Part shown: one piece after another, positions 1 to 64,000 of the stretch | Position numbering within the stretch: the first letter of the stretch is position 1 | Layout: every line of letters starts with the position of its first letter | Position numbers and translations under genes: made by a program | Notes under the pieces: model-generated | Databases searched by the model: none | The model's input: only the letters and a program-made list of their open reading frames with translations | Told to the model about the DNA's origin: nothing | From: a virus | Virus record (IMG/VR): IMGVR_UViG_3300025030_000054 | Coordinates: 1 to 64,000 of that record | DNA: 64,000 nt | Direction: 5' to 3' (one strand)

Positions 1-46
1 TCTGTCTCAACCTGTCTGTTAAGTAACTTATCTATTAGTCTCATAA

Positions 47-1624
47 TTACTCCCAATAATCATCATCTATATCCGAGAAAGTAGAAGTTCTAAACATTCC
101 CTGTTTTGCCATTTGAAAGTCTAAGTTAGTTTCAGACTCTAGTTCATCATTAGCCAAGCTACCATCTTTGAGGTATTCTGTATGATCTAAAACAGCAACA
201 TCAATGGCGCCATCTTTAAGGTAACTAAACAAACCATACCTCAAAGCGTCTATCAAATCCCAGTCTGTTTTCTTTTCATCATCGGGCTTGAACGGCTTAA
301 CGCCTCCGCTGGAAGTTTCCCTAGCCATAGATGCCCCGTCTTCTTTCCAGCTAATAAAACAAAGCTGCCTGATAAGTTCTACACAACTATCATGCACCAA
401 CAGCCTTGGGCCTTTAGTCACCTTGCTCCGCTGGTAAAATAAAGTGTTGACGCAGTTAATAGACTCTCTAAGGTTCTTTGAGGCAAGATTGAAATACAAA
501 TCGTACTCAGTTAAGTCAGCATTTGTTTGGGCACCTGCTGGATCGGCGTACCTAACATAAGGATCTATGTTGTGTTTCGCCTCGTATCCGTTTATGTTAG
601 CTGCGTGAATCGGCGTTACCAATTGGTTCTTCTGGTATTCTCCAAATACTAAATAAGTATCTAAGGATTCCATATGTAGGCAATATATACCAGCGAAGTA
701 GTGATTGTACCCAGTGTCAATTGAATGAAATACTGGAAAGGCTCTTGTAGAAATCCACTCCCAAAACCTTGGAAAATCTTTGTCACCAAAAACATTCTCG
801 TCTCTGTCAAATTCCTTAAATACTTTTCCGGCAGAAGAAACAAATTTACCTTCGTATTCTTGCTCCCAAACATCAGGAGGAACACGAAGTTTCAGTTTTT
901 CCAAATAAGATTTAGATATTGTAGGGTTAGAAGAGGTAGGAAAAGACGTTGACCAATAATCAGCATACTTAGGATCAGTGCTTTGCCCTCTCTCGTAATA
1001 GTCTTGTAGCCAGCCCTCTTTAGGAGAACTGATAAGTATCGTCCTAGAATACGGAGCGAAGTCCAGAAGCTGAGGCTCAAGGAACATCTCGAACAGATCA
1101 CGCTGAAACAGTTTGGCTTCGTCTACGATCAGCAACGAAACAGAGTTACCGAGACGAGACTCTACGTTATCGTTTGAAGCAACACAGAGTTTGGCTCCAT
1201 GTGCTAATTCAAGTTCCAGCTCTTTCTTTCTATCCGCTACAATTTCTATACCAAGTCCTTTTATAATATCTCGGACTTGGTTGAAAATAACTTTACAGTT
1301 TTCTAGTCGATAAGAGCAAATAAGAACCTGAGCGTTTGGATAGAGCATCTCTTCGGCTGCTAGGTTAGAAACTATGAAGGACTTTCCCCAACGTCTCCCA
1401 CAAGCTGCTACAAAGGTCTTATATTTGTAATCGAAGGCTAGCCCTAAAGCAGCAGTCTCAGCAGTAGGTGGAACCTTCTCCATGTACGCGTCAATTAATG
1501 TTCTCTGACCGTCATGCGGTATGTTTCCTACATGCTCCAAAAAAGCGTAGGAGTCTAGATTACCTTTTACCTTCAAGTAGTCTATAACTTTTGCACTGCG
1601 TAAAGCAGGTTGTTTGTGTGCCAT
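47..1624 (-). CDS. terL: Terminase large subunit
   Basis: Walker A-like CGRRWGKS, Walker B LIVDEA, coupling motif ISSP, QEYEG motif, C-terminal RNase H-like nuclease (IDTG...DLIDALRY). Confidence 0.95.
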   Translation of the reverse strand: MAHKQPALRSAKVIDYLKVKGNLDSYAFLEHVGNIPHDGQRTLIDAYMEKVPPTAETAALGLAFDYKYKTFVAACGRRWGKSFIVSNLAAEEMLYPNAQVLICSYRLENCKVIFNQVRDIIKGLGIEIVADRKKELELELAHGAKLCVASNDNVESRLGNSVSLLIVDEAKLFQRDLFEMFLEPQLLDFAPYSRTILISSPKEGWLQDYYERGQSTDPKYADYWSTSFPTSSNPTISKSYLEKLKLRVPPDVWEQEYEGKFVSSAGKVFKEFDRDENVFGDKDFPRFWEWISTRAFPVFHSIDTGYNHYFAGIYCLHMESLDTYLVFGEYQKNQLVTPIHAANINGYEAKHNIDPYVRYADPAGAQTNADLTEYDLYFNLASKNLRESINCVNTLFYQRSKVTKGPRLLVHDSCVELIRQLCFISWKEDGASMARETSSGGVKPFKPDDEKKTDWDLIDALRYGLFSYLKDGAIDVAVLDHTEYLKDGSLANDELESETNLDFQMAKQGMFRTSTFSDIDDDYWE

Positions 1625-1627
1625 AAA

Positions 1628-1897
1628 TTAATTAACGAATTTTTTTATAAATTCGGCTCCTATACTTATTGCCAAACCAGTAACCGTAGTGCCTAAAAAA
1701 ATAATTAGACCGTTTATTTTAGCATCAATTTTGTCTATTCTTTTCTCTAAGCTTTCAATAGCAATAGCGATGTGCCCATTAGAAGGATTTGTGATGTGCT
1801 CAATAGCTTCCTTGGCTTCAGAAATATCTGACTCTAGTGCTTTATGTTTTATGTCGCATAATTCCTGAATGAAGCTAGCGGGCCTTGATCCTTCCAT
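1628..1897 (-). CDS. Small coiled-coil protein with C-terminal TM helix (holin/XhlA-like candidate)
   Basis: Coiled coil followed by hydrophobic LIIFLGTTVTGLAISIG and a basic tail. Confidence 0.5.
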   Translation of the reverse strand: MEGSRPASFIQELCDIKHKALESDISEAKEAIEHITNPSNGHIAIAIESLEKRIDKIDAKINGLIIFLGTTVTGLAISIGAEFIKKFVN

Positions 1898-2303
1898 ACA
1901 GTATGCCTCCGAGAAATACCACAGCAGTTGCGGCTAGAATACCCCCTGTATGAACTGGAGGCTTGGTTGTAATAAAGTCGTAACTAAGCAAGGCAAGGGA
2001 GGCGATAGCTGAAAGATAACCTGTAACTAAAACAGACAGACTACCTTTAATGTACCTTTCAAACACCAGGCTACAAGCTCCAAAAAGGCCCAATAAACCC
2101 CACCAAAAGTGAGATGAATACCAGACTGCCTCTAAATTAGGAATGTCCTTTACAGCGCCATTTGTAGAGATACTTACTAAACTTAAAACAGCAAACTGTA
2201 TAAGAACAGTGGAGATGAATAGTTTAAACAAGGCTGTAGGACTGCTTGCATGGAACCCGAAAGCTTCCGCTACAATGTCCTTGATTGCGGTTAGGTATTT
2301 CAT
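1875..2303 (-). CDS. Membrane protein, about 4 TM helices (holin candidate)
   Basis: Four hydrophobic segments; overlaps both neighbours in the packaging operon. Confidence 0.55.
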   Translation of the reverse strand: MKYLTAIKDIVAEAFGFHASSPTALFKLFISTVLIQFAVLSLVSISTNGAVKDIPNLEAVWYSSHFWWGLLGLFGACSLVFERYIKGSLSVLVTGYLSAIASLALLSYDFITTKPPVHTGGILAATAVVFLGGILYGRIKAR

Positions 2304-2776
2304 TCTTTAGTGCCCCCATCCACGTTAAATGTAATACTAGGTTTTGCAGATTTACTGATAAGTGCTTCGATAGTCTTCATGTAGTGGGATTGCTCTTTCT
2401 CACCAGAAGTGTCAGACGCTTTCCGCATACTTTCCATAATATCTAAAGTGTCTCTAGAGGACAGCATACTGAAATCGCCTAGCTCTTCAATCTTCTCGAC
2501 TCTTGCCTCAAGCATTTGATAGCAGAGCTGAAGGTGGTAGGCTCTCATATCTTTAGCAAGATCTAGAACAAAATCATTCATGTACTTTTTGAAGTCTGGA
2601 TGCTTCTTCCACCTTTTGATTGCTGACAAAGGAACGCCAGTAATCTCACTTACACGTTGAGGAGTTTTTGTTACTAAAAGTTCCGCTACCTGTCGTTGTT
2701 CAAATGACATTTCAAGAGGCTTTGCTGCCTCTAAGGTAGTTGGTAATTTATATTCAGTAGTATTTTCTTGGTCCAC
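2300..2776 (-). CDS. terS: Terminase small subunit (HTH)
   Basis: HTH (PQRVSEITGVPLSAIKRWKKHPDF) followed by helical region; upstream of terL. Confidence 0.7.
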   Translation of the reverse strand: MDQENTTEYKLPTTLEAAKPLEMSFEQRQVAELLVTKTPQRVSEITGVPLSAIKRWKKHPDFKKYMNDFVLDLAKDMRAYHLQLCYQMLEARVEKIEELGDFSMLSSRDTLDIMESMRKASDTSGEKEQSHYMKTIEALISKSAKPSITFNVDGGTKE

Positions 2777-2778
2777 GT

Positions 2779-3168
2779 TTACTCTCCGTCGAGGTAGAAT
2801 TCTTTAAATTTCGCTTTAAGATTCCTAAGCCTCTTGCTGACTGTTGCTTGGCAGAGTCCTACAATATCTTTGATTTCTCTCTGCTTCATTCCTAAAAGCA
2901 TCAAATTAAATATCTCTAGGTCAGATTCGCTAAGTCCTTCTTTAAACTTCTCTAGGTCCATCTGCAACTCAAGATCATCGTAAGGTGATACAAGACCGAG
3001 TTCTCCGATTGCTTCCATATAGTTCATGTGTGCCTCTGGGTTTGCTTTGGAAAATTTCTCTTTTCTAAGTGCTGAATAAAGATCTGGACTATACCGCCAG
3101 ATATCTGAATTGTCTTTGCTAACTTCTTCGGGACTGATTCTTTTAGGGGACGTTGATACTCTGTGCAT
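2779..3168 (-). CDS. Sigma-70 region 4-like HTH protein
   Basis: LSESDLEIFNLMLLGMKQREIKDIVGLCQATVSKRLRNLK matches the region-4 pattern; only 129 aa, no region 2 evident. Confidence 0.75.
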   Translation of the reverse strand: MHRVSTSPKRISPEEVSKDNSDIWRYSPDLYSALRKEKFSKANPEAHMNYMEAIGELGLVSPYDDLELQMDLEKFKEGLSESDLEIFNLMLLGMKQREIKDIVGLCQATVSKRLRNLKAKFKEFYLDGE

Positions 3169-3182
3169 ATTCTTTCTCCTAT

Positions 3183-3216
3183 CTTAATATATACCATATT
3201 ACTTAAAAATTTATTA
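3183..3216 (-). promoter_or_regulatory. Candidate phage-specific (late) promoter TAATAAA-N15-GTATATATTAAG
   Basis: One of 5 copies with identical spacing; directly upstream of the terminase operon. Confidence 0.7.
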
Positions 3217-3237
3217 CGTAGAACCATCAATAAATAC

Positions 3238-3266
3238 ATTATAACAGATACCACGGGTTTTGTCAA
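3238..3266 (-). promoter_or_regulatory. Sigma70 promoter
   Basis: TTGACA-N17-TATAAT with extended -10 TG. Confidence 0.85.
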
Positions 3267-3389
3267 GTCTTTTCTTGGGTTTAGGCAAAATAATTATTGT
3301 GGTTATTATTGGGTATGGTTGTGGGTAAGGGATTGGTAAGGCTGTACTTCAAGGCTATAATCTACCTCTAAGACCTTCGGCCCGACCCT

Positions 3390-3418
3390 AGTATAGCACG
3401 ATATCGTTCTTTTGTCAA
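3390..3418 (-). promoter_or_regulatory. Sigma70 promoter into non-coding hairpin/C-rich unit
   Basis: TTGACA-N17-TATACT with TG. Confidence 0.8.
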
Positions 3419-3450
3419 GTCTTTTATTTTTAATCTTGTAAATAAAAGAC

Positions 3451-3479
3451 TTGACAAAACCAAGATCTTGTGTTATAAT
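3451..3479 (+). promoter_or_regulatory. Sigma70 promoter into non-coding unit
   Basis: TTGACA-N17-TATAAT with TG. Confidence 0.85.
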
Positions 3480-3598
3480 AAGTCGAGCGTCAAGCGAAGA
3501 CTACCTATAGACTCTAAGGTTTGCTTTAAAGATTATCCTAATCCCTACCGTACCTTCTATAAACCCACCCAATAAAATTAACTAATTATTATTTGTAG

Positions 3599-3627
3599 TA
3601 ATAAATATTCCTATGGGCGAGTATATA
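3599..3627 (+). promoter_or_regulatory. Candidate phage-specific (late) promoter
   Basis: TAATAAA-N15-GTATATA upstream of the GIY-YIG endonuclease. Confidence 0.6.
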
Positions 3628-3683
3628 GTTTAGTATAACGCACTTTGTGTGCTTTAACTCCGCAACATAAAGGAACCTTATCA

Positions 3684-4682
3684 ATGAAAAATAATAACTG
3701 TTACCTGTACGTGTACACCGATCCACTAAAGCCCGGAAAATTTACCTACACAGATATAGGCATATCGTTTTTGTACGAACCTTTTTATGTAGGTAAAGGA
3801 TCTAGGCAACGTATGTTACAGCACATCCCAGAAGCCAAAAGAATAAATAAAACTTATAAACATAAGACTATAATAAATATAATAGATTCTGGATTAGACC
3901 CCAAAGACTACATTGTAAAAATTAAAAACAATCTTTCTGATGATGAAGCCTACCTCTTAGAAGAGCAGGTTGTAGACAGTATCGGACGTAAGCGAATAAA
4001 TAAAGGCCCACTCCTAAATATCAGGCCGGGAGGGGGTTGGATGACTTATAACGGCAACTCTAAACTATCCTACAAAGACAAACTAGATATAAAAGAATTA
4101 TATCGTTCTGGGATGTCGCCGATGGAAATCAAAGATATTTATAGTGTTTGTTATATTACTGTCTTAGTTGCTCTAAGAGAAGTTAATGCTGAAATTGTAC
4201 AAATATATGACAAAGTTAGAGTCTTCGATAAAGAATCAAGTAGACAAGTGGCTGATTTATACGCTTACGGATTTTCATCTCCTGAAATAGCCGAAATTTA
4301 TAACACATGTGAGGAGGTCGTCCTAAAAGCAGTTAAAGCTAATAATGTCGAGATTAGAGCTGGCAGATCTTTTACGAAACTTAGAACACTCAAAGATGAG
4401 ATAATATCTAAATATAATTCAGGAGCCTCTTTCGAAGAATTAGAAGAATTTTTTAGTACCGCATCTATCTTTATCGGAAAAATTTTGAGAGAGAACGGAG
4501 TACAAGTTAACCCGCCCAACTTTACAAAGACTTTGGAAACTAAGGTCATAAAACTATACCAATCAGGAAAAACCATGAAGCAAACTGGACTTGAAGTGGG
4601 TTTATCTATATGCCACGTAGAAAATATTTTAAAGATAAATAATATCAAAACTAGAGGCAGGAGCGCAGCAGTAAAAAAGTAG
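3684..4682 (+). CDS. GIY-YIG-like homing endonuclease with tandem HTH repeats
   Basis: YLYVY...FYVGKG...R...H...EAYLLE...LLN pattern; repeated helical HTH units; start moved to ATG 3684 by RBS AAGGA. Confidence 0.85.
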   Translation: MKNNNCYLYVYTDPLKPGKFTYTDIGISFLYEPFYVGKGSRQRMLQHIPEAKRINKTYKHKTIINIIDSGLDPKDYIVKIKNNLSDDEAYLLEEQVVDSIGRKRINKGPLLNIRPGGGWMTYNGNSKLSYKDKLDIKELYRSGMSPMEIKDIYSVCYITVLVALREVNAEIVQIYDKVRVFDKESSRQVADLYAYGFSSPEIAEIYNTCEEVVLKAVKANNVEIRAGRSFTKLRTLKDEIISKYNSGASFEELEEFFSTASIFIGKILRENGVQVNPPNFTKTLETKVIKLYQSGKTMKQTGLEVGLSICHVENILKINNIKTRGRSAAVKK

Positions 4683-4726
4683 CTCACCCACTCCTAAATT
4701 TATTTTCGCAATACTCAAAATAAAGC

Positions 4727-4755
4727 TTGACTTTTACCCACTCTTGTGTTATAAT
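4727..4755 (+). promoter_or_regulatory. Sigma70 promoter
   Basis: TTGACT-N17-TATAAT with TG. Confidence 0.8.
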
Positions 4756-4785
4756 GGTTGTATTGAATCACTAAAGGAGAAACAA

Positions 4786-5043
4786 ATGACAAACGCACCT
4801 ATCAATACAACTTCTATATTCCCTTCCGAATTTACTGACAGAGATAAGACTCTAATCTCTGAAACCGTAGAGCGACGTACCAAACTGCTTGAACTATTAC
4901 AGGCAAGTAATCTGGAAAGAATCGCTAAGTTGTCTAAAGCAATCAAAGAGAAGGAACGTGTAGAATCCTCTAAGAAGAATTCAGCTAGGTCCAAAAACAA
5001 AGCTGCTAAGAAAGCTAGAAAAATTAATAGGAGAAATAAATAA
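4786..5043 (+). CDS. Basic hypothetical protein
   Basis: RBS AAGGAG before ATG 4786; K/R-rich tail. Confidence 0.65.
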   Translation: MTNAPINTTSIFPSEFTDRDKTLISETVERRTKLLELLQASNLERIAKLSKAIKEKERVESSKKNSARSKNKAAKKARKINRRNK

Positions 5044-5264
5044 TGTGCCCACTGTTTGATTATAAATGTGAATCTTGTGACGAAATCATAGAAGATGTTT
5101 TCAAGCGTAGTACTAGCGACCCAGTTATTGAGTGCCCTGCCTGTGGCGCTGAAGTTACATTTAGGCACGCTCTTGTAGGTAGCTCGACGTTTAAACTGAA
5201 GGGCGCTGGCTGGTATAAGGACGGTTATAATAAAGATAACAACAATATTAATGTTAAGTATTGA
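5043..5264 (+). CDS. FmdB-family zinc-ribbon protein
   Basis: PLFDYKCESC...CPACG...FKLKGAGWYKDGY. Confidence 0.85.
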   Translation: MCPLFDYKCESCDEIIEDVFKRSTSDPVIECPACGAEVTFRHALVGSSTFKLKGAGWYKDGYNKDNNNINVKY

Positions 5265-5371
5265 TTTTAGGAATTCGGATAGGTAGAATTGGTAATTACC
5301 TATTTTACTGTTTGGAATTAATGTTTTAAATAATTGTTTAAATACTGTTTTAAATAATCCTCGGAGAGATT

Positions 5372-6742
5372 ATGCCAAAAACTTATGTGCTGGATACGAA
5401 CGTGCTTCTAGCTGACTCAGAAGCCTTTCAGAAATTTGAAGACAACGACCTTGTAATTCCTATCCCCGTCTTAGAGGAACTCGACAGATTCAAAAAAGAA
5501 ATGACAGAGATAGGAAGGAATGCTAGGCAGACTGCTAGAAATCTTGATGCACTCAGAGAACTTGGCGATTTGTCTGTGGGGGTTAAACTTCCTAGCGGTG
5601 GAACTATCAGAGTAGCAGTGGCATTATCTAGAGTACTCTGCAAATTACCTTTAGGGCTTGATGAAAATATACCTGACAATCAGATCTTAGCAGTGGCTGT
5701 AGACTGTCATGGAATTTTGGTATCTAGGGATGTTAACCTAAGAATCAAAGCATCGGCTGTTGGAGTACCTGCTGAAGATTATAAACATACCGCAGTAAAG
5801 GTTGATGAGTTCTATACAGGCACTGGGAGAGGTTGGGTGTCAGGTGAAACTCTTAGCAAAATCTACAGTGATAAGAAATTGAATTTGGAAGATGTGACTT
5901 TGGTTGATATGGAAGTTCCTTACCCAAATCAGTGCTTCACTGTTTATAGCATGGACAATGAGAAGCAAGCGGCTCTTACCAGATACGACGCAGTAATGAA
6001 AGAGTTTGTGCTTCTGCCAGCAGACCTTAAAACGCTTGGCTTGGTCCCTAAAAATGCTGAACAGAGTTATGCTTTGGATTTGATGCTTAATGAAAATATA
6101 AATCTTGTTTCAGTGATTGGTAGGGCGGGTAGTGGTAAGACTCTTTTAGCATTGGCCGCAGCACTGCATGGAGTACTTGAGACAAAAAGATTTACTAAGC
6201 TGCTAATTCTAAAACCTATAGTGAGTGTTGGAAACGCACATAAACTAGGGTACATTCCTGGATCAACGGAAATGAAGCTAGCACCTTGGATGGCCAGCTT
6301 CTTTGACAATATTTCGTTCATTATGGGCGAGCCTACTTTCGACGAAGCACCTCTGAAAAAATCTAAAAAGAAAGAATCATTTGAGGACAAAAGTGCTGCC
6401 AAATTAACTGCGGCAGAAGAGTTAATGGCGTTGGGGTTGCTTGAGTGCGGCAGCTTAGAAACACTACGTGGAAGGTCCTTGCCAAATCAAGCTATCATTA
6501 TCGATGAGAGTCAGCAGCTTACTAACCATGAATTGAAAACTATCATAACTAGGGCTGGAGAAGGTTCCTGCATTTTTATGCTGGGCGACATTTCTCAGGT
6601 AGATTTGCCGTACCTCAGTGAAGATAATAATGGCCTTGTCTACGTAGCTGACAGAATGAAGCACAGTGAGATTACTGCTCACATTACATTAGTTAAAACG
6701 GTTAGATCTAAACTTGCTGAACTTGCTGCGGAGTTACTGTGA
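5372..6742 (+). CDS. phoH: PIN-PhoH protein
   Basis: N-terminal PIN (YVLDTNVLL), Walker A GRAGSGKT, LRGRSL, IIDESQ, GDISQVD. Confidence 0.95.
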   Translation: MPKTYVLDTNVLLADSEAFQKFEDNDLVIPIPVLEELDRFKKEMTEIGRNARQTARNLDALRELGDLSVGVKLPSGGTIRVAVALSRVLCKLPLGLDENIPDNQILAVAVDCHGILVSRDVNLRIKASAVGVPAEDYKHTAVKVDEFYTGTGRGWVSGETLSKIYSDKKLNLEDVTLVDMEVPYPNQCFTVYSMDNEKQAALTRYDAVMKEFVLLPADLKTLGLVPKNAEQSYALDLMLNENINLVSVIGRAGSGKTLLALAAALHGVLETKRFTKLLILKPIVSVGNAHKLGYIPGSTEMKLAPWMASFFDNISFIMGEPTFDEAPLKKSKKKESFEDKSAAKLTAAEELMALGLLECGSLETLRGRSLPNQAIIIDESQQLTNHELKTIITRAGEGSCIFMLGDISQVDLPYLSEDNNGLVYVADRMKHSEITAHITLVKTVRSKLAELAAELL

Positions 6743-7019
6743 TAATTAAAGTAAGGAGAGGAATCCTACAATGCTACTAAAACTACAAAGGAAACTTAAC
6801 CTATACCCATTCTGTAAATTCAGCAAAACTAAAGGAGACAGACTCTGGTACATAACAGCCAAGCAAGGACATAGAGTTTACATTCCTTTCGGAGTTTCTA
6901 TAGCCAAATCTTTAGAAGGACCTTTCAAGATTGTTCTGTATAAATTTTACTTAGGACCTCTAGTTATTAATATAGGAAGAAAAATTTAAATTATTTTCCC
7001 CCAACCCCCAAAATAAAGC

Positions 7020-7049
7020 TTGACAAAACCCACTTCCGTGTGCTATAAT
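7020..7049 (+). promoter_or_regulatory. Sigma70 promoter
   Basis: TTGACA-N18-TATAAT with TG. Confidence 0.75.
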
Positions 7050-7055
7050 GTACCT

Positions 7056-7228
7056 ATAGCTCAGAGAACTAAAAGATTGCCTGAAGGTGTTACTTAATAT
7101 GGAGAGTAACTGGTGACTAGCAAGGATTCCTCCTATCTAAAGTTAGTCCACTTAATGTGTAAAAGCCTAATCTGTTAGTTCGGTGAAGGGGGCTGCTTCT
7201 AACTCAATTAGCAGCTCCCTTTTATTTT
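7056..7228 (+). ncRNA. Candidate structured leader/sRNA ending in an intrinsic terminator
   Basis: GAACTAA-A-AGATT (7066-7078) pairs with AATCT-G-TTAGTTC (7169-7181) and encloses two hairpins; terminator 7186-7221 plus T-tract. Confidence 0.45.
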
Positions 7229-7250
7229 ATCTAAAAGGAGAAAGATTAAA

Positions 7251-7739
7251 ATGTGGTGGAAAAAACTATTAGCAATTAAGGTATCACTTGTAGTAGCAGT
7301 ATTGGCAGTCCTCTTGGTAAACGCAACTGACAGGATACATGAGAGATCGCTTGAAGTAAAGTACCTAAAGCAACAGGTAGAGCTACACAAGAAATTTGAA
7401 ACAAGAATGATGGGCATGGAGTGTAAAGATTTAAGGTCTGTGAAAGTTACCGTAACATCATTCAACCCAGTCAAGAGGCAAACAGATAGTGAACCACTTA
7501 TCGGAGCATCTGGTGAATTAGTTACTCCGGGAATTGTGGCAATATCCAGAGACTTAACTAAGAAGTATGGTATCAAGTTAGGCGATAAGGTAGTTATTGA
7601 GGGATATGGAGTGTTCACTGTAAAAGATTTTACAAATTCTAGGTTCAGGAAACGTGTTGATGTGCTCTCACTCATCCCTGACTTTTCTAAGGAATTTGGC
7701 ATCAAGAGGGGTATTAACCTCTATTTTAATAAAAACTAG
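7251..7739 (+). CDS. 3D-domain cell-wall hydrolase with N-terminal signal/TM
   Basis: VTSFN...QTD...VAISRDL...G..VVIEGYG.FTVKD...RVDVL. Confidence 0.8.
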   Translation: MWWKKLLAIKVSLVVAVLAVLLVNATDRIHERSLEVKYLKQQVELHKKFETRMMGMECKDLRSVKVTVTSFNPVKRQTDSEPLIGASGELVTPGIVAISRDLTKKYGIKLGDKVVIEGYGVFTVKDFTNSRFRKRVDVLSLIPDFSKEFGIKRGINLYFNKN

Positions 7740-8108
7740 GAGAATCCAAATGACAATTAAAGAAATCGAAAAAGAAATAGCACTTATCAAAGAACTGCTG
7801 GAACTTAGAGGGAAACTTGGGGGCAATACTGAGGTAGTTACTACGGTTAACGCTACTATCACTGGCGGCCTCATTCCTAAAACAAAACCTGCTGTGTTCG
7901 GAGGTACTGGCTGGGTAGATTTTGACTATTATGACAAAGCTGCGCTAGCTGTTACCAGAAAGATTATGGAAAATGCAGCTAAAGAAGACAAAGGCTGGCC
8001 CTCTAGTGAAGAAGCTTGGAAAGATGTAGAGAAGCCTTTCTACAATGAAAATACCGGAGTACGGTTCGCTTGTACCTGCGGGTCGCGTAAATAAAAGGAA
8101 CCGATAAA

Positions 8109-8408
8109 ATGCTCAAGCAATATATTTACAGAAATCGAAATGGCAAGAGGCAGAGGGTTGGTGTGTTGGTAGGAACTACAGTGAAGAATCAGATTGTTCT
8201 AGGCTACTCCCTATGCTGCCCTGAAGACACCTTCGACAGAGACAAAGGACTAGCGATAGCACTTGGCAGAGCACTTAGCCCGAAACTCATAGGCTGTCCT
8301 CCATCAATTGAGAATGATGTTTGGGACTTTGCTCTCAGGTGTATCAAGTATTTTAAAGATGCTAGGATATTTGACGAAGACGATGATTTTAACATGATTG
8401 GAGAATAA
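8109..8408 (+). CDS. Phage protein with G.S.C..ED.FD...G..IAL.RA motif
   Basis: GYSLCCPEDTFDRDKGLAIALGRA. Confidence 0.6.
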   Translation: MLKQYIYRNRNGKRQRVGVLVGTTVKNQIVLGYSLCCPEDTFDRDKGLAIALGRALSPKLIGCPPSIENDVWDFALRCIKYFKDARIFDEDDDFNMIGE

Positions 8409-8741
8409 CTTGAAATACAAACTCTATAGATTCACAGTAATTGTAACCTCAATTTTCTTTATTTTTACAGCCCTTCCGTTCATTGCCTTAAGCCTTACCT
8501 CGGTAGCAGTCAAAACTTTATGTGATATCGTGCTAGATTTGATTGATGGTAACAGCCTAAGTAACTGGCTGGTAGGTAAAACTAATGAGGCTTTGGCTGA
8601 AGTTGAAGGTAAATATGCTAGCAAACCAGAAGAAAATGATGAAGAATAACCTGAAGAGAGCCTGTAAAATGGCTCTCTTTCCTTCATTTTATAGCAATTT
8701 ATACAAATAAATCTGTATAAAACCAATTTAGGAGGTATAAA

Positions 8742-8996
8742 ATGGTAGATACCTATAGAAGCAGAATCTGCCCTATTTGCTCAGGTGTTGTGGAATGTGA
8801 CCTTAGAGCAACCCAGACTGACTTAGATAACTCATTTAAAGTAGCGTTTACAGCAGTTTGTAGTAGGTGTGGCCTGAGCGTTGAAGGTAATAAGTCTAGC
8901 CTGTTTGAGCTGTTTAGTGAGGCTAAGGTTAAAGCTGTCGAAGAAGTTGATGACAAATGGGTGTATACCACGGCAACTTACAGGAGTCTAGTTTGA
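8742..8996 (+). CDS. Small zinc-finger protein
   Basis: CPICS...CSRCG; RBS AGGAGG. Confidence 0.6.
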   Translation: MVDTYRSRICPICSGVVECDLRATQTDLDNSFKVAFTAVCSRCGLSVEGNKSSLFELFSEAKVKAVEEVDDKWVYTTATYRSLV

Positions 8997-9571
8997 AAAT
9001 CTTAGTCTCCTGCGAATTTTCTGGAACTGTGAGGGACGCGTTTATAGCCAAAGGTCATGACGCTATGAGTTGTGACCTGTTACCTACTGAAAGTGAAGGA
9101 CCTCATTACCAAGGCGACGTGAGGGACATACTAGATGGCGGTTGGGACCTTATGATAGCCCACCCTCCATGTGACCATTTAGCAGTTTCTGGAGCAGCTT
9201 GGTTTAAACAGAAACAGGAGGACGGTAGGCAGCAACAAGGCATAGATTTCTTCATGCTGATGGTAAATGCTCCTATCCCTAAGAAGTGCATAGAGAACCC
9301 TGTGGGCATTATGTCTAGCCGGTATAGGAAGCCTGACCAGATAGTTAACCCTTGGCAGTTTGGTGATTCTATTTCTAAGAAGACTTGTCTATGGCTATTT
9401 AACTTACCGCCTTTGGTACCTACGGATATAGTGGAACCTAGCAAGTACATAACCAGTCCAAGTGGTAAGAGGTATCCTGAGTGGAATTGGAATACTGGTG
9501 GAGGGTCTGGTAAGAAACGTTCTATGTTCTTTGAGGGAATGGCTAAGGCGATGGCAGATCAGTGGGGTTAG
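8993..9571 (+). CDS. Phage DNA cytosine-5 methyltransferase-like protein
   Basis: KILVSCEFSG, catalytic HPPC, ENPVG; TTG start at 8993 with RBS AGGAG. Confidence 0.8.
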   Translation: MKILVSCEFSGTVRDAFIAKGHDAMSCDLLPTESEGPHYQGDVRDILDGGWDLMIAHPPCDHLAVSGAAWFKQKQEDGRQQQGIDFFMLMVNAPIPKKCIENPVGIMSSRYRKPDQIVNPWQFGDSISKKTCLWLFNLPPLVPTDIVEPSKYITSPSGKRYPEWNWNTGGGSGKKRSMFFEGMAKAMADQWG

Positions 9572-9618
9572 CTAGGCGGTACTATATAACATTTCAAAAA
9601 TACCTTTCATGGAATTTC

Positions 9619-9657
9619 GGCCCTATTCTTAATTGAGTAGGGTCATTTTTGTTTTTG
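9619..9657 (+). terminator. Intrinsic terminator
   Basis: GGCCCTATTC...GAGTAGGGTC hairpin followed by T-rich tract. Confidence 0.65.
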
Positions 9658-9724
9658 GATTTAGTTTAGCTGTTTTGTGAGTTGTAGTGCTAGTAGTTTT
9701 GTGGGGATGTTTTAGGTAACTTGG

Positions 9725-9866
9725 AGAGTAGTGTTGCAGGTAATTTGGCGAGTAGTATTGTGAGTAGTGTTGCAGGTAATTTGGCGAGTAGTATGGCAAG
9801 TAATGCATTCAGTAATGTGCTAAGTAGTATGGCAAGTAGTATGGCAAGTAGTATGGCAAGTAGTGT
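9725..9866. repeat. Degenerate 12-bp-period tandem array (AAGTAGTATGGC-like; 36-bp higher-order duplicate)
   Basis: Read directly. Confidence 0.9.
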
Positions 9867-10080
9867 TATAGGTAATCTTTAAAGCTATATAGGAAGTAGT
9901 ATTTTAAATCTTGGGTAAGTTGAGGGGTTTCTCGTTTCTCATTAAAAGAAAATAATTTGCCTCCGCCCCCACCTGGGCACATTTCCCTTGTAATCAAACA
10001 GTGTTTTAGTTTATAATATACTCCTGACGCCTCGATCCCGGACACAATATGCATATATAGATATATGGATTATCATATGT

Positions 10081-10168
10081 CTTGATCCCGACCTGTCGAG
10101 CTGGACCTTGATCCCGACCTGTCGAGCTGGACCTTGATCCCGACCTGTCGAGCTGGACCTTGATCCCG
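10081..10168. repeat. 26-bp tandem repeat CTTGATCCCGACCTGTCGAGCTGGAC x3 plus partial copy
   Basis: Exact copies at 10081, 10107, 10133; partial at 10159. Confidence 0.95.
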
Positions 10169-10472
10169 TCAACCAACGCGCCAGTTAACTAAAAATGAAC
10201 CTATGCAAAATAAACTCTTGTAATCCATGTAGCATTGTGGTAATCTTTCTTATACGGTTTCACTCGTTCTTTTCACTCTCTGAACCGCTTCACCGGTACA
10301 CCTTGTTACATTATCTTTTAGTGAGATTTTTCTAATCTTTCTGGATATGGGATTGTATGCAATAATCGTGCCGGATAGTATCTCATTAAAACTTTCTAAT
10401 GAACCTGGAAAATGGTAATTACCAATTTGAGAGGCTGGCAAGAGAGGGTAAAAAAATAATTGAAAGAAAAGG

Positions 10473-10501
10473 TTGACACTGATTAGGGCATGTGGTAAAA
10501 A
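10473..10501 (+). promoter_or_regulatory. Sigma70 promoter
   Basis: TTGACA-N17-TAAAAT with TG. Confidence 0.75.
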
Positions 10502-10540
10502 TATAGCCAGGTAGTTAATCAAGTTGTTTGTAGGATTCTA

Positions 10541-10762
10541 ATGAAAGCACGGCGCATATTCAATCCAGACAAAAGACACAATGCGAAGATTGAACAGCTT
10601 TTGACAGAACTTCAGAAAGATGGTTTTACAGGTTTTACTAGGGAAGCTATCAAAGCAAATGACATTTATGTATATACCAATGAGGATAAGAATATCGGTT
10701 TACAATGTTGTGAGAATGAAGGAGAGGATGACAGTATTATGTGGCTGTATCCTGAAAAATAA
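10541..10762 (+). CDS. Hypothetical early protein
   Basis: ORF directly after a promoter. Confidence 0.6.
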   Translation: MKARRIFNPDKRHNAKIEQLLTELQKDGFTGFTREAIKANDIYVYTNEDKNIGLQCCENEGEDDSIMWLYPEK

Positions 10763-10765
10763 ACC

Positions 10766-10794
10766 TTGACACTCTCTAAACGATCTGGTACTCT
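10766..10794 (+). promoter_or_regulatory. Sigma70 promoter
   Basis: TTGACA-N17-TACTCT with TG. Confidence 0.6.
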
Positions 10795-10865
10795 TCTAAT
10801 CAGCTACACGAACAAACCACTAAACAGTCTACTAGCCAAACAGGTAGACAGGGGGAGAAAGAAAA

Positions 10866-11129
10866 ATGAGATACAAATTTAACGAACTTCCGACAATCAA
10901 TTTCCCTAAAAATCAAAAGGTTGTTCAGTATAACAGCCTCACGATTGATGGTGTAACAGAAACCGTCAGGATCATTGCTAGACTTGAATTTGTAAACGAA
11001 CTTTTCTACTACTTGTTAGATGGTAGAATCATTGTTTACAACCACAAAACTTTCACAGTGTACCAGAAAGGCAAAAGGATAATCGAGGCAGAATCTTTTC
11101 TTTACCTTTCCAGCACCCCTGAAAAATAG
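10866..11129 (+). CDS. Hypothetical early protein
   Basis: RBS GGGGAG; downstream hairpin 11139-11175. Confidence 0.6.
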   Translation: MRYKFNELPTINFPKNQKVVQYNSLTIDGVTETVRIIARLEFVNELFYYLLDGRIIVYNHKTFTVYQKGKRIIEAESFLYLSSTPEK

Positions 11130-11282
11130 ATTTTAACACTGCCTAGCATATTCCCTTAAAAGAATGTGCTAGGCAAATGTGATAAATTGTTTTTCGGTCT
11201 TAGTAAACAACCACAAAAGGTCACAGTCTGATTACCTTAGAAAACAGACACTACAGCCATAAAGGGCAAAGGAAACGAAGAC

Positions 11283-12263
11283 ATGAGAAAAACGATTGTA
11301 GCGAACATTGCCGCCATGATGTACTTCGCAGCAAACACCGAAAACGTCGGAAATGTGCCTGTAGACGAAACCAAAACGGAAGAAGCCGGAAAGGTCCAGG
11401 AAGTCCCCGAAAAAGCCAAGGGCAAAATCGGAACAGTCAATCCGGCAAGAGCAGCAGCGGCAGAAAAGGAAAATGAACTTGTGTCGGATGTGCTCAAGGC
11501 AAAAGACGAATTCAAGAAACCGGCGAACGATGAAGAACTGAAAACGCTGATCCACGAGCAATCGACCTACTTCAAAGAAATCGGCGACAATATCAACGGT
11601 GCAAGGATTTCGTCGGCGAAGTTGTGGCCTGTGTGGGAAAATCTCACGCCGATGACTTGGAACGAAAAATCCAACAAACTGGACCTCGGGAAGTTCTGCA
11701 AATCAATCTGGAACATGCTTGAGCCGGAGGTTAAACTTGCTGATCCCATGAAACCCAACACGTTCTTTGCTTGGGCTGAAGCAAGGAAGTACGGCAATAG
11801 CGCGGCCATGACCATCGAAAACATCAGGAACTATGTTAGGAACAACAAAGAGAAACTTTACCCGCATTGGTTCCCTGAGGTAGAAAAGAAGGAAGAAGTA
11901 AACAAAGGCGTGAAAGAAACCATAGACGCCGCTAAAAAAGCAAAACGGGAAGTAGAGGACGTCCTGAAACTCCAATATCTCCCGAAAGAGCAGTATGTCA
12001 TGCTCAACGAGAAAGGGGAGATTATCGAGGGTGCTAAGCCTGTAACCTTGGCCGACCTGCTCAAGGGTCTCATAGAAGAGATTAACAGCCATTTGCCCAA
12101 AGAAGAAACGCCACAAGCAAAGGCCGATAAGAACTATGAGGAGGAGTTGAAAGAACTTCAGGCGGAGAAAGAACAGCTTGCCAAGGAAAAAGCTGAACTT
12201 GAAAAGGAAAAAGCGAAGCTTGCAAAACAGGCGAAACATGCTGAAAAATCGGAAAAGAAATAA
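11283..12263 (+). CDS. Charged protein with C-terminal coiled coil, atypical codon usage
   Basis: 326 aa ORF, visibly more C/G at third positions than neighbours; flanked by hairpins. Confidence 0.8.
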   Translation: MRKTIVANIAAMMYFAANTENVGNVPVDETKTEEAGKVQEVPEKAKGKIGTVNPARAAAAEKENELVSDVLKAKDEFKKPANDEELKTLIHEQSTYFKEIGDNINGARISSAKLWPVWENLTPMTWNEKSNKLDLGKFCKSIWNMLEPEVKLADPMKPNTFFAWAEARKYGNSAAMTIENIRNYVRNNKEKLYPHWFPEVEKKEEVNKGVKETIDAAKKAKREVEDVLKLQYLPKEQYVMLNEKGEIIEGAKPVTLADLLKGLIEEINSHLPKEETPQAKADKNYEEELKELQAEKEQLAKEKAELEKEKAKLAKQAKHAEKSEKK

Positions 12264-12409
12264 GCTGTAAGGTGGTATGGAAGGTAGGCGTTTTTAGTCT
12301 ACCTTCCTGCTATCCTTTTAATCTCTCAGCCTAGGATTTGCTAGGACGCTAAAAGGATAGTAGGAAAATTCCAGAACAGTCAATCGTTCAAACGGATTGA
12401 CAAAGGAGA

Positions 12410-12616
12410 TTGAAAATGTATAAAATCGTACAAGCTTTCTATTCGGCTAATCGGAAAAACACTTTATGGGAAGAATGGAACGAATTTGTTAGATATGAAA
12501 CCAAAGAATTAGCAGAAAAAGCATTGCCTGCGATTATGGAAGAATCTGAAAAACAAGGGAATTATAGACCCCTTAGGATTGTTAAAACTAGAAACAAAAA
12601 ATTGGTAATTACCTAA
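12410..12616 (+). CDS. Hypothetical protein ending in palindrome-encoded KLVIT*
   Basis: RBS AAGGAG; stop codon lies in the GGTAATTACCTAA motif. Confidence 0.65.
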   Translation: MKMYKIVQAFYSANRKNTLWEEWNEFVRYETKELAEKALPAIMEESEKQGNYRPLRIVKTRNKKLVIT

Positions 12617-12846
12617 AACATAATCTGCTAAATCACAACAAAGCAGATACAAGGGGATTAAATGAAGAAATTACAGGTTCTCTTACATGGCGAATGGAAA
12701 TTAGTACAATGTGCCTTTCTTAACTGTCATTACCCTATAACCACTTCAGATAGAGATTTAGCTAGAACTTCGGACGATATAGCTATATTTCAGTCTCATT
12801 TCCCTACTCTTGAATTTAGGCCTGAACCTTAAAACAAAGCGTTAAC

Positions 12847-12892
12847 CAAAAGGCATTAGCCCAATTTACATAAAAGCTAATGCCTTTTGTTT
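12847..12892 (+). terminator. Intrinsic (possibly bidirectional) terminator
   Basis: CAAAAGGCATTAGC...GCTAATGCCTTTTG. Confidence 0.75.
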
Positions 12893-13680
12893 GATCCTTT
12901 ACATGCAAATACTTGAATTAATAGATGTTTTCGAGGATGCCCTACAAAGGCATTTAAACTGGCTACCCTTATCACGGTATTCAGGAAACCTTTTAGGCCA
13001 CTTAAAACGCAATTTAGGCGCATTTAAAGCCATTTTAGGGTATACCTTACTATGCCCCAAAAATAATAGGCACCTTAAAACGCAAATTTCAGGCTATTTT
13101 GTTGCAAACTTTAACTATAACTAACGGGATACCTGAATAACAGCCAGGTATTATGTAAGTATAGCTATATCTGTATACTTTTATGGCTATAGTTGCGCCT
13201 ATTGGGTAATTTGCTAACAGAAATTGGTAATTACCTATTTTGAGTGAATGTCTGGTTAAAGGATAGATGAAATTGGTAATTACCTATTTTAGAGGCTGGC
13301 AAGATGGATTGTCTAAGTGACTTGCTAAATTACTTACAGGATATTCCAGTATTCTACTAAAAACCTTGTAAGTAATTTAGCAGGTAGTTTAGAGAGTATA
13401 CAGAGCCGGGAAAAATTGGTAATTACCTATTTAGAGGCCGAAAAGAGGGATTTTGGGGTAAATTGGGTGAATGACCTTGGGAAACCCTTGTAAGTACCTG
13501 ATATTACGTTGTCGGGTGGCTGGAAATGGACCTTTTAAAAGGGGTCGTTTTGGGCGAAGAGTTTTCATCAAAATGGTTGATAGTAGTGGAAAAGGTACCC
13601 CTATAAAAGTATGGCTAAAAGGTTGATGATTTCTTACGCGGAAAAGAGAGGACGCCAGTTTTGCGGGGTTCTGTAAGTTA

Positions 13681-13732
13681 TTGAAATCACTACTTGAAAT
13701 CACTACTTGAAATCACTACTTGAAATACTACC
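13681..13732. repeat. 13-bp tandem repeat TTGAAATCACTAC x3 plus degenerate copy
   Basis: Read directly. Confidence 0.9.
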
Positions 13733-13784
13733 CTAAAATCACTTGAATAATTACCTAAAATATTATCTGTTAGACTGTTAGTTA

Positions 13785-13892
13785 TATTACTTGGAATATT
13801 ACTTGGAATATTACTTGGAATATTACTTGGAATATTACTTGGAATATTACTTGGAATATTACTTGGAAGATTACTTGGAAGATTACTTGGAA
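13785..13892. repeat. 12-bp tandem repeat (T/G)ATTACTTGGAA x9
   Basis: Read directly. Confidence 0.95.
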
Positions 13893-14386
13893 AACAATCC
13901 AGTCAATTTCGGGCCACGGTAAATAGTATCTAAAGTTATGTCTAAAGTTGTTATAGGCTGTTCTTTGGCTGTTTACAAAATTATCCAGGAAATTATCTTT
14001 GAAAACTATTTAGCATACAACCAAGAAACATCTAAATTGCTAGCTAAATCATTTTCAGAATTAACATCCTACCCTCACAATGTAAATTTAGGTAATTACC
14101 AATTTTTCAGACTCATAGAAAGGATACAAAACAAATTGCTACGCTTTAACAGAGAACTCCTAAACAAACTAAGCTCCGCTAACAAAACTCAGGAGAACAA
14201 CAAAATGAGAGCCGTACTTTCACCCTCGGAAAAAGACACTATCCCAAGAGTTTACGCGGATCTTACGATTCTTTGCCAAATTACTAAGCTGTTCACTGTA
14301 GAAGAGCTTAAAGTTTTAGAATCGGCTCAAAAGATTATCGGCCAGGTTATTGATGAAGATCGTTATTTGTAGTTGGTTAGCTGACT

Positions 14387-14587
14387 TAAACAACTATTTA
14401 GCTCCGCTACATAATGTTTTAAATTAGATAAAATCACTCCTCGTACCACTCAATGCACCACTTAACAGGTTAGCAATTTGTACCAGCTAACAAGGAGGCT
14501 CGCCATGAAAAATTCCCACATTGTTTCTAGTTTTACCATCTCTGTATTACCTAAACAACTATTTAGCTCCGCTACATAATGTTTTAA
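14387..14587. repeat. 36-bp direct repeat TAAACAACTATTTAGCTCCGCTACATAATGTTTTAA
   Basis: Copies at 14387-14422 and 14552-14587; partial third copy near 14161. Confidence 0.9.
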
Positions 14588-14874
14588 GCAACTCATCAAA
14601 ATTCATAAAATAGGTAATTACCAATTCAACGAAGCTAGCAGTTTTAACAAGCTAACTAGGAGGATTACCATGAACATAACACGGAAAGTAATGCAACAAG
14701 TACTGCAAAACGTCCTGGAAAGAGGAAATGGCGTAGTTTCTGGCGAACCTTTTGCTCTTGATTTTGAAGGCCACATAGTAGACGTTCTAGGAAATAGACT
14801 GGAAACAACCAAGCAAAGAGAGTCCAGGTTAATCTTGGAAATGCTTAGTCTTTCTTCCAATAGGAGGACTAACC

Positions 14875-15321
14875 ATGCCTAAGAAAATAATGACTTTGGG
14901 AAAACCTCGTATAGAGAAACGTCTCAAGTCTAACCTGATAGATGAAATCTCTAGAATGACCAATCTCATGCACCCTCGTCATCATAAATGGGCCTATTGT
15001 TGCCAGTTAGATGAAAAGGGCAACATAAAAATGTTTGACCAATGGGACCATACGATTTTGGTATGTAACTACTTTCTGATAACTAAGGCTCTAATTGACG
15101 AGACAGGTAGCTATGTTCTGGAAACTTTCTATGATTATGAACTGTTGCCTGAAGATTTGGTTCAGATAGAGAAAGATGTAAACATAGCTTTGATAGATAA
15201 CATCCATTTCTGGCGCAGAGAGTCAAAGTTTGTATTTTGGCTTGAGCGCAATGCTGCTAGACTAAATGGAATGTCGCCCAACGTAGCTATGGCGTACATT
15301 CGGAAAGAGTTTTACGTGTGA
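14875..15321 (+). CDS. Hypothetical protein
   Basis: RBS AGGAGG, 148 aa. Confidence 0.65.
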   Translation: MPKKIMTLGKPRIEKRLKSNLIDEISRMTNLMHPRHHKWAYCCQLDEKGNIKMFDQWDHTILVCNYFLITKALIDETGSYVLETFYDYELLPEDLVQIEKDVNIALIDNIHFWRRESKFVFWLERNAARLNGMSPNVAMAYIRKEFYV

Positions 15322-16638
15322 TTTTCGGACACTGATTATGTAAATGAAATAGGTAATTACCAAAATCAACTAAACCACTATAAAATTAGTACATAAGGAG
15401 AGTCAGCCATGCTATTTGTTATTAAGTATGAACACATTTTTGTAACTTTCGGCGCTATTTCTGTGTGTTTTGTAAGTACTAAACTGATACCTTTCGAGTA
15501 ACTTTAAAGGAGGCTTAAAAATGACTACCTGGAAAATTGTGGCATTTAACGGGACAGCAAAAGAGTATAGTTGCTCCATTGAGAAGGCTATCTCTCGGTT
15601 TTGTCGTGAGAATAATCTTCAGAGACTTGATATCTTTACGGTTATTCAGGTACACAGGGAGGTACAAAAATGATCTGGTATTTCTTTGCTTTGCTGTCTT
15701 GGGTGTCAATCTTTGTTTGTGGACTCTCATCGGTATTTTTGCGTGACCTGAGTGACTTTGGTGCTAAGGCTTTACTAATATCAATAGTCTACCTAATCGC
15801 CTACTACACTTACTAACAAGCTATCGGTTTTACCAATACCAAATAAATTCAAGGGGTTATATAAAATGTCGTATTTCATGAAAGACCAAGTTGACAGAAA
15901 AGCTAAAATGAACAGAATCTGGAACAGCGTGGAAACACTGTTCTATGAATTCGCTGACGGAATTATTAGCACAGGGAAGGAGTTCTTGGCTAAAAGTTAA
16001 AAATTGGAGGCACTATGTTCTGCACAACTTGTTTATCTAAGGTAGAGGAGATAGGCTCAGACATTTTTGTAAATGATTCCGAGGAGTTAGTAGAAGAATC
16101 CCAGATGCAGTGTGTTGCCTGTGGAGCCTTCGGAAGCATTTTTGTGGTTAACTGTTCTACAATTGAATATTTTGGAGTTTACGAGTCACCCTCGGAAGTA
16201 ATGGGTTAGCTGAAATTGGTAATTACCTATTCTGAACAACTTGAAAGGAGGTACTTATGCGCAAATAATCTAAAAACAAATCAAGAAGAGATTTTGGGCA
16301 CTACCTAACGTGAATGCTAAGTGCTCACTATCAGCAACCTAGAGAATTGGCTCTAGGATTGCTTAGAAAACTCAACTTTAGATTATTAGAAGTAGAGTCT
16401 TGTAAGCAATTCTAAAACCTTTAAAGGATAGCACTGTGAACACTAAAATAAAAGACAAAATAGAAGAACTTCTAACAACTATCAGAGGAACTGATTCTGG
16501 TAAATTTAATAATATGATATACCTAGGGAAAGGTTTTTCTAAACAGAACCTTGACGATGCTTTGGAAGAAATTAAGGAAATGCTTAGTCATAACTTAGCG
16601 CGCACTGAGGACCAAGCCAGGATTATCAATCAGAAATG

Positions 16639-16719
16639 CCTCTAAAACGAACGAGGATTGCCTGTAGAGGGACTTTAGAGGCTACCCTATAGGATGGTAT
16701 GGGTTATTGATAAAGTGGC
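16639..16719 (+). repeat. Double-hairpin dispersed element, copy 1
   Basis: Near-identical to the reverse complement of 49324-49361; related to 17037-17118. Confidence 0.8.
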
Positions 16720-17036
16720 TTTAAAACCACTAAAATTGACACAAATAAGGAGAAGTGGCTATGAGAAAGCACGCACTAATAATAACCGTAAGCAATTGCT
16801 ACAAAGCTTTGGACAGCGAGTTTTTAGTTTTAGATTTGGAAACAAATTTTAGCTGGGTTGATGCTTGCAACCTTTCAGCAGTTGAGTGGTTTTACAACTA
16901 AACAAGGAGACTGCCATGAGTGACTCGGTTGCGTGGTGTATCGTAGGAGTACTAACTGTATTTGATGCTGTAGTGGCGTACATCTTGGTAAAGCCGCTAT
17001 TCAAGAAATAACCACCATCATTCTCCTTCACAAATA

Positions 17037-17118
17037 GCCCTAGAACGCACGAGGATCGTCTCTAGGGCCACTTTAAAGCCTCCCCCATACCTTCCTATAG
17101 GGTAATCTTTAAAGTGGC
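17037..17118 (+). repeat. Double-hairpin dispersed element, copy 2
   Basis: GCCCTAGA/TCTAGGGC and GCCACTTTAAAG/CTTTAAAGTGGC stems. Confidence 0.8.
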
Positions 17119-17372
17119 CTCAGAAGCCATATTTTAAGCACAAGGAGGACCAAAGTGCTAAAACCAATTATGAAGGCTTATCTTGTCAATAGAGATTTGT
17201 ATAGGTTCAGAGAATCACTTAGACAGTTTCTTAGGGGAGATCCGTCCTCTGAGTCTAACAAACTGTATCTGAAGAAAAAGGCTGGAGATTTCTTCTACGG
17301 ACAGCAATACAAAACAATCATTGAAGCAATAAATAACCTATAAATTGGTAATTACCTAAAAAGGAGCCTACC

Positions 17373-17858
17373 ATGCAAGTTAAACAGCATACGAATTACT
17401 ACTCAGCTCTTCTCCTACAAGGTGCTAAAGTGGTTGAACCTCTGAAAATGCGAGGGGAGACTGAAAAGGGCAAGGGAAGGATGTGGAAGGCTACGGCTAA
17501 ACTGATGCTAGGTGGTTTTGAATATCACCTGAATGCAATGTTTCACGGCGGTCTTGCGGAAACCGAGGAGGTTGCTTCTGCGAATCTCAACATAGATAAA
17601 GTTGTAATGTTTGTTGAGGGTGGCAATGAGGCTGACTTTGTAGAGTATACGAGGGAAGGCTTTCAACTTCTCCTTTTAGACGATGGTGCCTACATTCTGC
17701 CGGATAAACAGAAAGAGGCCAGGAACGAGGTAAGAGCCATGTATCCTAGGAATATCAACACTTCTAGGTACGTTGGGATACCTACGCCTGAAGAGGTTGA
17801 GAGGATCAAAGAGTTGGGGTATGTGAAGATAGTTAGCTGGATGAATCACATTCGCTGA
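17373..17858 (+). CDS. Hypothetical protein flanked by palindrome copies
   Basis: RBS AAGGAG; motifs at 17347 and 17863. Confidence 0.7.
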   Translation: MQVKQHTNYYSALLLQGAKVVEPLKMRGETEKGKGRMWKATAKLMLGGFEYHLNAMFHGGLAETEEVASANLNIDKVVMFVEGGNEADFVEYTREGFQLLLLDDGAYILPDKQKEARNEVRAMYPRNINTSRYVGIPTPEEVERIKELGYVKIVSWMNHIR

Positions 17859-17894
17859 AATTGGTAGTTACCTAAATAATTTGGAGGATAAACA

Positions 17895-18131
17895 ATGAAA
17901 AGATTGCTTCTGATTCTTTGCATAGCTGTTTGTGTGTCTGGATGTGATTATAAGTATCAGTACGAAGAGATAAATGCACTACAAAAGCCTGTAATAGTCG
18001 CAGCGACAAGCAGAGATGGAGGAATACTTTTACGAGGGGGAGACGGCAAAGTTTATTTGGCTAACAGCACCACATACCTGGGACTGACTCTTAAAGACTG
18101 CAAAGTGGGAGACGTGATAGTCCCTAAATAG
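17895..18131 (+). CDS. Small lipoprotein
   Basis: MKRLLLILCIAVCVSGC lipobox-like signal peptide. Confidence 0.6.
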   Translation: MKRLLLILCIAVCVSGCDYKYQYEEINALQKPVIVAATSRDGGILLRGGDGKVYLANSTTYLGLTLKDCKVGDVIVPK

Positions 18132-18444
18132 GTAATTACCTAAACCAAACACGGAGGCTACAAAATGAGTGCTAAGAAAAACAAAGCAACAGGGCCTAGA
18201 GAGTGTTACACTATGCAGTTGTTCGGCTGGGAACCTGTAGTGTACCTGGACTTCAACACGGCCTACAAACTTATGCTGTCCTACATGGCTATGGAAGGGT
18301 GTGTTCCTAACATAGTTTCTGAGCAGATAATGGAGAAGTTGAATGGGGCATCTAAACAAGCAATCGTCTATGGTTTGAACGGTGGTTTGAAGGTTGACGT
18401 TTCAGTAATTTTCAGAAAACTTTCCTTGGTTACGGAGGTCACTG

Positions 18445-18720
18445 ATGAAGCGTAATCATAATCACCGTCAGATGGGTAGATGCAAAGTCTGTAACCACTA
18501 CATCTGGAAGCCTGAAACACTGGCTGCTAAGATTGGTCCTATATGTGCTAGGAAAGGCGCTAGTCTGGAAGTGAGTTTAGAAATTCAGGAGGAAATTTGG
18601 AGATTAGCGTCTCAGATTCTGAATGAGCAAAAACGGAAAGGCTACAGAGGTTTGAAAGCTAAGGCTCATAGTAACCTTTGGCTGTGGAAGAAAAACAAGA
18701 AATTGATAGAGGGGTGGTAA
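18445..18720 (+). CDS. DUF6011-like zinc finger protein
   Basis: RCKVC...KIGPICARK. Confidence 0.6.
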   Translation: MKRNHNHRQMGRCKVCNHYIWKPETLAAKIGPICARKGASLEVSLEIQEEIWRLASQILNEQKRKGYRGLKAKAHSNLWLWKKNKKLIEGW

Positions 18721-18919
18721 GGTGATGATTAGGTTTATCTTGGTATTGGCTAGTGTGGATCTTGTGATAATGTTAGTGCTATGGTTATTGTTGGAGTATG
18801 GTACGGGATTGGGTAGGTAGTGGGTTAGTGAGGGTTAGGGTTGTGGAGGTTAGGGCTGTAGGCAAACCTTAAAGGCAATCTATAGCCTATATAGGTAGTC
18901 TTCGCTTGACGCTCGACTT

Positions 18920-18948
18920 ATTATACCACAAGAATCCACTTTTGTCAA
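18920..18948 (-). promoter_or_regulatory. Antisense sigma70 promoter into non-coding unit
   Basis: TTGACA-N17-TATAAT with TG; 18890-18925 is the exact reverse complement of 3474-3509. Confidence 0.85.
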
Positions 18949-21290
18949 GCTTTTTATTTGCATTTTGAAAAATAAATTTATAATAAAAGTTAGGGGTAAA
19001 GTAATATTTTTATTGGATACTCACTTAAAGGAGGTGCCAAAATGCCCACACTTAAAGAGAATTTGACCAACATAGTAAAAAGGCTTCAGTATATTCAAAA
19101 CGCTGCGAATTACGCCGCAATGGAGACTGGGCATGACGCGGTAATAGATGCATATCGCGCAATAGAGGCTGATGTAATAAAATGCAGAAAAGCCATAGAC
19201 TCTATTTCAGATTTGGTGGGGTGACTCCTATGGTCGAAATGTTAGCACTTAGATCGTTTAATTTGCGTCTCGCTTCATATAAACGCGGCCAACTATTTTG
19301 GATATCCAAGGATTTTGCCAAATTGTTGGAAATGTCCGGCGATGCAAAACCTGTAACATAAACCAATCAGAAAAATAGGTAATTACCAAAACCAAAGGAG
19401 AAAAAATATAATGAATCCGGTGATGTTGGTTGTGATTACAGCAGGTATCTTTCTTTTGGCGTTCTTCTACAAGAGATGGGAGGTTAGAAAGACTACTGAG
19501 AAGGATAATGCTCACAACCTTGCTCACGTAAGAGGCAGTTGGATGTTATATGGATGGGATCACATCTATCTCAAGTGTGCTAGGTGTGGTACGTGTATAG
19601 GTCACGGTGGAAAGTTACACTGCAAATGTGACGAAAAGAAATAACTGAAAAAATAACTATAAGATAACAACAAAAGGAGTCCAAAATGCCAACTCAAATA
19701 GAACCACCGGTCTGGTATGACATAGAGCCGGACGAGAAGAAGGTTAAATGCGCCTACTGCAAACGTCAGGGACCTACAGAAGACTTTATCTACCTCGAAA
19801 GGAGAAACAAGTTAACTGATCTGATAGTCCACAAGGAGTGTGTCGGCCAGGATTTTCTAAATAGAGCTGAACACAATCTTACGCCTAAACGTAGAACCGT
19901 GGCTAAGATATGGCACTCTAGAGGCTGGCCTACCAAAATCAAACTGGTACATCATAAATCAGGAAAGATAAAAGACTTCTCAATCCCTAAAGAGTTGAAG
20001 AAGCCTAAGAAAAAGAAGTAGCTGAAATATGAGGTATAATGCTAATTATTTAGAGTAGATTGGCATTATATCTAATATTTTCGCTGTAAAATAGTTAGGT
20101 ATTGGTTCTTCTTTGAAGAGCGCCTAACGAACTGTCTTACAAATTGACAGTTGCTGCGCTTCCATGACCACAGAGGGCACTACAAAATGTTTTTTACCCA
20201 CACTTCCTACATTTGCACCTGTCTTTCTTCAATCCTCGTAGCACAATCCGCAACAAATCTTTCACATCTCTTAGCAACAACTCTCAAAATCACTCTCCGA
20301 ATCACAGAACAAATCCCCCAAAAGTACTTTCAAAATCTCCCCTCTAGGCATTTAATCAACAACCTCACCAGCTAATTCCCAAACTGTTTTCAAAATCAAA
20401 CGTAGTTATATTATGTATTGAGAGTAATTTCAATACTTTAGGGATACTTTTGTCTTAAATCTGGAAAATGGTAATTACCAATTTACTTGGAGTATGCACT
20501 TTTGCGTCTACTTTCCATGAATTTATAAAATAGTGTTTTAAAATTGATCTAACCAATTACCTTAAATGAAGGACCAACGCTATCGGAAAAACCGATACTA
20601 CAAGGAGTCTACCATGAGCCAAAGCCTGTTAGTTAGAGACGAGAACCTTCAGAAATTGGATTACACACACTGCGGGACTAAAGGCGGTAACGTAAGGAAC
20701 CTCAAACTCTCAATGACCTGTCAGCGTTGCGGTTCGGAATCTGAAGAACTTATTTGTGATAAGTGTAGAAATGAGCAGCCGAAGAGAGGCCAAGCTAGAA
20801 CACAATCTGGATGGGAACAACTTCTGAAGCACGTTACGGTTTCTGGCTGCGATGTTTTGGTTAATGGAAAGATAGAACAGAAGTGTAAAGATTCATTTCA
20901 TGCTGAGGTAGTTAGGAAGGCGTTGAACAAAATATACCTTAAACATAACCTAGAATGTCTCTCTCACATTAAATAGGAGGTTAACATGCACAGAGTATGT
21001 GAAGAAGCTGATATATTTTGCATGGATTGTAGCTATGGAGTTCCTCACCTAGAGGCCGGGAAAGAGACTCATCTGTGTGGCTTTAAGTTTAGAGAGGTAA
21101 AATTAGTTCCTGTGGTCTTTGAGGCGGTGATGAGTTCAAAGTATTCTAAGCAGTATGACCAGAATCGCGACAGGTTTTATGGCGTGGAGTATGACCCTTA
21201 CACCAAGAAATCCTGTGATTGTAGAGACAGGGACTGAGGTTGTGAGCGGGTGAAATTGGTAATTACCTAAAAAGAAGGAGTTAACTGGGT

Positions 21291-21647
21291 ATGAAAAAGC
21301 ACATAAAAGTTAGTGCTAAATATAACAGAGATGGAGAGACTTTTACGTTGACTGTTAAGGAGATGACTCATCCTTCTGTGTTTGACTTTGGAGGTGGCCA
21401 GTCCGAAGTGACCTCAGAGTATAGAGTCAAGATGTTTGTTCATGGAAATACTTTGTTAGCTTTTAACGGACTTACTGGTTTTGGTGACTCGGAGTTTACC
21501 TTAAGAGCTTGGTCAGCACCTAAAGAAGTCACAAAAGTTTTCGTACTAAACTCCCAAGAATCTGAAAACACAATGACCCTTCCTGTTAAATACTGGCCGG
21601 ATTTAAGGGAAGCTATTAAGGCTTACAATGAATTTTACTCTGAATGA
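21291..21647 (+). CDS. KHxK...YNE paralog family member 1
   Basis: MKKHIKVSA...EMTH...WPDLREAIKAYNEF. Confidence 0.8.
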   Translation: MKKHIKVSAKYNRDGETFTLTVKEMTHPSVFDFGGGQSEVTSEYRVKMFVHGNTLLAFNGLTGFGDSEFTLRAWSAPKEVTKVFVLNSQESENTMTLPVKYWPDLREAIKAYNEFYSE

Positions 21648-21854
21648 AAATAGGAGAATTATATGAAACAGAGTACTAAAGACGAGGTAAAAGTCGTTAA
21701 GGTTATAAATTCTTGCGTTACTTTTGAGCAGTGGTGGGTGGCTAGAGAGATGGTTAAGAATTGGGACAGGATGCACTGGGAGAAGTGGCGTAGCAGTCCT
21801 TTGTGGAAGATACTTAACAGAAAATACAAAAAACTTATCTATAAGGAGAACTAA

Positions 21855-22308
21855 AATGGACAGATTCGCTGATGCTAAAGTTGGTGATAAGGTTTATGAT
21901 AGAGTGTATGGTTTTGGTAAAGTGAAAGCAACACACCCATATAGTAATAAAGACCAGCTTCCGTTAAAGATAGACTTCCACAAACACATAGGGACACATT
22001 CTTATAGCAGTTGTGGGAAGTCCTACCTCCACGCGGAAGAAGCCACCCTCTTCTATGTAGACGGTGGCAACAAATACGCCGAAAAGAGGCCCATTCCAAA
22101 AGTGCCTTGGGATAAAGTTCCGGTTGATACTAAGATTATAGTCGGCGGCGATATGAAGAGGTATTACGCTGGATTTAAGCATTTCTATCCCGTAGGGCTG
22201 ACTTCTTGGACTAATGGAATACCTGTAGAGAAATTTGGCTCTCACATCGTAGTCTTGGCAGAAGAAATAACAATCGACGGCGTAGTTTATCCTATAGGGA
22301 GTAAATAA
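21855..22308 (+). CDS. SH3/KOW-like hypothetical protein
   Basis: KVGDKVYDRVYGFGKV; start moved to ATG 21855 by RBS AAGGAG. Confidence 0.55.
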
Positions 22309-22318
22309 GGAGACTGAA

Positions 22319-23683
22319 ATGTCCACAAAAGCACTTGAAATATGCCTAGAAGTTCACAAACAAAACGGAACTGCCTACATAACCGGAGGGGCTGTTAGAG
22401 ATATGCTTTTGGGGTGGCCTTGCAATGATGTAGACCTTGAAGTGTTCGGAATTTCTCAGGAAACTCTGGAGACTATTTTGAACACTGTCTGTTCTAAGGT
22501 AGATCTTGTAGGCAAATCTTACGGAATTTACAAGGCAGATGGTATTGACGTGGGATTTCCTCGTAGAGACAGAACACATGGAAAAGGGGCTGACGTTGAA
22601 ATTGATCCTTACATGTCAGTTGAAGAAGCTGCTTTGCGGAGAGATCTTACAGTAAATTCCATGTATTTCAACCCGATAACTATGGATATAATTGATCCTT
22701 TTGGTGGTAGGGTAGATTTACAGAGACAACTTGTAGGTATGGTTTCTTATGACACTTTCAACGAAGACCCATTGAGGCCAATTAGAGCAGCTAGGTTTTG
22801 TGCTACTTTGGGTTTATTTCTACACGGTGATACTTTAACGGCTTGCCAAACTGCTGATCGAAACAAAATACACAACTTACCCAAAGAACGTATTTTCGGT
22901 GAACTTGAAAAAGTACTGATGGAAGCAGAATATCCTTCAGTATTCTTCGAAGAACTTGATGACATGGATTTGACTAAAATTCTGTTTCCTGAGTTGCAGC
23001 TAACCAAGCAAATAGAACAAGGCAAATGTTACCACCCGGAAGGCTCTGTTTATGCACATTCACTCTTAGCCCTCGATGTACTACCAATAAAAGAAAGATC
23101 CTTAGATGTTTTATTAGCAATCCTATTTCATGACCTCGGCAAAGCATCTGTAGAAACCGAGGTAAGTGGCGATAAGATCAGTTTTAAAGGTCACGCAGAA
23201 GATCTTACCTTAGCTACCGCTGCAATGGCTAGATTGACGGATGATAAAGAGCTGACCGAAAGTGTGCTTAACCTAATCAAATACCACATGCACCCTTACC
23301 AGTTCAAGAACGGAGTGACTAAAAAGCGGATTAGAAGGTTAGCATCGAAAGTTGATGTTAGAAAACTTATGAAAGTTCACAAAGCAGATCAAAAAGGTAG
23401 GGAATATTCAGAGGAGAATAATAAATATGTCAAAAGAAACAATGAAGTTGCTGCTGAAATTATGGCCGTATTTGAAGAGATTGAAGGAGAAATCGTGCCT
23501 ATTATGCAAGGCAGACACCTCATCGAAGCAGGGTGGGTGCCAGGAAAACATTTCGGCTACATTCTTGCGCAGCTTTACGAGTACCAGTTAGACGGCGAAT
23601 TGGTTGATGTTGCTAGTGGCATGGAACTAGCTCATACGTTGTTTGGCGGGGTGAAGAAATCAACAGTTGTTAAAGGAGCCTGA
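22319..23683 (+). CDS. cca: CCA-adding tRNA nucleotidyltransferase with HD domain
   Basis: GGAVRD, DVDLE, RRDLTVN, EDPLR.IRAARF, ERI..EL, HPEG...H, FHDLGK. Confidence 0.92.
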   Translation: MSTKALEICLEVHKQNGTAYITGGAVRDMLLGWPCNDVDLEVFGISQETLETILNTVCSKVDLVGKSYGIYKADGIDVGFPRRDRTHGKGADVEIDPYMSVEEAALRRDLTVNSMYFNPITMDIIDPFGGRVDLQRQLVGMVSYDTFNEDPLRPIRAARFCATLGLFLHGDTLTACQTADRNKIHNLPKERIFGELEKVLMEAEYPSVFFEELDDMDLTKILFPELQLTKQIEQGKCYHPEGSVYAHSLLALDVLPIKERSLDVLLAILFHDLGKASVETEVSGDKISFKGHAEDLTLATAAMARLTDDKELTESVLNLIKYHMHPYQFKNGVTKKRIRRLASKVDVRKLMKVHKADQKGREYSEENNKYVKRNNEVAAEIMAVFEEIEGEIVPIMQGRHLIEAGWVPGKHFGYILAQLYEYQLDGELVDVASGMELAHTLFGGVKKSTVVKGA

Positions 23684-24290
23684 AAATGATTATCTCAAAA
23701 TCTGGATTGCCGCACGCCGAGCAGTATTTAGTGGCCTTGAAAGAACTACGTCAGCAGTATTTGGATTGGCGACGTGGCTCTGTGACGTGCCCTTTGTGTT
23801 GTGTACTTCGAGATTGTTCTGAGTGCCCTTGGCGAACACTTACGGGAGCGAATTGTTTCAGTAGCTTACGGGGTCTAAAACAGAAAAACAAAATTCTAAG
23901 AAAATTCAAGTTTCTAAGAAAAATTGCTCTAAAAATTAACCGACCAATAGCCAAAAGAATCAAAGAGCTGGACCTTTGGATAGCTATTTACAAGCAGTAC
24001 ATCCACTACATCAAAAGAGGTATGCCGCCAGAACTCGCCATGAAACTTACTAAATCACTTTACGGAGACCTTCTAAATGAGGCTAGAAATTAACCTAGGA
24101 ATACTAAAGTTCAGTCTCAGCAAGTCAGGACTCCGTGTAGGAACCAAGATAGGAGATACTTACGTCTCAAAAAGAGTTGTGAAAACTGGTGCTGTGAGTA
24201 AAAAGAAAGAGAAATTGGTAATTACCGAAAAAGCTGCTAAGCGTGTGAAATAGTTCAGACGCTAACTAAGACCCCAAAAGGAGATCTGAG

Positions 24291-24842
24291 ATGGAACAGA
24301 ACGAAGAATTTGTAAGCTTCCCCAAAATGCCGAGGCTTTCCCGCGATGTAGTAGTGACTGAGAAGATCGACGGAACAAACGCACAGGTTTTTATCACAGA
24401 CGATTTCAGGATGTTTGTTGGTAGCCGTAATAAATGGATTCAGCCAGGCAAACAAGACAATGCGGGTTTTGCCGGATGGTGCGAGGCAAATAAAGAAGAA
24501 CTCATGAAGCTCGGCCCAGGAAGGCACTTTGGTGAGTGGTGGGGAAAAGGCATTCAGAGAGGTTATGGATTGTCTGAAAAGAAATTCTCCCTATTCAATG
24601 CAGAACGTTGGGCAGACCCCTCAGTACGCCCTGCTTGCTGCGACGTAGTGCCTGTGTTGTATAAAGGACCGTTTGATACGGCAGCTATCGAGGAAGTTTT
24701 GAGGAAGCTGAAAGAATCTGGTAGCGTAGCTGCACCGGGATTTATGAATCCTGAAGGGATTATCGTCTACCACACCGCTGGAAACTTTGGCATGAAAAAG
24801 ACCATTGATAATGATGGTATGCCTAAATCTCTGGTAAAGTAA
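24291..24842 (+). CDS. RNA ligase (Rnl2-like nucleotidyltransferase domain)
   Basis: TEKIDGTN, GSRN, FGEW, FSLFN, PEGII. Confidence 0.85.
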   Translation: MEQNEEFVSFPKMPRLSRDVVVTEKIDGTNAQVFITDDFRMFVGSRNKWIQPGKQDNAGFAGWCEANKEELMKLGPGRHFGEWWGKGIQRGYGLSEKKFSLFNAERWADPSVRPACCDVVPVLYKGPFDTAAIEEVLRKLKESGSVAAPGFMNPEGIIVYHTAGNFGMKKTIDNDGMPKSLVK

Positions 24843-24898
24843 CTTCGTAGGTTAACCCAAAGAATTACCAACTAAGACCCCAAAAGGAGAATCTTACA

Positions 24899-25261
24899 AT
24901 GGCTAAAAACAAAACTGAAAATGAAGTGGTGAAGTCCTCATCAACTGGTAAAGGGATGACAGGCGAAATCGAGTGCATTTGTAATCGCTGCCAAGCAGTT
25001 ATGAAAGTAACCACAGGAAAGTTCTACACGAAAGCTGTTCCTGCGAGAGCTGCGGTTCCTGCTAAATCGGAACTCAAAGACAAAGAGGGTAACGTTCTTC
25101 GTGAGGCTGTAGCTGCCAAGCCTTTCTTTCCGGGCCGTAGTCTGAGGCACTTCGATATCGTTTCAGGCGGTTGCGACGGCACGCTTTCTACAGTTAACCA
25201 GAAGAAACCTAAGCTGCATAAGAAGTCGCGGGACAAGGCTATTAAGAACAAGCAGAAGTAG
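24899..25261 (+). CDS. Basic hypothetical protein
   Basis: Shares the 21-bp leader AACTAAGACCCCAAAAGGAGA with the ligase gene. Confidence 0.65.
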   Translation: MAKNKTENEVVKSSSTGKGMTGEIECICNRCQAVMKVTTGKFYTKAVPARAAVPAKSELKDKEGNVLREAVAAKPFFPGRSLRHFDIVSGGCDGTLSTVNQKKPKLHKKSRDKAIKNKQK

Positions 25262-25319
25262 TGGATTTCTGAGAACTTTGTGCAGATTAATTAAAATAAC
25301 TGACTAAAAGGAGGAAGTT

Positions 25320-25706
25320 ATGGAATGGTGGCATATTTATTTGTTTACTAGGTTGGATTCGGTAAATGGTATGGTCAGCGATGTTATTTCCATTCTCGGC
25401 CCTGTTTTATTAGTTGCACTTTCGGTGCTTTTACTTTATTACAATGAGATAAAGAGCCTCAATGCTTTGCCTAGTTTTATGAAAATACTGAAGATAGCGA
25501 TAGCTGTATTTTGTTTTTTCTTACTAGGATCTATTCTTATTCCTACCCAGAAAGAAGCCGCAGCAATTTACCTTCTACCTAAACTTGCTAAGAGTGACTT
25601 TGCAAAGGAAGCACAGCAGATCCCTGCAGAAGCGGCTAAACTGATGAGGATGAAACTGGAGGCTTGGGTATCTGACATGGAGCCTAAGAAAGCTGAAGGT
25701 AAGTAA
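25320..25706 (+). CDS. Membrane protein (2 TM)
   Basis: YLFTRLD...IPT..EAAAIYL; hydrophobic segments. Confidence 0.7.
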   Translation: MEWWHIYLFTRLDSVNGMVSDVISILGPVLLVALSVLLLYYNEIKSLNALPSFMKILKIAIAVFCFFLLGSILIPTQKEAAAIYLLPKLAKSDFAKEAQQIPAEAAKLMRMKLEAWVSDMEPKKAEGK

Positions 25707-25963
25707 GTATTTCTTGAGACTTTGGTAATTACCTATTTTTACACAAACAACTAAACGAGGTAGACAATGCCTAAGAATAAAGACAGAGTGGTAACTGTAA
25801 TGGTAGTGCATACAGCAGCAAACGGTGAAGAAGTTATCAAATCGTTAAATCTTAAAATACCAGACGGCGTATTAGCGAGAAACTTTGCAGCCACTACGTT
25901 TGCAGTCATCGAGAGTTTACTGACCGACTAAACTAAACTAAACTAAATCAAAGGAGAACTAGA

Positions 25964-27064
25964 ATGAAACACATCAAATTCACTGCTACACCCGTTGGCC
26001 CGGATTTTCAGACGGTAGAAGTGGTTATTGTGGAACAGAGTCATGTGCGAGAGCGGTTTGGGATTGGCGGTTCTGATAGGTTTAAGGCGAGCAATGGAAT
26101 GGAACTTCGCAGTATAGCCTGCCCTGAAATATACAGAAACTATATTTGTGTCAGGGGCGATTTAACCTGTGGTAATGACAACAAACTCATCTTCACCACC
26201 TCAGAATACAACAAATTTCGGGAAGCTGCAGAGGAGTACAACGAGTATTTTAAAGACAAACCCAAAAGCAAAAAGCCACAACGTCTTAGGGTCCACGCAG
26301 AAGCTATTGGCCCGGACTTCAAAAATGTGTCTGTGACTGTAGTTGAACAGAGTTGCTTTGAGGGGCAGTTTGGGAATAAGTTTATCTATGAAAAGATAGG
26401 AGATTTTGTACACGGAAAAGTCAGACTTTGCTCTAGTACCGGAGGCAGTGGGGTGAATTTTTTAGAATTTTTTGTTCCATCTGAGTACAAAAACAAAGGA
26501 CTCATCGGAACCTTCTATGTAGCTAACAAAGTGACTAAAGAGGACAAGGAAAAGCTTAAAACTGTTGTTACTGTGGAAGTGTGGCAGGAGATTTTGAAGA
26601 CTGTTGAGGTGTTTAATAAGGAGTTTTGCGAGGATATTTCTGAGACGGAGCTTGCTGAGATTCCTGTGGAGAAGAAGCCCGAGGTTCAGAAAGATAGGTA
26701 TTTTGTAAGGACTAAAAGTAACAGCTCAAATCATAACTTCGCAGCGGGACTTGTAGGCAAGGTCGTAAAAGAATCCAACAGCGGAAGATCTGTTACGGTA
26801 ACTCTCCCTAACGGACAAACAAGTAATTGGCTCAAAGAAAACTGCGTGGAAATCACTGAGATCCCTGTGGTAGAGAAGAAGAGGTGGTTTGTTAGGACTA
26901 AACCTAATCGCTATGCTATTGCTGGTATTATCGCCTCCGTAGGGACTGTTGGGAAATTTGTTCAAGGTAGCGTGGGTGGGGTACACGTAAAGTTGCCTAG
27001 CGGTAAAACTGAATTCTGGGATAGTGAGAACTGCGTCGAGGTTAGGGATCTTCCTAATGTGTAG
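25964..27064 (+). CDS. Paralog family member 2: two family domains plus two SH3-like repeats
   Basis: Duplicated GPDF..V.V..VEQS; duplicated FVRTK...LP.G....W..ENCVE. Confidence 0.8.
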   Translation: MKHIKFTATPVGPDFQTVEVVIVEQSHVRERFGIGGSDRFKASNGMELRSIACPEIYRNYICVRGDLTCGNDNKLIFTTSEYNKFREAAEEYNEYFKDKPKSKKPQRLRVHAEAIGPDFKNVSVTVVEQSCFEGQFGNKFIYEKIGDFVHGKVRLCSSTGGSGVNFLEFFVPSEYKNKGLIGTFYVANKVTKEDKEKLKTVVTVEVWQEILKTVEVFNKEFCEDISETELAEIPVEKKPEVQKDRYFVRTKSNSSNHNFAAGLVGKVVKESNSGRSVTVTLPNGQTSNWLKENCVEITEIPVVEKKRWFVRTKPNRYAIAGIIASVGTVGKFVQGSVGGVHVKLPSGKTEFWDSENCVEVRDLPNV

Positions 27065-27074
27065 TGATGGTTGG

Positions 27075-27143
27075 TAGGTAGTTGAAAGTGTAGTTGATAG
27101 GTAGTTGAAAGTGTAGTTGATAGGTAGTTGAAAGTGTAGTTGA
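27075..27143. repeat. 23-bp tandem repeat TAGGTAGTTGAAAGTGTAGTTGA x3
   Basis: Read directly. Confidence 0.95.
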
Positions 27144-27152
27144 AAGGATAAG

Positions 27153-27197
27153 GGAAGGGACTTAAATAATTATTTAGGTAGTTATTTAAGTCCCTTC
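27153..27197. terminator. Hairpin between convergent genes
   Basis: GAAGGGACTTAAATAA...TTATTTAAGTCCCTTC. Confidence 0.7.
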
Positions 27198-27332
27198 AAC
27201 TAAGAACTAGTGGCTTTTTCTATTGGCTTTATCTTAATAATCTTTTTAGATTGATGGAATAAAGGCTGTAGGAATTGGTATTAGATTTGAGTTTGTTTTA
27301 TGGTTTGTTAATTTGTTTGTTAGATAATATTG

Positions 27333-28157
27333 TTAGGCAGCTTGTTTTACTGCCTGATTAGAGTCATATGATATTGTGTCCTGAGAAGTATATGGAATTA
27401 TGCTTGTATCAATGCCAAGATGATAGTCGAGAATTTGAGTGAGATTGTCAATGTCTTTGTAGGATATTACTAACAGTTTAATGTTGTTTTTAAGTGCGTA
27501 GTCGATCTTGAGTTGATCGCGGTATTTTATTACCTCTAAATTCTTTTTCATAGTCTCTTCAGACCTATCTGAACCGAAACTAGTTGGAAAAAAATGTTGT
27601 ATTCCGCGGCTCTCGCAGAGAATTTCCGCTTCAGGTAAGTAGAAGTCATATCTCAAAGACATTCCGGTAAGGTTATTTTTCAAGTCTGGGAATGTCTTTT
27701 CACGTTTGTATTTTATGTTTCGTAGGTTGAGATACCCTGCAAGTTTTATTTCAAATTTAGAGCTACTACAGAATCTGCAACCGTCTCCTCTACGTATATG
27801 TCGTCCGAAATTTTGTGTAAACACTCCGTGATGTGGGCATATAATAGAAACTTTTCTCTTAGAACCTTTATACGTTGTAGGGTCAATTAGGGAATAATCG
27901 TACTTCGACTGATGAATAATATTCGCACGTCTTATTTGCTCCTCTAAAGGTATTGTTTTGGCTGTGTTTGCACAAGACGGACAGCCAGCACCGCGAAGAT
28001 GCGCGTTAGGCGACTGAGAGAACTCTCCATGAATTCGGCAGATAATAGGTACTTTGACCTTGTTTTGAGTGTAGACTACCTTAGAGTAGTCGTAAGTGTC
28101 TCCATATAGTGCCGCGGCATCCGATATAAACTCTTCTGTTGTTTTTCTTTTACCCAT
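27333..28157 (-). CDS. Homing endonuclease: CxxHG zinc repeats (DUF723-like) plus PD-(D/E)xK/Vsr-like domain
   Basis: YDYSKV.Y...IICRIHGEF.Q.PNAHLRG.GCP.C twice; LRYDFYLP...E..G.QHF; start placed by RBS AAGGAA. Confidence 0.85.
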   Translation of the reverse strand: MGKRKTTEEFISDAAALYGDTYDYSKVVYTQNKVKVPIICRIHGEFSQSPNAHLRGAGCPSCANTAKTIPLEEQIRRANIIHQSKYDYSLIDPTTYKGSKRKVSIICPHHGVFTQNFGRHIRRGDGCRFCSSSKFEIKLAGYLNLRNIKYKREKTFPDLKNNLTGMSLRYDFYLPEAEILCESRGIQHFFPTSFGSDRSEETMKKNLEVIKYRDQLKIDYALKNNIKLLVISYKDIDNLTQILDYHLGIDTSIIPYTSQDTISYDSNQAVKQAA

Positions 28158-28213
28158 TTGCATGTTCCTTACAGTAGAAATAGTCGAACGCAACCTATTG
28201 TAATTACGTTCAC

Positions 28214-28247
28214 CTTATTATATACATAATACTCATTAAATTTATTA
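28214..28247 (-). promoter_or_regulatory. Candidate phage-specific (late) promoter
   Basis: TAATAAA-N15-GTATATAATAAG. Confidence 0.7.
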
Positions 28248-28291
28248 CCTGAAAATGGTAATTACCTAAATCAACTAAAAGGAGACGAGAG

Positions 28292-29665
28292 ATGGAGAAA
28301 GGATTCGTAAGAACTGCGCCCAGCCCTACTGGACGACCTACGTTAGGTACTTCTAGAACGGCGATTTACAACTTTCTACATGCAAGACAGCAAGGTATGG
28401 GGTATTTAACCAGGCTAGAGGACAGTGATCCAGTACGCTCTAAGCAAGAATTCGCTGACGATATTATAGAAGGACTTGCGTGGCTTGGGATAGTATCTGA
28501 CGTGCCAATCATAAAACAATCTGAGCGTGGAGATATATATGCAAAATACGTGGATCAGTTGTTAGCCGAAGGTAAAGCATACCGGTGTTACTGTTCGGCT
28601 GAGAAGTTAGAAGCGGATCGGGAGAGGAAACTAGCGGCAAAAGAGAAGCCTATTTACGACAGAACTTGCTTAGGGCTTGGTGAGCAGCCGGGCAAGCCTT
28701 TTACGGTGAGGCTGAAGGTGGATACCTACGGCGCTGTGACTTTTCGGGATGCTGTGTACAAAAGGGTGAATGTGAGGAAGGCAGAAATTGGAGATTTTAT
28801 TGTTCAAAGAAGTGATGGCACAGTAGGGTACCTTCTATCTAACGTAATTGACGATGCTTTGCAAAATGTTACTATGGTTATAAGAGGCCGCGATGGAATT
28901 AGTAACGCTCCCGCACAAATTTTATTGTATGAGGCTCTCGGTTTTCCAGTACCTAGCTACGCCCACGCCGCCTTTATATTAAACGAAAAAGGTCAGAAAC
29001 TTTCCAAGAGGAACGGAGATGCCTCACTATTGGACTACCGCGATAAAGGTTACTTGCCAGAAGCTATGTTCAACGCCCTCGCAAGAATAGGAGCAAGTTT
29101 CGGGGATAGGGAACTGTTAAGTGTAAAGGAGATGGTAGAGCTATTTGACCTAAAAAATCTTAGTAAATCCGATGGCGTTTTCGACCCTCAAAAGCTTCTT
29201 AACATCAACAAGCACTGGATCAAAACCATTGAACCAGAAAGATTACAAACACTATTAACCCCATTCCTTCTTAAAGAACAAATAACCGAAGAACAAATAT
29301 CCGAATTTAATAAAGTATCTTCAGTAAGTAAGGCAATCCAAACGCTACAAACTCGCTCGGCCACCCTTGTAGAAATGGCTCAAAAGGCTAAATTCTACTT
29401 CATACGGCCAGCCTATTCGTCCATCAGTTTAACAGGATTTCAAAAGGCAATTTTACAGTCATTCATAGACAACCTAACCAACAACAACTCAATAGACGAA
29501 GCCATAGAAGAAACCTGTAAGCAAGCTAACTGCACGATAAAGGAACTTGGGCCGCCGGTTAGATTATCCCTCTCAGGCTCTCTTGCAGCACCCGGAATAG
29601 TAGAAATCATTGAAGTTCTGGGGACCAAAGAAACTATTGAAAGGATTAAATTGGTAATTACCTAA
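28292..29665 (+). CDS. gltX: Glutamyl-tRNA synthetase homolog with divergent HIGH motif
   Basis: RTAPSPTG, RLEDSD, QSER, AYRCYC, VIRG, KLSKR, FDPQKL, anticodon domain PVRLSLSG. Confidence 0.92.
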   Translation: MEKGFVRTAPSPTGRPTLGTSRTAIYNFLHARQQGMGYLTRLEDSDPVRSKQEFADDIIEGLAWLGIVSDVPIIKQSERGDIYAKYVDQLLAEGKAYRCYCSAEKLEADRERKLAAKEKPIYDRTCLGLGEQPGKPFTVRLKVDTYGAVTFRDAVYKRVNVRKAEIGDFIVQRSDGTVGYLLSNVIDDALQNVTMVIRGRDGISNAPAQILLYEALGFPVPSYAHAAFILNEKGQKLSKRNGDASLLDYRDKGYLPEAMFNALARIGASFGDRELLSVKEMVELFDLKNLSKSDGVFDPQKLLNINKHWIKTIEPERLQTLLTPFLLKEQITEEQISEFNKVSSVSKAIQTLQTRSATLVEMAQKAKFYFIRPAYSSISLTGFQKAILQSFIDNLTNNNSIDEAIEETCKQANCTIKELGPPVRLSLSGSLAAPGIVEIIEVLGTKETIERIKLVIT

Positions 29666-29710
29666 ATCACCAGAAAGTATATTTAATCTTAATCCATAAG
29701 AGGAGCCTCC

Positions 29711-30070
29711 ATGAAGAAGCATATTAAGATCCGAGCGGAGCTAGTTGATAACAAAACTAGAGTCAAAGTAACCATTCTGGAACAGTCCCATTTCCTCTAC
29801 TACTTCGCAGAACATAAAACAAGTTTTATAAATGAGACTCACGCTTTCTGTCACGGTAGAATCAGAATGGCTTCTCATAGAGAAAATATTCCTAAATTTA
29901 TGATAGGAGGTCTAACTAGCAAAGAATTTAAGAAAAATGGCATAGTAGACAAACTCTATGTAGCTCATTCCCAGTACCAACTACCAGTCACTTTCACAGT
30001 TACTTTAAAAGACTACCCAGCAATCAAAAAGTGCATCGAAGCATACAACTCATACGAATTCACTAACTAA
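29711..30070 (+). CDS. Paralog family member 3
   Basis: MKKHIKIRAEL...ILEQSH...YPAIKKCIEAYNSY. Confidence 0.8.
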   Translation: MKKHIKIRAELVDNKTRVKVTILEQSHFLYYFAEHKTSFINETHAFCHGRIRMASHRENIPKFMIGGLTSKEFKKNGIVDKLYVAHSQYQLPVTFTVTLKDYPAIKKCIEAYNSYEFTN

Positions 30071-31980
30071 GGAGCCAAACAAATGTCTACTAAATCCTAT
30101 GAAAACAATGAATTCTCCAAGTTCTCTAACAAATCAACCAATAAAAATCAAAACCAAGAAGAGCCATCAAGAAGGAATATACAGAAGGCTAGAGAAACAG
30201 CCATAAATCAGGCTAGAAGAGTCAAGACCTCTATCAGATATGCTTAGAAATTATTTAATAGTCATTTTCTTCAGGCTACTTAAATCAATAGCCGTGGTGC
30301 GTAGAAATCCAATGGAATTTAAAAAGGAAATCAAAGCCACGGTTAACGATATCTTTCTGAGAGGAGGTTGAGATGAGCAGCGTAGCAGAATTCCTAGTCC
30401 TTTACTTGCTCAAAGACATTAAAAAGGAACCTGTAAAGAGAGTCCATAAACCCACGCCAGTGGTTAAGTACGTGAAATCACTAGAGTCTCCGGTCTTGCT
30501 TAAAGAAACGGTATGTGGTATGTGTTTGGTAGAGCTACCTTCAGAAGAGCATTGCTGGGTTTCGGAAGATGACTTAGTTAAATTACAATAAGGACTTAAA
30601 AATGTTTTCTTACTTAATTATTGGCTCGGTAGTTTTAGGAATGATTTTGTGTGTAGTTTGTGCAGTTTACTCTTACTTGATTAAAAGGAGGTACTAATGT
30701 TTTCCTTCAGAAAAAAGTCTGTTCCGTTGACCAATAAAACCAGAGACATAGAGGTGGTTCAGACATGGGAGGTTCGTTGGAAATCACGTTATGGAGATTT
30801 TTCCGGTTGCTTAAGACCAGAAGTTGAGGTGTTCACGTCTAAGGAAGAAGCTGTGAAATTCAAGGAATCTTTAGAGGCTGCTGCCAAACTACTCAAGTAC
30901 ACTGAATTTATGCGTATAGCCACTATAGAAAAAAGACAGTGAGGAGACTAAAATGGCAAAGACCCTAATAGCATACCCTCTAGCAGTTATAGCAATCATC
31001 CTGGTAGTCTACGCTAGAGTTCAGTCACTCCATCTGACTGAAGGAGAGGCTTTAATAACTGGTTGGAAGTTTTATTTAGGAGGAATTTGTCTAATTATTT
31101 CCTCTGTCTACCTAGCAAAATGTAACCCAAACAAACTAAGGAGACCAAAATGGCCCACAATAAAAAGACCATAAAAGAACAAGCAGAAGCTAGTTATTGG
31201 TGGCATTGTAAAGATGCTTTCAAAACTATGTTCGGGATCAAATTACTACCGTTTAAGGAGTGGCTTAACGCATTTGGCTTGTTAGGTGACTTAATTCTTT
31301 GGATTCTCTGTATCTTGCTATTTCCCATAACAGTACCATTGGCAGGTTACACTAGAAAACAGCACGCCCAGAAACTAGTAGAAAAGTACCGAAAAGACTA
31401 TGAGAAGTAGTAAGCTAAATAAGTGTGCTGAGTTATTTATTAAACTACTCAGCACCCTTGTTTAAATTATCACTCAAACATAAATGAGCCTACAAATGAA
31501 AAATTTCTTTAAGAAGTTATTTGGTAAAAAAGTTTATTTAATACTTGAAATAGAAATAGGAGCTACTTATGGATTTTATAAAAATGAAACTGAGAAATCA
31601 AACCCCTTCGTGGACCTTAATGAAATGGTGAAGGCTAGGGTAAAGGACTACAAAGACGGTTGGGTTCTTTACGAAATAGTAGGCCCAGGAATTATGGTTA
31701 AAAATGAAACCCTTGAAGCAGAAAGCTTCCTCCGAGTATACAACAGAAAACTAACATAAAAGAGGCCAATAAAATGAACTACAAAATATCCTACAACGAT
31801 TTCTTAGACTTCAAAAACAATTACCTTAAAGACAGTGACCCGCTCAAGACCTTCGGAAATGCTTTCTGTGATACTTTCAAAATTGATAATGAATGTATAA
31901 GAAAAACAAATTCCGTAACTGATGCTAGGATTCTCATCGACTCATTAGCAGAGTGGACTAACTAATAGGAGGTTAAGGAT

Positions 31981-32334
31981 ATGAAAAGGCACCTGAAGGT
32001 TAGAGCTGAATTAGTAAGACGTAATGAAGAAGTTAAGGTTACTATACTAGAGAAAGTTGCGGAGCCTAGTAAATTTAGTAAGATAGGAATGTCTCACCCA
32101 AGTCACCATTCAGGAGTATTTAGGCATGAAGATGTGCTTTTGATATCTTTAGATTGGTTGCAAAAATCTAGGTACACTGGATTTAAGTGGAATACTGGAT
32201 TTGGAATTAACATGCACTATTTCGAGATAGGCCATACTCCTACTTTAACTCTCCCAATAAAAGTATGGCCAAAGATAAAAAAGGCTATCGAAGCGTACAA
32301 CGAATGGGGTGCTGAAAATCCTATAGAGGAGTGA
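31981..32334 (+). CDS. Paralog family member 4
   Basis: MKRHLKVRAEL...WPKIKKAIEAYNEWG. Confidence 0.8.
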   Translation: MKRHLKVRAELVRRNEEVKVTILEKVAEPSKFSKIGMSHPSHHSGVFRHEDVLLISLDWLQKSRYTGFKWNTGFGINMHYFEIGHTPTLTLPIKVWPKIKKAIEAYNEWGAENPIEE

Positions 32335-32340
32335 TAATGA

Positions 32341-32631
32341 ATGAAACATTTAAAACTAAGAGCCAGACTCGTTCCAAACTCCAAAGAAGCAATTGTTACT
32401 GTAGTTGAGCAGACACATGGATACTACGAGTTTGGGAATAGTGCAGGTAAGTCACACTTCAGATGTTCAGAAGGAGCTATAAGTTCACACCCGATGACTG
32501 TGCCACTAATGGGTTCTAATTTATGGCTAGGAACAGGGCCTGGAATAGAATTCATAATACAACAATCACGGTGGCCTAAAATCAAAAAGTTAGTAGAAGC
32601 ATACAATGAATGGGGAGCAACTCAACCTTAA
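32341..32631 (+). CDS. Paralog family member 5
   Basis: MKHLKLRARL...VEQTH...WPKIKKLVEAYNEWG. Confidence 0.8.
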   Translation: MKHLKLRARLVPNSKEAIVTVVEQTHGYYEFGNSAGKSHFRCSEGAISSHPMTVPLMGSNLWLGTGPGIEFIIQQSRWPKIKKLVEAYNEWGATQP

Positions 32632-32648
32632 CCGAGGAGGAACTTATT

Positions 32649-33380
32649 ATGCCAGTTGGAGAATTTGATTACGCAAAAGCTTTAATACCCGTCTACGATA
32701 GCTTGTATAACCGAGCCGTAGCACTCATGGACAGGTTCAACCCATGCAATGTCTGCGATGGAGTTTGTGAGAGGCACCGGAGGCAAGGGGGTAGGAATTT
32801 CTGCTGTGACGGTTGCTTGTATTTAGGTAAAGAGGGTTGTAGCGTAAAGGCTCTACAATGTAAACTCTGGATTTGCCGCTATGACCTTGTAGCACCAGTC
32901 AATAAGAGAGCCTTCGATTCAATCATGTGGGGTCTTATGATAGAGGCTGCTGGGTTTAATCTCTTGTACGCCAGAGGAAGTATGGAAGACGCTATAGCAC
33001 AGGCTTGCCGGTACTACATAGAACATAAAGATGAAAGGGACAAACTCATGAAGGCTGCTGTAGAGTTTCAACCCAAGCCTATCTTCTTTGCCCCTCCCGT
33101 TTCTTCGTCGGGGGCTATGAAGGCAGCTTTTCCGGCTGCTTACGGTAGGCATGTTGGAGGCATGGATAGCACTTATACAGGTGCTTACAAAGCATCTAAG
33201 CCTATCTTATCCAGAGAAGAACCTGTGGTTAAAAAAGAGGAACCAATAAGACACAATTCTTTCGCTTCCACCTACAAAAGCCTTTATGGAAAAACCTTAT
33301 TTGAAGACTTCGAACCGTCCCCAAAGTTCTTTAAAGAAGAGGAGCCTATGGTTGAAGTAGCAACTGGGGATCACGTATGA
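32649..33380 (+). CDS. Cys-rich (Zn/Fe-chelating-like) protein
   Basis: CNVCDGVC...CCDGCLYL...GCSVK..QCKLWIC; start placed by RBS GAGGAGG. Confidence 0.6.
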   Translation: MPVGEFDYAKALIPVYDSLYNRAVALMDRFNPCNVCDGVCERHRRQGGRNFCCDGCLYLGKEGCSVKALQCKLWICRYDLVAPVNKRAFDSIMWGLMIEAAGFNLLYARGSMEDAIAQACRYYIEHKDERDKLMKAAVEFQPKPIFFAPPVSSSGAMKAAFPAAYGRHVGGMDSTYTGAYKASKPILSREEPVVKKEEPIRHNSFASTYKSLYGKTLFEDFEPSPKFFKEEEPMVEVATGDHV

Positions 33381-33677
33381 AATTAATTACTCCTGAAACT
33401 ACTTTCGATATGGTTACGTTTGACCTAGAAAATCCTGCCATAGACCCCTTCGTAGAAAGGTTGAATGAACGGGAAAGGCTAGAAAGTGGGCACTGCTGGG
33501 TTTGTTGCAATGAGTTTGACAAGGGATCTGGAAAATTACTTAGAGAATCAGACCCTAACTGTTACGAAATAGCCAACCGTTTAGATGTTTGTCCAAGTTG
33601 TTGTGGAGTTGTTAACCCAGACGCCTTTAATTTCTACTGAGCTAAGAAATTGGTAATTACCTATTTAGGAGGAACTG

Positions 33678-34016
33678 ATGCCAGATAGTAAAGAAAGGAG
33701 GTGGGAAGGTGAAAAGAAATGGATCAAGTATCGTGCTAAATTAACCACAGATAAGAAATCAGTAGCTGTTACTATTTTAGAGCAGAGTCATAGGAGCTAT
33801 AACTTTGGAGTGGGAGGTGAGGATGAGTTTAGGTATCTCGGCTACGGCATAGGCAGTATCGCTTATCCAGATACGACTTCTGTGTTCACGTACCTACGAG
33901 GCAGCGAAACCAGCCGAGACGACACAACCATATACATGCCACTAGAAATGTACCAGAAGTTCAAAGCTACAGTTCTAGCTTATAACAAGTATTTTAAAGG
34001 CGACTCAGAAGACTAA
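33678..34016 (+). CDS. Paralog family member 6
   Basis: KWIKYRAKL...ILEQSH...FKATVLAYNKY. Confidence 0.8.
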   Translation: MPDSKERRWEGEKKWIKYRAKLTTDKKSVAVTILEQSHRSYNFGVGGEDEFRYLGYGIGSIAYPDTTSVFTYLRGSETSRDDTTIYMPLEMYQKFKATVLAYNKYFKGDSED

Positions 34017-34090
34017 CCAATTAATTTATCTGAGTCTAACTTCCACCCCCAGCCTAACTACAGGCTGTACAAGACTAAGGAGAATACAAA

Positions 34091-34483
34091 ATGAAACACA
34101 TTAAACTCGAAGTAGCAGCTAACCCGGAATTCAGCCAGACACTTATCCGCGTAGTTAGCCAGACCAACGTAGGCAAAAAGTTCGGCAACATGAAAGGCGA
34201 CCTGCGTAAATTCAAAGCGGCCAACGGTCTTACAATCGCTAGCAACCTGTTCCCCGCTAAAGATGAGGACTTCAGGAACACTCAGACGATTTGGCTTCAG
34301 GGTCTTGGCTCTGCATCTCAAAATGCTACTTGCCTTGCCCTCCCCAATGACGTGGCAGTTAAACTTTGCGAGGCTGTTGAGGAGTATAATGAGTACTATA
34401 CCCAAGCTAACGTTAACCGCCGCGTGCAAGCCAAGCGTGAAGCTGCGGCACTTCGTAGTGGCCGTGTCGAGTACGTTGGGTAA
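34091..34483 (+). CDS. Paralog family member 7
   Basis: MKHIKL...SQTN...FKAANGL...EAVEEYNEYY. Confidence 0.8.
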   Translation: MKHIKLEVAANPEFSQTLIRVVSQTNVGKKFGNMKGDLRKFKAANGLTIASNLFPAKDEDFRNTQTIWLQGLGSASQNATCLALPNDVAVKLCEAVEEYNEYYTQANVNRRVQAKREAAALRSGRVEYVG

Positions 34484-34602
34484 GTAATTTTAGGAGCTGC
34501 ATGTTCAAGTAATGTGCAGCTTCATTTTCACAGTCACTATTTACGGTAACCCGCTCAACTTCTAAAAGAGGTTGATACAAACATCCATAAGGAGAATACA
34601 AA

Positions 34603-35064
34603 ATGAAACACATCAACGCTAAAGTAATGATTCTTCCGAGCTTTTCCAAGGGACTCATCAAGATCACCGGCCAGACCCACATCAACACTGCTTTCGGTAA
34701 CTCTGATGACGGCAAAACCTTCACAGCTACTAACGGTATTACTCTCGGAAGTAACCGCCGAGTCGCTAGGGATGCTGACGAGGTAAACACCATCTGGCTT
34801 CGTGGCACGGATACTTCTAAAAATTACACTTCGCTTGCTATTCCGGTGAAACGTCTTGGTAAAGTTGTCGATGCTATTAAGGAGTATAACGAGTACTACT
34901 CCGTAGCTAGCATTAACCAGCGAGTCAGGACTAAACGCGCAGCAGAAGCCGAAGCAGCTCGTCAGGCACTTATCGAAGCAGCTCGTCAGGCAGAACTCGC
35001 AAGGCAGGCTGAACTTGCTCGCCGTGCTGTTACTTTCTCTTCCTGCACGTTCATCGTAGGTTAA
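34603..35064 (+). CDS. Paralog family member 8
   Basis: MKHINAK...GQTH...FTATNGI...DAIKEYNEYY; same leader as member 7. Confidence 0.8.
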   Translation: MKHINAKVMILPSFSKGLIKITGQTHINTAFGNSDDGKTFTATNGITLGSNRRVARDADEVNTIWLRGTDTSKNYTSLAIPVKRLGKVVDAIKEYNEYYSVASINQRVRTKRAAEAEAARQALIEAARQAELARQAELARRAVTFSSCTFIVG

Positions 35065-35071
35065 TCAAAAA

Positions 35072-35407
35072 GTGCCCCCGCGAGAGCATAGGCACATAAA
35101 GTATAGAGCTGAATTGTTGAGTTGTAGGAGTCGGGTTAAAGTCATGGTCCTTGAGCAAACCCACAGGGGCCGTGACTTTGCTTTACCAGAGGATGGGAGT
35201 GCTCTATACTCAGGTGGTCAGAGTTTTGAGCATGAGAACACAATATTGGGAAGCTGGTCTTACCCAGAGTTTTTAGATGGCCGTGACTGGGTGGCCTTGC
35301 GGGGAGACAACCCAGCAAGAGACTTATACCCCATAACATTCCCAACTCTGCAATCTTACTACGATTTTAAAGCTGCTGTGCTTGCCTACAATGAGAGGTA
35401 TAAGTAA
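35072..35407 (+). CDS. Paralog family member 9
   Basis: RHIKYRAEL...VLEQTH...FKAAVLAYNERY. Confidence 0.8.
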   Translation: MPPREHRHIKYRAELLSCRSRVKVMVLEQTHRGRDFALPEDGSALYSGGQSFEHENTILGSWSYPEFLDGRDWVALRGDNPARDLYPITFPTLQSYYDFKAAVLAYNERYK

Positions 35408-35653
35408 CTAAAATTAACAATCTGGCTCCAAACTGAGTCATACAAACTAAAGGAGGATTCTTTATGAAACGACAGAATTTTGACGCACGGGTAACTGTAA
35501 AGAGAGAAGCCGCCGTAGAGAGGGCCGCTGAAAGGTCTAAAAGGACTCCACAGGAGCAGCTAGATATTCTTGACAGTAGACTTGGAAAGGGAATTGGTGC
35601 AATAAAAGAGAGGGCTAAACTGCTATCAATCATCAACAAGCAGGAGGGTTAAT

Positions 35654-36046
35654 ATGAGAGAAATCCAAGAAGGGGATATTGTTAAAAGTAGTTACCAAAG
35701 TATCTCAGTGGGAATTGTTGAAAGAATTTTTGAGGAAGACGGAGATAGGGTTGCTAAAATAAGGTATAAATATTGCGGAAGTATTCACGCAGACGAGTAC
35801 AGTATAGAAGACTTCACTCTGTATGAAACTCTCCCAACCTTTGAGGCCGAAATAACAGGACTCGGTTGTGGGAGACATGTAGCTAGAACCAATGCTGACA
35901 CTGAAGAGGGAGCTGTCTGCTGGTTTAACAAATTTATCAAAGGGGACGTGACAGATGTACTCGGTAGACATATCTCAGAAATTGTTAAAGTGTCAAGTAA
36001 GTCAGACACTTCCTCACTTATTATAACTTATATCAAAGCAGTTTAG
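35654..36046 (+). CDS. KOW/SH3-like protein, paralog of 39456-39869
   Basis: IQEGDIV...GIV; F.A....LG.G...A..N..TE..A. Confidence 0.6.
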   Translation: MREIQEGDIVKSSYQSISVGIVERIFEEDGDRVAKIRYKYCGSIHADEYSIEDFTLYETLPTFEAEITGLGCGRHVARTNADTEEGAVCWFNKFIKGDVTDVLGRHISEIVKVSSKSDTSSLIITYIKAV

Positions 36047-36490
36047 CTACTAACCACATCGTAGTGCCTAGATAGTCCTTGGAGGGAAAAATGAGCAACA
36101 AAGTGTTTTGCCACGATTGTGGGTTGCAGTATGGCGGAGATGCTTGGATAGAAGCTGTGGTGCCGGACCAGATATGGGATCAAATACGCCCGACAGGTAG
36201 TAGTAAGGGTTGTGGCATACTCTGTGTTTCATGCATTGCCCGGAGGCTGCGGATATTGGGAATGAAAGATGTTCCAGTATGGTTCTGTGGGACTGAGCCT
36301 TTAATTGCTGTCGGAGGAGACCCTTCGGACCGGTTAGACCTTTTGAGAGGATAGGCTGTCTGTTACGGGCACAGTCTTATAGGGTAGCCCCGCACTTGTT
36401 TGCTAGAAAAATACTAGAAGGTAAATTTAACCAACCTTAAACCAACAACTAACCAAATAGGTAATTACCTAAATCAACGGAGGGAACAAA

Positions 36491-38074
36491 ATGAAAGATT
36501 TGTTGAAAACTACTGGCACGGTTTTGAGAAAACATGGTCTTCCTGATACAATGCTTGAGAAACTGCACGATCAGATGCGTGATGCAAAGAGCAGCCTTGA
36601 CTCCACTCTCGGTCTTACAGAATCCACTCTTTTCCGTAAGTCTATCCCGCTTGCTAGGAAAGAGGCAGATGTGCGTAAAGATTATCCGCAGACCTATTCG
36701 GTAATTGCTCATGTTCTTCATCAGGCAATTCAGGCAGGTTCTCCGATTGACTTGGGTTCTGTTTCTCTGATTGAAAATACCGTGAAAGTCAAGAATCAGG
36801 AAAGTAAACTGTCTAGGGTACTGGCCAAGCAACTTAAAGGACAAGAGGAAGTGCTCAAGTATTGTATGCCTGAACTCGGTATCAGCAAACCTGAGCAGTT
36901 TCTTCCTAAACTTGGCGATATAGTAAAGTCTGGAAGGCAACTTTGGGTTTCGACCAACATACTTGATTTCATTTATGCGTCGGAACATGCCTCCTTTACT
37001 TCTTGCCATTCCCTCAGCGGGTGCCACTTCAACGGTAACTTGGCATACGCTAGGGATGGTCTGACCTTGATAACCTTCGTTTCTGACGAAAAGGCAACCG
37101 CAGCGCAGCATGAAATTTATAAGCTGGGAAGGAGCTGGATGTTTGTCGTGGATAATACAATCATACAGCCCAAGTCTTATGGCGCTTACTACGATTTTGA
37201 AAGGGACACTGCGAGGCTGTTTGTAGAAGAGAAGATCGCGGAGTCTCTAGGGGTAGAAAACAAGTGGAAGATCAAACGCGGCGGTAGCATTGGCGAGGTA
37301 TATTTTGAGGAGCCTAAAGATAAGTATGCCAGCTCTGGTAGTGGTGCGCTCTACCTTGACAACTATGATCTGGATATCTCCTACATGGGTTCGTATAATT
37401 CTCCTAGCGTAGAGTTTTCTGCAGCAATGTGCTTGGAGTGTGGCCAGACCACTGATTATACTCAGAAGGGAGTTTGCACAGAACATGACGGCAAAGTTAA
37501 AGCAACCTGCCCGATCTGCGGAGAAAGGCACATCACTCACAATATGTACAACGTTGGTGGGGAAGAAGGTACTGTCTGTTCAACGTGCTTTACCCTAGAG
37601 TTTGGTCAGTGCAATCAGTGTGGAAACTATCATCGTAAGGGTGCTTTGGAAACTATCGACGGTAGGTTTGTTTGTGCTCCCTGCAAACAAAACCACTACA
37701 CAACCTGCGATTGCTGCGGAACTTTTAGCAAAAAAGACAAACTGGCTAATCTGAAAGGTGTTGGAAATGCTTGCCTTTCGTGCCAAGATAAGTACATGCT
37801 CTGCTCAATCTGTGGCGACTATCATCTTAAATCTGACGTTGAGTATTACAAGTATGTCGGTCGGGTGTGCAAAGTCTGCGTCGAATTTAGCACCTTCCCT
37901 TGCATTTCCTGCGGAGAAGTTCACCCTATGTCTGACAGAAAGGTAACTGGAAAGGAATCTCTCTGTACTGCTTGTGAGGCTCGTAGGGAAGGAAAAGAAG
38001 TTACACTTAAGTTTAAGCCTAAGTACGCTGATCTTCCTGAAGGTTGGGACGACTATGTAGAAGAAGTCGGCTAA
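36491..38074 (+). CDS. Large protein with about six tandem C-terminal zinc ribbons
   Basis: Alternating CxxCG/CxxC pairs at about 31-aa period; N-terminal STN..DF...S...FTSCH...GR.W domain. Confidence 0.8.
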   Translation: MKDLLKTTGTVLRKHGLPDTMLEKLHDQMRDAKSSLDSTLGLTESTLFRKSIPLARKEADVRKDYPQTYSVIAHVLHQAIQAGSPIDLGSVSLIENTVKVKNQESKLSRVLAKQLKGQEEVLKYCMPELGISKPEQFLPKLGDIVKSGRQLWVSTNILDFIYASEHASFTSCHSLSGCHFNGNLAYARDGLTLITFVSDEKATAAQHEIYKLGRSWMFVVDNTIIQPKSYGAYYDFERDTARLFVEEKIAESLGVENKWKIKRGGSIGEVYFEEPKDKYASSGSGALYLDNYDLDISYMGSYNSPSVEFSAAMCLECGQTTDYTQKGVCTEHDGKVKATCPICGERHITHNMYNVGGEEGTVCSTCFTLEFGQCNQCGNYHRKGALETIDGRFVCAPCKQNHYTTCDCCGTFSKKDKLANLKGVGNACLSCQDKYMLCSICGDYHLKSDVEYYKYVGRVCKVCVEFSTFPCISCGEVHPMSDRKVTGKESLCTACEARREGKEVTLKFKPKYADLPEGWDDYVEEVG

Positions 38075-38164
38075 ATCTTCTTCAAGGCTGTCTAGTTTTG
38101 CTTTTGTTAGGGGACTAGACAGCCACTGTAAGTAAACTTGGAAGAACCTAAAGGGGGACATAGA

Positions 38165-39463
38165 ATGGGTTATAAATTAAACACAATTCAAGAAGTGCTG
38201 GAAATGCCTACTGACGAAATGCTCCCAGCGTGTACAGATTACCTACTAGACTACTTTGAAGCTGACCCGAAGTCTGATCCGAAGGTTTACGTTTTGGAGG
38301 ATGATTTTGTATATGCCATCGGAGAAAGTCCTATCACTATCGTAGCGCACGTTGATACGGTTCGTGATAGATACATGCAAAAAGTGCCTACAAAAAATAC
38401 AGCCAACATAGTTCTAGCGAGTAGCAAGAAAGATGATTCGATGGTTCTTTGTCAAGACAGAAATGTTATCACAAACCTCAACGGAGTTCTGGGGGCCGAT
38501 GACAGAGCGGGAGTCTTCGGGTGCCTTGAGATAGTCAGACGTTGTAGTGAAGCTGGCTTACCTTTGCCAAGTGTCATTCTTACTAACGGGGAAGAGAGCG
38601 GGGGAATTGGTGTTGGGGCTTTTTGCAGATCTAAAATCTTTGAAGAACATGACAAAGGAAGGACCAAACTCTTTGTAGAAATGGACCGCTGCAACGCTAC
38701 AGAATGGGTTACTTACGGTGCTAAACTGCCTTCGGAAGTAGTTTCGTATGTTGAGTCGTTCGGATTCCATAAAGGTCATGGGTCATATTCTGATATAGCA
38801 GACTTGCAGGAGGAATATTTAATTCCTGCTGTAAACGTAAGTATCGGATATTACTCACAGCATTCGGCTTGTGAAAAACTTCATGTGGATGAGATGTACT
38901 TAACCATTGAGAGAGTTTTTCAAATGGTTAAAGATCCTATTGACAAACTCTATAAAGTAGATGCTGATGTTAAGGGCTATGGGTGGGATGAAGATTGGTA
39001 CAACCATTATAACCACAAAAACTATGTCAGTACTAACCACAACAAACCAAAAACAGAAACTCCTAAAACAACTACTAACAAGACTACCAAAGGAGTTACT
39101 TCATTTCCACAAGGCAAGCCTGGAAAAACTTCTGTTGATAATGCTCTGGATGCTATTACGAGGGGTGGATTTTGTATCAGTTGTGGGCATATCTGGAGTG
39201 ATTGCGAATGCGGCGAAATGCTTAAGGACATTGCAGCATACATGTACAAGGAAGAGATAGAGTTCCTCTTAGAGAACTACCTGTTTCCGGAAGATTCTAT
39301 GCATATTCTTCTCACTGCGTTTTTGGAAATGGAAAATGACCAGATTGCTGCAATAGACGTTGCTGTTGTGGCTGACGAAGGGACCAAGCTGCTAATTCAA
39401 AATAATGCTGTTGAGCAGTTTGCTAAAGAATCTGAGAATAACGAGGGGGTAGGAAATGCCTAA
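38165..39463 (+). CDS. M28/M20-like zinc peptidase
   Basis: AHVDTV, LGADDRAG, GEESG, EMDR, SYSDI, GYYSQH. Confidence 0.85.
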   Translation: MGYKLNTIQEVLEMPTDEMLPACTDYLLDYFEADPKSDPKVYVLEDDFVYAIGESPITIVAHVDTVRDRYMQKVPTKNTANIVLASSKKDDSMVLCQDRNVITNLNGVLGADDRAGVFGCLEIVRRCSEAGLPLPSVILTNGEESGGIGVGAFCRSKIFEEHDKGRTKLFVEMDRCNATEWVTYGAKLPSEVVSYVESFGFHKGHGSYSDIADLQEEYLIPAVNVSIGYYSQHSACEKLHVDEMYLTIERVFQMVKDPIDKLYKVDADVKGYGWDEDWYNHYNHKNYVSTNHNKPKTETPKTTTNKTTKGVTSFPQGKPGKTSVDNALDAITRGGFCISCGHIWSDCECGEMLKDIAAYMYKEEIEFLLENYLFPEDSMHILLTAFLEMENDQIAAIDVAVVADEGTKLLIQNNAVEQFAKESENNEGVGNA

Positions 39464-39869
39464 GTTTAAGAGAGGAGATTTTGTACTAGATACCTACTAT
39501 GCTAGGCTAGGAATTGTTGCTGACACTGGCCAACACCGAATCAGAATATACCTACCTGACACTGATAGGTACCAAAATGAGAGCCCTAGCTACCTGAAAC
39601 CTCTAAAACGATCTTTCAAAGCTACCTTCGTGTCACTTGGCAGGGGTTCGGTAACAGCCATTATAAACCAACCCACAGAAGCTGCTGCTAGAGCTAGAGC
39701 TGCTAAACTAATTTCTAATTCTAGTCTAAGGGATAGCTGTGGGAATAGGCTTGAATCTTTAGGCTGGACTTATCCTTCATGTGAGGGGGCGAAAGAACTT
39801 AAGCCGATTCTAGTTCACTTAGAAGACTTAACCCCTATGCTTGAAGAAGGGCTGACTCATTTAACTTGA
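39456..39869 (+). CDS. KOW/SH3-like protein, paralog of 35654-36046
   Basis: FKRGDFV...GIV; F.A....LG.G...A..N..TE..A. Confidence 0.6.
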   Translation: MPKFKRGDFVLDTYYARLGIVADTGQHRIRIYLPDTDRYQNESPSYLKPLKRSFKATFVSLGRGSVTAIINQPTEAAARARAAKLISNSSLRDSCGNRLESLGWTYPSCEGAKELKPILVHLEDLTPMLEEGLTHLT

Positions 39870-39879
39870 GGAGGTACCT

Positions 39880-40434
39880 ATGGGGCATCATAAAGAGCTA
39901 CCTGAATCTGTGAAACAACATGCAGATAGGGTAGGTAGATTGGCCAGACTATCTGCAAGAGCTACTGGCAAAGACGAGAGAGCAGCTTATCTTGCGGGTA
40001 TTTTTCACGATGACGGGAAAGCTACCTTGCCTCCTGAACTGTTTGACGGCAGGGAGATAACCTTAGAAGAGTACTTGCTAATCAAAGAACACGCTATAAG
40101 AGGCTACCTTGATCTAAAAGAGAGGATGCCCTTCACCGGACTATGCTCTGGTTTACACCATGAAATGTCTGTGGTGGACGGCTATGGAATTACTTTGGAG
40201 GATATCCCTAAAGAATTATCTTTCGCAGACCTTAAAAAGATTTTAGACATTGCCACCATAGTTTCCATCGCAGACTTCATAGATGCTTATAATACTAGGA
40301 AGACTTCAATAGGACTTGGTGGTGCTAAAAAATTGGGGCTGAAAGAACTTCTCTGTAATAGGTACCCCTCAGAAATCCCTTTAGTGACTGTGATGTTGGA
40401 ATTGAGCGAAGAATTGTACAAACAAACCACCTGA
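39880..40434 (+). CDS. HD-GYP-like phosphodiesterase domain
   Basis: HADRV, FHDDGK, IKEHA.RG, HHE..VDGYG, IVSIADFIDA. Confidence 0.8.
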   Translation: MGHHKELPESVKQHADRVGRLARLSARATGKDERAAYLAGIFHDDGKATLPPELFDGREITLEEYLLIKEHAIRGYLDLKERMPFTGLCSGLHHEMSVVDGYGITLEDIPKELSFADLKKILDIATIVSIADFIDAYNTRKTSIGLGGAKKLGLKELLCNRYPSEIPLVTVMLELSEELYKQTT

Positions 40435-40455
40435 GAAACCAAAAGGAGAAATAAT

Positions 40456-41274
40456 ATGGATGAGAATAGCAAGCAGGGAGGTGAGGTGATTGAGAGTGTG
40501 GATTTAGGTAATACCAATTTAGAGCCTAAGCACAGGGAAAATTCATCTAAAGAATTATTTCAAAAAGATCCGGCAAGGTATTGGTACATTGAAGGAATGA
40601 GAGACGAAATAGAGTTACTGTACGAAGAGGCGGCTACTAAATACACCGCTGCGTACACTCAGGCAATTAGGGAAGGTAGATCTTCCGCGTTGCCTTACAA
40701 GTGGGAAGCCATGCGGTGTATTGAATTTGCAGCGATTTATAAAGGTTTAATGGATGAATGGGCAGCTACTAAAAATACTGGCCGAATGATTGACGAGCAT
40801 CAGCACATGGTTCACTGGTATGATGAGAAATCAGTGGTACCAAAAGAATTACTCGACGTGTACAAGAAAAAGGTTCCTGCGGGATTTCTATATAACGTAG
40901 TAATATATAACAGAGAAAATAAACAATGCCGGTTTGTCCACTCACTAGATTATCATAAGGACTCTGACCCTCTTATGGATAGAGAGTATGTTGCATATCC
41001 TGGAGGGTTTGTTCAGGCAAATGTGTATATCAAAGACCCTGAAGTTATCTTTCACAAGTGGATGTTAACCTCTAATAAACTTAATGACACACACGATTTC
41101 AGGAATGCGGTTAAGAGAAGCATCAGACTGAGGTACTTGCAAATGCCTGATTCGCTTAGACAAGAAATGCACAAGAGTAGTGTGTACAAAAAGTATGTGG
41201 CTCCCGCTATTGGAAATCGTAGTGTGGGTAGTTTGTTCGATGACTTTGTTGCCTACAAGGCTGGGTTAGTATGA
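40456..41274 (+). CDS. Hypothetical protein
   Basis: 272 aa ORF with RBS AAGGAG. Confidence 0.7.
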   Translation: MDENSKQGGEVIESVDLGNTNLEPKHRENSSKELFQKDPARYWYIEGMRDEIELLYEEAATKYTAAYTQAIREGRSSALPYKWEAMRCIEFAAIYKGLMDEWAATKNTGRMIDEHQHMVHWYDEKSVVPKELLDVYKKKVPAGFLYNVVIYNRENKQCRFVHSLDYHKDSDPLMDREYVAYPGGFVQANVYIKDPEVIFHKWMLTSNKLNDTHDFRNAVKRSIRLRYLQMPDSLRQEMHKSSVYKKYVAPAIGNRSVGSLFDDFVAYKAGLV

Positions 41275-41600
41275 AAAAATATCTTAAAGTTCGTGGAGAG
41301 TTGGTCTACCCAGATAACAAATTCGTTCGTATGACAGTGCTAGAAAATAGTCATGATGGTTATGAGTTTGGTGGGAACTCTGATGGCAGGCTTGGTGGTT
41401 ATGTATTTGTAACTGGAAGAATCAGACTTAGGGCCACTAAAACAGCACTTCCAAGTTTTTATGTAGCTCCTGCAGGCACATATTATGTATGGGTAACTCT
41501 AGGAAACCCAATAGGCGGCTCTATCCTAATACCCATAGAGTACTGGAAAGAAGTTAAAGAAGCTGTTCTAACCTACAACGAATGGGGGAAATCTCAATGA
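41271..41600 (+). CDS. Paralog family member 10
   Basis: MKKYLKVRGEL...VLENSH...WKEVKEAVLTYNEWG. Confidence 0.8.
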   Translation: MKKYLKVRGELVYPDNKFVRMTVLENSHDGYEFGGNSDGRLGGYVFVTGRIRLRATKTALPSFYVAPAGTYYVWVTLGNPIGGSILIPIEYWKEVKEAVLTYNEWGKSQ

Positions 41601-42211
41601 AACATTTAAAACTACGTGCTGAATTGGATAAGATAGATAAAAATTTCTGTTTTGTGGAGGTAGTTGAGCAGACACATAGGAGGTTAGATTTTGGGGTTAC
41701 TTTTAGTGGAGCCGGTTCTTTTGCTCATGGAGAGATTATGCTAGTGTCTTATGGAGAACCTCAGTGGGTTAACCACGGATTTGGCCGGGGTGGACATTCA
41801 GGGGTAGCCTTCCGGTTGTATGTACGGGGTCATCAAGAACAAAGAGATAAAGATAAAGTGAGAGTACCTACAAACATGTGGCCTAAAATAAAAGCTGCTG
41901 TTTTGGCTTATAATGAATTTTATTCTGGTAATAAAGAGGTGAAGAAAGAGAGTAAGGTAGAACCAGTAGTTAAAGCGACTGTTAAAAGTAAGGCTGATAA
42001 AGAATCTGACTGGGGCAGAATAACCAAAGAGTCTTTTGAGAAGTGCCTTGCTCAATATACTTCCACACTGGACACTGAATTTATTTATAGTGACTCAGTA
42101 GTAGAAGCGCCGCCAAGTCCACGGTGGCAAGCTACAAGGCGTACCTTTAACACTGATTTAAGGGGCTACATTACTTCTGCCTATTTTTTGGATGACCTTA
42201 ATGGCGACTAA
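41597..42211 (+). CDS. Paralog family member 11 with C-terminal extension
   Basis: MKHLKLRAEL...VEQTH...WPKIKAAVLAYNEF; ATGA overlap with member 10. Confidence 0.8.
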   Translation: MKHLKLRAELDKIDKNFCFVEVVEQTHRRLDFGVTFSGAGSFAHGEIMLVSYGEPQWVNHGFGRGGHSGVAFRLYVRGHQEQRDKDKVRVPTNMWPKIKAAVLAYNEFYSGNKEVKKESKVEPVVKATVKSKADKESDWGRITKESFEKCLAQYTSTLDTEFIYSDSVVEAPPSPRWQATRRTFNTDLRGYITSAYFLDDLNGD

Positions 42212-42398
42212 AAAACTTATCAGCCTGAGTCTAACAAAAGATGAAATAGCTCTGCTAGACACTCTTGTAATTATTGCAGAAAATAGAGCTATAAACCCCA
42301 AGCAAGTGAACAGAAGTACAGTTATCCGCGACCTTATGGTAAACTCCATGAGAGAGATACAGAGTACTAAAACTTCTCAAGGAGGTAACAATGAGTAA
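42201..42398 (+). CDS. Ribbon-helix-helix (CopG-like) DNA-binding protein
   Basis: KKLISLSLTKDEIALLDTL...NRSTVIRDLM. Confidence 0.7.
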   Translation: MATKKLISLSLTKDEIALLDTLVIIAENRAINPKQVNRSTVIRDLMVNSMREIQSTKTSQGGNNE

Positions 42399-42716
42399 AG
42401 AAAATGGGGCAGAAAGGGTGACTGTAACTATTGAAGCACCGCCTAGCTTTTCTGTTGTTGAATACATTGAGTTGGTAAAGCAGGAAGGCTACAAAAATGA
42501 TTACATGAATTTCAACTTCGACCAACTTCTTGAAGATCTTCCTAAAGCCATGAAATCGTTTACAAATGACATAGTAGCCAAAGCAATACTTTCGCATAGT
42601 TATGGAGAGATGCTGGCAAAACATTTTAGAAATTGGGTCAGGGGAAACATGGACGAGACCTTAGAGTACGCTTGTGGTGGGGCTAGCATCGGAGAAGACG
42701 AGGAGGGACTTGCTGA

Positions 42717-43310
42717 ATGTTAAAAGTAGAAAACATCGGAGTGTTTAATATTGAAGGTGCTTTCAGGGGCATGAGAAATCCTTTGGAAAGTTGGGATAAG
42801 TCGGACAATGGAGGACCGAAAGATTTAGCTCTGGCAAAGAAACTAGTAGCTGCTGGAACGGATCATAGTAAATTCATGAGGCAGATTTTTGTAAGCATGG
42901 ATATCACTACCTCTATGAGTCTTTGGAGTGAACTTGACACATACAAGGTAAGCACAGTAAGAAACAGCACCAGCCGTATGCACCGTCTCGGCTCCAGACT
43001 TTTAACTGCTGAGGATTTTAGTTGGGACAATGAAGAAGGTATTGTAGAATTGACTCCTTACAGAGAATCTTTTCTAAAGGAAATAAATACCCGTATAACA
43101 GTTTGGCAGGAAACTAAGGATAAGAATCTTTGGAGGCAGATAGTTCTTGACCTACCTGCTAGTTATAATTTTCTAAGTACTTGGACAGGTAACTATCAGG
43201 TACTGAGAGCAATTTATCATGCCCGTAAGAACCATAAGCAAAGAGAATTTAGAGAGTTATGTGGCGAGGTAATTGCTAAATTGCCTTACAGTGAACTTAT
43301 TACAGATTAA
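42717..43310 (+). CDS. ThyX-like (flavin-dependent thymidylate synthase fold) protein, divergent
   Basis: GMRNP..SW.KSD, HSKFMRQI, ELDTYKV...RNSTS.MH, LPASY, NYQVLR.IY..RK.H. Confidence 0.7.
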   Translation: MLKVENIGVFNIEGAFRGMRNPLESWDKSDNGGPKDLALAKKLVAAGTDHSKFMRQIFVSMDITTSMSLWSELDTYKVSTVRNSTSRMHRLGSRLLTAEDFSWDNEEGIVELTPYRESFLKEINTRITVWQETKDKNLWRQIVLDLPASYNFLSTWTGNYQVLRAIYHARKNHKQREFRELCGEVIAKLPYSELITD

Positions 43311-43760
43311 GGAGGAGTCTATGAAAGTCGGTGACATTATAGGGGCTGGAGACGGAACTTTGATAGGCTTAACATGCAGTATTGAAAGTATACAAGGTAA
43401 GCAAATAGATGCTTGGGTTATTAATGGAGAATGGAATATTACTTTCTTTTTAGATAATAGAGCCACTATATGTCACTCTCCAGAAGGTCCAAGAGAGTTG
43501 CCTAGACAGAAAATTATGACAACATTCCCGATTCCTAAAGGACTAAATTATAATGAGCAGTTAGAGTATATGAATAAGCAATTTAGCAGCAGCCCTATAA
43601 TTAGGTATACTACCGGCAAACTCTTAATGGTTAGGATGTGGGCATCTAAAATTCAAGATTCTTTAGCAGCAGCCTCAGTAGCATTTAAAAAGACATGGAA
43701 AGGAGAACCAGAAGATATCTCTGATAGCGATATCCCATTCTAAAAATTAAAGGAGACTAA

Positions 43761-45119
43761 ATGAAAGAATTTCAAGTGCTTAAAGATATTCAAAATACTA
43801 CCTCCAAAAAAGAAAAAGAGGCCATCTTGTATTGTAATGATTCAGAGACTCTTAGAAAGATGCTTCTGTACTGTTACTCTCCGCTTCTCACGTACAGAGT
43901 TAAACAGATTGATTTTCCAGATAAATATAACACTGTCCAGCCAGATATTTCTGATGAACTGTTCCGACTACTTGACCTACTAGCTACACACACGGTCGGG
44001 ACAAATGACGCTAAAGCTATGATTAAAAGATTGCTAGCTAAGTGTACGGAAGATGGTGCTAATTGGGTTTGTAAAATAATTAGTAAAGACCTTAAGATAG
44101 GGATTTCTGAGTCAACCATCAACAAAGCTTTTCCTGACCTTGTGCCTACTTTTAAGGTTCAATTAGCACTTCCGATGACTGAGCCTAAATCTGGGGAAAC
44201 TAGGTGGGACACAATTACTTACCCTAACTCTTGGATTCAGGAAGTTAAGCTAGACGCTCTTAGGTGCGTTGCTCTGTGTGATGGTGAAAAAGTTATATTT
44301 AGTAGCCGTGAAGGGTTTGAATTTGAGTCTTTAGATTTCCTGGCCAGCGAAGTTTTGAAGTTAGCTCAAGGTCGTGCTATAGTTTTAGACGGTGAAATTG
44401 TAGCGACTACTTACAATCCAAACTGTAAGGTTGCTAAAAAGAACTTTGAAGCAGGAACTAAATGGGTATTTCCTCAATCAAGTAGCATGGTCCGTTCAAG
44501 CAAAGGTTCATACACTGAAGAGGAAATGAAAAGGTGCCTTACCTACGTAGTTTGGGATGTTGTTAGTTACGACTACTTTCTGAGCCAAGGGAAAGAAGGA
44601 ACTTGCAAGCCTCTAAGGTACCGTAAAACTGAACTGGCGGGTATGTTTGAGGCGACTTCTGAACTTTCTAACATAAAGCGGATTTCAAGTAGACCTGTAG
44701 AATCTAAGGAAGGGGCTGTCGAATATCACAAAGAAATGATTGACCGAGACGAAGAAGGCACGATGCTGAAAGATCTTGATGCTGTTTATGAGTTTAAAAG
44801 GTCGCCTACTGTGTTGAAATTAAAAGACTTTTTTACAAGTGACCTGAGAATCATAGGAGCAGTAGAAGGTACTAAAGGTTCTAAGTATGAAATGTCTTTG
44901 GGCACTTTGGTAGTCAGTGACGATGCAGATTTGGTTAGTGAGGTGGGAACTGGAATTGACGACGATCTTAGGTTAAACATGTGGTTCAGGCATAAACGAG
45001 GAGAACTTGTTGGGGGAATTGTTGAAGTAATTTTTCAGGAACGCACGGCAGATAATAGTTTGAGACTCCCTGTGTTCGTTAGAGAGCGTCCTGAAAAAAT
45101 GGAAGTTTCGTGGGGCTGA
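43761..45119 (+). CDS. lig: ATP-dependent DNA ligase
   Basis: EVKLDALR, LDGEI, VWDV, EEGTMLK, YEFKRS..VLKLK, OB fold (VGTG, SLRLPVF). Confidence 0.93.
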   Translation: MKEFQVLKDIQNTTSKKEKEAILYCNDSETLRKMLLYCYSPLLTYRVKQIDFPDKYNTVQPDISDELFRLLDLLATHTVGTNDAKAMIKRLLAKCTEDGANWVCKIISKDLKIGISESTINKAFPDLVPTFKVQLALPMTEPKSGETRWDTITYPNSWIQEVKLDALRCVALCDGEKVIFSSREGFEFESLDFLASEVLKLAQGRAIVLDGEIVATTYNPNCKVAKKNFEAGTKWVFPQSSSMVRSSKGSYTEEEMKRCLTYVVWDVVSYDYFLSQGKEGTCKPLRYRKTELAGMFEATSELSNIKRISSRPVESKEGAVEYHKEMIDRDEEGTMLKDLDAVYEFKRSPTVLKLKDFFTSDLRIIGAVEGTKGSKYEMSLGTLVVSDDADLVSEVGTGIDDDLRLNMWFRHKRGELVGGIVEVIFQERTADNSLRLPVFVRERPEKMEVSWG

Positions 45120-45165
45120 TTGGTAGCAAAATAGGTAATTACCTAAATCTTAAGGAGGGGGTACA

Positions 45166-45540
45166 ATGAAGCACCTTAAAATACGGGCAGAGTACAGACC
45201 TGCCACAAAAGACGTAGAAGTAACTTTATTAGAGCAGTCGCATTTTGGTACTGATTTCGGTAGGATAGAAGATGCTTTTAAGATTGATCCAAAAAATAAT
45301 TGTGTGTTTAAACATAATGGTGTGGCGATTTATAGCCATATCACTTACAATAGAACCCCAATCTATTTTCACAAAAACAAGTACTCAAACGAAGTAAACA
45401 AAATTACCACTTGGATTTGCTTAGGAGATAGTTCCTCAATATTCAAACAAACTAAAGTAGAAAACACAGTGCCGATTGCTGAATGGCCAGCCTTGAAAGC
45501 AGCTATTGAAGCCTACAACGAATGGGGAGTTATCCAATGA
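45166..45540 (+). CDS. Paralog family member 12
   Basis: MKHLKIRAEY...LLEQSH...WPALKAAIEAYNEWG. Confidence 0.8.
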   Translation: MKHLKIRAEYRPATKDVEVTLLEQSHFGTDFGRIEDAFKIDPKNNCVFKHNGVAIYSHITYNRTPIYFHKNKYSNEVNKITTWICLGDSSSIFKQTKVENTVPIAEWPALKAAIEAYNEWGVIQ

Positions 45541-45887
45541 AACATTTAAAAATTAGAGGGGAACTTGTAAAAGAAGCTAAGGATAAAGTTAAAGTAACCA
45601 TTCTGGAACAGACGCATTTCTTTAGAGAGTTCGGTAATGTTACAGATAAAATGGCTGGCTCTGCCTTTATTCATGGAGAAGGGATTTTGCACAGCGACGG
45701 AGAAGAGCCTTTATACAGCGGCAAAAATTCATACGCCGGACCTGACGCAAAGTACTACCACTGGCTATTTGTTAATGGGCAATCACACCACAAAGGCGAT
45801 GTTGTGGAACCTATAACACTAGAGGCTTGGGCAGTTTTGAAAGAAACTGTGAAGGCTTACAACGAATGGGGAGCAGATCAACCTTAG
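45537..45887 (+). CDS. Paralog family member 13
   Basis: MKHLKIRGEL...ILEQTH...LKETVKAYNEWG; ATGA overlap with member 12. Confidence 0.8.
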   Translation: MKHLKIRGELVKEAKDKVKVTILEQTHFFREFGNVTDKMAGSAFIHGEGILHSDGEEPLYSGKNSYAGPDAKYYHWLFVNGQSHHKGDVVEPITLEAWAVLKETVKAYNEWGADQP

Positions 45888-45900
45888 AGGAGAAACTACT

Positions 45901-47004
45901 ATGTCGATTTTAGATAAATTTGCCTCACTTATTCCACTTGAAGATTTAGAAGAAGGAGCTAAACAACAAATTTACAACATCCTGAAACTTGACTGTTTAA
46001 AGAAACTTGCATTGATGCCAGATGCCCACCAAGGCTATGATATGCCTATTGGTGGAGTGGCTTTGCTAGACGGATTTATCTCAGCTAGCTTCGTGGGCTA
46101 TGATTTGGGATGCGGCGTATGCCATATAGCTACTGAAGAAAACGCAGAAGACTACTCAAAAGATGATTTACAACACATTTATAAGACTATCCACAAGACT
46201 ATTCCGACAGGGTTTTCTTCACATTATCATTCTAAAGACTATCTTCCTAAGTTTAAGTCTGCGATTCTTGATAAACAGACCACTGACAGAATAGCAGAGA
46301 AGGTTGACTTTCAGCTTGGTACACTAGGCGGTGGAAACCACTTCATAGAAATTGGAAGCAATAGGAAAGGTAAACTGGCGGTAACTATCCATTCTGGCTC
46401 TAGGAATGTGGGACATACTATCGGCGGGGCTTATATGAAGATGGGTCGTATGTTTGAACTTTCTTCGGAACTAGGTCAGTCTTACCTGAGAGACATGAAC
46501 TACGCACTTGACTGGGCTTTGGAAAACAGAATGCAAATGATGCGGAAGGTTTTAGAAGCAATTGGGATTAATAATAAAAATATAACGGTAGTCTTGAAGG
46601 ACGTTATAAACGAGAACCATAATCATGCTGTAGTTACTTCTGAAGGTGTTTTGCACCGTAAGGGAGCTACTCCTGCTGATTTAGATCAACTTGGTATTAT
46701 TCCGGCTAACATGCGAGACGGAGTTTATATTACTAGGGGTTTAGGTAATACCGAATTTTTGTCATCAGCTAGTCACGGTTGCGGTAGGCTTATGGGAAGG
46801 AACGTAGCTAAGAAATCTCTAGACTACGATGAATTCGTAACTCAGATGGAAGGTATTGTATGCTCCACCGACAGAAGCATTTTAGATGAGGCTCCAAATG
46901 CCTATAAAGATGTTAACTATGTGCTTGATGCTCAAGTTGGTAGGACTGTGGAAGTTGTTGATTTTATTAAGCCTTTGCTAAATATTAAAGCAGGAGGAGA
47001 CTAA
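45901..47004 (+). CDS. rtcB: RtcB RNA ligase
   Basis: MPDAHQG, VGYDLGCG, GTLGGGNHFIE, HSGSR, HRKGAT, SHGCGR, DEAPNAYK. Confidence 0.96.
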   Translation: MSILDKFASLIPLEDLEEGAKQQIYNILKLDCLKKLALMPDAHQGYDMPIGGVALLDGFISASFVGYDLGCGVCHIATEENAEDYSKDDLQHIYKTIHKTIPTGFSSHYHSKDYLPKFKSAILDKQTTDRIAEKVDFQLGTLGGGNHFIEIGSNRKGKLAVTIHSGSRNVGHTIGGAYMKMGRMFELSSELGQSYLRDMNYALDWALENRMQMMRKVLEAIGINNKNITVVLKDVINENHNHAVVTSEGVLHRKGATPADLDQLGIIPANMRDGVYITRGLGNTEFLSSASHGCGRLMGRNVAKKSLDYDEFVTQMEGIVCSTDRSILDEAPNAYKDVNYVLDAQVGRTVEVVDFIKPLLNIKAGGD

Positions 47005-47007
47005 CCA

Positions 47008-47352
47008 ATGAGCAGACACCTAAAAATAAAAGCACAATTAAATCTAGATAAAAAGACAGCAACTCTCACGTGGATTTCTCAAACTCATTTTGGAAGTAAT
47101 TTTGGAAATAGTAGGCCGGTTGGTAGTTATATGTTTGACAGTAGCTCCTTCAATATTGGCAACTTTAGTCTTGTAAGTCATCCTGACAACGAGTTCAGAA
47201 AAGCGAGGTTAAGCCTGCCTAGTAATAAAAATAATAAATGGTTTTTGGTACCTTGTCGAATCAATCCGTGGAATCCAACCACTACAATAGAAGTAGAAGA
47301 CTGGCCTTGGATTAAAAAACTGGTGGAATCTTACAATGAATTTTACAAATAA
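47008..47352 (+). CDS. Paralog family member 14
   Basis: MSRHLKIKAQL...SQTH...WPWIKKLVESYNEF. Confidence 0.8.
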   Translation: MSRHLKIKAQLNLDKKTATLTWISQTHFGSNFGNSRPVGSYMFDSSSFNIGNFSLVSHPDNEFRKARLSLPSNKNNKWFLVPCRINPWNPTTTIEVEDWPWIKKLVESYNEFYK

Positions 47353-47985
47353 GGAGGTACCTAAAAATGATAATTGACTACTGCAAAGATGGAGAAGCTG
47401 TTGGGGATCTTAGTGCTAAAGATTACCTAAGAAAGAAATATGCAGAATACCCAGATTGGCACATTCACACTTCTTCAGAATGTGTTGTTGATGCAGCTAG
47501 GGCCATGGTGGCCGAAGGTGAACTTCCGGCTGATAAAATAAAGATTTGGCATGAGCACAAGTTCGTTAGTAAGATAGATAAATACGGTAAACTGACTCAG
47601 TGGCCTAAAGGACTTTGCGACTTTTCCTTTGATTGCAATGTGAGAATTCTAAAAGCGGCTTCTGTCAATAGGAAAACACCATGAAAATGCAATCTACCAG
47701 AGAAAAATACTTAGTAACTAAAATGGGAATCCAATACAAACACTGCACAGATAACTACGTATTTACTGGTCAGGGTATGTGGACCGAAGGAGAGTATTTT
47801 TACAAACTATTTAAATGGGCACAGAACAGTTCTTGGTGGGGTTATTTGAAAAGGGATTATATAGGCGACGAGGGGGATGGTATTTTAGGCCCGCTTTACT
47901 ATCCTATTGACGAATCCTACATAGACGCTGAGATGCTGGCTAATGCAATCTACTCCTATTTTCTTAAGAAAGAGGAGGTTCCATT

Positions 47986-49302
47986 TTGATAGAGGTTAGG
48001 CATGTCGCTCGCGTCCAACTACCTGAAGATGAAAATGTAAAAGCCCTGATTTTAAACCTATTTGCGTACACTTCCAGAAATGGAGAATCTTTTCACAACT
48101 ACTCTTACAAAGATGGAGTAGCATATTTTCCCCCTTGTCTTCCAAAATTAGAGGTAGTTGCTAGTCTGTTAAATGAAACGGTAGTGGATAACAGGAGCCA
48201 TGGGCAGACTATATCCTCGCCTTTCATACTAAATCCAGAATTCACTTTAAGGGATTATCAAGTTGAACCTGCCAGACAACTTTTCGACGACACAAGAGAT
48301 AATAAATCAGCAACTTTAAGTGCAGGCTGTGGAACTGGAAAAACTATAGTGGTATCTCACGCGGCTGGTCGCTTAAATAAGAAGATCCTAGGAATTTTAG
48401 ATCAGTCGAACTTATTCCAAAATTGGGCGATTGCTTTTGATCTTATCTACGGCAAAAAAATTCAGCAACTAAAATCAACGGACATTGTATTCTCAGACGT
48501 ATGCATAACAACGTTTCAGATGCTACACAGGAACCCTGAGTTACTTTCTAGGATTAGGAAAGAATTCGGCTGTCTAATTTTAGATGAGTGCCATGTTGTA
48601 AAGGCTACTACCTTCAAACAAGTTTTATCCAGACTAGATACGCAATACCGTGTAGCATGTACGGCCACTTTCTTCAACAAAAACCTACCTTTAGGGATTC
48701 TTGAGGACTGGCTTGCTCCGGTGTCTGTTAAGATGGTAGATCAATATGCCTTAACTCCAGAGATACGTTGGATAGACACAGGAGTCATTTGGTCTTCAGA
48801 AGAACCTATGGACTATGCTTCCTACGTTCTTCCAGCACTTGCAGCAGATGCCAAAAGAAACGCTGTTATATTTAGTATACTAAAACAATGCCTAGAAGAG
48901 AAACGTAGAACTATAGTTTGCTGCATCACAGTAAAACAGGCTAACTTTCTACATGAGATTATGGTCAAATCTGGCGCACGATCTACCGTGTACACTGGAA
49001 GTACTACTGCTAAGAGGGACTTGGAAGTCAAAACTAAAATGAATTCTGGAGAGTTAGACTTCATTTTTGCTTCCATGAAATTTAATAAGGGAACAGATAT
49101 AGATACAGCGGATTGCATGGTTTTGGTAAGACCCAACAACAATCTTAAAGACACTCAACAATTAACTGGGCGAGTAGTTCGGAAGGTTGAAGGGAAACCA
49201 AAGCCCATAGTTTATGATTTTGCTGATGTAGGTTACTTGGCAGAAATCTTCGTAAGAAACCGTAAAAAGTTCTATAGGAGCCTTAACTACGAAGAAGGGT
49301 AG
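47986..49302 (+). CDS. SF2 DExH helicase
   Basis: LRDYQ, GCGTGKT, DECH, TAT, QLTGRVVR. Confidence 0.92.
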   Translation: MIEVRHVARVQLPEDENVKALILNLFAYTSRNGESFHNYSYKDGVAYFPPCLPKLEVVASLLNETVVDNRSHGQTISSPFILNPEFTLRDYQVEPARQLFDDTRDNKSATLSAGCGTGKTIVVSHAAGRLNKKILGILDQSNLFQNWAIAFDLIYGKKIQQLKSTDIVFSDVCITTFQMLHRNPELLSRIRKEFGCLILDECHVVKATTFKQVLSRLDTQYRVACTATFFNKNLPLGILEDWLAPVSVKMVDQYALTPEIRWIDTGVIWSSEEPMDYASYVLPALAADAKRNAVIFSILKQCLEEKRRTIVCCITVKQANFLHEIMVKSGARSTVYTGSTTAKRDLEVKTKMNSGELDFIFASMKFNKGTDIDTADCMVLVRPNNNLKDTQQLTGRVVRKVEGKPKPIVYDFADVGYLAEIFVRNRKKFYRSLNYEEG

Positions 49303-49304
49303 GC

Positions 49305-49361
49305 TAGGGTATGGGGGAGTTAAAAAGTCCCTCTACAAGCAATCCTCGTTCGTTTTAGAGG
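49305..49361 (-). repeat. Double-hairpin dispersed element, copy 3 (partial)
   Basis: 37/38 identity to 16639-16676, then CTCCCCCATACC as in copy 2. Confidence 0.8.
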
Positions 49362-49630
49362 TGGTTGTGGAGGATAATATGGAGGAGTTTTATTATGAGA
49401 AATATTGTGACTGAAGAAGAGGCAGCTACGAAACGGTGCCCTCAACTCATGGGTAGGTCTGATCTTGTAAATCGGTATTGCAAAGGATCTGACTGCATGG
49501 CTTGGCGGTGGCATTCTGAGGAGACACTAGAGAAGGGCTATGGAGAGAAAACTGTGGTACTAAAATATGGGTACTGTGGTAAGGTGCCTTTAACATGAAA
49601 TTGGTAATTACCTAAAAAGGAGAAAATAAT

Positions 49631-50380
49631 ATGGCATTAGTTTCGGGCGACAGCCATGGTAACCTCAACCGCTTAAAAGCATTCCTGAGATACAAACCTG
49701 AAGAGGAACACATTCTAACAGGAGACCTAATGGACTCCTACATAGCGTCCGACACAGGTATTATAGAGACCTTTCAGTTGTTTCAAAAATCAGATGCATT
49801 AGCAACATGGTCGAACCATGATACGGTTTACCTAAAAAACTGTCCTGGACAACTGATGTGCTCAGGTCATCGTACTAACCCAATTTTCGGTCATCTGATA
49901 AACGGCAGCAAGGATAAATACAGAGGGTCGTTTGTAAGAGATGGCTACCTGATAACACATGCAGGAGTTGTGGAAGAGATTGGTAGTAGGTTCTCTGACC
50001 TAGAATCTTTAAGCGAGTATATAAACACTGAGATAGATAAGATTGTCTATAACGAGGAAATTTGGGTAGATAGTCCTTTGTCGGATGTGTTTAATATCTC
50101 TGTTGTGAGAGGAGGTTACCATAAGTACGGCGGACCTCTATGGGCTGATTACAGAAGAGAAAAATATGATTGCACCAAGAATCAAATCTTTGGACACTCT
50201 CATTCGGAAACTTTGAAAATCTTTAACTACGGAGATGATGAAAACGAGAGGAAGCATGTCGCTGTAGATTGTAGTGAGTTTAGCTGTTTTAACACCAAGA
50301 CTGGCGCAGCAGAGGATTTCATGTTTCCTGCTTTTAAAGATGGTCCTGCGGTAAGAAAACTGTTGGAGGTCGGGTACTAA
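49631..50380 (+). CDS. Calcineurin-like metallophosphoesterase
   Basis: GDSHG, GDLMD, SNHD, THAG, FGHSH. Confidence 0.88.
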   Translation: MALVSGDSHGNLNRLKAFLRYKPEEEHILTGDLMDSYIASDTGIIETFQLFQKSDALATWSNHDTVYLKNCPGQLMCSGHRTNPIFGHLINGSKDKYRGSFVRDGYLITHAGVVEEIGSRFSDLESLSEYINTEIDKIVYNEEIWVDSPLSDVFNISVVRGGYHKYGGPLWADYRREKYDCTKNQIFGHSHSETLKIFNYGDDENERKHVAVDCSEFSCFNTKTGAAEDFMFPAFKDGPAVRKLLEVGY

Positions 50381-51350
50381 TGGTCAGAAAACAATTTACT
50401 TTGTTGGATTCTTTAAGATATCCAGAGAGCTACAATTCAAATTATCTTGAAGGCTCATATACAGAGGACGGTTCATTACATTTTTATGGGTATTGGGATG
50501 AACGTAAGAAATGTTGGATACCTCTGAGCGAGCTGAAATACTATTCGGAATAGGGGAGGGTTATGATACGTGTAGAAGTAGACTTATCTGACATTCCTAA
50601 ATGGGCACAGACTAATGATACCGACGCCTTCTCGTGCTATATTGCTGGAGAACTCAGTGCAGCAGGTATTCCTATAGTTGGAAGTCCTCTGCTGTCTAGG
50701 GTAGATTTTACTAAAGGAACGTTACTAACTTGGTACGACTATGAAAATGATAGGAATATTTACTTATGGAAGTAGAGGAGGACAAAATGAAATGGAAAAA
50801 GAAAGAGAAGATTTATCCTAAGGAATACTCGACTAGACAAAGATATATTTTTACTTGGTATCCTGTAACAATAAGCGGAGAAACTCGTTGGCTATGGTTT
50901 TACAAAGTGGAGGAGATACATTATTACGGTACGTGCAGGCTTCTTGGAGATGAGAAATTCTATCCCGAGTTTGGATTTTGGAGCTACAGCCGGTGGATTG
51001 ACTAAAGGAGGGTAAAATGAATTCTAAAAAAGAGATTTGGATAACTAATAGCGGTGAAGTTCTAGATGTTGATGAGATGACCGAAGATCATGTTAGAAAT
51101 ACCCTGAAGATGTTGATAAAGCAAATTAGGGAAGGCAAGCTTGGTTGTCTGGGGTACCATCAGGATAGGATAAATATGGAGAGGCGTATGGAAGAACTGA
51201 GGGAGATTCATCCTAGTCTTACTACTGGGATTAGGGAGTATGGTGTGGATGGTGGGTAGGGGTTGTGTTAGGGAGTGGGTAGGGACTAAGGCAGTTGTTA
51301 GGTAAACCTTATAGTCTATATTATATATCTCGTCCGAAACGGACGACCTT

Positions 51351-51379
51351 ATTATACCACAGAAATGGCTTTTTGTCAA
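51351..51379 (-). promoter_or_regulatory. Antisense sigma70 promoter into non-coding unit
   Basis: TTGACA-N17-TATAAT with TG; hairpin TCGTCCG-TTT-CGGACGA at the expected start site. Confidence 0.85.
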
Positions 51380-51495
51380 GCTTTTTCTTCAATGAAATGA
51401 TTATTTTATTTTAATGTTCTGATTTTGGTAACTACCTAAAATTTAAGGAATAAGGACTGTCAAGAGAATTATATTTAGTGATTTGTATAATTCTC

Positions 51496-51525
51496 TTGAC
51501 AGAATTGGGTTTGGTGTGCTATAGT
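51496..51525 (+). promoter_or_regulatory. Sigma70 promoter toward replication genes; -35 lies within a 17-bp inverted repeat (51457-51473/51486-51502)
   Basis: TTGACA-N18-TATAGT with TG. Confidence 0.65.
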
Positions 51526-52841
51526 GGATTATTGGTTGTGTTGTTTTGTCGGTTTCTTACTACATGCCCATTACGTCTGACTGCATCTACGACAACACCC
51601 CCTCCGACATTGAAATCCTTGGAGATAGATAAAGCCGATTCTCCTGCCAAGTACCTCGTCACAGCAACGGCTTCTTGTTCCTTAGTTAGTGCAAATTTAC
51701 ACATAAGCGGGCGCATAGGTGTGTTCTTTTTGGCTAAAATTACATGCACAGAGGAGGATGATATACCAAACTTAGCAGCTATGCTCTCTGCATTGGCCCC
51801 TTCTAGGTATAATTTAACAATTTCATCGCCGTATAAGTCTATTAATTTTGGCTTAGGTTCTTTCTTGGGTTTTGGTGTGCACTCAGGTCTGCCATATACG
51901 TCATATAGGTAGTTACGAACCCTTTTAGCATTTAGTCGCAATAAGTCGCCAATAGCTCCTGCGGTAAGTCCTTCGGTATATTTTGTTCGAATTTGACTTA
52001 GTAACTGCTCGTCCCAATTGTGATCGCGAATAATTCCACGTGACCTTAGAAGTTTTGCTGTAGCTGCTTTAGGCACTTTGTACTTTCGTACGATAGCTTC
52101 AACTGACATACGATTTTCGTAATCTTTTATGATATTTTCTTTATTGTGCTCAAGGCGTTTATCACAAGCTCTAAGTCTTTTAGCTCCTTTCAGAATACTG
52201 CTGACTCTGGATTGGTTTACTTTAGTATGGGTTGATATTTCTTTTCTAGACATACCGCCATCGTGTAAAGTTTTAATGTAATTTATTGTTTCGTCTGGTA
52301 TAGCACTATAAAATGAGTTTGATCGAGGCTGAATTCCCTCACGGTCTAAAATGTTTCGCACAGTTTTGTGAGACACTTTATATTTTTTACCTAGAGTAAC
52401 CGTAGAGGCTCCATTTAGATATTCTTTAACTATTTCAAGTTCGTCTTCAGGAGAGTATTTGTGAGGCTTCAGCTTCCCTCCAGCGCCTCCATGGTGTACA
52501 TTTAGAAGTGGGTTACTTTTGTCTATTATCTTCCTTCCGATACTCTTTATTGCCTTAGTCTCTAATAGGTAAGCTTCATCTTCGGGCATATTGTCTTTCA
52601 ATTTAATTATATAATCTCTTAGATCGAAGCCACTATCAATGATTTTCAGTATTAGCTTGTGCTTGGCTGTCTTATTTTTATTCTTAGCCTCAGAAATATG
52701 ATTGTACATTCTGATCTTACTGCCCTTTCCGACATAAAATGGTTCATACTCTGTAACTAGACCTATATCTGGATACACAAAATTTCCTTCCACCAGCGGA
52801 TTGAGGTACACATAAATATAGAAATTACGTTTTTGTTTCAT
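51519..52841 (-). CDS. GIY-YIG-like homing endonuclease with tandem HTH repeats
   Basis: FYIYVY...YEPFYVGKG...RMYNH...EAYLLE...LLN; clear paralog of 3684-4682. Confidence 0.88.
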   Translation of the reverse strand: MKQKRNFYIYVYLNPLVEGNFVYPDIGLVTEYEPFYVGKGSKIRMYNHISEAKNKNKTAKHKLILKIIDSGFDLRDYIIKLKDNMPEDEAYLLETKAIKSIGRKIIDKSNPLLNVHHGGAGGKLKPHKYSPEDELEIVKEYLNGASTVTLGKKYKVSHKTVRNILDREGIQPRSNSFYSAIPDETINYIKTLHDGGMSRKEISTHTKVNQSRVSSILKGAKRLRACDKRLEHNKENIIKDYENRMSVEAIVRKYKVPKAATAKLLRSRGIIRDHNWDEQLLSQIRTKYTEGLTAGAIGDLLRLNAKRVRNYLYDVYGRPECTPKPKKEPKPKLIDLYGDEIVKLYLEGANAESIAAKFGISSSSVHVILAKKNTPMRPLMCKFALTKEQEAVAVTRYLAGESALSISKDFNVGGGVVVDAVRRNGHVVRNRQNNTTNNPL

Positions 52842-52902
52842 AACTACTCCTTATAAAATATGATCTGGCTACCAATGTTTACCCCTCACAACTCTTCCTT
52901 AC

Positions 52903-52936
52903 CTTATTATATACGTAAATGGGTAATAACTTATCA
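52903..52936 (-). promoter_or_regulatory. Candidate phage-specific (late) promoter
   Basis: TGATAAG-N15-GTATATAATAAG. Confidence 0.6.
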
Positions 52937-52953
52937 CTTAAAGGAGAAACAAA

Positions 52954-54324
52954 TTGTCAAAGATAGCTAACGTGCAGTATGAAATACTATCTCTCAAAAA
53001 ACTTCTAGACTCTAGAGATCCAGAGCTACTTAATAGACTACATTTTGATCTGTACTCTAACGCTGAACTAGCAAATATTTTGAAGATATCTAGTATACTG
53101 TATATGGACACTGGAAGACTGCCTAGCTGGGACCATCTTAAAGCGGAGATAGTAAACAGGGTATTACAGACTGACAAGCAAAACTTTTACCTAGGGCTGC
53201 TTCAAGATATCAAGGACAAGGACGCGGCAGACATAAGCACGGAAGACATAATTAAGAACTTGAAGACTCAAAGACAGTTCAGGCAGATACTGGACTCTGC
53301 TGGCAAACTAGTAGGGTCTGTGGAAAGTAGAGATGCTAACGCAGCAGTAGATATTATGAAAGAATTGTACCAAGACATGTTTTATCAAGACTCTCAAGAA
53401 TCCCTTGAATCTTCTGACTTAGTGAATATGGCAGGTAAGACAACGAGTATAGATTGGGAGACGACTGGCTACGACTCTATAGATGAGAGAGGTGGGATTT
53501 GTAAGGGTGGTTTATGGTACTGCTTAGGTGCAGCTAAGAGAGGTAAAAGCACATTAGCTCAAGGAATGCTGACCCATGCACATGAAAAGTACGGTGGAAG
53601 TTCTTGCTACATGTCATTTGAAATGTCAAAAATCGAGGTAAAGTCTAGGATACTGGCTGCCAAAAGCTCGACAGATATCGGCCTTGTAATAAGTGGATTG
53701 CTAAGTCAAACTGAGAGACTGAATCTAAGAAAAGCTGAGGTGGATCTTCTGATAGGACTTACTCCAAACGCAGAAGACTTTTGCGAGTACACTAGTCAGT
53801 TAAACGATGCAGAGTTTTGGGCAGAGGCTTGGCAGAATTTTGCGCCAAAGGATGATAGGGTCTACATTATCGACGATGCAGGCGATTGGGCTGATACGTT
53901 TACTAAGATGAGATTGTTGGCTACACTCAAAGGAGTCAAGCGATTTGTCATAGATTATCCGATGCTCATCCCTAGGGCATCGGGACCAGAATTCTCTAAA
54001 TTATCCACGTGGGAATATCATTTGGAAATGTCAAAGCAGTTAAAAAGTTTTGCTAGAAATACTGGCACTAGGATCATAGCCCCTGCGCAGTACAAAGAGG
54101 GGGAGGATAAAATTTCTTTTGCTAGTAATATTATCAACGATTGCGACGGAATGATTGCTTTGTATGAAGATGACGGAGACAAAGATTATGGCGAAATGGG
54201 TTGCGTGTCAGTTAAATTTAAAGCATACAGGAACTATATCACAATACCAAGTCAGCCGACACTTCAGCCTTTCAAACTACTTAAAGAATTAAACTACTCT
54301 AGATTTGCTAATTTCAACTTCTAA
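52954..54324 (+). CDS. DnaB-like replicative helicase
   Basis: TTGY..ID...GG, GAAKRGKST, SFEMS, FVIDY, LKSFA...IIAPAQ. Confidence 0.88.
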   Translation: MSKIANVQYEILSLKKLLDSRDPELLNRLHFDLYSNAELANILKISSILYMDTGRLPSWDHLKAEIVNRVLQTDKQNFYLGLLQDIKDKDAADISTEDIIKNLKTQRQFRQILDSAGKLVGSVESRDANAAVDIMKELYQDMFYQDSQESLESSDLVNMAGKTTSIDWETTGYDSIDERGGICKGGLWYCLGAAKRGKSTLAQGMLTHAHEKYGGSSCYMSFEMSKIEVKSRILAAKSSTDIGLVISGLLSQTERLNLRKAEVDLLIGLTPNAEDFCEYTSQLNDAEFWAEAWQNFAPKDDRVYIIDDAGDWADTFTKMRLLATLKGVKRFVIDYPMLIPRASGPEFSKLSTWEYHLEMSKQLKSFARNTGTRIIAPAQYKEGEDKISFASNIINDCDGMIALYEDDGDKDYGEMGCVSVKFKAYRNYITIPSQPTLQPFKLLKELNYSRFANFNF

Positions 54325-54906
54325 GGAGACCAAAACAATGCCTAAAACAATGACTAAACAAATCCCCAAAACCCATTCCCCAATCTTCACCAAACCAGAC
54401 CTATCAACCCTCTACCACAAAGACGACTGCCGATACTACTACGATCCTGAATTTTGTACGTGCGGTGCAGATGCTTTTGCGGAGCTAGAATTTTACAAAA
54501 CTGCTTACAAGGAGTTAGAAACAGCACTCCAAAAACAACAAGAAGAACATGAACAGCTCAACGAAACTAATAAGAAATATAAACAGGCGTTGGGGAAGAT
54601 AGCCATTGAGGAAGCTAACTTGATTAACACCGATGGAGGGCATTACCGTTACGAATACTGTGAGGTTTGTACAGTTATTATCAAACTAGCCGCAGAAGCA
54701 CTTAGTACAAAGTAAAGGAGCCAAAAAATGATCTATGAAAATTCCCAAGAAGGCAAATGTCCAAAATGTTCTAACCCACATCTAGATTCATCAGACGTAG
54801 AATTTGGTTCAGATTGGGTATCTCACTCAGTATTCTGTGACATTTGCCATTGGTATGGTTCTGAGGTTTATTCTACAAAATTTCTAAGAATGGAGGATGG
54901 AGAGAA

Positions 54907-55296
54907 ATGATCCTAAGATGCCCACTGAACGCACAAATTAATGCACTAATCTGCATATACACCTGCACAAAAAGTGTGAAAGAAGTATGCAAGGTTTACG
55001 AACAGAACTATGACAAGATTACCAAGCTGCTTATCGAACAGAAGTACCTTGATAAGTATGGTATTCCAGGGCACGTTCTACCAAAATCTAGGCAACCTAA
55101 AAAAGAATCTAAGAGGAAACCAAAGGAAACTACAGCTACAGTTAAGCCAGCTAAAGAAACTAACCCAAAGACTGCTAAACCTGCTAAAGACAAAGAGGCA
55201 GTTCCAGCAGCTTCGGTAAAACCTAAAAGGAAACGTAGAACGAAAGCTGAGATGGCTTTGGCTAGGAATAAGGAGTACCGTAAGGGGGCAGCCTGA
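54907..55296 (+). CDS. Cys-motif protein with histone-like basic tail
   Basis: CP...C.YTC...C; KPAK repeats, KRKRRTKAEM. Confidence 0.6.
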   Translation: MILRCPLNAQINALICIYTCTKSVKEVCKVYEQNYDKITKLLIEQKYLDKYGIPGHVLPKSRQPKKESKRKPKETTATVKPAKETNPKTAKPAKDKEAVPAASVKPKRKRRTKAEMALARNKEYRKGAA

Positions 55297-55506
55297 ATAA
55301 GTTCAATCACAAAAAGAACTACATAAGACCTTTAAGTAAAGAGTACACAGACCTTGACGCAGCAATATTCAAGAAGTACCTTCACATGCCTAAAGTATAC
55401 TTGAGAGGCATTATAAGAAGGTATCCTAAGAATCTTAACGAAGTCCCTTTGGTGCTTCACAAGCTGCTTGAACAATGTGACTCTTATATTTGGAAAGGAG
55501 TTAAGA

Positions 55507-56111
55507 TGGAACGTAGTAAAGAAGAAATGATTGCGGCTGTTAAGATGAAAATCTCCGGCGTTCCTCCTGCATATTTACTTAGAACAGAACTTCCAAGCAC
55601 TTGTGGAACTAACCTTAAAGTCTATCACAGCATATTGGAAGCACCAGAGTCACTTTCTAAATTAGGTAGGTTGTTGTATTTTCACAGTGGGTTTGAGGAC
55701 AATTCTCTTCTAGCAGCGTCTAACATAATTAAGTCAGGTGTCACAAAAGGCTTAAAGTGCAAGATGACTTCTATGCCTCAGTTCATGGAGGAGCTAAAGA
55801 CCTTTGAAGCCTCTAAGATATTGACCTCCCTAGCCGAAGCAGATATCTCTTGTCTGTATATGTTGGGAACTGTTTATGTTAAAGCTGAATCAGGGTTCAC
55901 AGAGTCTTCTTTATTGACCTTCATAGACCAAAGGAGGGTGAACAAGAAGGCAACTATTTTGTCATCCCACCTAACACCCGCTGAGTTCAAGACGAGATTC
56001 AAAATAGACCTTGATAAGCTAGGGGCAATTTGTTTCAAGATGGAAGATGATGGTGTGGTAAATACTGTGTCGCAGTTAGCTAAAGAACTTGCAGCGTTGA
56101 GAGGGGACTGA
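55507..56111 (+). CDS. DnaC/IstB-like helicase loader, degenerate
   Basis: FIDQRRVNKKATILSSHL..AEF resembles the DnaC C-terminal motif; no Walker A visible; start placed by RBS AAGGAG. Confidence 0.55.
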
Positions 56112-57014
56112 AAATGGGCGTAAGTATTAACTGCAAATCAAACGATAGAGGCACTTGGTGTGTAAACAGAAATGTAAAGCGAAGTCTGTTTGGCCTCGGT
56201 GCCCGCTGCTGTGTACTGTTCGATAATTGTTCCAGTAGCTGTCCCTTTCAGGAGAAAGTACTTAGGCCAGAATGTCCACCTCCCCGCCCCTAGAAAACTA
56301 AATTATTGAGGAGAACAACTATGCCAACAATTTTCATAAAACCTGTAGACTACCTAGTAAGCACCAAAGGAATTGGTATTGACGTTTACAACCAAGATGA
56401 TTACAAGTTGGTTGGGTGTACTTACTTATCAGTGAGTGATGCAAGGAATTTGGCTTGTGAGATTTTAAAGCAGTGTGAGCGGTTTGACAGTGAGTTAGCT
56501 AAGAATAAAGAAGTTGATGGCAAAACTTTTAGCGAGCTTGACTTTAAAAAAGACATGTTGTTTTAAAAATAATTTAAATAGGAGGTTATAAATGAGCCAA
56601 GAAATTATAGAAGGCATTAAAGTGCTAAGTGATATGATTAAGAAGTGTCAAGAAGAACTGAAGGTTATTTTGACTGACACTGAAACACCACTGGCAGAGC
56701 GTTGGGAGATTTATAAGCAGACGGTAGAAGAAGATATTATTAGTGAGGTTGATAATTACGGTCCAAGCCTTAGAATCTTAGATAAGATGGGTATTGACAG
56801 CCCTTACGACTACCTATACTGCGATAGATATGCTACTAAGGATTATCTAGATATAGTGGACACTCTGAGAGATAAAATTGCGACAGAGCCTAATAAACGA
56901 GGAAGTTTATGGAAAAGCGTAGATCTTACTAGAGAAAACATCAACAAGGTAAAAGAAGAAATCCTCAGCAAATTCCCTGAAAGGGGCTTTACCTATGACT
57001 GGTAGGTAATAACT

Positions 57015-57953
57015 ATGGAAGTCCTAGAAATCTTAGACAGCAGGGGTATCCCCTATGTTCACCGAGGAGACAATGAATACGCTATAGTCTGTCTCAACGC
57101 AGCAAATCATCAAGGAGGTTTTGATAGCAAGCCTAGTTTAAACATCAATGTGGAGAAACTTCAAGCCTTCTGTTTTAGCTGCGGATTCTCAATGTCAGAA
57201 ACAGGATTGACTCGCTGGCTTATTGGAGGGGAACTAGAAGATTTATCCTTGCAGACTATGGCTCTAAGGGCTAAGATAAATCGCCTGAAATTGGAAGAGA
57301 CTAAAGATCTTTCAGAAGCTAGGCAGATATTCATTCCACCTGGAGAACCTTGGGCCGAAGATGGGTATAGGGGGATCAGTTTAGACACCTACCAAAAACT
57401 TGGGGCTATAAAATGTACAAGAGGTTTTTACAGTGACCGGATAGTGTTTCCTATTTATCTGCGTGGGGAATTAATTGGAGTGGATGCTAGGGCGCTGCTG
57501 GAAGGGATGCAGCCTAAGTACCAGAGAAATAAAGGATCGCTAGTAAAATCTACTTGGCTGTATCCTTACGATTTGGTTTGCGAGAATAAGCCTGAGTATG
57601 TAATTCTTTGTGAAGGAATATTCGACGCTATAAATTTAGTGGATAAGGGCTTTGATGGGCTATGTTTCTTCGGCACAAACAACTTCGGGTTAACCAAACT
57701 TAGGCTCTTACTAGCTACTGGTTGCGGTGAGGTCATATTATTTTTAGATAAAGACGAGGCTGGCCAGGAAGCGCAGAAACGGATAGGTAGTATGTTAAGC
57801 GACTGGTTACACGTTACTGAGGCTTATACAGGTCACCTGAAAATAAAACCGATAGACTCTTTAGCGAAAGGAAAGTTAGTTTATCAGGACTGTGGCGAAT
57901 TGACTAGAGAAGAGATTTTAGAGGCTGTGGAAAATAGAACTAAATTTAAGTAG
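57015..57953 (+). CDS. DNA primase (Zn ribbon plus TOPRIM)
   Basis: C...H...D..PSL...CFSCG; RIVFPI; CEGIFDA; LDKDEAG. Confidence 0.92.
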   Translation: MEVLEILDSRGIPYVHRGDNEYAIVCLNAANHQGGFDSKPSLNINVEKLQAFCFSCGFSMSETGLTRWLIGGELEDLSLQTMALRAKINRLKLEETKDLSEARQIFIPPGEPWAEDGYRGISLDTYQKLGAIKCTRGFYSDRIVFPIYLRGELIGVDARALLEGMQPKYQRNKGSLVKSTWLYPYDLVCENKPEYVILCEGIFDAINLVDKGFDGLCFFGTNNFGLTKLRLLLATGCGEVILFLDKDEAGQEAQKRIGSMLSDWLHVTEAYTGHLKIKPIDSLAKGKLVYQDCGELTREEILEAVENRTKFK

Positions 57954-58037
57954 TTAAGGTATCTGAGAATTAAACTATAAGGAGGTACAGAATGAAGATG
58001 CAGCAAAATCGGTATTTACCAATTTCTAGGAGCATCA

Positions 58038-58424
58038 ATGGCATTAACGGAACAAGAAACGAGGCAAGAGGCGGAAAAGTTCTTAGCTTGGCTGCGACGA
58101 AAATATCCGGCGTATGGGGCACAGGTAAAGGTGATGTACATAAACAAACCGGAGTTGCAGCCAAAAGTGGAGGCAATGGTTTACCAGTACGGAAACGTGT
58201 TTAAGGTTCATGTCGCTACTAGAAGAGACTTTAAGTTTGTTCTACGTGGTGTTGCACATGAATTTGAACATGTTCGGCAGGTTGTAAATGAAGGGGTACC
58301 TATAAATAAAATTAGGGTTAATCAAGAAAAAGCAGCTTGGTTTTTTGCATTACAAGCCCTCAGAGAATACAAGAAAGAAGACCTTAAAAGATGGACTAGA
58401 ATTACTGGTGAGGAAGTTACTTAA
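58038..58424 (+). CDS. HExxH metallopeptidase-like protein
   Basis: VAHEFEHVRQ...E.AA. Confidence 0.6.
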   Translation: MALTEQETRQEAEKFLAWLRRKYPAYGAQVKVMYINKPELQPKVEAMVYQYGNVFKVHVATRRDFKFVLRGVAHEFEHVRQVVNEGVPINKIRVNQEKAAWFFALQALREYKKEDLKRWTRITGEEVT

Positions 58425-58795
58425 AGGATAAAAGGAGAAAATTATGTCAGAGAATTATTACGGAGTAGGGACTAGTATGCCGGGCGGGAGTTGGCTCTTT
58501 GAGGGTATATTTAGTTCAGAAAAATTGGCGGTAGAGGCTATTGAAGAATTACGTAATATGGTGGGAGTCTCACCTAACGGAGAAATAGCGCCTGAAGACA
58601 TGTTTGTAGCCTACCCAGTTGTGGTGGATGATTTTTATGGCAGCTATGACATATATAATTTTGAGGTGTACTACAGACCTTTGAGAGAGACTAAGGAAGA
58701 AGGACTTAAAGGTTTGATGGAGTATAAGAAATCTGTGGAAGAGGCTTACTAAGGGAATTAAAATAAGCATAACCGTTATAAAACGATTATTGATG

Positions 58796-58829
58796 GAATA
58801 AAAAGTTGGGTGACCTGGTATATAATAAG
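58796..58829 (+). promoter_or_regulatory. Candidate phage-specific (late) promoter
   Basis: GAATAAA-N15-GTATATAATAAG. Confidence 0.7.
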
Positions 58830-58866
58830 ATAGAGAAGTACAAAACTATCTTAGGAGAAGTATACC

Positions 58867-59043
58867 ATGTTAATTTCGTCAGGCACCGTATGGAAAAAAT
58901 TTGAAATTTCGAGAGTAAGTTTAGAAGACTGGTTTAATAAAGGACTCATAAGACGCTTCCCGACTCCGGGGGGACATTATAGGTACCTTGAAAAAGAAAT
59001 AATGGCTGTCCTCAATGTTACCGCTGAGGACTTACAGAAGTGA
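58867..59043 (+). CDS. 58-aa MerR/Xis-type winged HTH protein (below the ORF-track cutoff)
   Basis: MLISSGTVWKKFEISRVSLEDWFNKGLIRRFPTPGGHYRY; RBS AGGAG; GTGA overlap with next gene. Confidence 0.75.
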   Translation: MLISSGTVWKKFEISRVSLEDWFNKGLIRRFPTPGGHYRYLEKEIMAVLNVTAEDLQK

Positions 59044-60101
59044 TAGTTGATGAGTGGGTTGACGTGATTTGGAACTCTAGCACTAAAGACTACTACATTA
59101 ATTTAGGGTATAAATACACCAAGCTGAGAGGTCCGTTAAAAGTACGAGTAGAACACCTTACTCAGGGGTCCAGCCAACTAGTGACTGTTCAGTGTGATTT
59201 TTGCGGCAAAGTGATTAAAAGACCTATGTACAGATACAACCAAGTAACTAAAAACCAAACTACTGGCTATAGATGCAGAGATTGTTTTGAAGGGAACTTT
59301 GAAAAGGTACACTCCGAATTCTTAGCAAGAGGGCTCACTCCGCTATTCACTGAGTATGTAAACTGTAAAGAGACTTTAGAGTATGTCTGTAAAAAGCATC
59401 CAGATAAAGTACAACGGACCAACTACGATAATTTTTCTTCAGGGCGTGGTTGTATGTTATGCGGTTGGGAATCTACAAGGTACTTTAAATTATCCAAGAT
59501 TGAAGACATCAAAGAAGAATTTGCTAAAGACCCTAGAGGCTACATTCTTTTGAGTGAAAGTTACACGTCGCTAAAAGACAAGCTGCTGTATATTTGCCCT
59601 AAGCACCCCCAGGAAGTTATGAAAATTTCTTTAAACAATTATCGAAGAGGTAAAGGTTGCAGACTGTGTGCCTTTGACCGCCAAAGAGGTGCTGGGAATG
59701 GGAATTATAAAGGACTTTCCACTATTACTAAGAGTTTAAGGTTACACATAATACCGTGGGTCTTGACAGCCTTGAAAGAAAGTAACTTTACATGCTCTCT
59801 GACTGGCGTTAGGGGAGTGCCTTTGGAAGTTCACCATGAGTACTCCTTCTCGGCTAGTAGAGACTCAGCACTAAGGGCAACCGGATTTAGAAAAAATGCA
59901 GTCAGAAATGAACTTTCTGAAGAGCAGTACAGTGAGCTGGTAAAGGTATTTGAGAATATTCATAACAGACACGCACCTAAAGTTATACAAAAGCCTTTAC
60001 ACAAATTATTTCACAAGTACTACGGAAACCGCAATAACACACAACAACAGTTTGAAGAATTTGCGTCTGATTTCTCAAAAGGTTGGTTACTATTTAGCTA
60101 A
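59040..60101 (+). CDS. Zinc-ribbon repeat plus HNH-type homing endonuclease
   Basis: CDFCG, C.KHP...G.GC..C twice, C.LTG...LEVHH...HKLFHK.YG..NNT..QF. Confidence 0.82.
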   Translation: MIVDEWVDVIWNSSTKDYYINLGYKYTKLRGPLKVRVEHLTQGSSQLVTVQCDFCGKVIKRPMYRYNQVTKNQTTGYRCRDCFEGNFEKVHSEFLARGLTPLFTEYVNCKETLEYVCKKHPDKVQRTNYDNFSSGRGCMLCGWESTRYFKLSKIEDIKEEFAKDPRGYILLSESYTSLKDKLLYICPKHPQEVMKISLNNYRRGKGCRLCAFDRQRGAGNGNYKGLSTITKSLRLHIIPWVLTALKESNFTCSLTGVRGVPLEVHHEYSFSASRDSALRATGFRKNAVRNELSEEQYSELVKVFENIHNRHAPKVIQKPLHKLFHKYYGNRNNTQQQFEEFASDFSKGWLLFS

Positions 60102-60111
60102 GGAGGTTAAA

Positions 60112-62631
60112 TTGATTGTAGCAAAGATAGGCAGCAAAGTAAACTTGTTGATACTTTACGATTCTCCGCAACACCAAAACTGGATAACTAAAGGAGAAGT
60201 TACCTCAGACGGACTTGGAAAATTCTATACAGACGCAACTACACAAGCTGGTATAGATTTTAACGAGGTTGCTATTTGCTGCCTATCTGACGAGAAGGAC
60301 GGAAAGGCAGCAGGGTTCAAAGCTAAAGAAGCATACATCCAAGAGCTGATAGAAGTCTATGCCCCCAACTTGATCTTGCTGCCTTCCTCAAAAGCATTTG
60401 AAATATTTATGGGAATGAAAGGAGCAAGTAAATTTTACGGGAGAGTTCTGTACAACGAGAAACATAACTGTAAAGTAATAACTATGCCTCCTCACTCTAT
60501 GCTTGTTTACAAACCAGACATTCAGCCTCTGATAACTTCCTCTCTGAGAACCGTTAAAGTAGAAATGGACTTTCCTGAGTTAAGAGAAGAAGAACGGCCC
60601 GACAAGCAGTATGTAATGATTGACACTATAGCCAAATTTAGATCAATGTTTAGGTTCTACAAAGAAAACGTATTTAGCTTCGCTATAGATACTGAAACAA
60701 CGAGCCTTAGATTTAACAGCGGAAAAGTTATCCTCATTCAGTTGAGCCACAAAGATCATTTTGGGGCAGCGATACCAACTCCCGATTACGGAGCTAAGTG
60801 GGCTGATGAAGAGTGGGCCGAAATAGTTGCAGGGCTTAAAGAACTTATAGAAGACGTTAGGAGGGAGAAACTCGTAGCTAATGGTTACTTTGACTTTAAG
60901 TTTTTGGAACACTGTTACGATATTAAACTTCCGAAGGAAAATGTCTTCTGTGTGTTAATTGCGAGTTTTCTCTGTGATGAAAATCGGGAATCTCATTCTC
61001 TAAAATTCTGTGCGTCAACTCTCTTAGACGACAAAACCGCTGTCAACTATGAAGCCCCTTTAGATGACTTCAAAGACAAGTATTGCAAAGAACATAAAAT
61101 CAAGAAGAGTGAGTTCACTTACGATTTAGTTCCACCGGATACCTTGTTTACTTATTCTTGCATGGATGTTGATTTCACATTTCAATTGGCAAGGTACTTT
61201 AAAGAAGAACTTAAAAAAGAAGAACAAGAACAGGTCTTTAAAGATGTAAGTTCTTATGCTTGGGCTTTGGCTAGGATTGAGCAAAATGGCTGGAAGATTG
61301 ACATGGAAGAAGCCCAAAGGTATAAAGAAGAACTAACCGGCAGGATAGCGGAGCTGGAAGAAAAAATTCAAGACCTAAATGAAATCAAAGCTGCTACTAA
61401 GGTCTTGTCTGCGGCAAAGTTAGTAGCTGAAAATGCTAAAAGAAAAACCAAATTAAAAGCACTTAAAGAGCCTCTCAAGTTTCTGGTAAGCAGTCCTAAC
61501 CATAAACGTGTGCTTTTTAAAGACGTGCTTAGGTTCCCTGAAGTAAAGAAAACTAAGAAAGGTTCTTACGCAGTAGATAAAGAATGCTTTGCTATTTGGT
61601 GTGAAAAGTATCCTACAGTTCCTTCTATAAAAGTTATTAGAGAGTTGGAGGAACTTACTAAAATGCGTAATACATATGTGAACGCATTGTTAGAAAAATC
61701 TGTAGACGGAAGAATTCACTGCTCCTACCGAGTAGCTTTTCCTAAAACGGGACGTATTTCAGCACTTTCGCCCAATCTCCAGAACATTACAATGCACTCA
61801 GAAGAGAGTAAAAAACTCAGGAGATGTTTCACTGTAGACAAAGGAAACATGCTGGTACTTTCGGACCTCTCAAACGCGGAGCTGAGACAGGTCGCTGCCA
61901 TAAGCGGTGATGCAGTAATGAGCGAAGGCTTTAAAAATGGACAAGATCCCCACTCTACCACAGCAAAAAGTATTTTTAATCTTGAAGCGCCTGTTGAGGA
62001 AATTAAAGAAAAGTTCAACGAGTATAGACAGCTAGGTAAAGTCCTAGGCTTCTCTGCACTTTACGGCGGAGGTGGTTCTCTGATTGCTAAACGGGCTAAC
62101 ATTGAGGTCGAGGAAGCAGAAAGGCATCTGTCGGAATACTTTAGAAAACATTCTGGAATTGCCCAACTCTTTAAAGACAACACAGCTTTCGCCAAAGAAC
62201 ACGGTTACGCGGTTGCAATCTCAGGTAGACGTAGAAGGGTTCCGTACATCAATTCGGAAGATAAATATTTGGTTCTGAGAGCAGAAAGACAAGCCAACAA
62301 CTTCTTAATCCAGTCTGTTGCCTCGGACTGCATGTTAAAATCCATTGTAAATATGATTACCGAGATTGATGAACTCAACCTCCCTATTAAACTCATCAAC
62401 GTGATCCACGACAGCGTTGAAACGGAAGTGCCTGAGTACTACGTCAACGAAGCCGCAGCATTCATAAAGAGGCATCTGGAAGTCTGGCATTTTGGGTTGA
62501 ACCCAGGATTTGACATGAAGTGTGACGTTGAGGTAGGTTATACGTGGGCCGATCTTGGTGCTTACAAAGAAGAGAGTTATGCTGAACTTGCTGTAGAAAT
62601 CGACCCAGAACAAGAGGAGGAAGAAGAATGA
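60112..62631 (+). CDS. polA: Family A DNA polymerase with N-terminal UDG-like and 3'-5' exonuclease domains
   Basis: IDTETT, NGYFD, YSCMD; TGRIS..PNLQN, motif A DLSNAELR, motif B RQLGKVLGFSALYG, motif C IHDS; TTG start at 60112 after AGGAGG. Confidence 0.95.
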   Translation: MIVAKIGSKVNLLILYDSPQHQNWITKGEVTSDGLGKFYTDATTQAGIDFNEVAICCLSDEKDGKAAGFKAKEAYIQELIEVYAPNLILLPSSKAFEIFMGMKGASKFYGRVLYNEKHNCKVITMPPHSMLVYKPDIQPLITSSLRTVKVEMDFPELREEERPDKQYVMIDTIAKFRSMFRFYKENVFSFAIDTETTSLRFNSGKVILIQLSHKDHFGAAIPTPDYGAKWADEEWAEIVAGLKELIEDVRREKLVANGYFDFKFLEHCYDIKLPKENVFCVLIASFLCDENRESHSLKFCASTLLDDKTAVNYEAPLDDFKDKYCKEHKIKKSEFTYDLVPPDTLFTYSCMDVDFTFQLARYFKEELKKEEQEQVFKDVSSYAWALARIEQNGWKIDMEEAQRYKEELTGRIAELEEKIQDLNEIKAATKVLSAAKLVAENAKRKTKLKALKEPLKFLVSSPNHKRVLFKDVLRFPEVKKTKKGSYAVDKECFAIWCEKYPTVPSIKVIRELEELTKMRNTYVNALLEKSVDGRIHCSYRVAFPKTGRISALSPNLQNITMHSEESKKLRRCFTVDKGNMLVLSDLSNAELRQVAAISGDAVMSEGFKNGQDPHSTTAKSIFNLEAPVEEIKEKFNEYRQLGKVLGFSALYGGGGSLIAKRANIEVEEAERHLSEYFRKHSGIAQLFKDNTAFAKEHGYAVAISGRRRRVPYINSEDKYLVLRAERQANNFLIQSVASDCMLKSIVNMITEIDELNLPIKLINVIHDSVETEVPEYYVNEAAAFIKRHLEVWHFGLNPGFDMKCDVEVGYTWADLGAYKEESYAELAVEIDPEQEEEEE

Positions 62632-63008
62632 TATTTTGTGAAAATTGTAAGCATCTCCTGTACCCAAATTACCTTAATTATTATCCACCAGCAAATGTAA
62701 AGACAGTCTTTGTAGACCCGACTTATAAAGAAGATCCTGATCGTCATTTGCTACAAGAACGGAGAGAAGGTTATACCATTTCACCAATCTGCAACCACTC
62801 ACAGTGCTTTGAAACATCAACCAAAATAACTCCTGTAACTAAACTTATCACCAAAACTAGAATCAAAGGACAAGCGCAGCTAAACAGGCATAACAACTGT
62901 AGGTTCTTTGAGGCTAAAGAGACTAAGCCTATCAGCTATTCGGAAGGCGGTTCAGCAGCAATAGTAGAAGCGCCTAAGCAAAAGCCGCGGTACAAATTCT
63001 GGCTCTAA
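62628..63008 (+). CDS. Cys-motif hypothetical protein
   Basis: FCENCKH...C.H...N..NNC.FFE; ATGA overlap with polA. Confidence 0.6.
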   Translation: MIFCENCKHLLYPNYLNYYPPANVKTVFVDPTYKEDPDRHLLQERREGYTISPICNHSQCFETSTKITPVTKLITKTRIKGQAQLNRHNNCRFFEAKETKPISYSEGGSAAIVEAPKQKPRYKFWL

Positions 63009-64000
63009 TTCAAGGGCACTATGAGGAGAACTAAACATGAGTAAAGTATTCGATATCTCAAAAACATGCATAGTGAAACCTATATTTGACGGCAGTAGCT
63101 TGTACGAATTTTCATGCGGACACTGTGTATTCATCGAAGGGAAATCAATTCTTTCCTTAGATAAGTGCCCTTTCTGTGATAAGCCAGTCAACTCGTTAAC
63201 CTAGTATCATAAACTTAATTAACTCTTACTCAAAAGGTGGTGATAAAGTGTCAACAGTAGTACGGTGTGATAAGGAACGTTGTAAATATAACGACGAAGG
63301 AGAATGTGTGGCTCAGGTTATTGAACTAGACGAGGAGGGAACTTGCCTTGATTTCGAAAAATTTATCGGATAGCCGGGGTTCTTTTTTAAGGTCTGACAC
63401 TAAATGCTGGATTAGTTCTAGTCTATTCTTCATGTGTATCGAGAAGCTTGGCCTCAATGAAAAGATCTATTATATTCCGTCTGGTATTGAGTGTACCAAC
63501 GAAGAACTTACATACTACGTGGATCATTTATTTGACGAACTAGGCCACTTAGAAATGCGTAAGGACTACTGGACAGAGACCGAAAAGGATGCTAGAAACT
63601 ATGTGACTAAGATCGGCTTTGCATTGAGAAACTGGTCTAAGGAGGGATTCGGAGTGAAACTAATCTGATGGTATACTTAAATAGGTATTGTGTAGGTTGC
63701 CGAAGGTTAATTCCAGAAGACACCAATAGCCCTATCTTAGTTATAGGACAGGCTACCGTAAAGTGGAATAAAAAACAACATAAACACTCCGCTAAAACTG
63801 ACGGAGAATACGACTGCTTCTGTGAAATCTGCGCAGGTAGAATGATGGAGCTTATTAAGGCTCAACGGGAAAAGGGAGTGAAGGTACTATGACAAATGTG
63901 TTAGTCCTAGACGTACTTAACTGCGCGTTTACTTTGAAGCATGTTAAAGAGAAAGACCCTCTGTGGCGATTCATAACAGACATTAGAAACATTATCAGTG

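Follow-up and report, generated by a model that had tools for sequence, protein, structure and literature searches.

A clade-specific family of non-coding promoter–hairpin cassettes that may insulate transcription modules in an uncultured phage

We tentatively interpret four strongly promoted units in the window, i.e., the whole analysed stretch of 64,000 nucleotides that forms the first 64 kb of the 105.7-kb genome of an uncultured phage (G000), as members of one family of non-coding early transcription cassettes that is specific to the clade and recombines, with directional punctuation or insulation between modules as the role that we favor. The parts follow one another identically in every unit: a near-consensus extended -10 promoter with an UP element, a stable hairpin at or beside the start site, an AU-rich TATAG/AAGGTT box, and a tail of 50–180 nt that is unstructured, C-rich, G-poor, and untranslated. 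Judging by its terminase, the phage is distantly T5-like, and we compared it with 2 related phages of 113 kb each (G001 and G002; terminase 73–74% identical), giving 3 diverged genomes, and with one close strain (S1; flanking genes 94% identical). The family of non-coding units that an earlier note had proposed from the sequence was thereby supported and extended: The 3 related phages carry 4, 4, and 5 units with their parts in identical order, some of them in syntenic positions, and both hairpin pairing and tail composition are kept. Remoter relatives (terminase 45–60% identical) have no units at the terminase-adjacent site. Phage early promoters are usually understood to switch genes; in this genome, the strongest ones drive non-coding, seemingly self-stopping RNAs in a layout that is kept in 3 phages despite sequence turnover.

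Promoters were scored against the pattern TTGACA-17-TATAAT with the TG of an extended -10 element. All 4 promoters listed in the earlier note are real and TG-extended, A, B, and C at 12/12 and D at 11/12 (Table 1), yet they belong to a larger class that also includes matches at 3266(-), 4727(+), 7020(+), 51496(+), 65492(+), and 79768(+). The genome holds 11 matches of at least 11/12 with TG versus 0.17 expected from first-order Markov simulations, and the relatives have 12 strong-promoter matches each versus 0 for a reversed-pattern control.

Table 1. Coordinates of the cassette parts and neighboring features in the window; C and G counts refer to the best 80-nt window of each tail.
Feature	Position	Strand	Description
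Unit A promoter	3451..3479	+	12/12; inverted copy of unit D promoter, 41-nt arms
Unit A hairpin	3481..3502	+	AGTC-GA-GC..GC-GAA-GACT; identical in unit B
Unit A box and tail	3503..3577	+	Box ACCTATAGACTCTAAGGTTTGC; tail moderately C-rich, C22/G6
Unit B promoter	18920..18948	-	12/12; opposes + operon ending at 18720
Unit B hairpin	18897..18918	-	Followed on + strand by TTATTATA (complement of -10)
Unit B box and tail	18699..18896	-	Box 18861-18896; 177-nt C-rich tail, C39/G2, predicted unpaired
Unit C promoter	51351..51379	-	12/12; opposes + operon ending at 51259
Unit C hairpin	51330..51346	-	TCGTCCG-TTT-CGGACGA; + strand flagged terminator-like, tail CCTTATTATA
Unit C box and tail	51213..51329	-	Box 51301-51329; 103-nt C-rich tail, C39/G2
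Unit D promoter	3390..3418	-	TTGACA-17-TATACT, TG-extended, A-rich UP element; 11/12
Unit D hairpin	3371..3383	-	GGGCC-GAA-GGTCT
Unit D box and tail	3270..3370	-	Box 3340-3370; C-rich/G-poor tail, C27/G4, reaching next promoter
Proximal promoter of sigma-like gene/TerS/TerL operon	3238..3266	-	12/12; 152 bp downstream of unit D promoter
Gene-proximal promoter beyond unit A	4727..4755	+	Directly before genes
Partner promoter back-to-back with unit B	18957..18984	+	TTTGCA-16-TATAAT, 10/12; next + operon from 19042
Divergent partner promoter of unit C	51496..51525	+	11/12; faces replication block
Homing-endonuclease-like gene	3685..4682	+	Between unit A and promoter 4727-4755(+)
Homing endonuclease gene	51519-52841	-	Between promoter 51496..51525(+) and helicase gene
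Related hairpin-less unit	7020..7230	+	12/12 promoter; box ACCTATAG..AGATTGCCT..AAGGT at 7052-7088

Units D and A fire away from each other, and beyond each of them follows a second promoter immediately ahead of genes (3266-3238(-) and 4727-4755(+), respectively); in the relatives, the unit is followed by this second promoter without an intervening gene, unlike unit A of G000. Units B and C, as the earlier note had pointed out, run antisense to the local genes on the + strand, and unit C is indeed located where the replication block (DnaB-like helicase, primase, and family A polymerase) begins. Three unit positions are syntenic across relatives: Unit D corresponds to G001_92340 and G002_92114, which lie 152–167 bp upstream of the proximal promoter that serves a 56%-identical sigma-like gene; unit B has its counterpart in G002_106408, located behind the gene of a 47%-identical Cys-rich protein; and unit C corresponds to G001_36249, which fires away from the helicase promoter. 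Every G000 unit and the majority of those in the relatives adjoin, back-to-back, either a promoter-like site or the point where the next operon begins, and for three or four of the relatives' units a convincing partner promoter was not found. Away from the terminase-proximal region, the units point head-on at the 3' end of the preceding operon.

The dyads that had been noted at the expected start sites were recovered in all 4 units. Each of the 13 units in the 3 phages has a stable hairpin no more than 35 nt from the -10 element; folding within 42 nt past this element gives -8.3 to -19.7 kcal/mol, compared with only -0.1 to -6.6 kcal/mol for 20 of 22 other strong-promoter matches (the 2 exceptions, at -6.8 and -8.7 kcal/mol, lead a distinct ORF-free class). 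Because the stems differ between units (GTC/GAC, CTTC/GAAG, CATC/GATG, CGTTCCG/CGGAACG, and TCGTCCG/CGGACGA, with 3 distinct hairpin sequences in G000 itself), it is the pairing that is conserved and not the sequence. In units A and B, as in 2 G001 units, some of the 5' arm precedes the expected start site.

Other parts of the cassettes are shared between copies in a way that suggests exchange. The perfect match of 3474-3509 to the reverse complement of 18890-18925 (36/36) is part of a longer similarity between units A and B than had been noticed, 118 nt at 79% identity (3423-3540 versus 18859-18976), and the words ATAGACT(C/A)TAAGGTTT are, as described before, common to the units at 3.5 kb and 51.3 kb. 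Units of G001 share 5' or 3' modules in differing combinations, while strain S1 has one extra tandem unit and, in the tail of its unit D, a 20-mer of G000 unit C. From such modules swapped between copies and strains, we infer that near-identical copies recombine. Searches with Rfam covariance models gave only sub-threshold hits to miRNA models, which were caused by the inverted promoter pair.

The C-rich tracts without ORFs that had been described also held up and, like the promoters, the 36/36 match, and the dyads, are far above chance. No other C-minus-G windows of the genome are as extreme as those in units B and C, the best 80-nt window of unit D ranks in the top 0.4% and that of unit A in the top 2.9%, and 8 further terminator-less units reach the top 0.2–7%; the 2 units of relatives with an intrinsic terminator are not C-rich and rank only at the 27th–32nd percentile. 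The RNA of the units is rich in C, A, and U with 2–8% G. Orthologous tails cannot be aligned, and what they keep is composition (C40/G0 for unit D of strain S1) and short motifs such as TACCC, which is found in 10 of 12 tails with 1–3 copies each (16 occurrences versus 1.3 expected). Rho utilization (rut) sites are recognized as at least 70–80 nt of unstructured, untranslated RNA with C well above G; the tails of B, C, and D show this composition while unit A has only C22/G6, and the tails are predicted by folding to be unpaired and carry no conserved or convincing Shine-Dalgarno-led ORF. The moderate C-richness of the unit A tail counts against our preferred explanation. Regarding translation, the earlier statement that no ribosome-binding site or ORF occurs within about 100 nt was correct for units B and C, which have no Shine-Dalgarno sequence in any frame over the first 160 nt; unit D has one 23-codon TTG frame behind AAGG. 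The first Shine-Dalgarno-led ORF follows more than 200 nt (A and D) or more than 1.2 kb (B and C) downstream, and the tail of unit C is antisense to the last codons of gene 51017-51259. No reading frame of any unit is conserved between units. A micro-ORF is unsupported as an explanation.

Scans of positions 1-20000 and 47500-51400 of G000 revealed no minus-strand intrinsic terminator downstream of unit B before 14192 or within 3.8 kb of unit C, with the limit that the same simple scan did not flag the one of two G001 terminators that it covered. Those 2 terminators belong to the G001 units 36249 and 55315, which by their fold are predicted promoter-to-terminator units with RNAs of about 110–125 nt.

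In our preferred reading, host RNA polymerase with its primary sigma factor would fire the units right after infection, and Rho would load on the rut-like tail and end the transcript within a few hundred nucleotides, with an intrinsic terminator presumably stopping the 2 G001 units in its place. Each unit would then give a short RNA, and the facing genes would not be silenced. Rho generally acts to suppress antisense transcription (PMC12360218). Seen from the oncoming operon, the hairpin and the complement of the -10 element (ATTATA) would in several units read as a terminator: In this orientation, the hairpins of unit C and G001_36249 were flagged as terminator-like. Against this reading, the reverse-strand tail past the hairpin is U-poor in the G002 units and 2 G001 units. 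The back-to-back and head-on layout and this terminator-like reverse reading therefore make punctuation or insulation the most likely role, as in promoter-early stem-loop (PeSL) cassettes without their genes. Insulation leaves the 5 terminase-proximal units (A, D, G001_92340, G002_92114, and G002_92167) unexplained because no operon faces them, and a promoter is not required just to end an operon since the phage has ordinary intrinsic terminators elsewhere (8653-8680 and 9619-9644).

PeSL cassettes of the T4-type phages RB49 and phi1 (Arbiol et al. 2010, PMC2839356) share with the units a very strong early promoter of the sigma-70 type with AT-rich DNA upstream and, next to it, a stable stem-loop, which in one PeSL subclass lies just downstream of the -10 element and which serves as terminator or attenuator for incoming transcription (in the units, as a candidate function). 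They also occur as near-identical copies that recombine and shuffle modules, as we propose for the units from their sequences. Unlike the units, PeSLs run straight into the Shine-Dalgarno sequence and ATG of a gene instead of a gene-less C-rich tail of 50–180 nt, and they follow gene flow at around 50 copies per genome, whereas the units mostly oppose it, number 4–5 per genome, and belong to a distant T5-like lineage. The tails resemble Rho-dependent terminators such as lambda tR1: At least 80 nt are untranslated and unstructured, with C far exceeding G, and the unit tract lies directly behind a promoter without an intrinsic terminator, with such a terminator in its place in a relative; yet a dedicated strong promoter has this candidate rut tract as its entire product, and the tract is not a gene end or regulated leader. 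A strong promoter firing head-on into an oncoming transcription unit is known from pR/pL of coliphage 186 (PMC5001618), but both of these promoters express genes and form a developmental switch, while the transcript of the units is non-coding and apparently built for an early stop.

A possible though doubtful alternative is that the units make abundant early RNAs acting in trans, with a 5' hairpin that blocks decay and an open C-rich tail that binds and titrates a host factor with a preference for unstructured C-rich RNA (Rho being the obvious candidate) or, in the manner of C-rich small RNAs of Bacillota, pairs with Shine-Dalgarno regions or other G-rich sites. The predicted 5' end carries a stable hairpin, which suggests an RNA meant to last, and the unit promoters are the strongest of the genome, 2 G001 units look by fold like complete promoter-to-terminator small-RNA genes, tail composition is kept in every context even without an oncoming operon, and TACCC is retained while the remainder of the tail diverges, as in sponge RNAs. 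However, it is just these 2 discrete G001 RNAs that lack C-richness, the G000 units have no defined 3' end, and orthologous units share no conserved seed. Each tail has only 1–3 TACCC. In the 3 phages, translation initiation regions show no enrichment of the complement GGGTA, and anti-Shine-Dalgarno words of the CCUCC type are not among the enriched tail words. The C-rich small RNAs of Bacillota (RsaE/RoxS type) are likewise short, non-coding, and equipped with exposed C-rich motifs, but they are folded RNAs with a terminator and a few C-rich loops, and their pairing partners are Shine-Dalgarno regions, whereas the unit tract is long and unfolded and shows no enrichment of the matching words or target sites. 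The stable RNAs of T5 (RNAI, RNAIII, RNAX, and others) are also non-coding products of strong promoters in a T5-type genome; they differ in being G-rich or balanced, folded, partly tRNA-like, and located in a tRNA cluster, without sequence or compositional likeness to the units. An unlikely further reading is a device against the host termination machinery in which 5'-protected rut RNAs from the strongest early promoters would flood the cell and could soak up or mis-engage Rho or another binder of open C-rich RNA, while the G-rich RNA of the other strand, unusable by Rho, would let sense transcription cross long untranslated gaps. We know of no phage example of such a directional "Rho valve" combined with a decoy.

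Antitermination or leader elements like lambda PR'-6S/qut, nut, or HK022 put, with a default stop in the tail and later read-through via a phage factor or the RNA itself (from D into the packaging operon, from B and C as long antisense RNAs), appear quite unlikely. Units D and A and their orthologues always lie ahead of long operons with tandem promoters 152–167 bp apart, the cassette combines a hairpin and a short conserved box with TATA words resembling -10 elements in the early transcribed region, and the first gene of the D operon encodes a sigma region-4-like HTH protein. But a second full-strength promoter between each such unit and its operon makes read-through needless, B, C, and their orthologues aim at the 3' ends of opposing operons and head none, 3 hairpin sequences in G000 do not fit one N-like reader, the box is merely loosely boxA-like by eye (GCCUUUAA versus GCUCUUUAA), and no N- or Q-like gene was identified. 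Unit D is predicted to resemble lambda PR'-6S RNA-tR' as a strong promoter with a short non-coding transcript upstream of packaging/late genes; the lambda element is single-copy with an intrinsic terminator, Q-dependent read-through, and no second promoter, while unit D has a full promoter behind its tail and other copies are directed away from operons. Neutral or selfish leftovers of PeSL-like recombination, i.e., orphan promoter/stem-loop cassettes that merely offer homology for shuffling, would account for the visible module exchange (A/B, the G001 combinations, and the extra unit and 20-mer of S1), the homing endonuclease genes beside 2 units, and the lack of terminase-adjacent units in remoter relatives. 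We consider this very unlikely in view of the 3 syntenic positions among genomes with 73–74% identical terminases, hairpin pairing held with different sequences, and an extreme, direction-specific G depletion that was held or sharpened despite sequence turnover. The earlier note's idea of transcription-primed replication origins (as in T7, T4 oriF/oriG, or ColE1), where the transcript would open the DNA or prime the leading strand, found no positive support and is highly improbable. Unit C and its G001 orthologue do adjoin the helicase-primase-polymerase block with strong promoters, and the displaced non-template strand would be G-free and unfolded, but pyrimidine-rich RNA on a purine-rich template is poorly suited to a persistent R-loop and, by established hybrid thermodynamics, least favorable for a lasting RNA-DNA hybrid. 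Moreover, the AT-rich stretch that would suit an origin follows only unit A, the 4–5 copies per genome include a pair ahead of the packaging operon, and an intrinsic terminator replaces the tail in G001. No iterons were found in the units, and cumulative GC skew tracks gene orientation only. Barely plausible, finally, is a DNA-level element on the G-rich strand (G-quadruplex, i-motif, or Chi-like recombination signal): GGG runs and TGGTGG-/TGGAGG-like words occur on the template strand of B and C and copies seem to recombine, but no unit of the 3 genomes has a canonical G3-N1-7 x4 motif, C3 runs are few in the relatives' tails, and promoter and hairpin would be left unexplained.

If the cassettes are insulators, a large virulent-type phage would partition its transcription via host Rho and head-on promoters; RNAs acting in trans would instead represent a novel type of phage take-over RNA. 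In both cases, promoter, 5' hairpin, and directional stop form a compact natural part that lends itself to tests in synthetic constructs though the phage is uncultured. In the related hairpin-less unit at 7020..7230(+), the leader is structured and ORF-free, and a strong intrinsic terminator (7186-7230) immediately precedes the ribosome-binding site of gene 7251-7739.

All four strong promoters described in the earlier note were confirmed at their positions (see table), three of them as 12/12 matches and one as 11/12, and each has a TG-extended -10 with an A-rich element upstream. The window covers the first 64 kb of one 105,687-bp virus contig (G000), which has 11 promoter matches of this quality where 0.17 are expected (the match at 70609(-) looks like a chance hit), and the same class occurs 12 times in each of two related phages, G001 and G002, while a reversed-pattern control gave 0. 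These two are complete 113-kb IMG/VR contigs with terminases 74% and 73% identical to that of G000; with S1, an 18.5-kb contig of a close strain (DNA ~94% identical to G000), the family comparison thus rests on three diverged genomes and one close strain. Three remoter contigs (L032, L033, and L116; terminases 45-60% identical) were compared too, and the closest terminases by protein search (P0002-P0007, 76-79% identical) are on contigs outside this comparison.

The promoters head a genuine family of gene-less units, as had been proposed: the same order of parts, namely a hairpin, an ACCTATA / TATAG..AAGGTT box, and a pyrimidine-rich stretch without ORF, follows four same-class promoters in G001 and five in G002. 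Within G000, the reported 36/36 match of unit A to unit B proved exact and forms the core of a 118-nt inverted repeat (79%), the D and A promoters are 41-nt inverted copies of each other, and the promoters of D, B, and C constitute a 42-nt direct-repeat family.

Coordinates of the units and of associated features on G000
Feature	Position (strand)	Remarks
Large terminase gene	47-1624 (-)	
Sigma-like gene	2779-3168 (-)	129 aa; first gene of the terminase operon
Second promoter-like class	3193 (-), 3622 (+), 28224 (-), 52913 (-), 58819 (+), 75562 (+)	75562 outside the window
Unit D, promoter	3418-3390 (-)	
Unit A, promoter	3451-3479 (+)	
Homing-endonuclease-like gene	3685-4682 (+)	Between unit A and its second promoter
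Palindrome copies in the window	5291-51443	23 copies, e.g. 17347, 21258, 49603
Leader with unit-like box	7020-7250 (+)	12/12 promoter, then ~190 nt, structured and ORF-free
Intrinsic terminator of this leader	7186-7230	Strong; right before the RBS of the gene at 7251-7739
Tandem arrays	9708-9899, 10081-10168, 13681-13902	Periods 12, 36, 26, 13, 12 nt
Unit B, promoter	18948-18920 (-)	
G-free tract	27057-27160 (-)	104 nt; between convergent genes 25964-27064 (+) and 27333-28193 (-)
Unit C, promoter	51379-51351 (-)	
15-bp inverted repeat	51459-51500	Directly past the stop of the endonuclease gene
Homing-endonuclease-like gene	51519-52841 (-)	Between the partner promoter of unit C and the helicase gene
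Leader with tiny ORF	65492-65650 (+)	Outside the window
ORF-free locus	79768-80560 (+)	Outside the window

The dyads noticed at the expected start sites do fold: a hairpin of -8.3 to -19.7 kcal/mol lies at most 42 nt after the -10 in all 13 units of the three genomes, while 20 of the 22 other strong-promoter matches fold at only -0.1 to -6.6 kcal/mol. Stem sequences differ between units (GTC/GAC, CTTC/GAAG, CATC/GATG, CGTTCCG/CGGAACG, TCGTCCG/CGGACGA), and pairing is therefore the feature that is kept. Beyond this hairpin, a consensus fold across eight units gave no common structure, whole-unit folds in G000 were no better than shuffled ones (z -0.5 to -1.2), and pairing between box and tail, seen in A, C, and the G001 units G001_55315 and G001_79085, was inconsistent across units. 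Rfam has no family for the units at gathering or relaxed thresholds (miRNA-model matches at 3393-3480 reflect the inverted promoter pair only), and the annotated stable RNAs of T5 are unrelated to them and not C-rich. The two exceptions among the other promoters (-6.8 and -8.7 kcal/mol) head a different ORF-free class, found at 79768(+) and at G002 59885(+), in which strong promoter and hairpin precede more than 700 nt without ORF, with ~31-nt tandem repeats (CAGACCTTCAGAAGACTTTCCATACTACTTG) in G000; this is another conserved non-coding class.

Three of the unit positions are also syntenic. Unit B and G002_106408 each follow a gene for a small Cys-rich protein (47% identity, E 8e-26), and C and G001_36249 are both found ahead of the helicase gene, in divergent orientation. 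For D, G001_92340, and G002_92114, a second promoter nearer the genes follows 152-167 bp downstream and serves a sigma region-4-like gene, the first of the terminase operon. The product of this gene (56% identity in G001) has a C-terminal sigma region-4 / LuxR-type HTH (PHROG sigma-factor matches, E ~5e-5). Near the terminase genes of L032, L033, and L116 there are no units and a single promoter, or none of this class, and the cassette is therefore clade-specific. Both homing-endonuclease-like genes, which adjoin A and C, part a promoter from genes that it serves in relatives; the inverted repeat GTCAAGAGAATTATA ... TATAATTCTCTTGAC beside the second of them overlaps the -35 of promoter 51496(+).

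At 3.4, 18.9, and 51.3 kb, the G000 units mark the borders of the packaging operon, the first early block, the paralogue-rich block, and the replication block. All four are arranged back-to-back with either a promoter-like site or the beginning of the following operon, as are most in the relatives, where no convincing partner promoter was found for three or four units. B and C do fire against the surrounding plus-strand genes, as had been observed. Outside the terminase-proximal region, these two, three G001 units, and two G002 units face the 3' end of a gene, sitting between co-directional gene blocks and pointing back at the end of the block upstream; the exception, G002_31726, appears to lead directly into a small gene. 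On the opposite strand, the units present their hairpin followed by ATTATA (the complement of the -10), and a terminator scan flagged this hairpin in C and G001_36249 as terminator-like for the oncoming operon.

The tails of orthologous units cannot be aligned, and selection acts on their composition: most are G-poor and C-rich with short words in common. One such word, TACCC, is present in 10 of 12 tails and has 16 occurrences where 1.3 are expected. With C39/G2 per 80 nt, those of B and C are the most extreme C-minus-G windows genome-wide, while D ranks within the top 0.4% of G000 windows and A within the top 2.9%. The claim that they lack an ORF holds strictly for B and C, whose first 160 nt contain no SD-led frame, and more generally in that no frame is kept between units; the alternative of a translated micro-ORF finds little support, as none is SD-led in B or C and none is conserved anywhere. 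In S1, the D tail reaches C40/G0 in 80 nt and includes a 20-mer of G000 unit C, the D hairpin has been exchanged, and there is one additional tandem unit. Two G001 units have an identical 3' module and two an identical 5' module, combined differently, and together with the swaps in S1 this points to recombination of modules.

Two G001 units terminate in a GC-rich hairpin followed by GUUUUAAU according to our own fold (a simple terminator scan covered one of them and did not flag it). They are the only ones without a C-biased body (27th-32nd percentile), whereas all units without such a terminator are within the top 0.2-7% for C bias; in scans of G000, the minus strand showed no intrinsic terminator between B and position 14192, nor within 3.8 kb of C. 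Given this distribution, the simplest reading is that the tail itself serves as the stop signal, presumably as a Rho-utilisation tract, whose traits it has in being at least 80 nt long, far richer in C than in G, untranslated, and predicted to be unpaired.

We tentatively favor the view that the units are gene-less cassettes, PeSL-like and self-limiting, whose role is to punctuate or insulate transcription modules. Transcripts would initiate at the unit and end where host Rho engages the rut-like C-rich tail, and the opposite-strand hairpin with ATTATA would attenuate the oncoming operon. Rho polices antisense and untranslated transcription across bacteria, with some lineages lacking it (PMC12360218). 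The PeSL cassettes of T4-type phages, with their strong early promoter, a stem-loop attenuating incoming transcription, and near-identical recombining copies (Arbiol et al., PMC2839356), resemble the units in all three respects but differ in driving a gene directly. Insulation fits less well with the five terminase-proximal units in divergent regions, which face no oncoming operon, with the U-poor reverse-strand tails of several units, and with the ordinary terminators that the phage also has.

A hairpin at the 5' end of an RNA is a classic stabilizer. The units have theirs at or near the predicted 5' end, which suits an RNA meant to accumulate. A serious, if less likely, rival is therefore a C-rich RNA that acts in trans, whether by pairing or as a decoy that captures Rho or some other factor binding C-rich RNA. 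Against it, the discrete RNAs of G001 lack C-richness, and phage ribosome-binding sites show no excess of the word complementary to the enriched tail motif. An antitermination or 6S-like element would fit units D and A only, and the full promoter after each such tail makes it improbable. Replication origins, as the earlier note had suggested, are very improbable: the location is favorable for a single unit, the RNA composition is wrong for a persistent hybrid, iterons were not found, and skew merely tracks gene orientation. No unit contains a canonical G-quadruplex motif, and Chi-like words on the G-rich strand were rejected for explaining neither promoter nor hairpin.

A link between the TTACC words of the tails and a genome palindrome, GGTAATTACC, was considered and dropped because the palindrome of G001 is GAACATGTTC and G002 has no prominent one, yet the tail words are kept. 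GGTAATTACC, in the context AAAT(T/A)GGTAATTACC(T/A)AA, has 26 exact copies in G000, mostly 10-25 nt 5' of ribosome-binding sites; G001 has 13 copies of GAACATGTTC instead and G002 no dominant 10-mer of this kind. GGTAATTACC resembles an intergenic operator or processing site specific to the genome. In the G-free tract of the window, a 23-nt unit is repeated 3.4 times in tandem. There is also a second promoter-like class, GTAATAAA-N16/17-TATATAAT(A)AG, ahead of the sigma-like gene, the homing endonuclease genes, and a few more genes; it is a candidate phage-specific (middle or late) promoter. The box of the units was rejected as a copy of it (GTAATAAA-N16-TATATAAT) because the upstream element is absent.

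Two other leaders were noted. The one at 7020(+) has the ACCTATAG..AGATTGCCT..AAGGT box of the units and could be an attenuator, a riboregulator, or a small RNA. At 65492(+), with orthologues at G001 26467(-) and G002 44637(+), a strong SD with a very short ORF (7 codons in G000 and 17 codons in G001) lies close to the 5' end behind a strong promoter, and a CA-rich, G-poor spacer separates this ORF from the actual RBS of a 290-aa gene, which looks like a 5' stabilizer or a leader-peptide and rut attenuator.

Besides the large terminase, the window codes for a small terminase, PhoH, a CCA-adding enzyme, homing-endonuclease-like proteins, a DnaB-like helicase, a primase, and a family A DNA polymerase; tRNA genes are absent. 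The terminase is only ~30% identical to those of T5-like phages, and similarity searches with the units and neighboring genes matched no cultured phage, including at the DNA level. A search of 185,579 prokaryote genomes for the host found no relatives; TTGACA/TGnTATAAT promoters, strong GGAGG ribosome sites, and the Atlas neighbors of the CCA-adding enzyme weakly hint at Bacillota. S1 has ~3.7 kb (L001 11625-15358) between the sequences that form the two contig ends of G000 (window position 1 and 105687), so G000 may be incomplete or permuted at its ends. The first early block contains long tandem arrays, part of which lie within stretches of small minus-strand ORFs.

What the first reader, a model, noticed from the sequence alone, without database searches (positions are those of the whole stretch)
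5291..51436. Palindrome GGTAATTACC punctuates gene boundaries across the early region: operator/stoperator network or cassette recombination site
Seen: 23 exact copies plus 2 variants by manual count (positions in features). A given 10-mer is expected well under once in 64 kb. Flanks are conserved (AAATT-GGTAATTACC-TA) and both orientations occur. Copies are densest at 12.6-21.3 kb and absent from the terminase operon and the replication block beyond 51.5 kb. Most lie between one gene's stop and the next RBS. The motif supplies or abuts the stop codon of at least six ORFs (ends 12616, 17343, 17858, 18131, 29665, 49598), and single genes sit neatly between two copies (17373-17858, 17895-18131, gltX). 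Established: mycobacteriophage L5 stoperators are multi-copy repressor sites at gene junctions, and integron attC sites delimit single-gene cassettes. Inference: either a region-wide shut-off/roadblock system read by a dimeric DNA-binding protein, or a crossover site for gain and loss of gene cassettes. No recombinase is visible in this window.
Basis: partly seen in the sequence, partly recalled or inferred. Interest (0 to 1): 0.9.

Follow-up and report, generated by a model that had tools for sequence, protein, structure and literature searches.

The report
Phage's private intergenic palindrome, cassette-linked
This uncultured T5-like phage carries about 30 strictly conserved copies of one short DNA palindrome between its small early genes. 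Each related phage has a different palindrome of the same design, so it is most likely a docking site for an unidentified phage protein, and accessory genes are sometimes swapped at these sites.

Summary
GGTAATTACC occurs 23 times in the window and 26 times in the 105.7-kb genome (about 0.05 expected), plus 3 one-mismatch copies, and 24 of the 26 lie outside gene interiors.

The functional unit is about 20 bp (AAATW-GGTAATTACC-WAWWT). Strain variants that are otherwise only about 80-85% identical keep it letter-perfect at 26 of 29 aligned motif sites.

Four relatives have no GGTAATTACC, but each has 22-35 copies of its own palindrome in the same stop-motif-RBS position. T5 itself has none.

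Hairpin stability is marginal in two lineages, and the flanks show no selection for pairing. I therefore favour a double-stranded DNA site read by an unidentified phage-encoded dimer (0.45). This is inferred, not shown.

The cassette idea is partly right. One locus exists in three natural forms: motif alone, motif-gene 44-motif, and motif-unrelated gene-motif. Breakpoints are enriched about 2-3 fold at motifs, but roughly 80% lie elsewhere, and G000-G002 encode no recognisable recombinase.

It is not an L5-type stoperator (symmetric, no lysogeny genes), not an attC site and not a PeSL.

This scan has already reported private phage palindromes on other phage DNA, and Cluster O mycobacteriophages show the same kind of repeat, so this is a new member of a known kind.

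The parts
5291..5300 (.). palindrome copy, between the Zn-ribbon gene (5043-5264) and the PIN-PhoH gene (5372-6742)
   Evidence: In strain G003 an extra ORF is inserted on each side of it, and only about 19 bp around the motif are shared.
10414..10423 (.). palindrome copy in a non-coding stretch, followed by the shared word TTGAGAGGCTGGCAAGAG
   Evidence: Core kept in L149 and G003.
12604..12613 (.). palindrome copy; the TAA right after it ends ORF 12416-12616
   Evidence: A replacement breakpoint lies 6 nt from it in L149 and L228.
13226..13235 (.). palindrome copy, first of a 3-copy cluster in the 1.1-kb non-coding region
13275..13284 (.). palindrome copy, cluster member
   Evidence: Deleted in strain L228.
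13418..13427 (.). palindrome copy, cluster member
   Evidence: Lost in strain L228.
14091..14100 (.). palindrome copy (inverted flank form)
   Evidence: L228 has a 213-nt insertion 5 nt after it.
14613..14622 (.). palindrome copy, 47 nt before the start at 14670
15352..15361 (.). palindrome copy after ORF 14875-15321
16218..16227 (.). palindrome copy after ORF 16015-16209
   Evidence: Gene 16015-16209 is absent in L149 and L228, with the deletion edge 11-13 nt from the motif.
17347..17356 (.). palindrome copy, 16 nt before the start at 17373
17863..17872 (.). variant copy GGTAGTTACC; left border of the gene-44 cassette
   Evidence: The same site reads GGTAATTACC in L149 and L198.
17895..18131 (+). 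gene 44, a 78-aa lipoprotein-like ORF: a cassette that is present, absent or replaced between strains
   Evidence: L198 has one motif and no gene here. L149 has an unrelated 167-aa ORF (619 nt) between the same two motifs.
18131..18140 (.). palindrome copy; right border of the gene-44 cassette, 24 nt before the start at 18165
19378..19387 (.). palindrome copy, 23 nt before the start at 19411
   Evidence: Gene 19411-19644 is absent in L149, with the deletion edge 4 nt from the motif.
20470..20479 (.). palindrome copy in a 190-nt non-coding gap
21258..21267 (.). palindrome copy, 23 nt before a member of the large paralogue family (21291-21647)
24217..24226 (.). palindrome copy inside the 3' end of the small ORF 24077-24253
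25724..25733 (.). palindrome copy, 33 nt before the start at 25767
28257..28266 (.). palindrome copy, 25 nt before the GluRS start (28292)
29653..29662 (.). palindrome copy forming the last codons of GluRS (stop at 29663-29665)
33652..33661 (.). palindrome copy, 16 nt before the start at 33678
   Evidence: Strain L178 has a 343-nt insertion 12 nt upstream of it.
36460..36469 (.). palindrome copy, 21 nt before the conserved 527-aa gene (36491)
   Evidence: The orthologue in G002 has that phage's own palindrome 23 nt upstream.
45134..45143 (.). palindrome copy between the DNA ligase stop (45119) and the start at 45166
49603..49612 (.). palindrome copy, 18 nt before the start at 49631
51427..51436 (.). 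variant copy GGTAACTACC in the divergent-promoter gap
58011..58020 (.). degenerate copy GGTATTTACC between primase and the next gene
   Evidence: G002 has its own palindrome at the same junction (37918).
40507..40515 (+). short-centre variant GGTAATACC with motif-like flanks, inside a gene
46744..46752 (+). short-centre variant GGTAATACC with motif-like flanks, inside rtcB

Best explanation
The roughly 20-bp unit AAATW-GGTAATTACC-WAWWT is a sequence-specific docking site on double-stranded DNA for a still unidentified, phage-encoded protein that binds as a symmetric dimer.

It marks the junctions of the early and accessory genes. It most likely modulates their transcription, either as an operator or roadblock inside the long operons fired from host sigma-70 promoters, or by organising this DNA.

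Every phage of this environmental T5-like lineage has the same arrangement but its own word, so site and reader must change together.

Because the same 20 bp recur at many junctions, they also give related co-infecting phages short patches of homology. Through these, single accessory genes are inserted, deleted or replaced.

Shown here: the copies, their placement, their conservation, the private words of relatives, and the cassette polymorphism.

Inferred: that a protein binds, that it is a dimer, that it acts on DNA, and what it does to expression.
For: Over-representation and placement: 26 copies against 0.07 expected, and 92% outside gene interiors.

Purifying selection: at 26 of 29 aligned motif sites, strain variants keep a perfect core, and positions -5 to +14 are 93-100% identical against about 80-85% around them.

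Relatives have their own palindromes of the same design at stop-motif-RBS junctions:
- G001: GTAGAA-N4-TTCTAC, 29 copies;
- G002: TTCCGA-N4-TCGGAA, 26 copies, plus 9 with N3;
- G004 and G006: TTCA-N4-TGAA, 26 and 34 copies.
None of them has GGTAATTACC.

Some junctions carry the local word in two genomes. For G000 and G002, 3 shared 'upstream of the same gene family' positions were seen against 0.42 expected (p=0.003).

Invariant arms with a free centre are the usual footprint of half-site readout.

Against a structural reading: no covariation for pairing in the variable flanks of any of five genomes, and 26-nt hairpin energies of only -2.7 kcal/mol in G000 and G004.

Against a promoter reading: the motifs are not host promoters or terminators.

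Precedent for site sets that track their reader: stoperator motifs correlate with repressor distance (PMC6550527).
Against: No reader was found. There is no XRE-type HTH and no ParB in G000, and about 95 proteins scanned against Pfam or PHROGs gave no plausible sequence-specific regulator (the only DNA-binding matches are the HTH domains of the homing-endonuclease-like proteins).

The positional candidate (gene 11283-12263) folds as helices plus a coiled coil with no informative match.

Two centre lengths share the same arms: N3 and N4 in G002, and GGTAATACC four times in G000. That is unusual for a rigid dimer.

The sites have a roughly 3:1 polarity relative to transcription, which a symmetric operator does not need.

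Positional conservation between genomes is weak outside the G000-G002 pair.

How some 30 dispersed sites change word together is unexplained.
Confidence: 0.45

Rival explanations
1. The element works as a folded hairpin, in the mRNA or in single-stranded DNA. A phage or host factor reads it to process, stabilise or translationally control each early cistron. It sits just after a stop codon and a few bases before the next Shine-Dalgarno sequence.
For: The four lineage-specific motifs (five genomes) are stem-centre-stem with a 4-nt centre that varies in sequence, and G002 also has a 3-nt class.

G001 and G002 hairpins are stable, at -7 and -9.7 kcal/mol.

The sites have a roughly 3:1 polarity relative to the sense strand, and the four short-centre variants in G000 are all in sense orientation.

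12 of 26 copies lie 16-33 nt before a start codon.

The phage is rich in RNA enzymes: PIN-PhoH, RtcB, an RNA ligase and a CCA-adding enzyme.
Against: G000 and G004 hairpins are marginal at -2.7 kcal/mol.

In G000 the bases flanking the core are mostly T and T, a mismatch, and no flank position in five genomes covaries towards pairing.

Conserved stems with free loops is the reverse of how most RNA-binding proteins read hairpins.

Copies also sit before or beside intrinsic terminators and between convergent genes (66528, 79106), and in long non-coding DNA (13.2-13.4 kb).
Confidence: 0.2
2. The element is primarily a recombination site. It is either the target of a dedicated enzyme (an integron-like or nuclease-driven cassette system) or a boundary sequence kept only because it allows accessory genes to be exchanged.
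For: There is a three-allele locus: empty, gene 44, or an unrelated ORF, each bounded by the motif.

Gene-sized indels abut motifs at 12598, 16207, 19391, 14105, 33640 and on both sides of 5291.

Break edges within 30 nt of a motif: 12 of 52 against 6.6 expected for random gene boundaries, and 14 of 100 against about 4 in the G004/G006 pair.

Copies concentrate in the plastic region of small ORFs.

Interrupted N4 palindromes resemble sites of dimeric nucleases (from general knowledge).
Against: About 80% of break edges are not at motifs.

G000-G002 have no tyrosine or serine recombinase and no Y1 HUH enzyme.

The centres vary within a genome, which blocks recombination by known site-specific recombinases.

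Copies also sit at conserved junctions of core genes (primase, the tape-measure-like gene).

Passive homology does not explain a palindromic design that is kept while the word itself changes.
Confidence: 0.12
3. The element is a small selfish repeat of the REP or MITE type that spreads through intergenic DNA and is replaced by a new family in each lineage.
For: Copies within a genome are identical, yet relatives with 73% TerL identity carry an entirely different word. Site positions turn over quickly. The sites are intergenic and palindromic.
Against: No RAYT or Y1 transposase is encoded. The unit is only about 20 bp and has no target-site duplications. Strong purifying selection acts on orthologous copies. 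Some junctions are conserved with the local word. Intragenic short-centre variants also exist.
Confidence: 0.1
4. The element is a phage-specific promoter, of middle class, read by host RNA polymerase with a phage factor. Each small gene would thus carry its own start signal.
For: It lies 16-33 nt before many start codons. At 100340, and at its G002 counterpart 74531, it sits between a terminator-like hairpin and the Shine-Dalgarno sequence of a long gene, with no room for another promoter. T7-type phages change whole promoter sets together with their polymerase (from general knowledge).
Against: No phage RNA polymerase or sigma factor was seen in the proteins scanned. The words of the four lineages share no -10-like element, and G002's is GC-rich. 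The design is symmetric. At 66528 the motif precedes a terminator, and at 79106 it lies between convergent genes. Copies are also rare before the late operons.
Confidence: 0.08

Closest known systems
17-bp dyad-symmetry repeats of Cluster O mycobacteriophages (Corndog group), TGTTCGG-N3-CCGAACA (PMC4351075)
   Same: More than 30 copies per genome, invariant inverted arms with a variable centre, mostly between genes or near 5' ends. They lie apart from the SigA promoters, and their function and reader are unknown.
   Different: The sequence, host and phage lineage are unrelated. All five Cluster O phages share one word, whereas here relatives carry four different words. Here strain variants also show motif-bounded cassette replacement.
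PeSL (promoter-early stem-loop) cassettes of T4-type phages (PMC2839356, PMC4122927)
   Same: Short conserved intergenic motifs in the plastic regions of small ORFs. They act as points of exchange, so that single genes are inserted, deleted or replaced between close relatives.
   Different: A PeSL is a composite of a terminator stem-loop and a host early promoter. The element here is a bare 20-bp palindrome with no sigma-70 promoter or terminator. Its word is also private to each phage.
Stoperators of Cluster A mycobacteriophages (L5 gp71 type; PMC9283540, PMC6550527)
   Same: Tens of dispersed copies of one short word at gene junctions. Each genome's word tracks its own reader. There is a polarity relative to transcription.
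   Different: Stoperators are 13-bp asymmetric sites read by a monomeric two-domain immunity repressor in temperate phages. Here the site is dyad-symmetric, no such repressor or lysogeny genes are present in G000-G002, and the phage looks lytic and T5-like.
Integron attC sites
   Same: Single-gene cassettes, each followed by one copy of a palindromic element. Empty and filled alleles both exist.
   Different: There is no IntI-type recombinase. The element is 20 bp rather than 57-141 bp of imperfect palindrome, it has a conserved sequence rather than a conserved fold, and it is not an array behind one promoter.

Membership tests
Cluster A stoperator system | Many copies of one short word dispersed at gene junctions | tested here: met
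   26 exact plus 3 variant copies, 92% outside gene interiors.
Cluster A stoperator system | Asymmetric 13-bp site read by a monomeric repressor | tested here: not met
   The core is a perfect 10-bp palindrome, with dyad symmetry at positions +-1-5 and +-7. The family definition comes from PMC9283540.
Cluster A stoperator system | Predominantly one orientation relative to transcription | tested here: inconclusive
   Only the flanks are asymmetric: T..T against A..A is 15:4 (p=0.02). About a third of the sites are fully symmetric.
Cluster A stoperator system | Immunity repressor and lysogeny functions (integrase or parABS) in the genome | tested here: not met
   G000-G002 have no HTH_3 match above cut-off, no ParB in G000 or G001 (G002's only ParB_N match lies inside a 1774-aa ORF), and no tyrosine or serine recombinase. 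A divergent repressor cannot be excluded.
Cluster O-type dyad repeats (a descriptive kind, not a homologous family) | At least 20-30 copies with invariant inverted arms and a short variable centre, mostly intergenic, distinct from host promoters | tested here: met
   The same design is seen in G001, G002, G004 and G006.
PeSL | Composite of a stem-loop terminator and a host early promoter | tested here: not met
   No sigma-70 consensus lies within 50 nt of any perfect copy in G000 (only the degenerate copy at 51427 lies about 50-65 nt from two divergent consensus promoters). No terminator-like hairpin accompanies the early-region copies. The conserved unit is only about 20 nt.
PeSL | Indel and replacement breakpoints between close relatives fall in the motif | tested here: met
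   The three-allele locus at 17863-18140. 12 of 52 and 14 of 100 break edges lie within 30 nt of a motif, which is enriched, but most edges are elsewhere.
Integron attC / IntI | IntI-type tyrosine recombinase encoded next to the array | tested here: not met
   PF00589 is absent from G000, G001 and G002.
Integron attC / IntI | 57-141-bp imperfect palindrome recognised as a folded strand, with structure conserved rather than sequence | tested here: not met
   The unit is 20 bp and its sequence is invariant. The hairpin energy is -2.7 kcal/mol, and there is no covariation towards pairing.
REP / RAYT | Cognate Y1 HUH transposase (RAYT) | tested here: not met
   PF01797 is absent from all five genomes.
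KorB/ParB-type global operator set | ParB-family reader | tested here: not met
   PF02195 is absent from G000, G001, G004 and G006.

The most novel reading that the evidence does not exclude
A whole lineage of T5-like phages runs an undescribed system. In it, a reader from no known DNA-binding family recognises a short palindrome that is reprogrammed in each phage, to four different words so far. The system both controls single-gene accessory cassettes and actively drives their capture and exchange, making it a lytic-phage counterpart of the integron.
Probability: 0.08. Interest if true: 0.85.

Novelty: new member of a known kind. Interest (0 to 1): 0.5.

Why it matters

This lineage is a favourable case for two reasons. 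It also has natural alleles showing single genes entering and leaving at the motif.

Tried and rejected
Sigma-70 promoter or intrinsic terminator at the motif: rejected for G000-G002. A few G004 copies do sit 8 nt from, or inside, TTGACA promoters.

Host regulator boxes (LexA, NtcA, CRP, Fur): spacing and sequence do not fit. This rests on memory and was not tested.

Known RNA family: no Rfam match in the window. No tRNA genes in G000.

- Pfam or PHROGs on about 95 proteins found no plausible sequence-specific regulator.
- Gene 11283-12263 lies next to the palindrome cluster, its G001 and G002 orthologues have the local motif 37-59 nt upstream, and identity between genomes is only 20-27%. Its AF2 model (pLDDT 72.8) gave only coiled-coil matches.
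- The conserved 201/241-aa protein at 55386-56111 looks like a DnaC/IstB helicase loader.
- The Atlas gave nothing for gene 17373-17858.
- PDB sequence searches were empty.
- The FmdB-type Zn-ribbon protein (5043-5264) is present in all genomes and is a weak lead only.

Trait in T5 itself: absent.

Exact 17-mer in IMG/VR: only chance single hits.

Strict synteny of sites between genomes: weak.

Full report
**Observation**

GGTAATTACC occurs 23 times in the window at the stated coordinates, against 0.05 expected from dinucleotide-preserving shuffles. The window is bases 1-64000 of a 105,687-bp IMG/VR phage record (93% complete), which holds 26 exact copies; the other three are at 66528, 79106 and 100340.

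One-mismatch copies with motif-like flanks lie at 17863, 51427 and 58011. A position matrix of the 29 sites gives a 20-bp unit, AAATW-GGTAATTACC-WAWWT. Dyad symmetry holds at +-1-5 and +-7 but not at +-6, where T on both sides is preferred. The T..T form outnumbers A..A by 15 to 4 (p=0.02).

Twenty-four of 26 copies lie outside gene interiors, which cover all but 12% of the genome. Twenty-five of 29 lie in 5-51.5 kb (p=3e-6). About half sit 16-33 nt before a start codon with only the Shine-Dalgarno sequence in between. The rest lie in longer non-coding DNA, including a 3-copy cluster at 13.2-13.4 kb beside tandem 12- and 13-mers, or next to terminators in the late region.

**What phage this is**

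The large terminase is about 30% identical to those of T5-like phages (Demerecviridae). The genome encodes a family A DNA polymerase, DnaB-like helicase, primase, ligase, SbcCD, PIN-PhoH, GluRS, RtcB, an RNA ligase and a CCA-adding enzyme. It has about a dozen consensus sigma-70 promoters, and no perfect palindrome copy lies within 50 nt of one (only the degenerate 51427 copy lies between two divergent ones).

**Relatives**

Two complete relatives, G001 and G002 (TerL 74% and 73% identical), contain no GGTAATTACC. Each has its own multi-copy palindrome:
- G001: GTAGAA-N4-TTCTAC, 29 copies, most often GGTAGAAC-WW-GTTCTACC.
- G002: ACTTCCGA-YRYR-TCGGAAGT, 26 copies, plus 9 with a 3-nt centre.
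- G004 and G006 (TerL 45%): AATTCA-NNNN-TGAATT, 26 and 34 copies.

Simulations give 0-3 expected copies for these patterns. In all of these genomes the element sits between a stop codon and the next ribosome-binding site. T5 itself has no over-represented palindrome.

Site positions turn over quickly. Only G000 and G002 share more 'upstream of the same gene family' positions than chance, 3 against 0.42 (p=0.003). These are before the 527-aa gene, before the tape-measure-like gene, and before gene 18165. In addition, the primase junction holds G000's degenerate copy and G002's own palindrome.

**Selection**

Metagenome contigs with the same word (L149, L198, L228, L178, and G003 from IMG/VR) are strain variants about 80-90% identical to G000. 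At 26 of 29 aligned motif sites the 10-bp core is letter-perfect in the strain variant. Positions -5 to +14 are 93-100% conserved against about 80-85% in the surroundings. The unit is therefore under purifying selection as a sequence of about 20 bp.

**Double-stranded DNA or hairpin**

Minimum free energies of 26-nt windows are -2.7 kcal/mol in G000 and G004, -7.0 in G001 and -9.7 in G002. A stable fold is thus not a shared property.

In none of five genomes do the variable flank positions covary towards pairing; if anything they pair less than expected. Invariant arms with a free centre fit readout of two half-sites on duplex DNA.

Three things fit that reading less well:
- two centre lengths with the same arms in G002;
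- four sense-oriented GGTAATACC copies inside long genes of G000;
- the roughly 3:1 polarity relative to transcription.
I record these as unexplained.

**Cassettes**

Between gene 17373-17858 and gene 18165 there are three natural alleles:
- L198 has one motif and nothing else.
- G000 has motif, gene 44 (78 aa, lipoprotein-like), motif.
- L149 has motif, an unrelated 167-aa ORF (619 nt), motif.

Other gene-sized indels or replacements end 4-13 nt from a motif, at 12598, 14105, 16207, 19391 and 33640. At 5291, strain G003 has an ORF inserted on each side, and only about 19 bp around the motif are shared.

In numbers, 12 of 52 distinct break edges lie within 30 nt of a motif, against 6.6 expected if edges fell on random gene boundaries. 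In the independent G004/G006 pair the figure is 14 of 100 against about 4 expected (p=1e-4). Breakpoints are therefore enriched at motifs, but about 80% are elsewhere.

G000, G001 and G002 encode no tyrosine recombinase, serine recombinase or Y1 HUH transposase. The variable centres would also block known site-specific recombinases. Homologous exchange on a conserved 20-bp island, as proposed for PeSLs, is sufficient.

It was not found. There is no XRE-type HTH and no ParB, and about 95 proteins gave no plausible sequence-specific regulator against Pfam or PHROGs (the only DNA-binding matches are the HTH domains of the homing-endonuclease-like proteins). The positional candidate (11283-12263) gave an uninformative helical model. 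The conserved FmdB-type Zn-ribbon protein (5043-5264) is only a lead.

**Comparison with known systems and verdict**

The closest known kind is the 17-bp dyad repeat of Cluster O mycobacteriophages, whose function is also unknown. The exchange behaviour matches PeSLs, but the composite promoter-terminator is missing. It is not an L5-type stoperator, because those are asymmetric, read by a monomer, and found in temperate phages. It is not an attC site either.

Earlier notes of this scan describe private palindromes of the same kind on other phage DNA, and another reader noted this same palindrome in an overlapping window.

My verdict is that this is a real, selected, lineage-typical element. 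It is most likely a protein docking site on DNA with a side role in gene exchange, and it is a new member of a known but unexplained kind.

Noticed in passing
window 12860-14000: A 1.1-kb non-coding region with tandem repeats: a 12-mer ATATTACTTGGA x9.1 at 13784-13892 and a 13-mer x4.8 at 13681-13743. It also holds three palindrome copies and looks like an iteron or origin region. G001, G002 and G004 have comparable clusters of 3-5 palindromes in non-coding DNA.
   Followed up: partly
window 5372-6742, 22319-23683, 24291-24842, 28292-29665, 39880-40434, 45901-47004: A dense set of RNA and tRNA-related enzymes: PIN-PhoH, CCA-adding enzyme/poly(A) polymerase with an HD domain, RNA ligase, GluRS, an HD phosphohydrolase and RtcB. 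G000 has no tRNA gene, whereas relatives carry 1-7, including tRNA-Glu(UUC).
   Followed up: partly
window 21291-47352 and relatives: A large paralogue family of proteins of about 110-130 aa, with 56 members across five genomes. Four G000 members have the palindrome directly upstream. There are no Pfam matches.
   Followed up: partly
window 10431, 13292, 13434: The word GAGGCYGRMAAGA directly follows three palindrome copies in non-coding DNA. This may be a small RNA or a leader.
   Followed up: no
window 40507, 46744; genome 71185, 77529; G002: Short-centre variants of the palindrome: GGTAATACC in G000 and TTCCGA-N3-TCGGAA x9 in G002. They have motif-like flanks and lie mostly inside long conserved genes.
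   Followed up: partly
window 3266(-), 3418(-), 3451(+), 7020(+), 18948(-), 51379(-), 51496(+): Perfect or near-perfect TTGACA-17/18-TATAAT promoters. Several are antisense to the local genes.
   Followed up: no
G003 (L133) 2089-5822: The near-identical strain fragment joins the two ends of the G000 record through about 3.7 kb that G000 lacks. The G000 record is therefore cut there rather than ending at true termini.
   Followed up: partly
G001 (L033-L038): A second multi-copy word, GGTAACATGCAAGGTA (9 copies), lies partly beside the palindrome cluster at 78-79 kb.
   Followed up: no
G004 63984-64484 and 38727-39134; G006 6982-7473 and 93645-94049: The G004/G006 sub-lineage encodes a tyrosine and a serine recombinase that G000-G002 lack, so it may be temperate.
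   Followed up: no
window 51519-52841 (-), 3684-4682 (+), 59040-60101 (+); genome 72629-73540: Four homing-endonuclease-like genes (GIY-YIG or HNH with several HTH domains).
   Followed up: no

Follow-up and report, generated by a model that had tools for sequence, protein, structure and literature searches.

The window, a 64,000-nt stretch of a 105.7-kb phage genome, contains 14 genes that encode 15 domains of one protein family, all on the plus strand (Table 1). Every gene grouped in this way by the original prediction was recovered as an open reading frame, and the double-domain architecture claimed for gene 25964 was borne out, with both family domains followed by a C-terminal extension. 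All-versus-all BLASTP of the family members yielded best-partner E-values of 3e-6 to 4e-25, leave-one-out HMMs recovered every domain (E 7e-28 to 1.5e-13), and when all six frames of the 105,687-bp genome were scanned with the HMM, exactly the 15 domains and zero further copies came up. Judged by sequence, the 15 domains form a single homologous family, and this protein-domain family is real and hitherto unannotated. Domain length is about 96-125 aa, and the 14 genes make up about 6 kb (5.7%) of the genome. The proteins have a median pI of ~9, which is no less compatible with a role in binding nucleic acids than with one in binding proteins.

Table 1 Members of the domain family in the analysed window.
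Feature	Coordinates	Strand	Remarks
Family member, 118 aa, single domain	21291..21647	+	Leave-one-out E 3e-17; palindrome at 21258, 23 nt before ATG
Family member, 366 aa	25964..27064	+	Family domains at ~1-100 and ~101-225, followed by a pair of SH3-like repeats at ~245-366 (residue numbers)
Family member, 119 aa	29711..30070	+	After GluRS (28292-29665); palindrome at 29653, 48 nt before ATG
Family member, 117 aa	31981..32334	+	First gene of tandem pair
Family member, 96 aa, shortest	32341..32631	+	Second gene of tandem pair with 31981
Family member, 112 aa, short 'canonical' type	33678..34016	+	Palindrome at 33652, 16 nt before ATG
Family member, 130 aa	34091..34483	+	Domain, basic linker and C-terminal tail, end VEYVG
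Family member, 153 aa	34603..35064	+	Domain, Ala/Arg-rich linker and C-terminal tail, end SSCTFIVG
Family member, 111 aa	35072..35407	+	GTG start
Family member, 109 aa	41271..41600	+	First gene of ATGA-coupled pair
Family member, 204 aa	41597..42211	+	Domain and ~90-aa C-terminal extension without family match
Family member, 124 aa	45166..45540	+	First gene of ATGA-coupled pair; palindrome at 45134, 22 nt before ATG
Family member, 116 aa	45537..45887	+	Modelled domain, pLDDT 90.8
Family member, 114 aa	47008..47352	+	Directly 3' of RtcB (45901-47004)

The genes are located within a plus-strand early/middle block that also holds replication and RNA-repair genes, often in tandem arrays with translational coupling (the start codons at 41597 and 45537 each overlap the stop codon of the preceding gene as ATGA). 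The terminase and the largest ORFs lie in a separate minus-strand block. Copies are spread over 21-47 kb with many unrelated genes adjoining, and they are interleaved with genes for a CCA-adding enzyme, a PF09414 RNA ligase, GluRS, an HD hydrolase and RtcB. The genome additionally encodes a ClpP-family protease (PF00574, E 4e-27); no tRNA genes of the phage's own were found in it, and no toxin genes were recognised beside the arrays. This 106-kb uncultivated phage is probably virulent, and the early/middle placement, together with arrays of changing copy number, fits an accessory host-interaction repertoire.

Four gene clusters do start 16-48 nt after the palindrome GGTAATTACC, but this element has 26 copies in the genome, before many unrelated genes, and was absent from the examined regions of relatives with 15 and 29 family copies; it is therefore not tied to the family. 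Likewise, genes 45537 and 47008 flank RtcB here, but the arrangement is not conserved: a close relative (G001) has no RtcB between the orthologues of these two genes, and the complete 29-copy genome has no RtcB at all.

The family members share two fixed ends, whose motifs had been described correctly beforehand: an N-terminal hairpin (K-H-[IL]-K ... [IV][LV]-E-Q-[TS]-H ... F-G) and a C-terminal helix (W-x-x-[ILFV]-K-x-A-[VI]-x-A-Y-N-E). Pairwise identity averages 37% over the N end and 34% over the C end, compared to 17% within the core, which measures 40-69 aa. The core thus varies in sequence and length as claimed, but the term 'hypervariable' is overstated, since six framework positions inside it are kept across 126 sequences (F44, L51, S53, P58, [LV]77-79 and G81; gene 45537 numbering), and variation is concentrated in three stretches (~34-43, 54-76 and 82-92; same numbering). 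Ten polar residues (K2, H3, K5, E24, Q25, T26, H27, K102, Y108 and N109) are near-invariant among paralogs only 20-35% identical, and the conserved H3, K5 and R7 alternate along strand 1. With about ten conserved polar residues in 100 aa, the domain could have a common ligand, metal or catalytic site, and these residues need not be a mere frame. A PLD-like HxK motif, a 2H phosphoesterase motif and a cupin metal site, each considered by eye, were rejected as motif order, domain size and predicted fold did not fit.

AlphaFold modelling of 45537 (pLDDT 90.8, pTM 0.86) and of the two-domain part of 25964 (pLDDT 85.7, pTM 0.61) gave two confident models that agree in the order of secondary-structure elements, with 6-7 strands and a C-terminal helix. 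The domain is thus predicted to consist of a beta framework that a long C-terminal helix closes off, and the models support a conserved scaffold with variable loops. Foldseek searches with both models returned nothing at E <= 0.001 from the PDB and only uncharacterised phage proteins from BFVD (TM 0.37-0.53, best E 0.044), while VIA-align wide reached best Z scores of 4.9 and 4.5, lower than the usual best score of models without a true match. For a nucleic-acid-binding fold, we looked for a structural match to the beta-beta-beta-beta-alpha PUR repeat or the five-stranded OB barrel. OB/PUR rows in Foldseek (POT1, RPA70N and PURA) were at noise level (TM 0.14-0.23, E > 0.3), and chains of this type were absent from the VIA top 50 of both models. 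For the PH-like superfold, we looked for a seven-stranded antiparallel beta sandwich with a C-terminal amphipathic helix at a similarity clearly above background. The models are weakly PH-like, with an antiparallel beta framework, a single C-terminal helix cap and variable inter-strand loops, and PH, FERM-F3 and Spt16-type domains were frequent in the top VIA-align rows of both. However, the Z scores of only 4.9 and 4.5 cover 49-56 of ~100-116 residues, and there is neither a Pfam bPH match nor a sequence relation. At the level of predicted structures, no convincing PDB analogue of the fold was found. The ESM Atlas contained no usable feature match for the family domain; the C-terminal half of 25964 showed a tandem-SH3 likeness there (TM 0.42-0.50), which we treat as a lead only. 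A predicted complex of the coupled neighbours 45166 and 45537, computed with alignments and without controls, scored 0.32, 0.01 and 0.00 in individual runs, values that speak neither for nor against binding.

Sequence searches agreed with the original prediction that no known domain is present: four HMM libraries and the PDB sequences contained no match to the family, and the HMM searches hit no characterised family. Specifically, ten members found nothing above noise in Pfam-A and PHROGs v4, 15 members had no match in PADLOC 2 and NCBIfam 20, no PHROG was matched by more than two of 126 members (best E 0.0095), and ten multi-domain relatives had no Pfam match. Among 50,697 isolated phage genomes, two family proteins used as queries gave no tblastn match, and 15 kb of the region gave no megablast match to isolated phages. 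Pattern scans of bacterial and archaeal genomes (185,579 species) revealed no family relative and hence neither a host clue nor a prophage copy. Metagenomes, by comparison, yielded 613 representatives of 50%-identity clusters at E <= 1e-3 (191 at E <= 1e-10), some of them with 2-5 family domains in tandem. A metagenome scan mainly returned contigs known from the viral collection, plus two more small contigs from the same samples. A word-indexed protein search gave 15 unnamed matches and no longer fused forms, the cluster look-up gave no informative names, and the literature searched contained no description of the family.

Five related viral contigs contained 29, 15, 14, 10 and 4 family matches. 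Two complete, syntenic 113-kb relatives with terminal repeats carry 15 and 29 domains, the latter accounting for roughly 9-10% of the genome (sum of reading frames). Backbone proteins of the relatives are 45-75% identical, and the family genes fill variable slots between the conserved backbone genes, with a copy number that differs per slot. G001 has an extra copy between its orthologues of 45166 and 45537, and two-domain orthologues of 25964 are present in G002 and G003. Copies are gained and lost even among close relatives, and the expansion appears to be a trait of an uncultivated phage lineage. Three 142-146-kb viral contigs matching P0031 were dropped (the family profile had no match in the two searched), and a P0161 search found nothing.

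As to function, we tentatively favour a repertoire of soluble, mostly basic binding modules, in which each paralog has its own target. The framework, possibly with a conserved polar patch, would be common to all members; judged by strand periodicity, such a patch may comprise K2/H3/K5, E24/Q25/T26/H27 and K102/Y108/N109. The variable stretches would assign each paralog its target, and the joint repertoire would bind, block or re-target macromolecules of the host or its defences during takeover. Fusions typical of binding modules occur in the family (tandem domains, SH3-like repeats and Cys-rich tails). The original inference of a diversified scaffold repertoire is supported in part (one family, a scaffold with variable loops, early/middle arrays), but not with respect to a hypervariable core in the sense of active diversification or the palindrome and rtcB links; the anti-defence, antitoxin-mimic and hetero-oligomer roles suggested there are conjectural.

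Unlikely, in our estimate, is that the proteins are RNA or tRNA binders which act alongside the phage's RNA-repair and translation kit and perhaps shield or chaperone particular tRNAs or RNAs of the host. In that case, the backbone would be bound by the conserved basic hairpin, and recognition of the RNA species would fall to the variable stretches. The median pI, the alternating H3/K5/R7 of strand 1, the interleaving with the CCA-adding enzyme, RNA ligase, GluRS, HD hydrolase and RtcB genes, and a genome without its own tRNA genes all speak for this possibility. However, the complete relative richest in copies (29) has no RtcB, the copies lie across 21-47 kb beside many unrelated genes, and nucleic-acid-binding folds appeared at noise only (OB/PUR Foldseek TM < 0.25).

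The ten near-invariant polar residues, kept across such divergent paralogs, would also be expected if the fixed ends formed a shared small-molecule, metal or catalytic site, making the proteins sponges or small enzymes of differing specificity. We consider this distinctly unlikely, as enzymes or sponges do not usually come in 14-29 paralogs per genome, the shortest domain has just 96 aa, and no fold or sequence link to enzymes or known sponges was found. Less probable again are packaged internal or ejected virion proteins, with the ends or the tail as capsid-targeting or processing signals. Such an origin would match small, basic, polymorphic proteins with a fixed N-terminus, a conserved C-terminal tail behind a flexible linker in one subfamily, and an encoded ClpP-family protease. 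However, the genes belong to the plus-strand early/middle block, apart from the minus-strand terminase block, the conserved N-terminus is the predicted strand 1 and not a detachable leader, and only a minority of members carry the tail.

To assess how the variation arose, we examined the paralogs and their orthologues. The median terminal branch of the paralogs is 0.92 substitutions per site, and copies from different genomes interleave in the tree; the paralogs are ancient and not the product of a recent arms-race burst. In three orthologue pairs, dN/dS amounted to 0.30 for the core, compared to 0.21 for the ends (dN 0.32 and 0.05-0.09, respectively), while synonymous divergence was 1.07 in the core and 0.24-0.42 at the ends. 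Each copy is under purifying selection, and bulk dN/dS of these three pairs gave no sign of positive selection. A PF00078 search of the whole genome detected no reverse transcriptase (control genomes matched), and neither long direct repeats nor template/variable pairs were present in 21-47.5 kb, where the longest family-derived repeat spans 46 nt at 63-78% identity. At identical end residues, codons agree in only 43-54% of cases, so conservation acts at the protein level. Active diversification of the core is therefore contradicted by a dN/dS of 0.2-0.3 throughout, the old paralogs and the lack of a reverse transcriptase and long repeats. Although a variable core between conserved ends and the lower synonymous divergence at these ends would suit a diversity-generating retroelement, or else recombination of cassettes through the conserved ends or the palindromes, this origin is largely refuted and highly improbable, given the genome without reverse transcriptase or template/variable pairs, the short and diverged repeats, the low codon agreement, the palindrome missing from the examined regions of the 15- and 29-copy relatives, and the age of the paralogs.

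In summary, a single domain takes up between about 6% and roughly 9-10% of the genome in an uncultivated phage clade. This domain is absent from the annotation libraries searched, yet metagenomes are rich in it (613 clusters at 50% identity). Were the proteins target-specific binders, they would represent a natural library from which inhibitors or adaptors directed at bacterial proteins or defence systems could be drawn, and protein engineering would gain a new and compact scaffold; were they RNA binders, phage tRNA/RNA-repair strategies would have a further layer. On either reading, the family merits a Pfam/PHROG entry and an experimental structure.

Several known systems invite comparison. 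T4-type internal proteins, at least one of which is an anti-restriction factor, are likewise polymorphic small basic phage proteins with one fixed terminus and otherwise differing sequence. However, the shared part in T4 is a short cleavable N-terminal capsid-targeting leader, whereas in the present family the two ends are parts of a single folded domain, the early/middle block contains the genes, and no member matches any PHROG.

A second comparison concerns a tail-bearing subfamily, to which 34091 and 34603 belong in this genome. The tail motif occurs in 22 of 169 relatives examined, and 2-4 members carry it in each of G000, G002 and G003. Behind a linker that is either basic or rich in Ala/Pro/Lys, these proteins end in ...[IVLFYM][IVLFYM]G, in most cases C-[ATS]-x-[IV]-[IV]-G; the consensus of the subfamily is C-[ATS]-[VIF]-[IV]-[IV]-G after a flexible Ala/Pro/Lys-rich linker. 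SspB-type protease adaptors combine a small beta-rich domain with a flexible linker and a short C-terminal docking peptide. The tail-bearing subfamily shares this architecture, and this alone, of a small folded beta-rich domain, a flexible linker and a short, conserved hydrophobic C-terminal peptide, but it has no sequence or fold relation to these adaptors, and C-x-hydrophobic(3)-G is unlike known ClpX-binding peptides. The tail and linker may tether this subfamily to a common partner. A phage-encoded ClpCP adaptor-like protein, SPO1 Gp53, has been described (bioRxiv 10.1101/569657). The family might form a combinatorial adaptor system, which we regard as a long shot: the conserved pole and, in the tail-bearing subfamily, the linker with its tail would dock to one shared machine, such as the ClpP-family protease encoded by the phage or an AAA+ protease of the host, and the variable stretches of each paralog would pick a different host protein for destruction or sequestration. 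If true, bacterial viruses would have an equivalent of the F-box/BTB multigene families known from large eukaryotic viruses, based on a fold without a solved analogue.

Finally, ASFV MGF, the poxvirus ankyrin/BTB families and polymorphic-toxin immunity arrays also consist of tandem diverged paralogs of one small binding scaffold whose copy number shifts between related genomes. They differ from the present family in fold and sequence, and no toxin genes were recognised beside its arrays. These known families serve in host interaction, and in large eukaryotic viruses, expanded multigene families of one small scaffold are characteristic of host manipulation. To our knowledge, such expansions are rarely documented in tailed phages, where a scale of 29 domains is uncommon.

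All 14 open reading frames assigned to the family by the original prediction were found on the plus strand at their predicted coordinates, and the end motifs described for them, K-H-[IL]-K-x-R-A-E-L ... [IV][LV]-E-Q-[TS]-H ... F-G and W-P-x-[IL]-K-x-A-[IV]-x-A-Y-N-E, are visible in the translations. Gene 25964 (genes are named by their start in the window) carries two family domains ahead of a C-terminal half that is unrelated to them. When all six frames of the whole 105,687-bp contig, whose first 64 kb form the window, were scanned with the profile, exactly 15 family domains and no more came up. The family genes sum to ~6.0 kb, or 5.7% of the genome. Similarity among the 15 domains is far beyond chance: the best partner of each domain scored E 3e-6 to 4e-25 in an all-against-all BLASTP comparison, and each domain left out in turn was recovered at E 7e-28 to 1.5e-13 by a profile built from the other fourteen. 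The family is one homologous, unannotated domain with a conserved framework, variable stretches, and modular fusions.

Pairwise identity of the 15 domains averages 37% at the N end, 17% in the core (40-69 residues long), and 34% at the C end. The proposed division into fixed ends and a hypervariable core therefore holds for the ends, but the core keeps F44, L51, S53, P58, hydrophobic residues at 77-79, and G81 (numbering of gene 45537; conservation from a 126-sequence alignment including metagenomic relatives). In the same alignment, variation is concentrated in three stretches (~34-43, 54-76, and 82-92), with 54-76 as the main site of length change. Judged from this alignment, a conserved framework with three putative variable loops or hairpins is the better description.

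In agreement with the earlier statement that no known domain could be recognized, neither Pfam-A (members and multi-domain relatives), NCBIfam and PADLOC (members), nor PDB chain sequences (family profile) gave a significant match, and in PHROGs, likewise without a significant match, no single family was hit by more than two of the 126 members scanned. Among 50,697 isolated phage genomes, two family proteins had no tblastn match and the family region had no megablast match. The AlphaFold2 model of gene 45537, based on the 126-sequence alignment, is confident (pLDDT 90.8, pTM 0.86) and consists of a long N-terminal beta hairpin, a short helix turn at F-G, four to five more strands, and a C-terminal helix of 18 residues. 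In the model of the two-domain part of 25964, the same element order appears twice (pLDDT 85.7, pTM 0.61), so short and long members are predicted to have one fold, as the proposed common scaffold implied. Foldseek returned nothing at E <= 0.001 for either model, and the best Z scores of an exhaustive VIA-align comparison with 48,161 chains (4.9 and 4.5) lie under the typical top score of models without a true match. The top VIA-align rows were often PH-like (FERM F3, Akt, Grp1, Avo1, Spt16), with matches spanning the hairpin and helix only (~50 residues); this likeness describes a shape and not membership. A viral model library gave uncharacterized phage proteins only (TM 0.37-0.53). On these models, the domain fold is apparently novel.

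Among 1.84 billion cluster representatives searched with the profile, 613 proteins scored E <= 1e-3, 191 of them E <= 1e-10, and several metagenomic representatives contain two to five tandem domain copies. In IMG/VR, the family is carried by a small set of related contigs: two complete genomes with direct terminal repeats, G002 (113,142 bp, 29 family matches) and G003 (113,294 bp, 15 matches), the fragments G004 (51.6 kb, 14 matches) and G005 (21.6 kb, 10 matches), and the closest relative, G001 (59 kb fragment, 4 matches). Pattern scans of 185,579 bacterial and archaeal species genomes found no family copy. Our genome is syntenic with G002 and G003, and the backbone proteins, including CCA-adding enzyme, RNA ligase, GluRS, DNA ligase, helicases, and DNA polymerase, are 45-75% identical. 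The gaps between backbone genes hold differing numbers of family genes in the three genomes; from GluRS to the homologue of gene 32610, three copies stand against seven in G002. Family turnover is already evident between our genome and G001, whose family orthologues are 69-81% identical: in G001, the orthologues of 45166 and 45537 have an additional copy between them, and RtcB is missing between those of 45537 and 47008. The multi-copy expansion is old and dynamic and is a trait of the phage clade. This clade is uncultivated, with a DNA polymerase only ~25% identical to that of any isolated phage, and the presence of an anaerobic ribonucleotide reductase of the NrdD type is a hint of an anaerobic setting.

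Terminal branches are very long (median 0.92 substitutions per site) in a maximum-likelihood tree of 63 domains drawn from four genomes, a quick reconstruction that is reliable for well-supported pairs only. Copies intermix across genomes, and the 15 of ours require 14 label changes, which does not improve on shuffled labels. Clear orthologue sets are few (e.g. the two-domain protein), and G002 shows some local tandem duplications. Pooled over three orthologue pairs between our genome and G001, dN and dN/dS were 0.09 and 0.21 at the N end, 0.32 and 0.30 in the core, and 0.05 and 0.21 at the C end; the core thus evolves several times faster, yet under purifying selection, which acts on every copy examined. 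At identical residues of the conserved ends, codon agreement is only 43-54%, so the ends are conserved as protein and not homogenized as DNA. Given these diverged codons, a genome without reverse transcriptase, and a family region without long or near-identical repeats, active hypermutation or cassette exchange is unsupported.

Neighboring family genes are often closely coupled, with ATGA overlaps in the pairs 41271/41597 and 45166/45537 and a gap of six bases in 31981/32341. Where the helix ends in ...Y-N-E-W-G, another family gene follows at no more than 20 nt in 14 of 20 cases, compared with 7 of 33 for other endings (Fisher p = 0.001). The W-G codons (TGGGG) stand ~10 nt upstream of the next ATG and plausibly double as the Shine-Dalgarno sequence for the coupled gene that follows, which would account for part of the C-terminal variation without protein function. 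The palindrome GGTAATTACC occurs 23 times in the window (0.05 expected) and 26 times in the genome, with the extended consensus ~ aaAWT-GGTAATTACC-tAaa, usually 15-50 nt upstream of a ribosome-binding site and start codon. Four family clusters do begin 16-48 nt after a copy, as noted originally, but the element is not specific to the family: it also precedes GluRS, the 36491 gene, and many small early ORFs. Our genome and G001 share it, but the 93 kb fetched from G002 and G003, both richer in family genes, lack it. By position and distribution, GGTAATTACC is probably a general, strain-specific promoter or operator and no part of the family.

Several members carry additional modules. The C-terminal part of gene 25964 comprises two SH3-like repeats (residues ~245-366), an assignment that is only a structural lead (TM 0.42-0.50); P0016, a relative 78% identical to it, apparently has three, as read by eye from its sequence. 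The two-domain orthologue of 25964 in G002 and G003 ends in a C-x-hydrophobic(3)-Gly tail in place of these repeats, and Cys-rich, zinc-finger-like tails end some relatives. In a tail-bearing subfamily (22 of 169 fetched proteins; two to four members each in our genome, G002, and G003), an Ala/Pro/Lys-rich or basic linker leads to a C-terminal hexapeptide, mostly C-[ATS]-[VIF]-[IV]-[IV]-G (e.g. CAVIVG, CTVIIG, CSFILG). This layout is that of tethered adaptors such as SspB, and the conserved hexapeptide may tag the protein for docking, processing, or conjugation. The genome also encodes a ClpP-family protease outside the window, as a candidate partner only. Its gene adjoins that of the NrdD-type reductase in a plus-strand block, distant from the terminase and the large minus-strand ORFs, and is kept in G002 (52% identity).

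Feature coordinates in the window and the genome
Feature	Position	Strand	Remarks
CCA-adding enzyme with HD domain	window 22319-23683
PF09414 RNA ligase	window 24291-24842
SH3-like repeats of 25964	window 26700-27064
GTTGATAGGTAGTTGAAAGTGTA (rough consensus of 23-nt unit)	window 27070-27147		~3.4 repeats; within gap from 25964 to minus-strand zinc-finger (DUF4379/DUF723) gene 27333-28193
GluRS	window 28292-29665
HD hydrolase	window 39880-40434
ATP-dependent DNA ligase	window 43761-45119
RtcB	window 45901-47004		Pfam match split (model positions 1-89 and 133-425; ~40 model positions missing)
ClpP-family protease	genome 74,689-75,525 (L002:10689-11525)	+	PF00574, E 4e-27
Homing-endonuclease-like genes	window 3645-4682, 27333-28193, 51519-52841; genome 72611-73540	+, -, -; +
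GGTAATTACC copies	window 5291-49612; genome 66528, 79106, 100340
W-G/start junctions	window 32311-32343, 41574-41600, 45514-45540		arrays in fetched DNA stretches L014, L015
Tail-bearing members	window 34091-34483, 34603-35064
Tail-bearing relatives	P0010, P0011, P0018-P0025, P0036, P0041, P0066 and others; L014, L018, L019		fetched proteins (P) and DNA stretches (L)

Free-standing homing-endonuclease-like genes (GIY-YIG LEM-3-like, zinc-finger DUF4379/DUF723, HNH/D5-like DNA-binding, and HNH) are scattered along the genome, two of them in opposite orientation to every neighbor.

The family genes are located in an early/middle block. We tentatively favor, at somewhat less than even probability, a repertoire of small binding modules in which each paralog would have its own target, serving host takeover or counter-defence. 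The original observation is borne out with corrections, and its interpretation in part. Binding of RNA or tRNA, tied to the repair kit, is an unlikely alternative that would fit the basic pI (~9) and a neighborhood dense in RNA-repair and translation genes, comprising the CCA-adding enzyme, RNA ligase, GluRS, HD hydrolase, DNA ligase, and RtcB genes tabulated above, in a genome in which no tRNA genes were found. The reported position of members beside rtcB is real in our genome, but G002, with 29 family domains, is entirely without RtcB; the family is therefore independent of RtcB, and this reading is weakened. Less probable again is that the near-invariant polar residues of the 126-sequence alignment, strikingly many (K2, H3, K5, E24, Q25, T26, H27, K102, Y108, and N109), form a shared ligand, metal, or catalytic site. 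That the members are packaged internal proteins is very improbable. The family is genuine phage "dark matter", worth a formal family definition and a structure solved by experiment. As a repertoire of binding modules, its closest kind would be the multigene binding-scaffold families of large viruses, here built on an apparently new fold.
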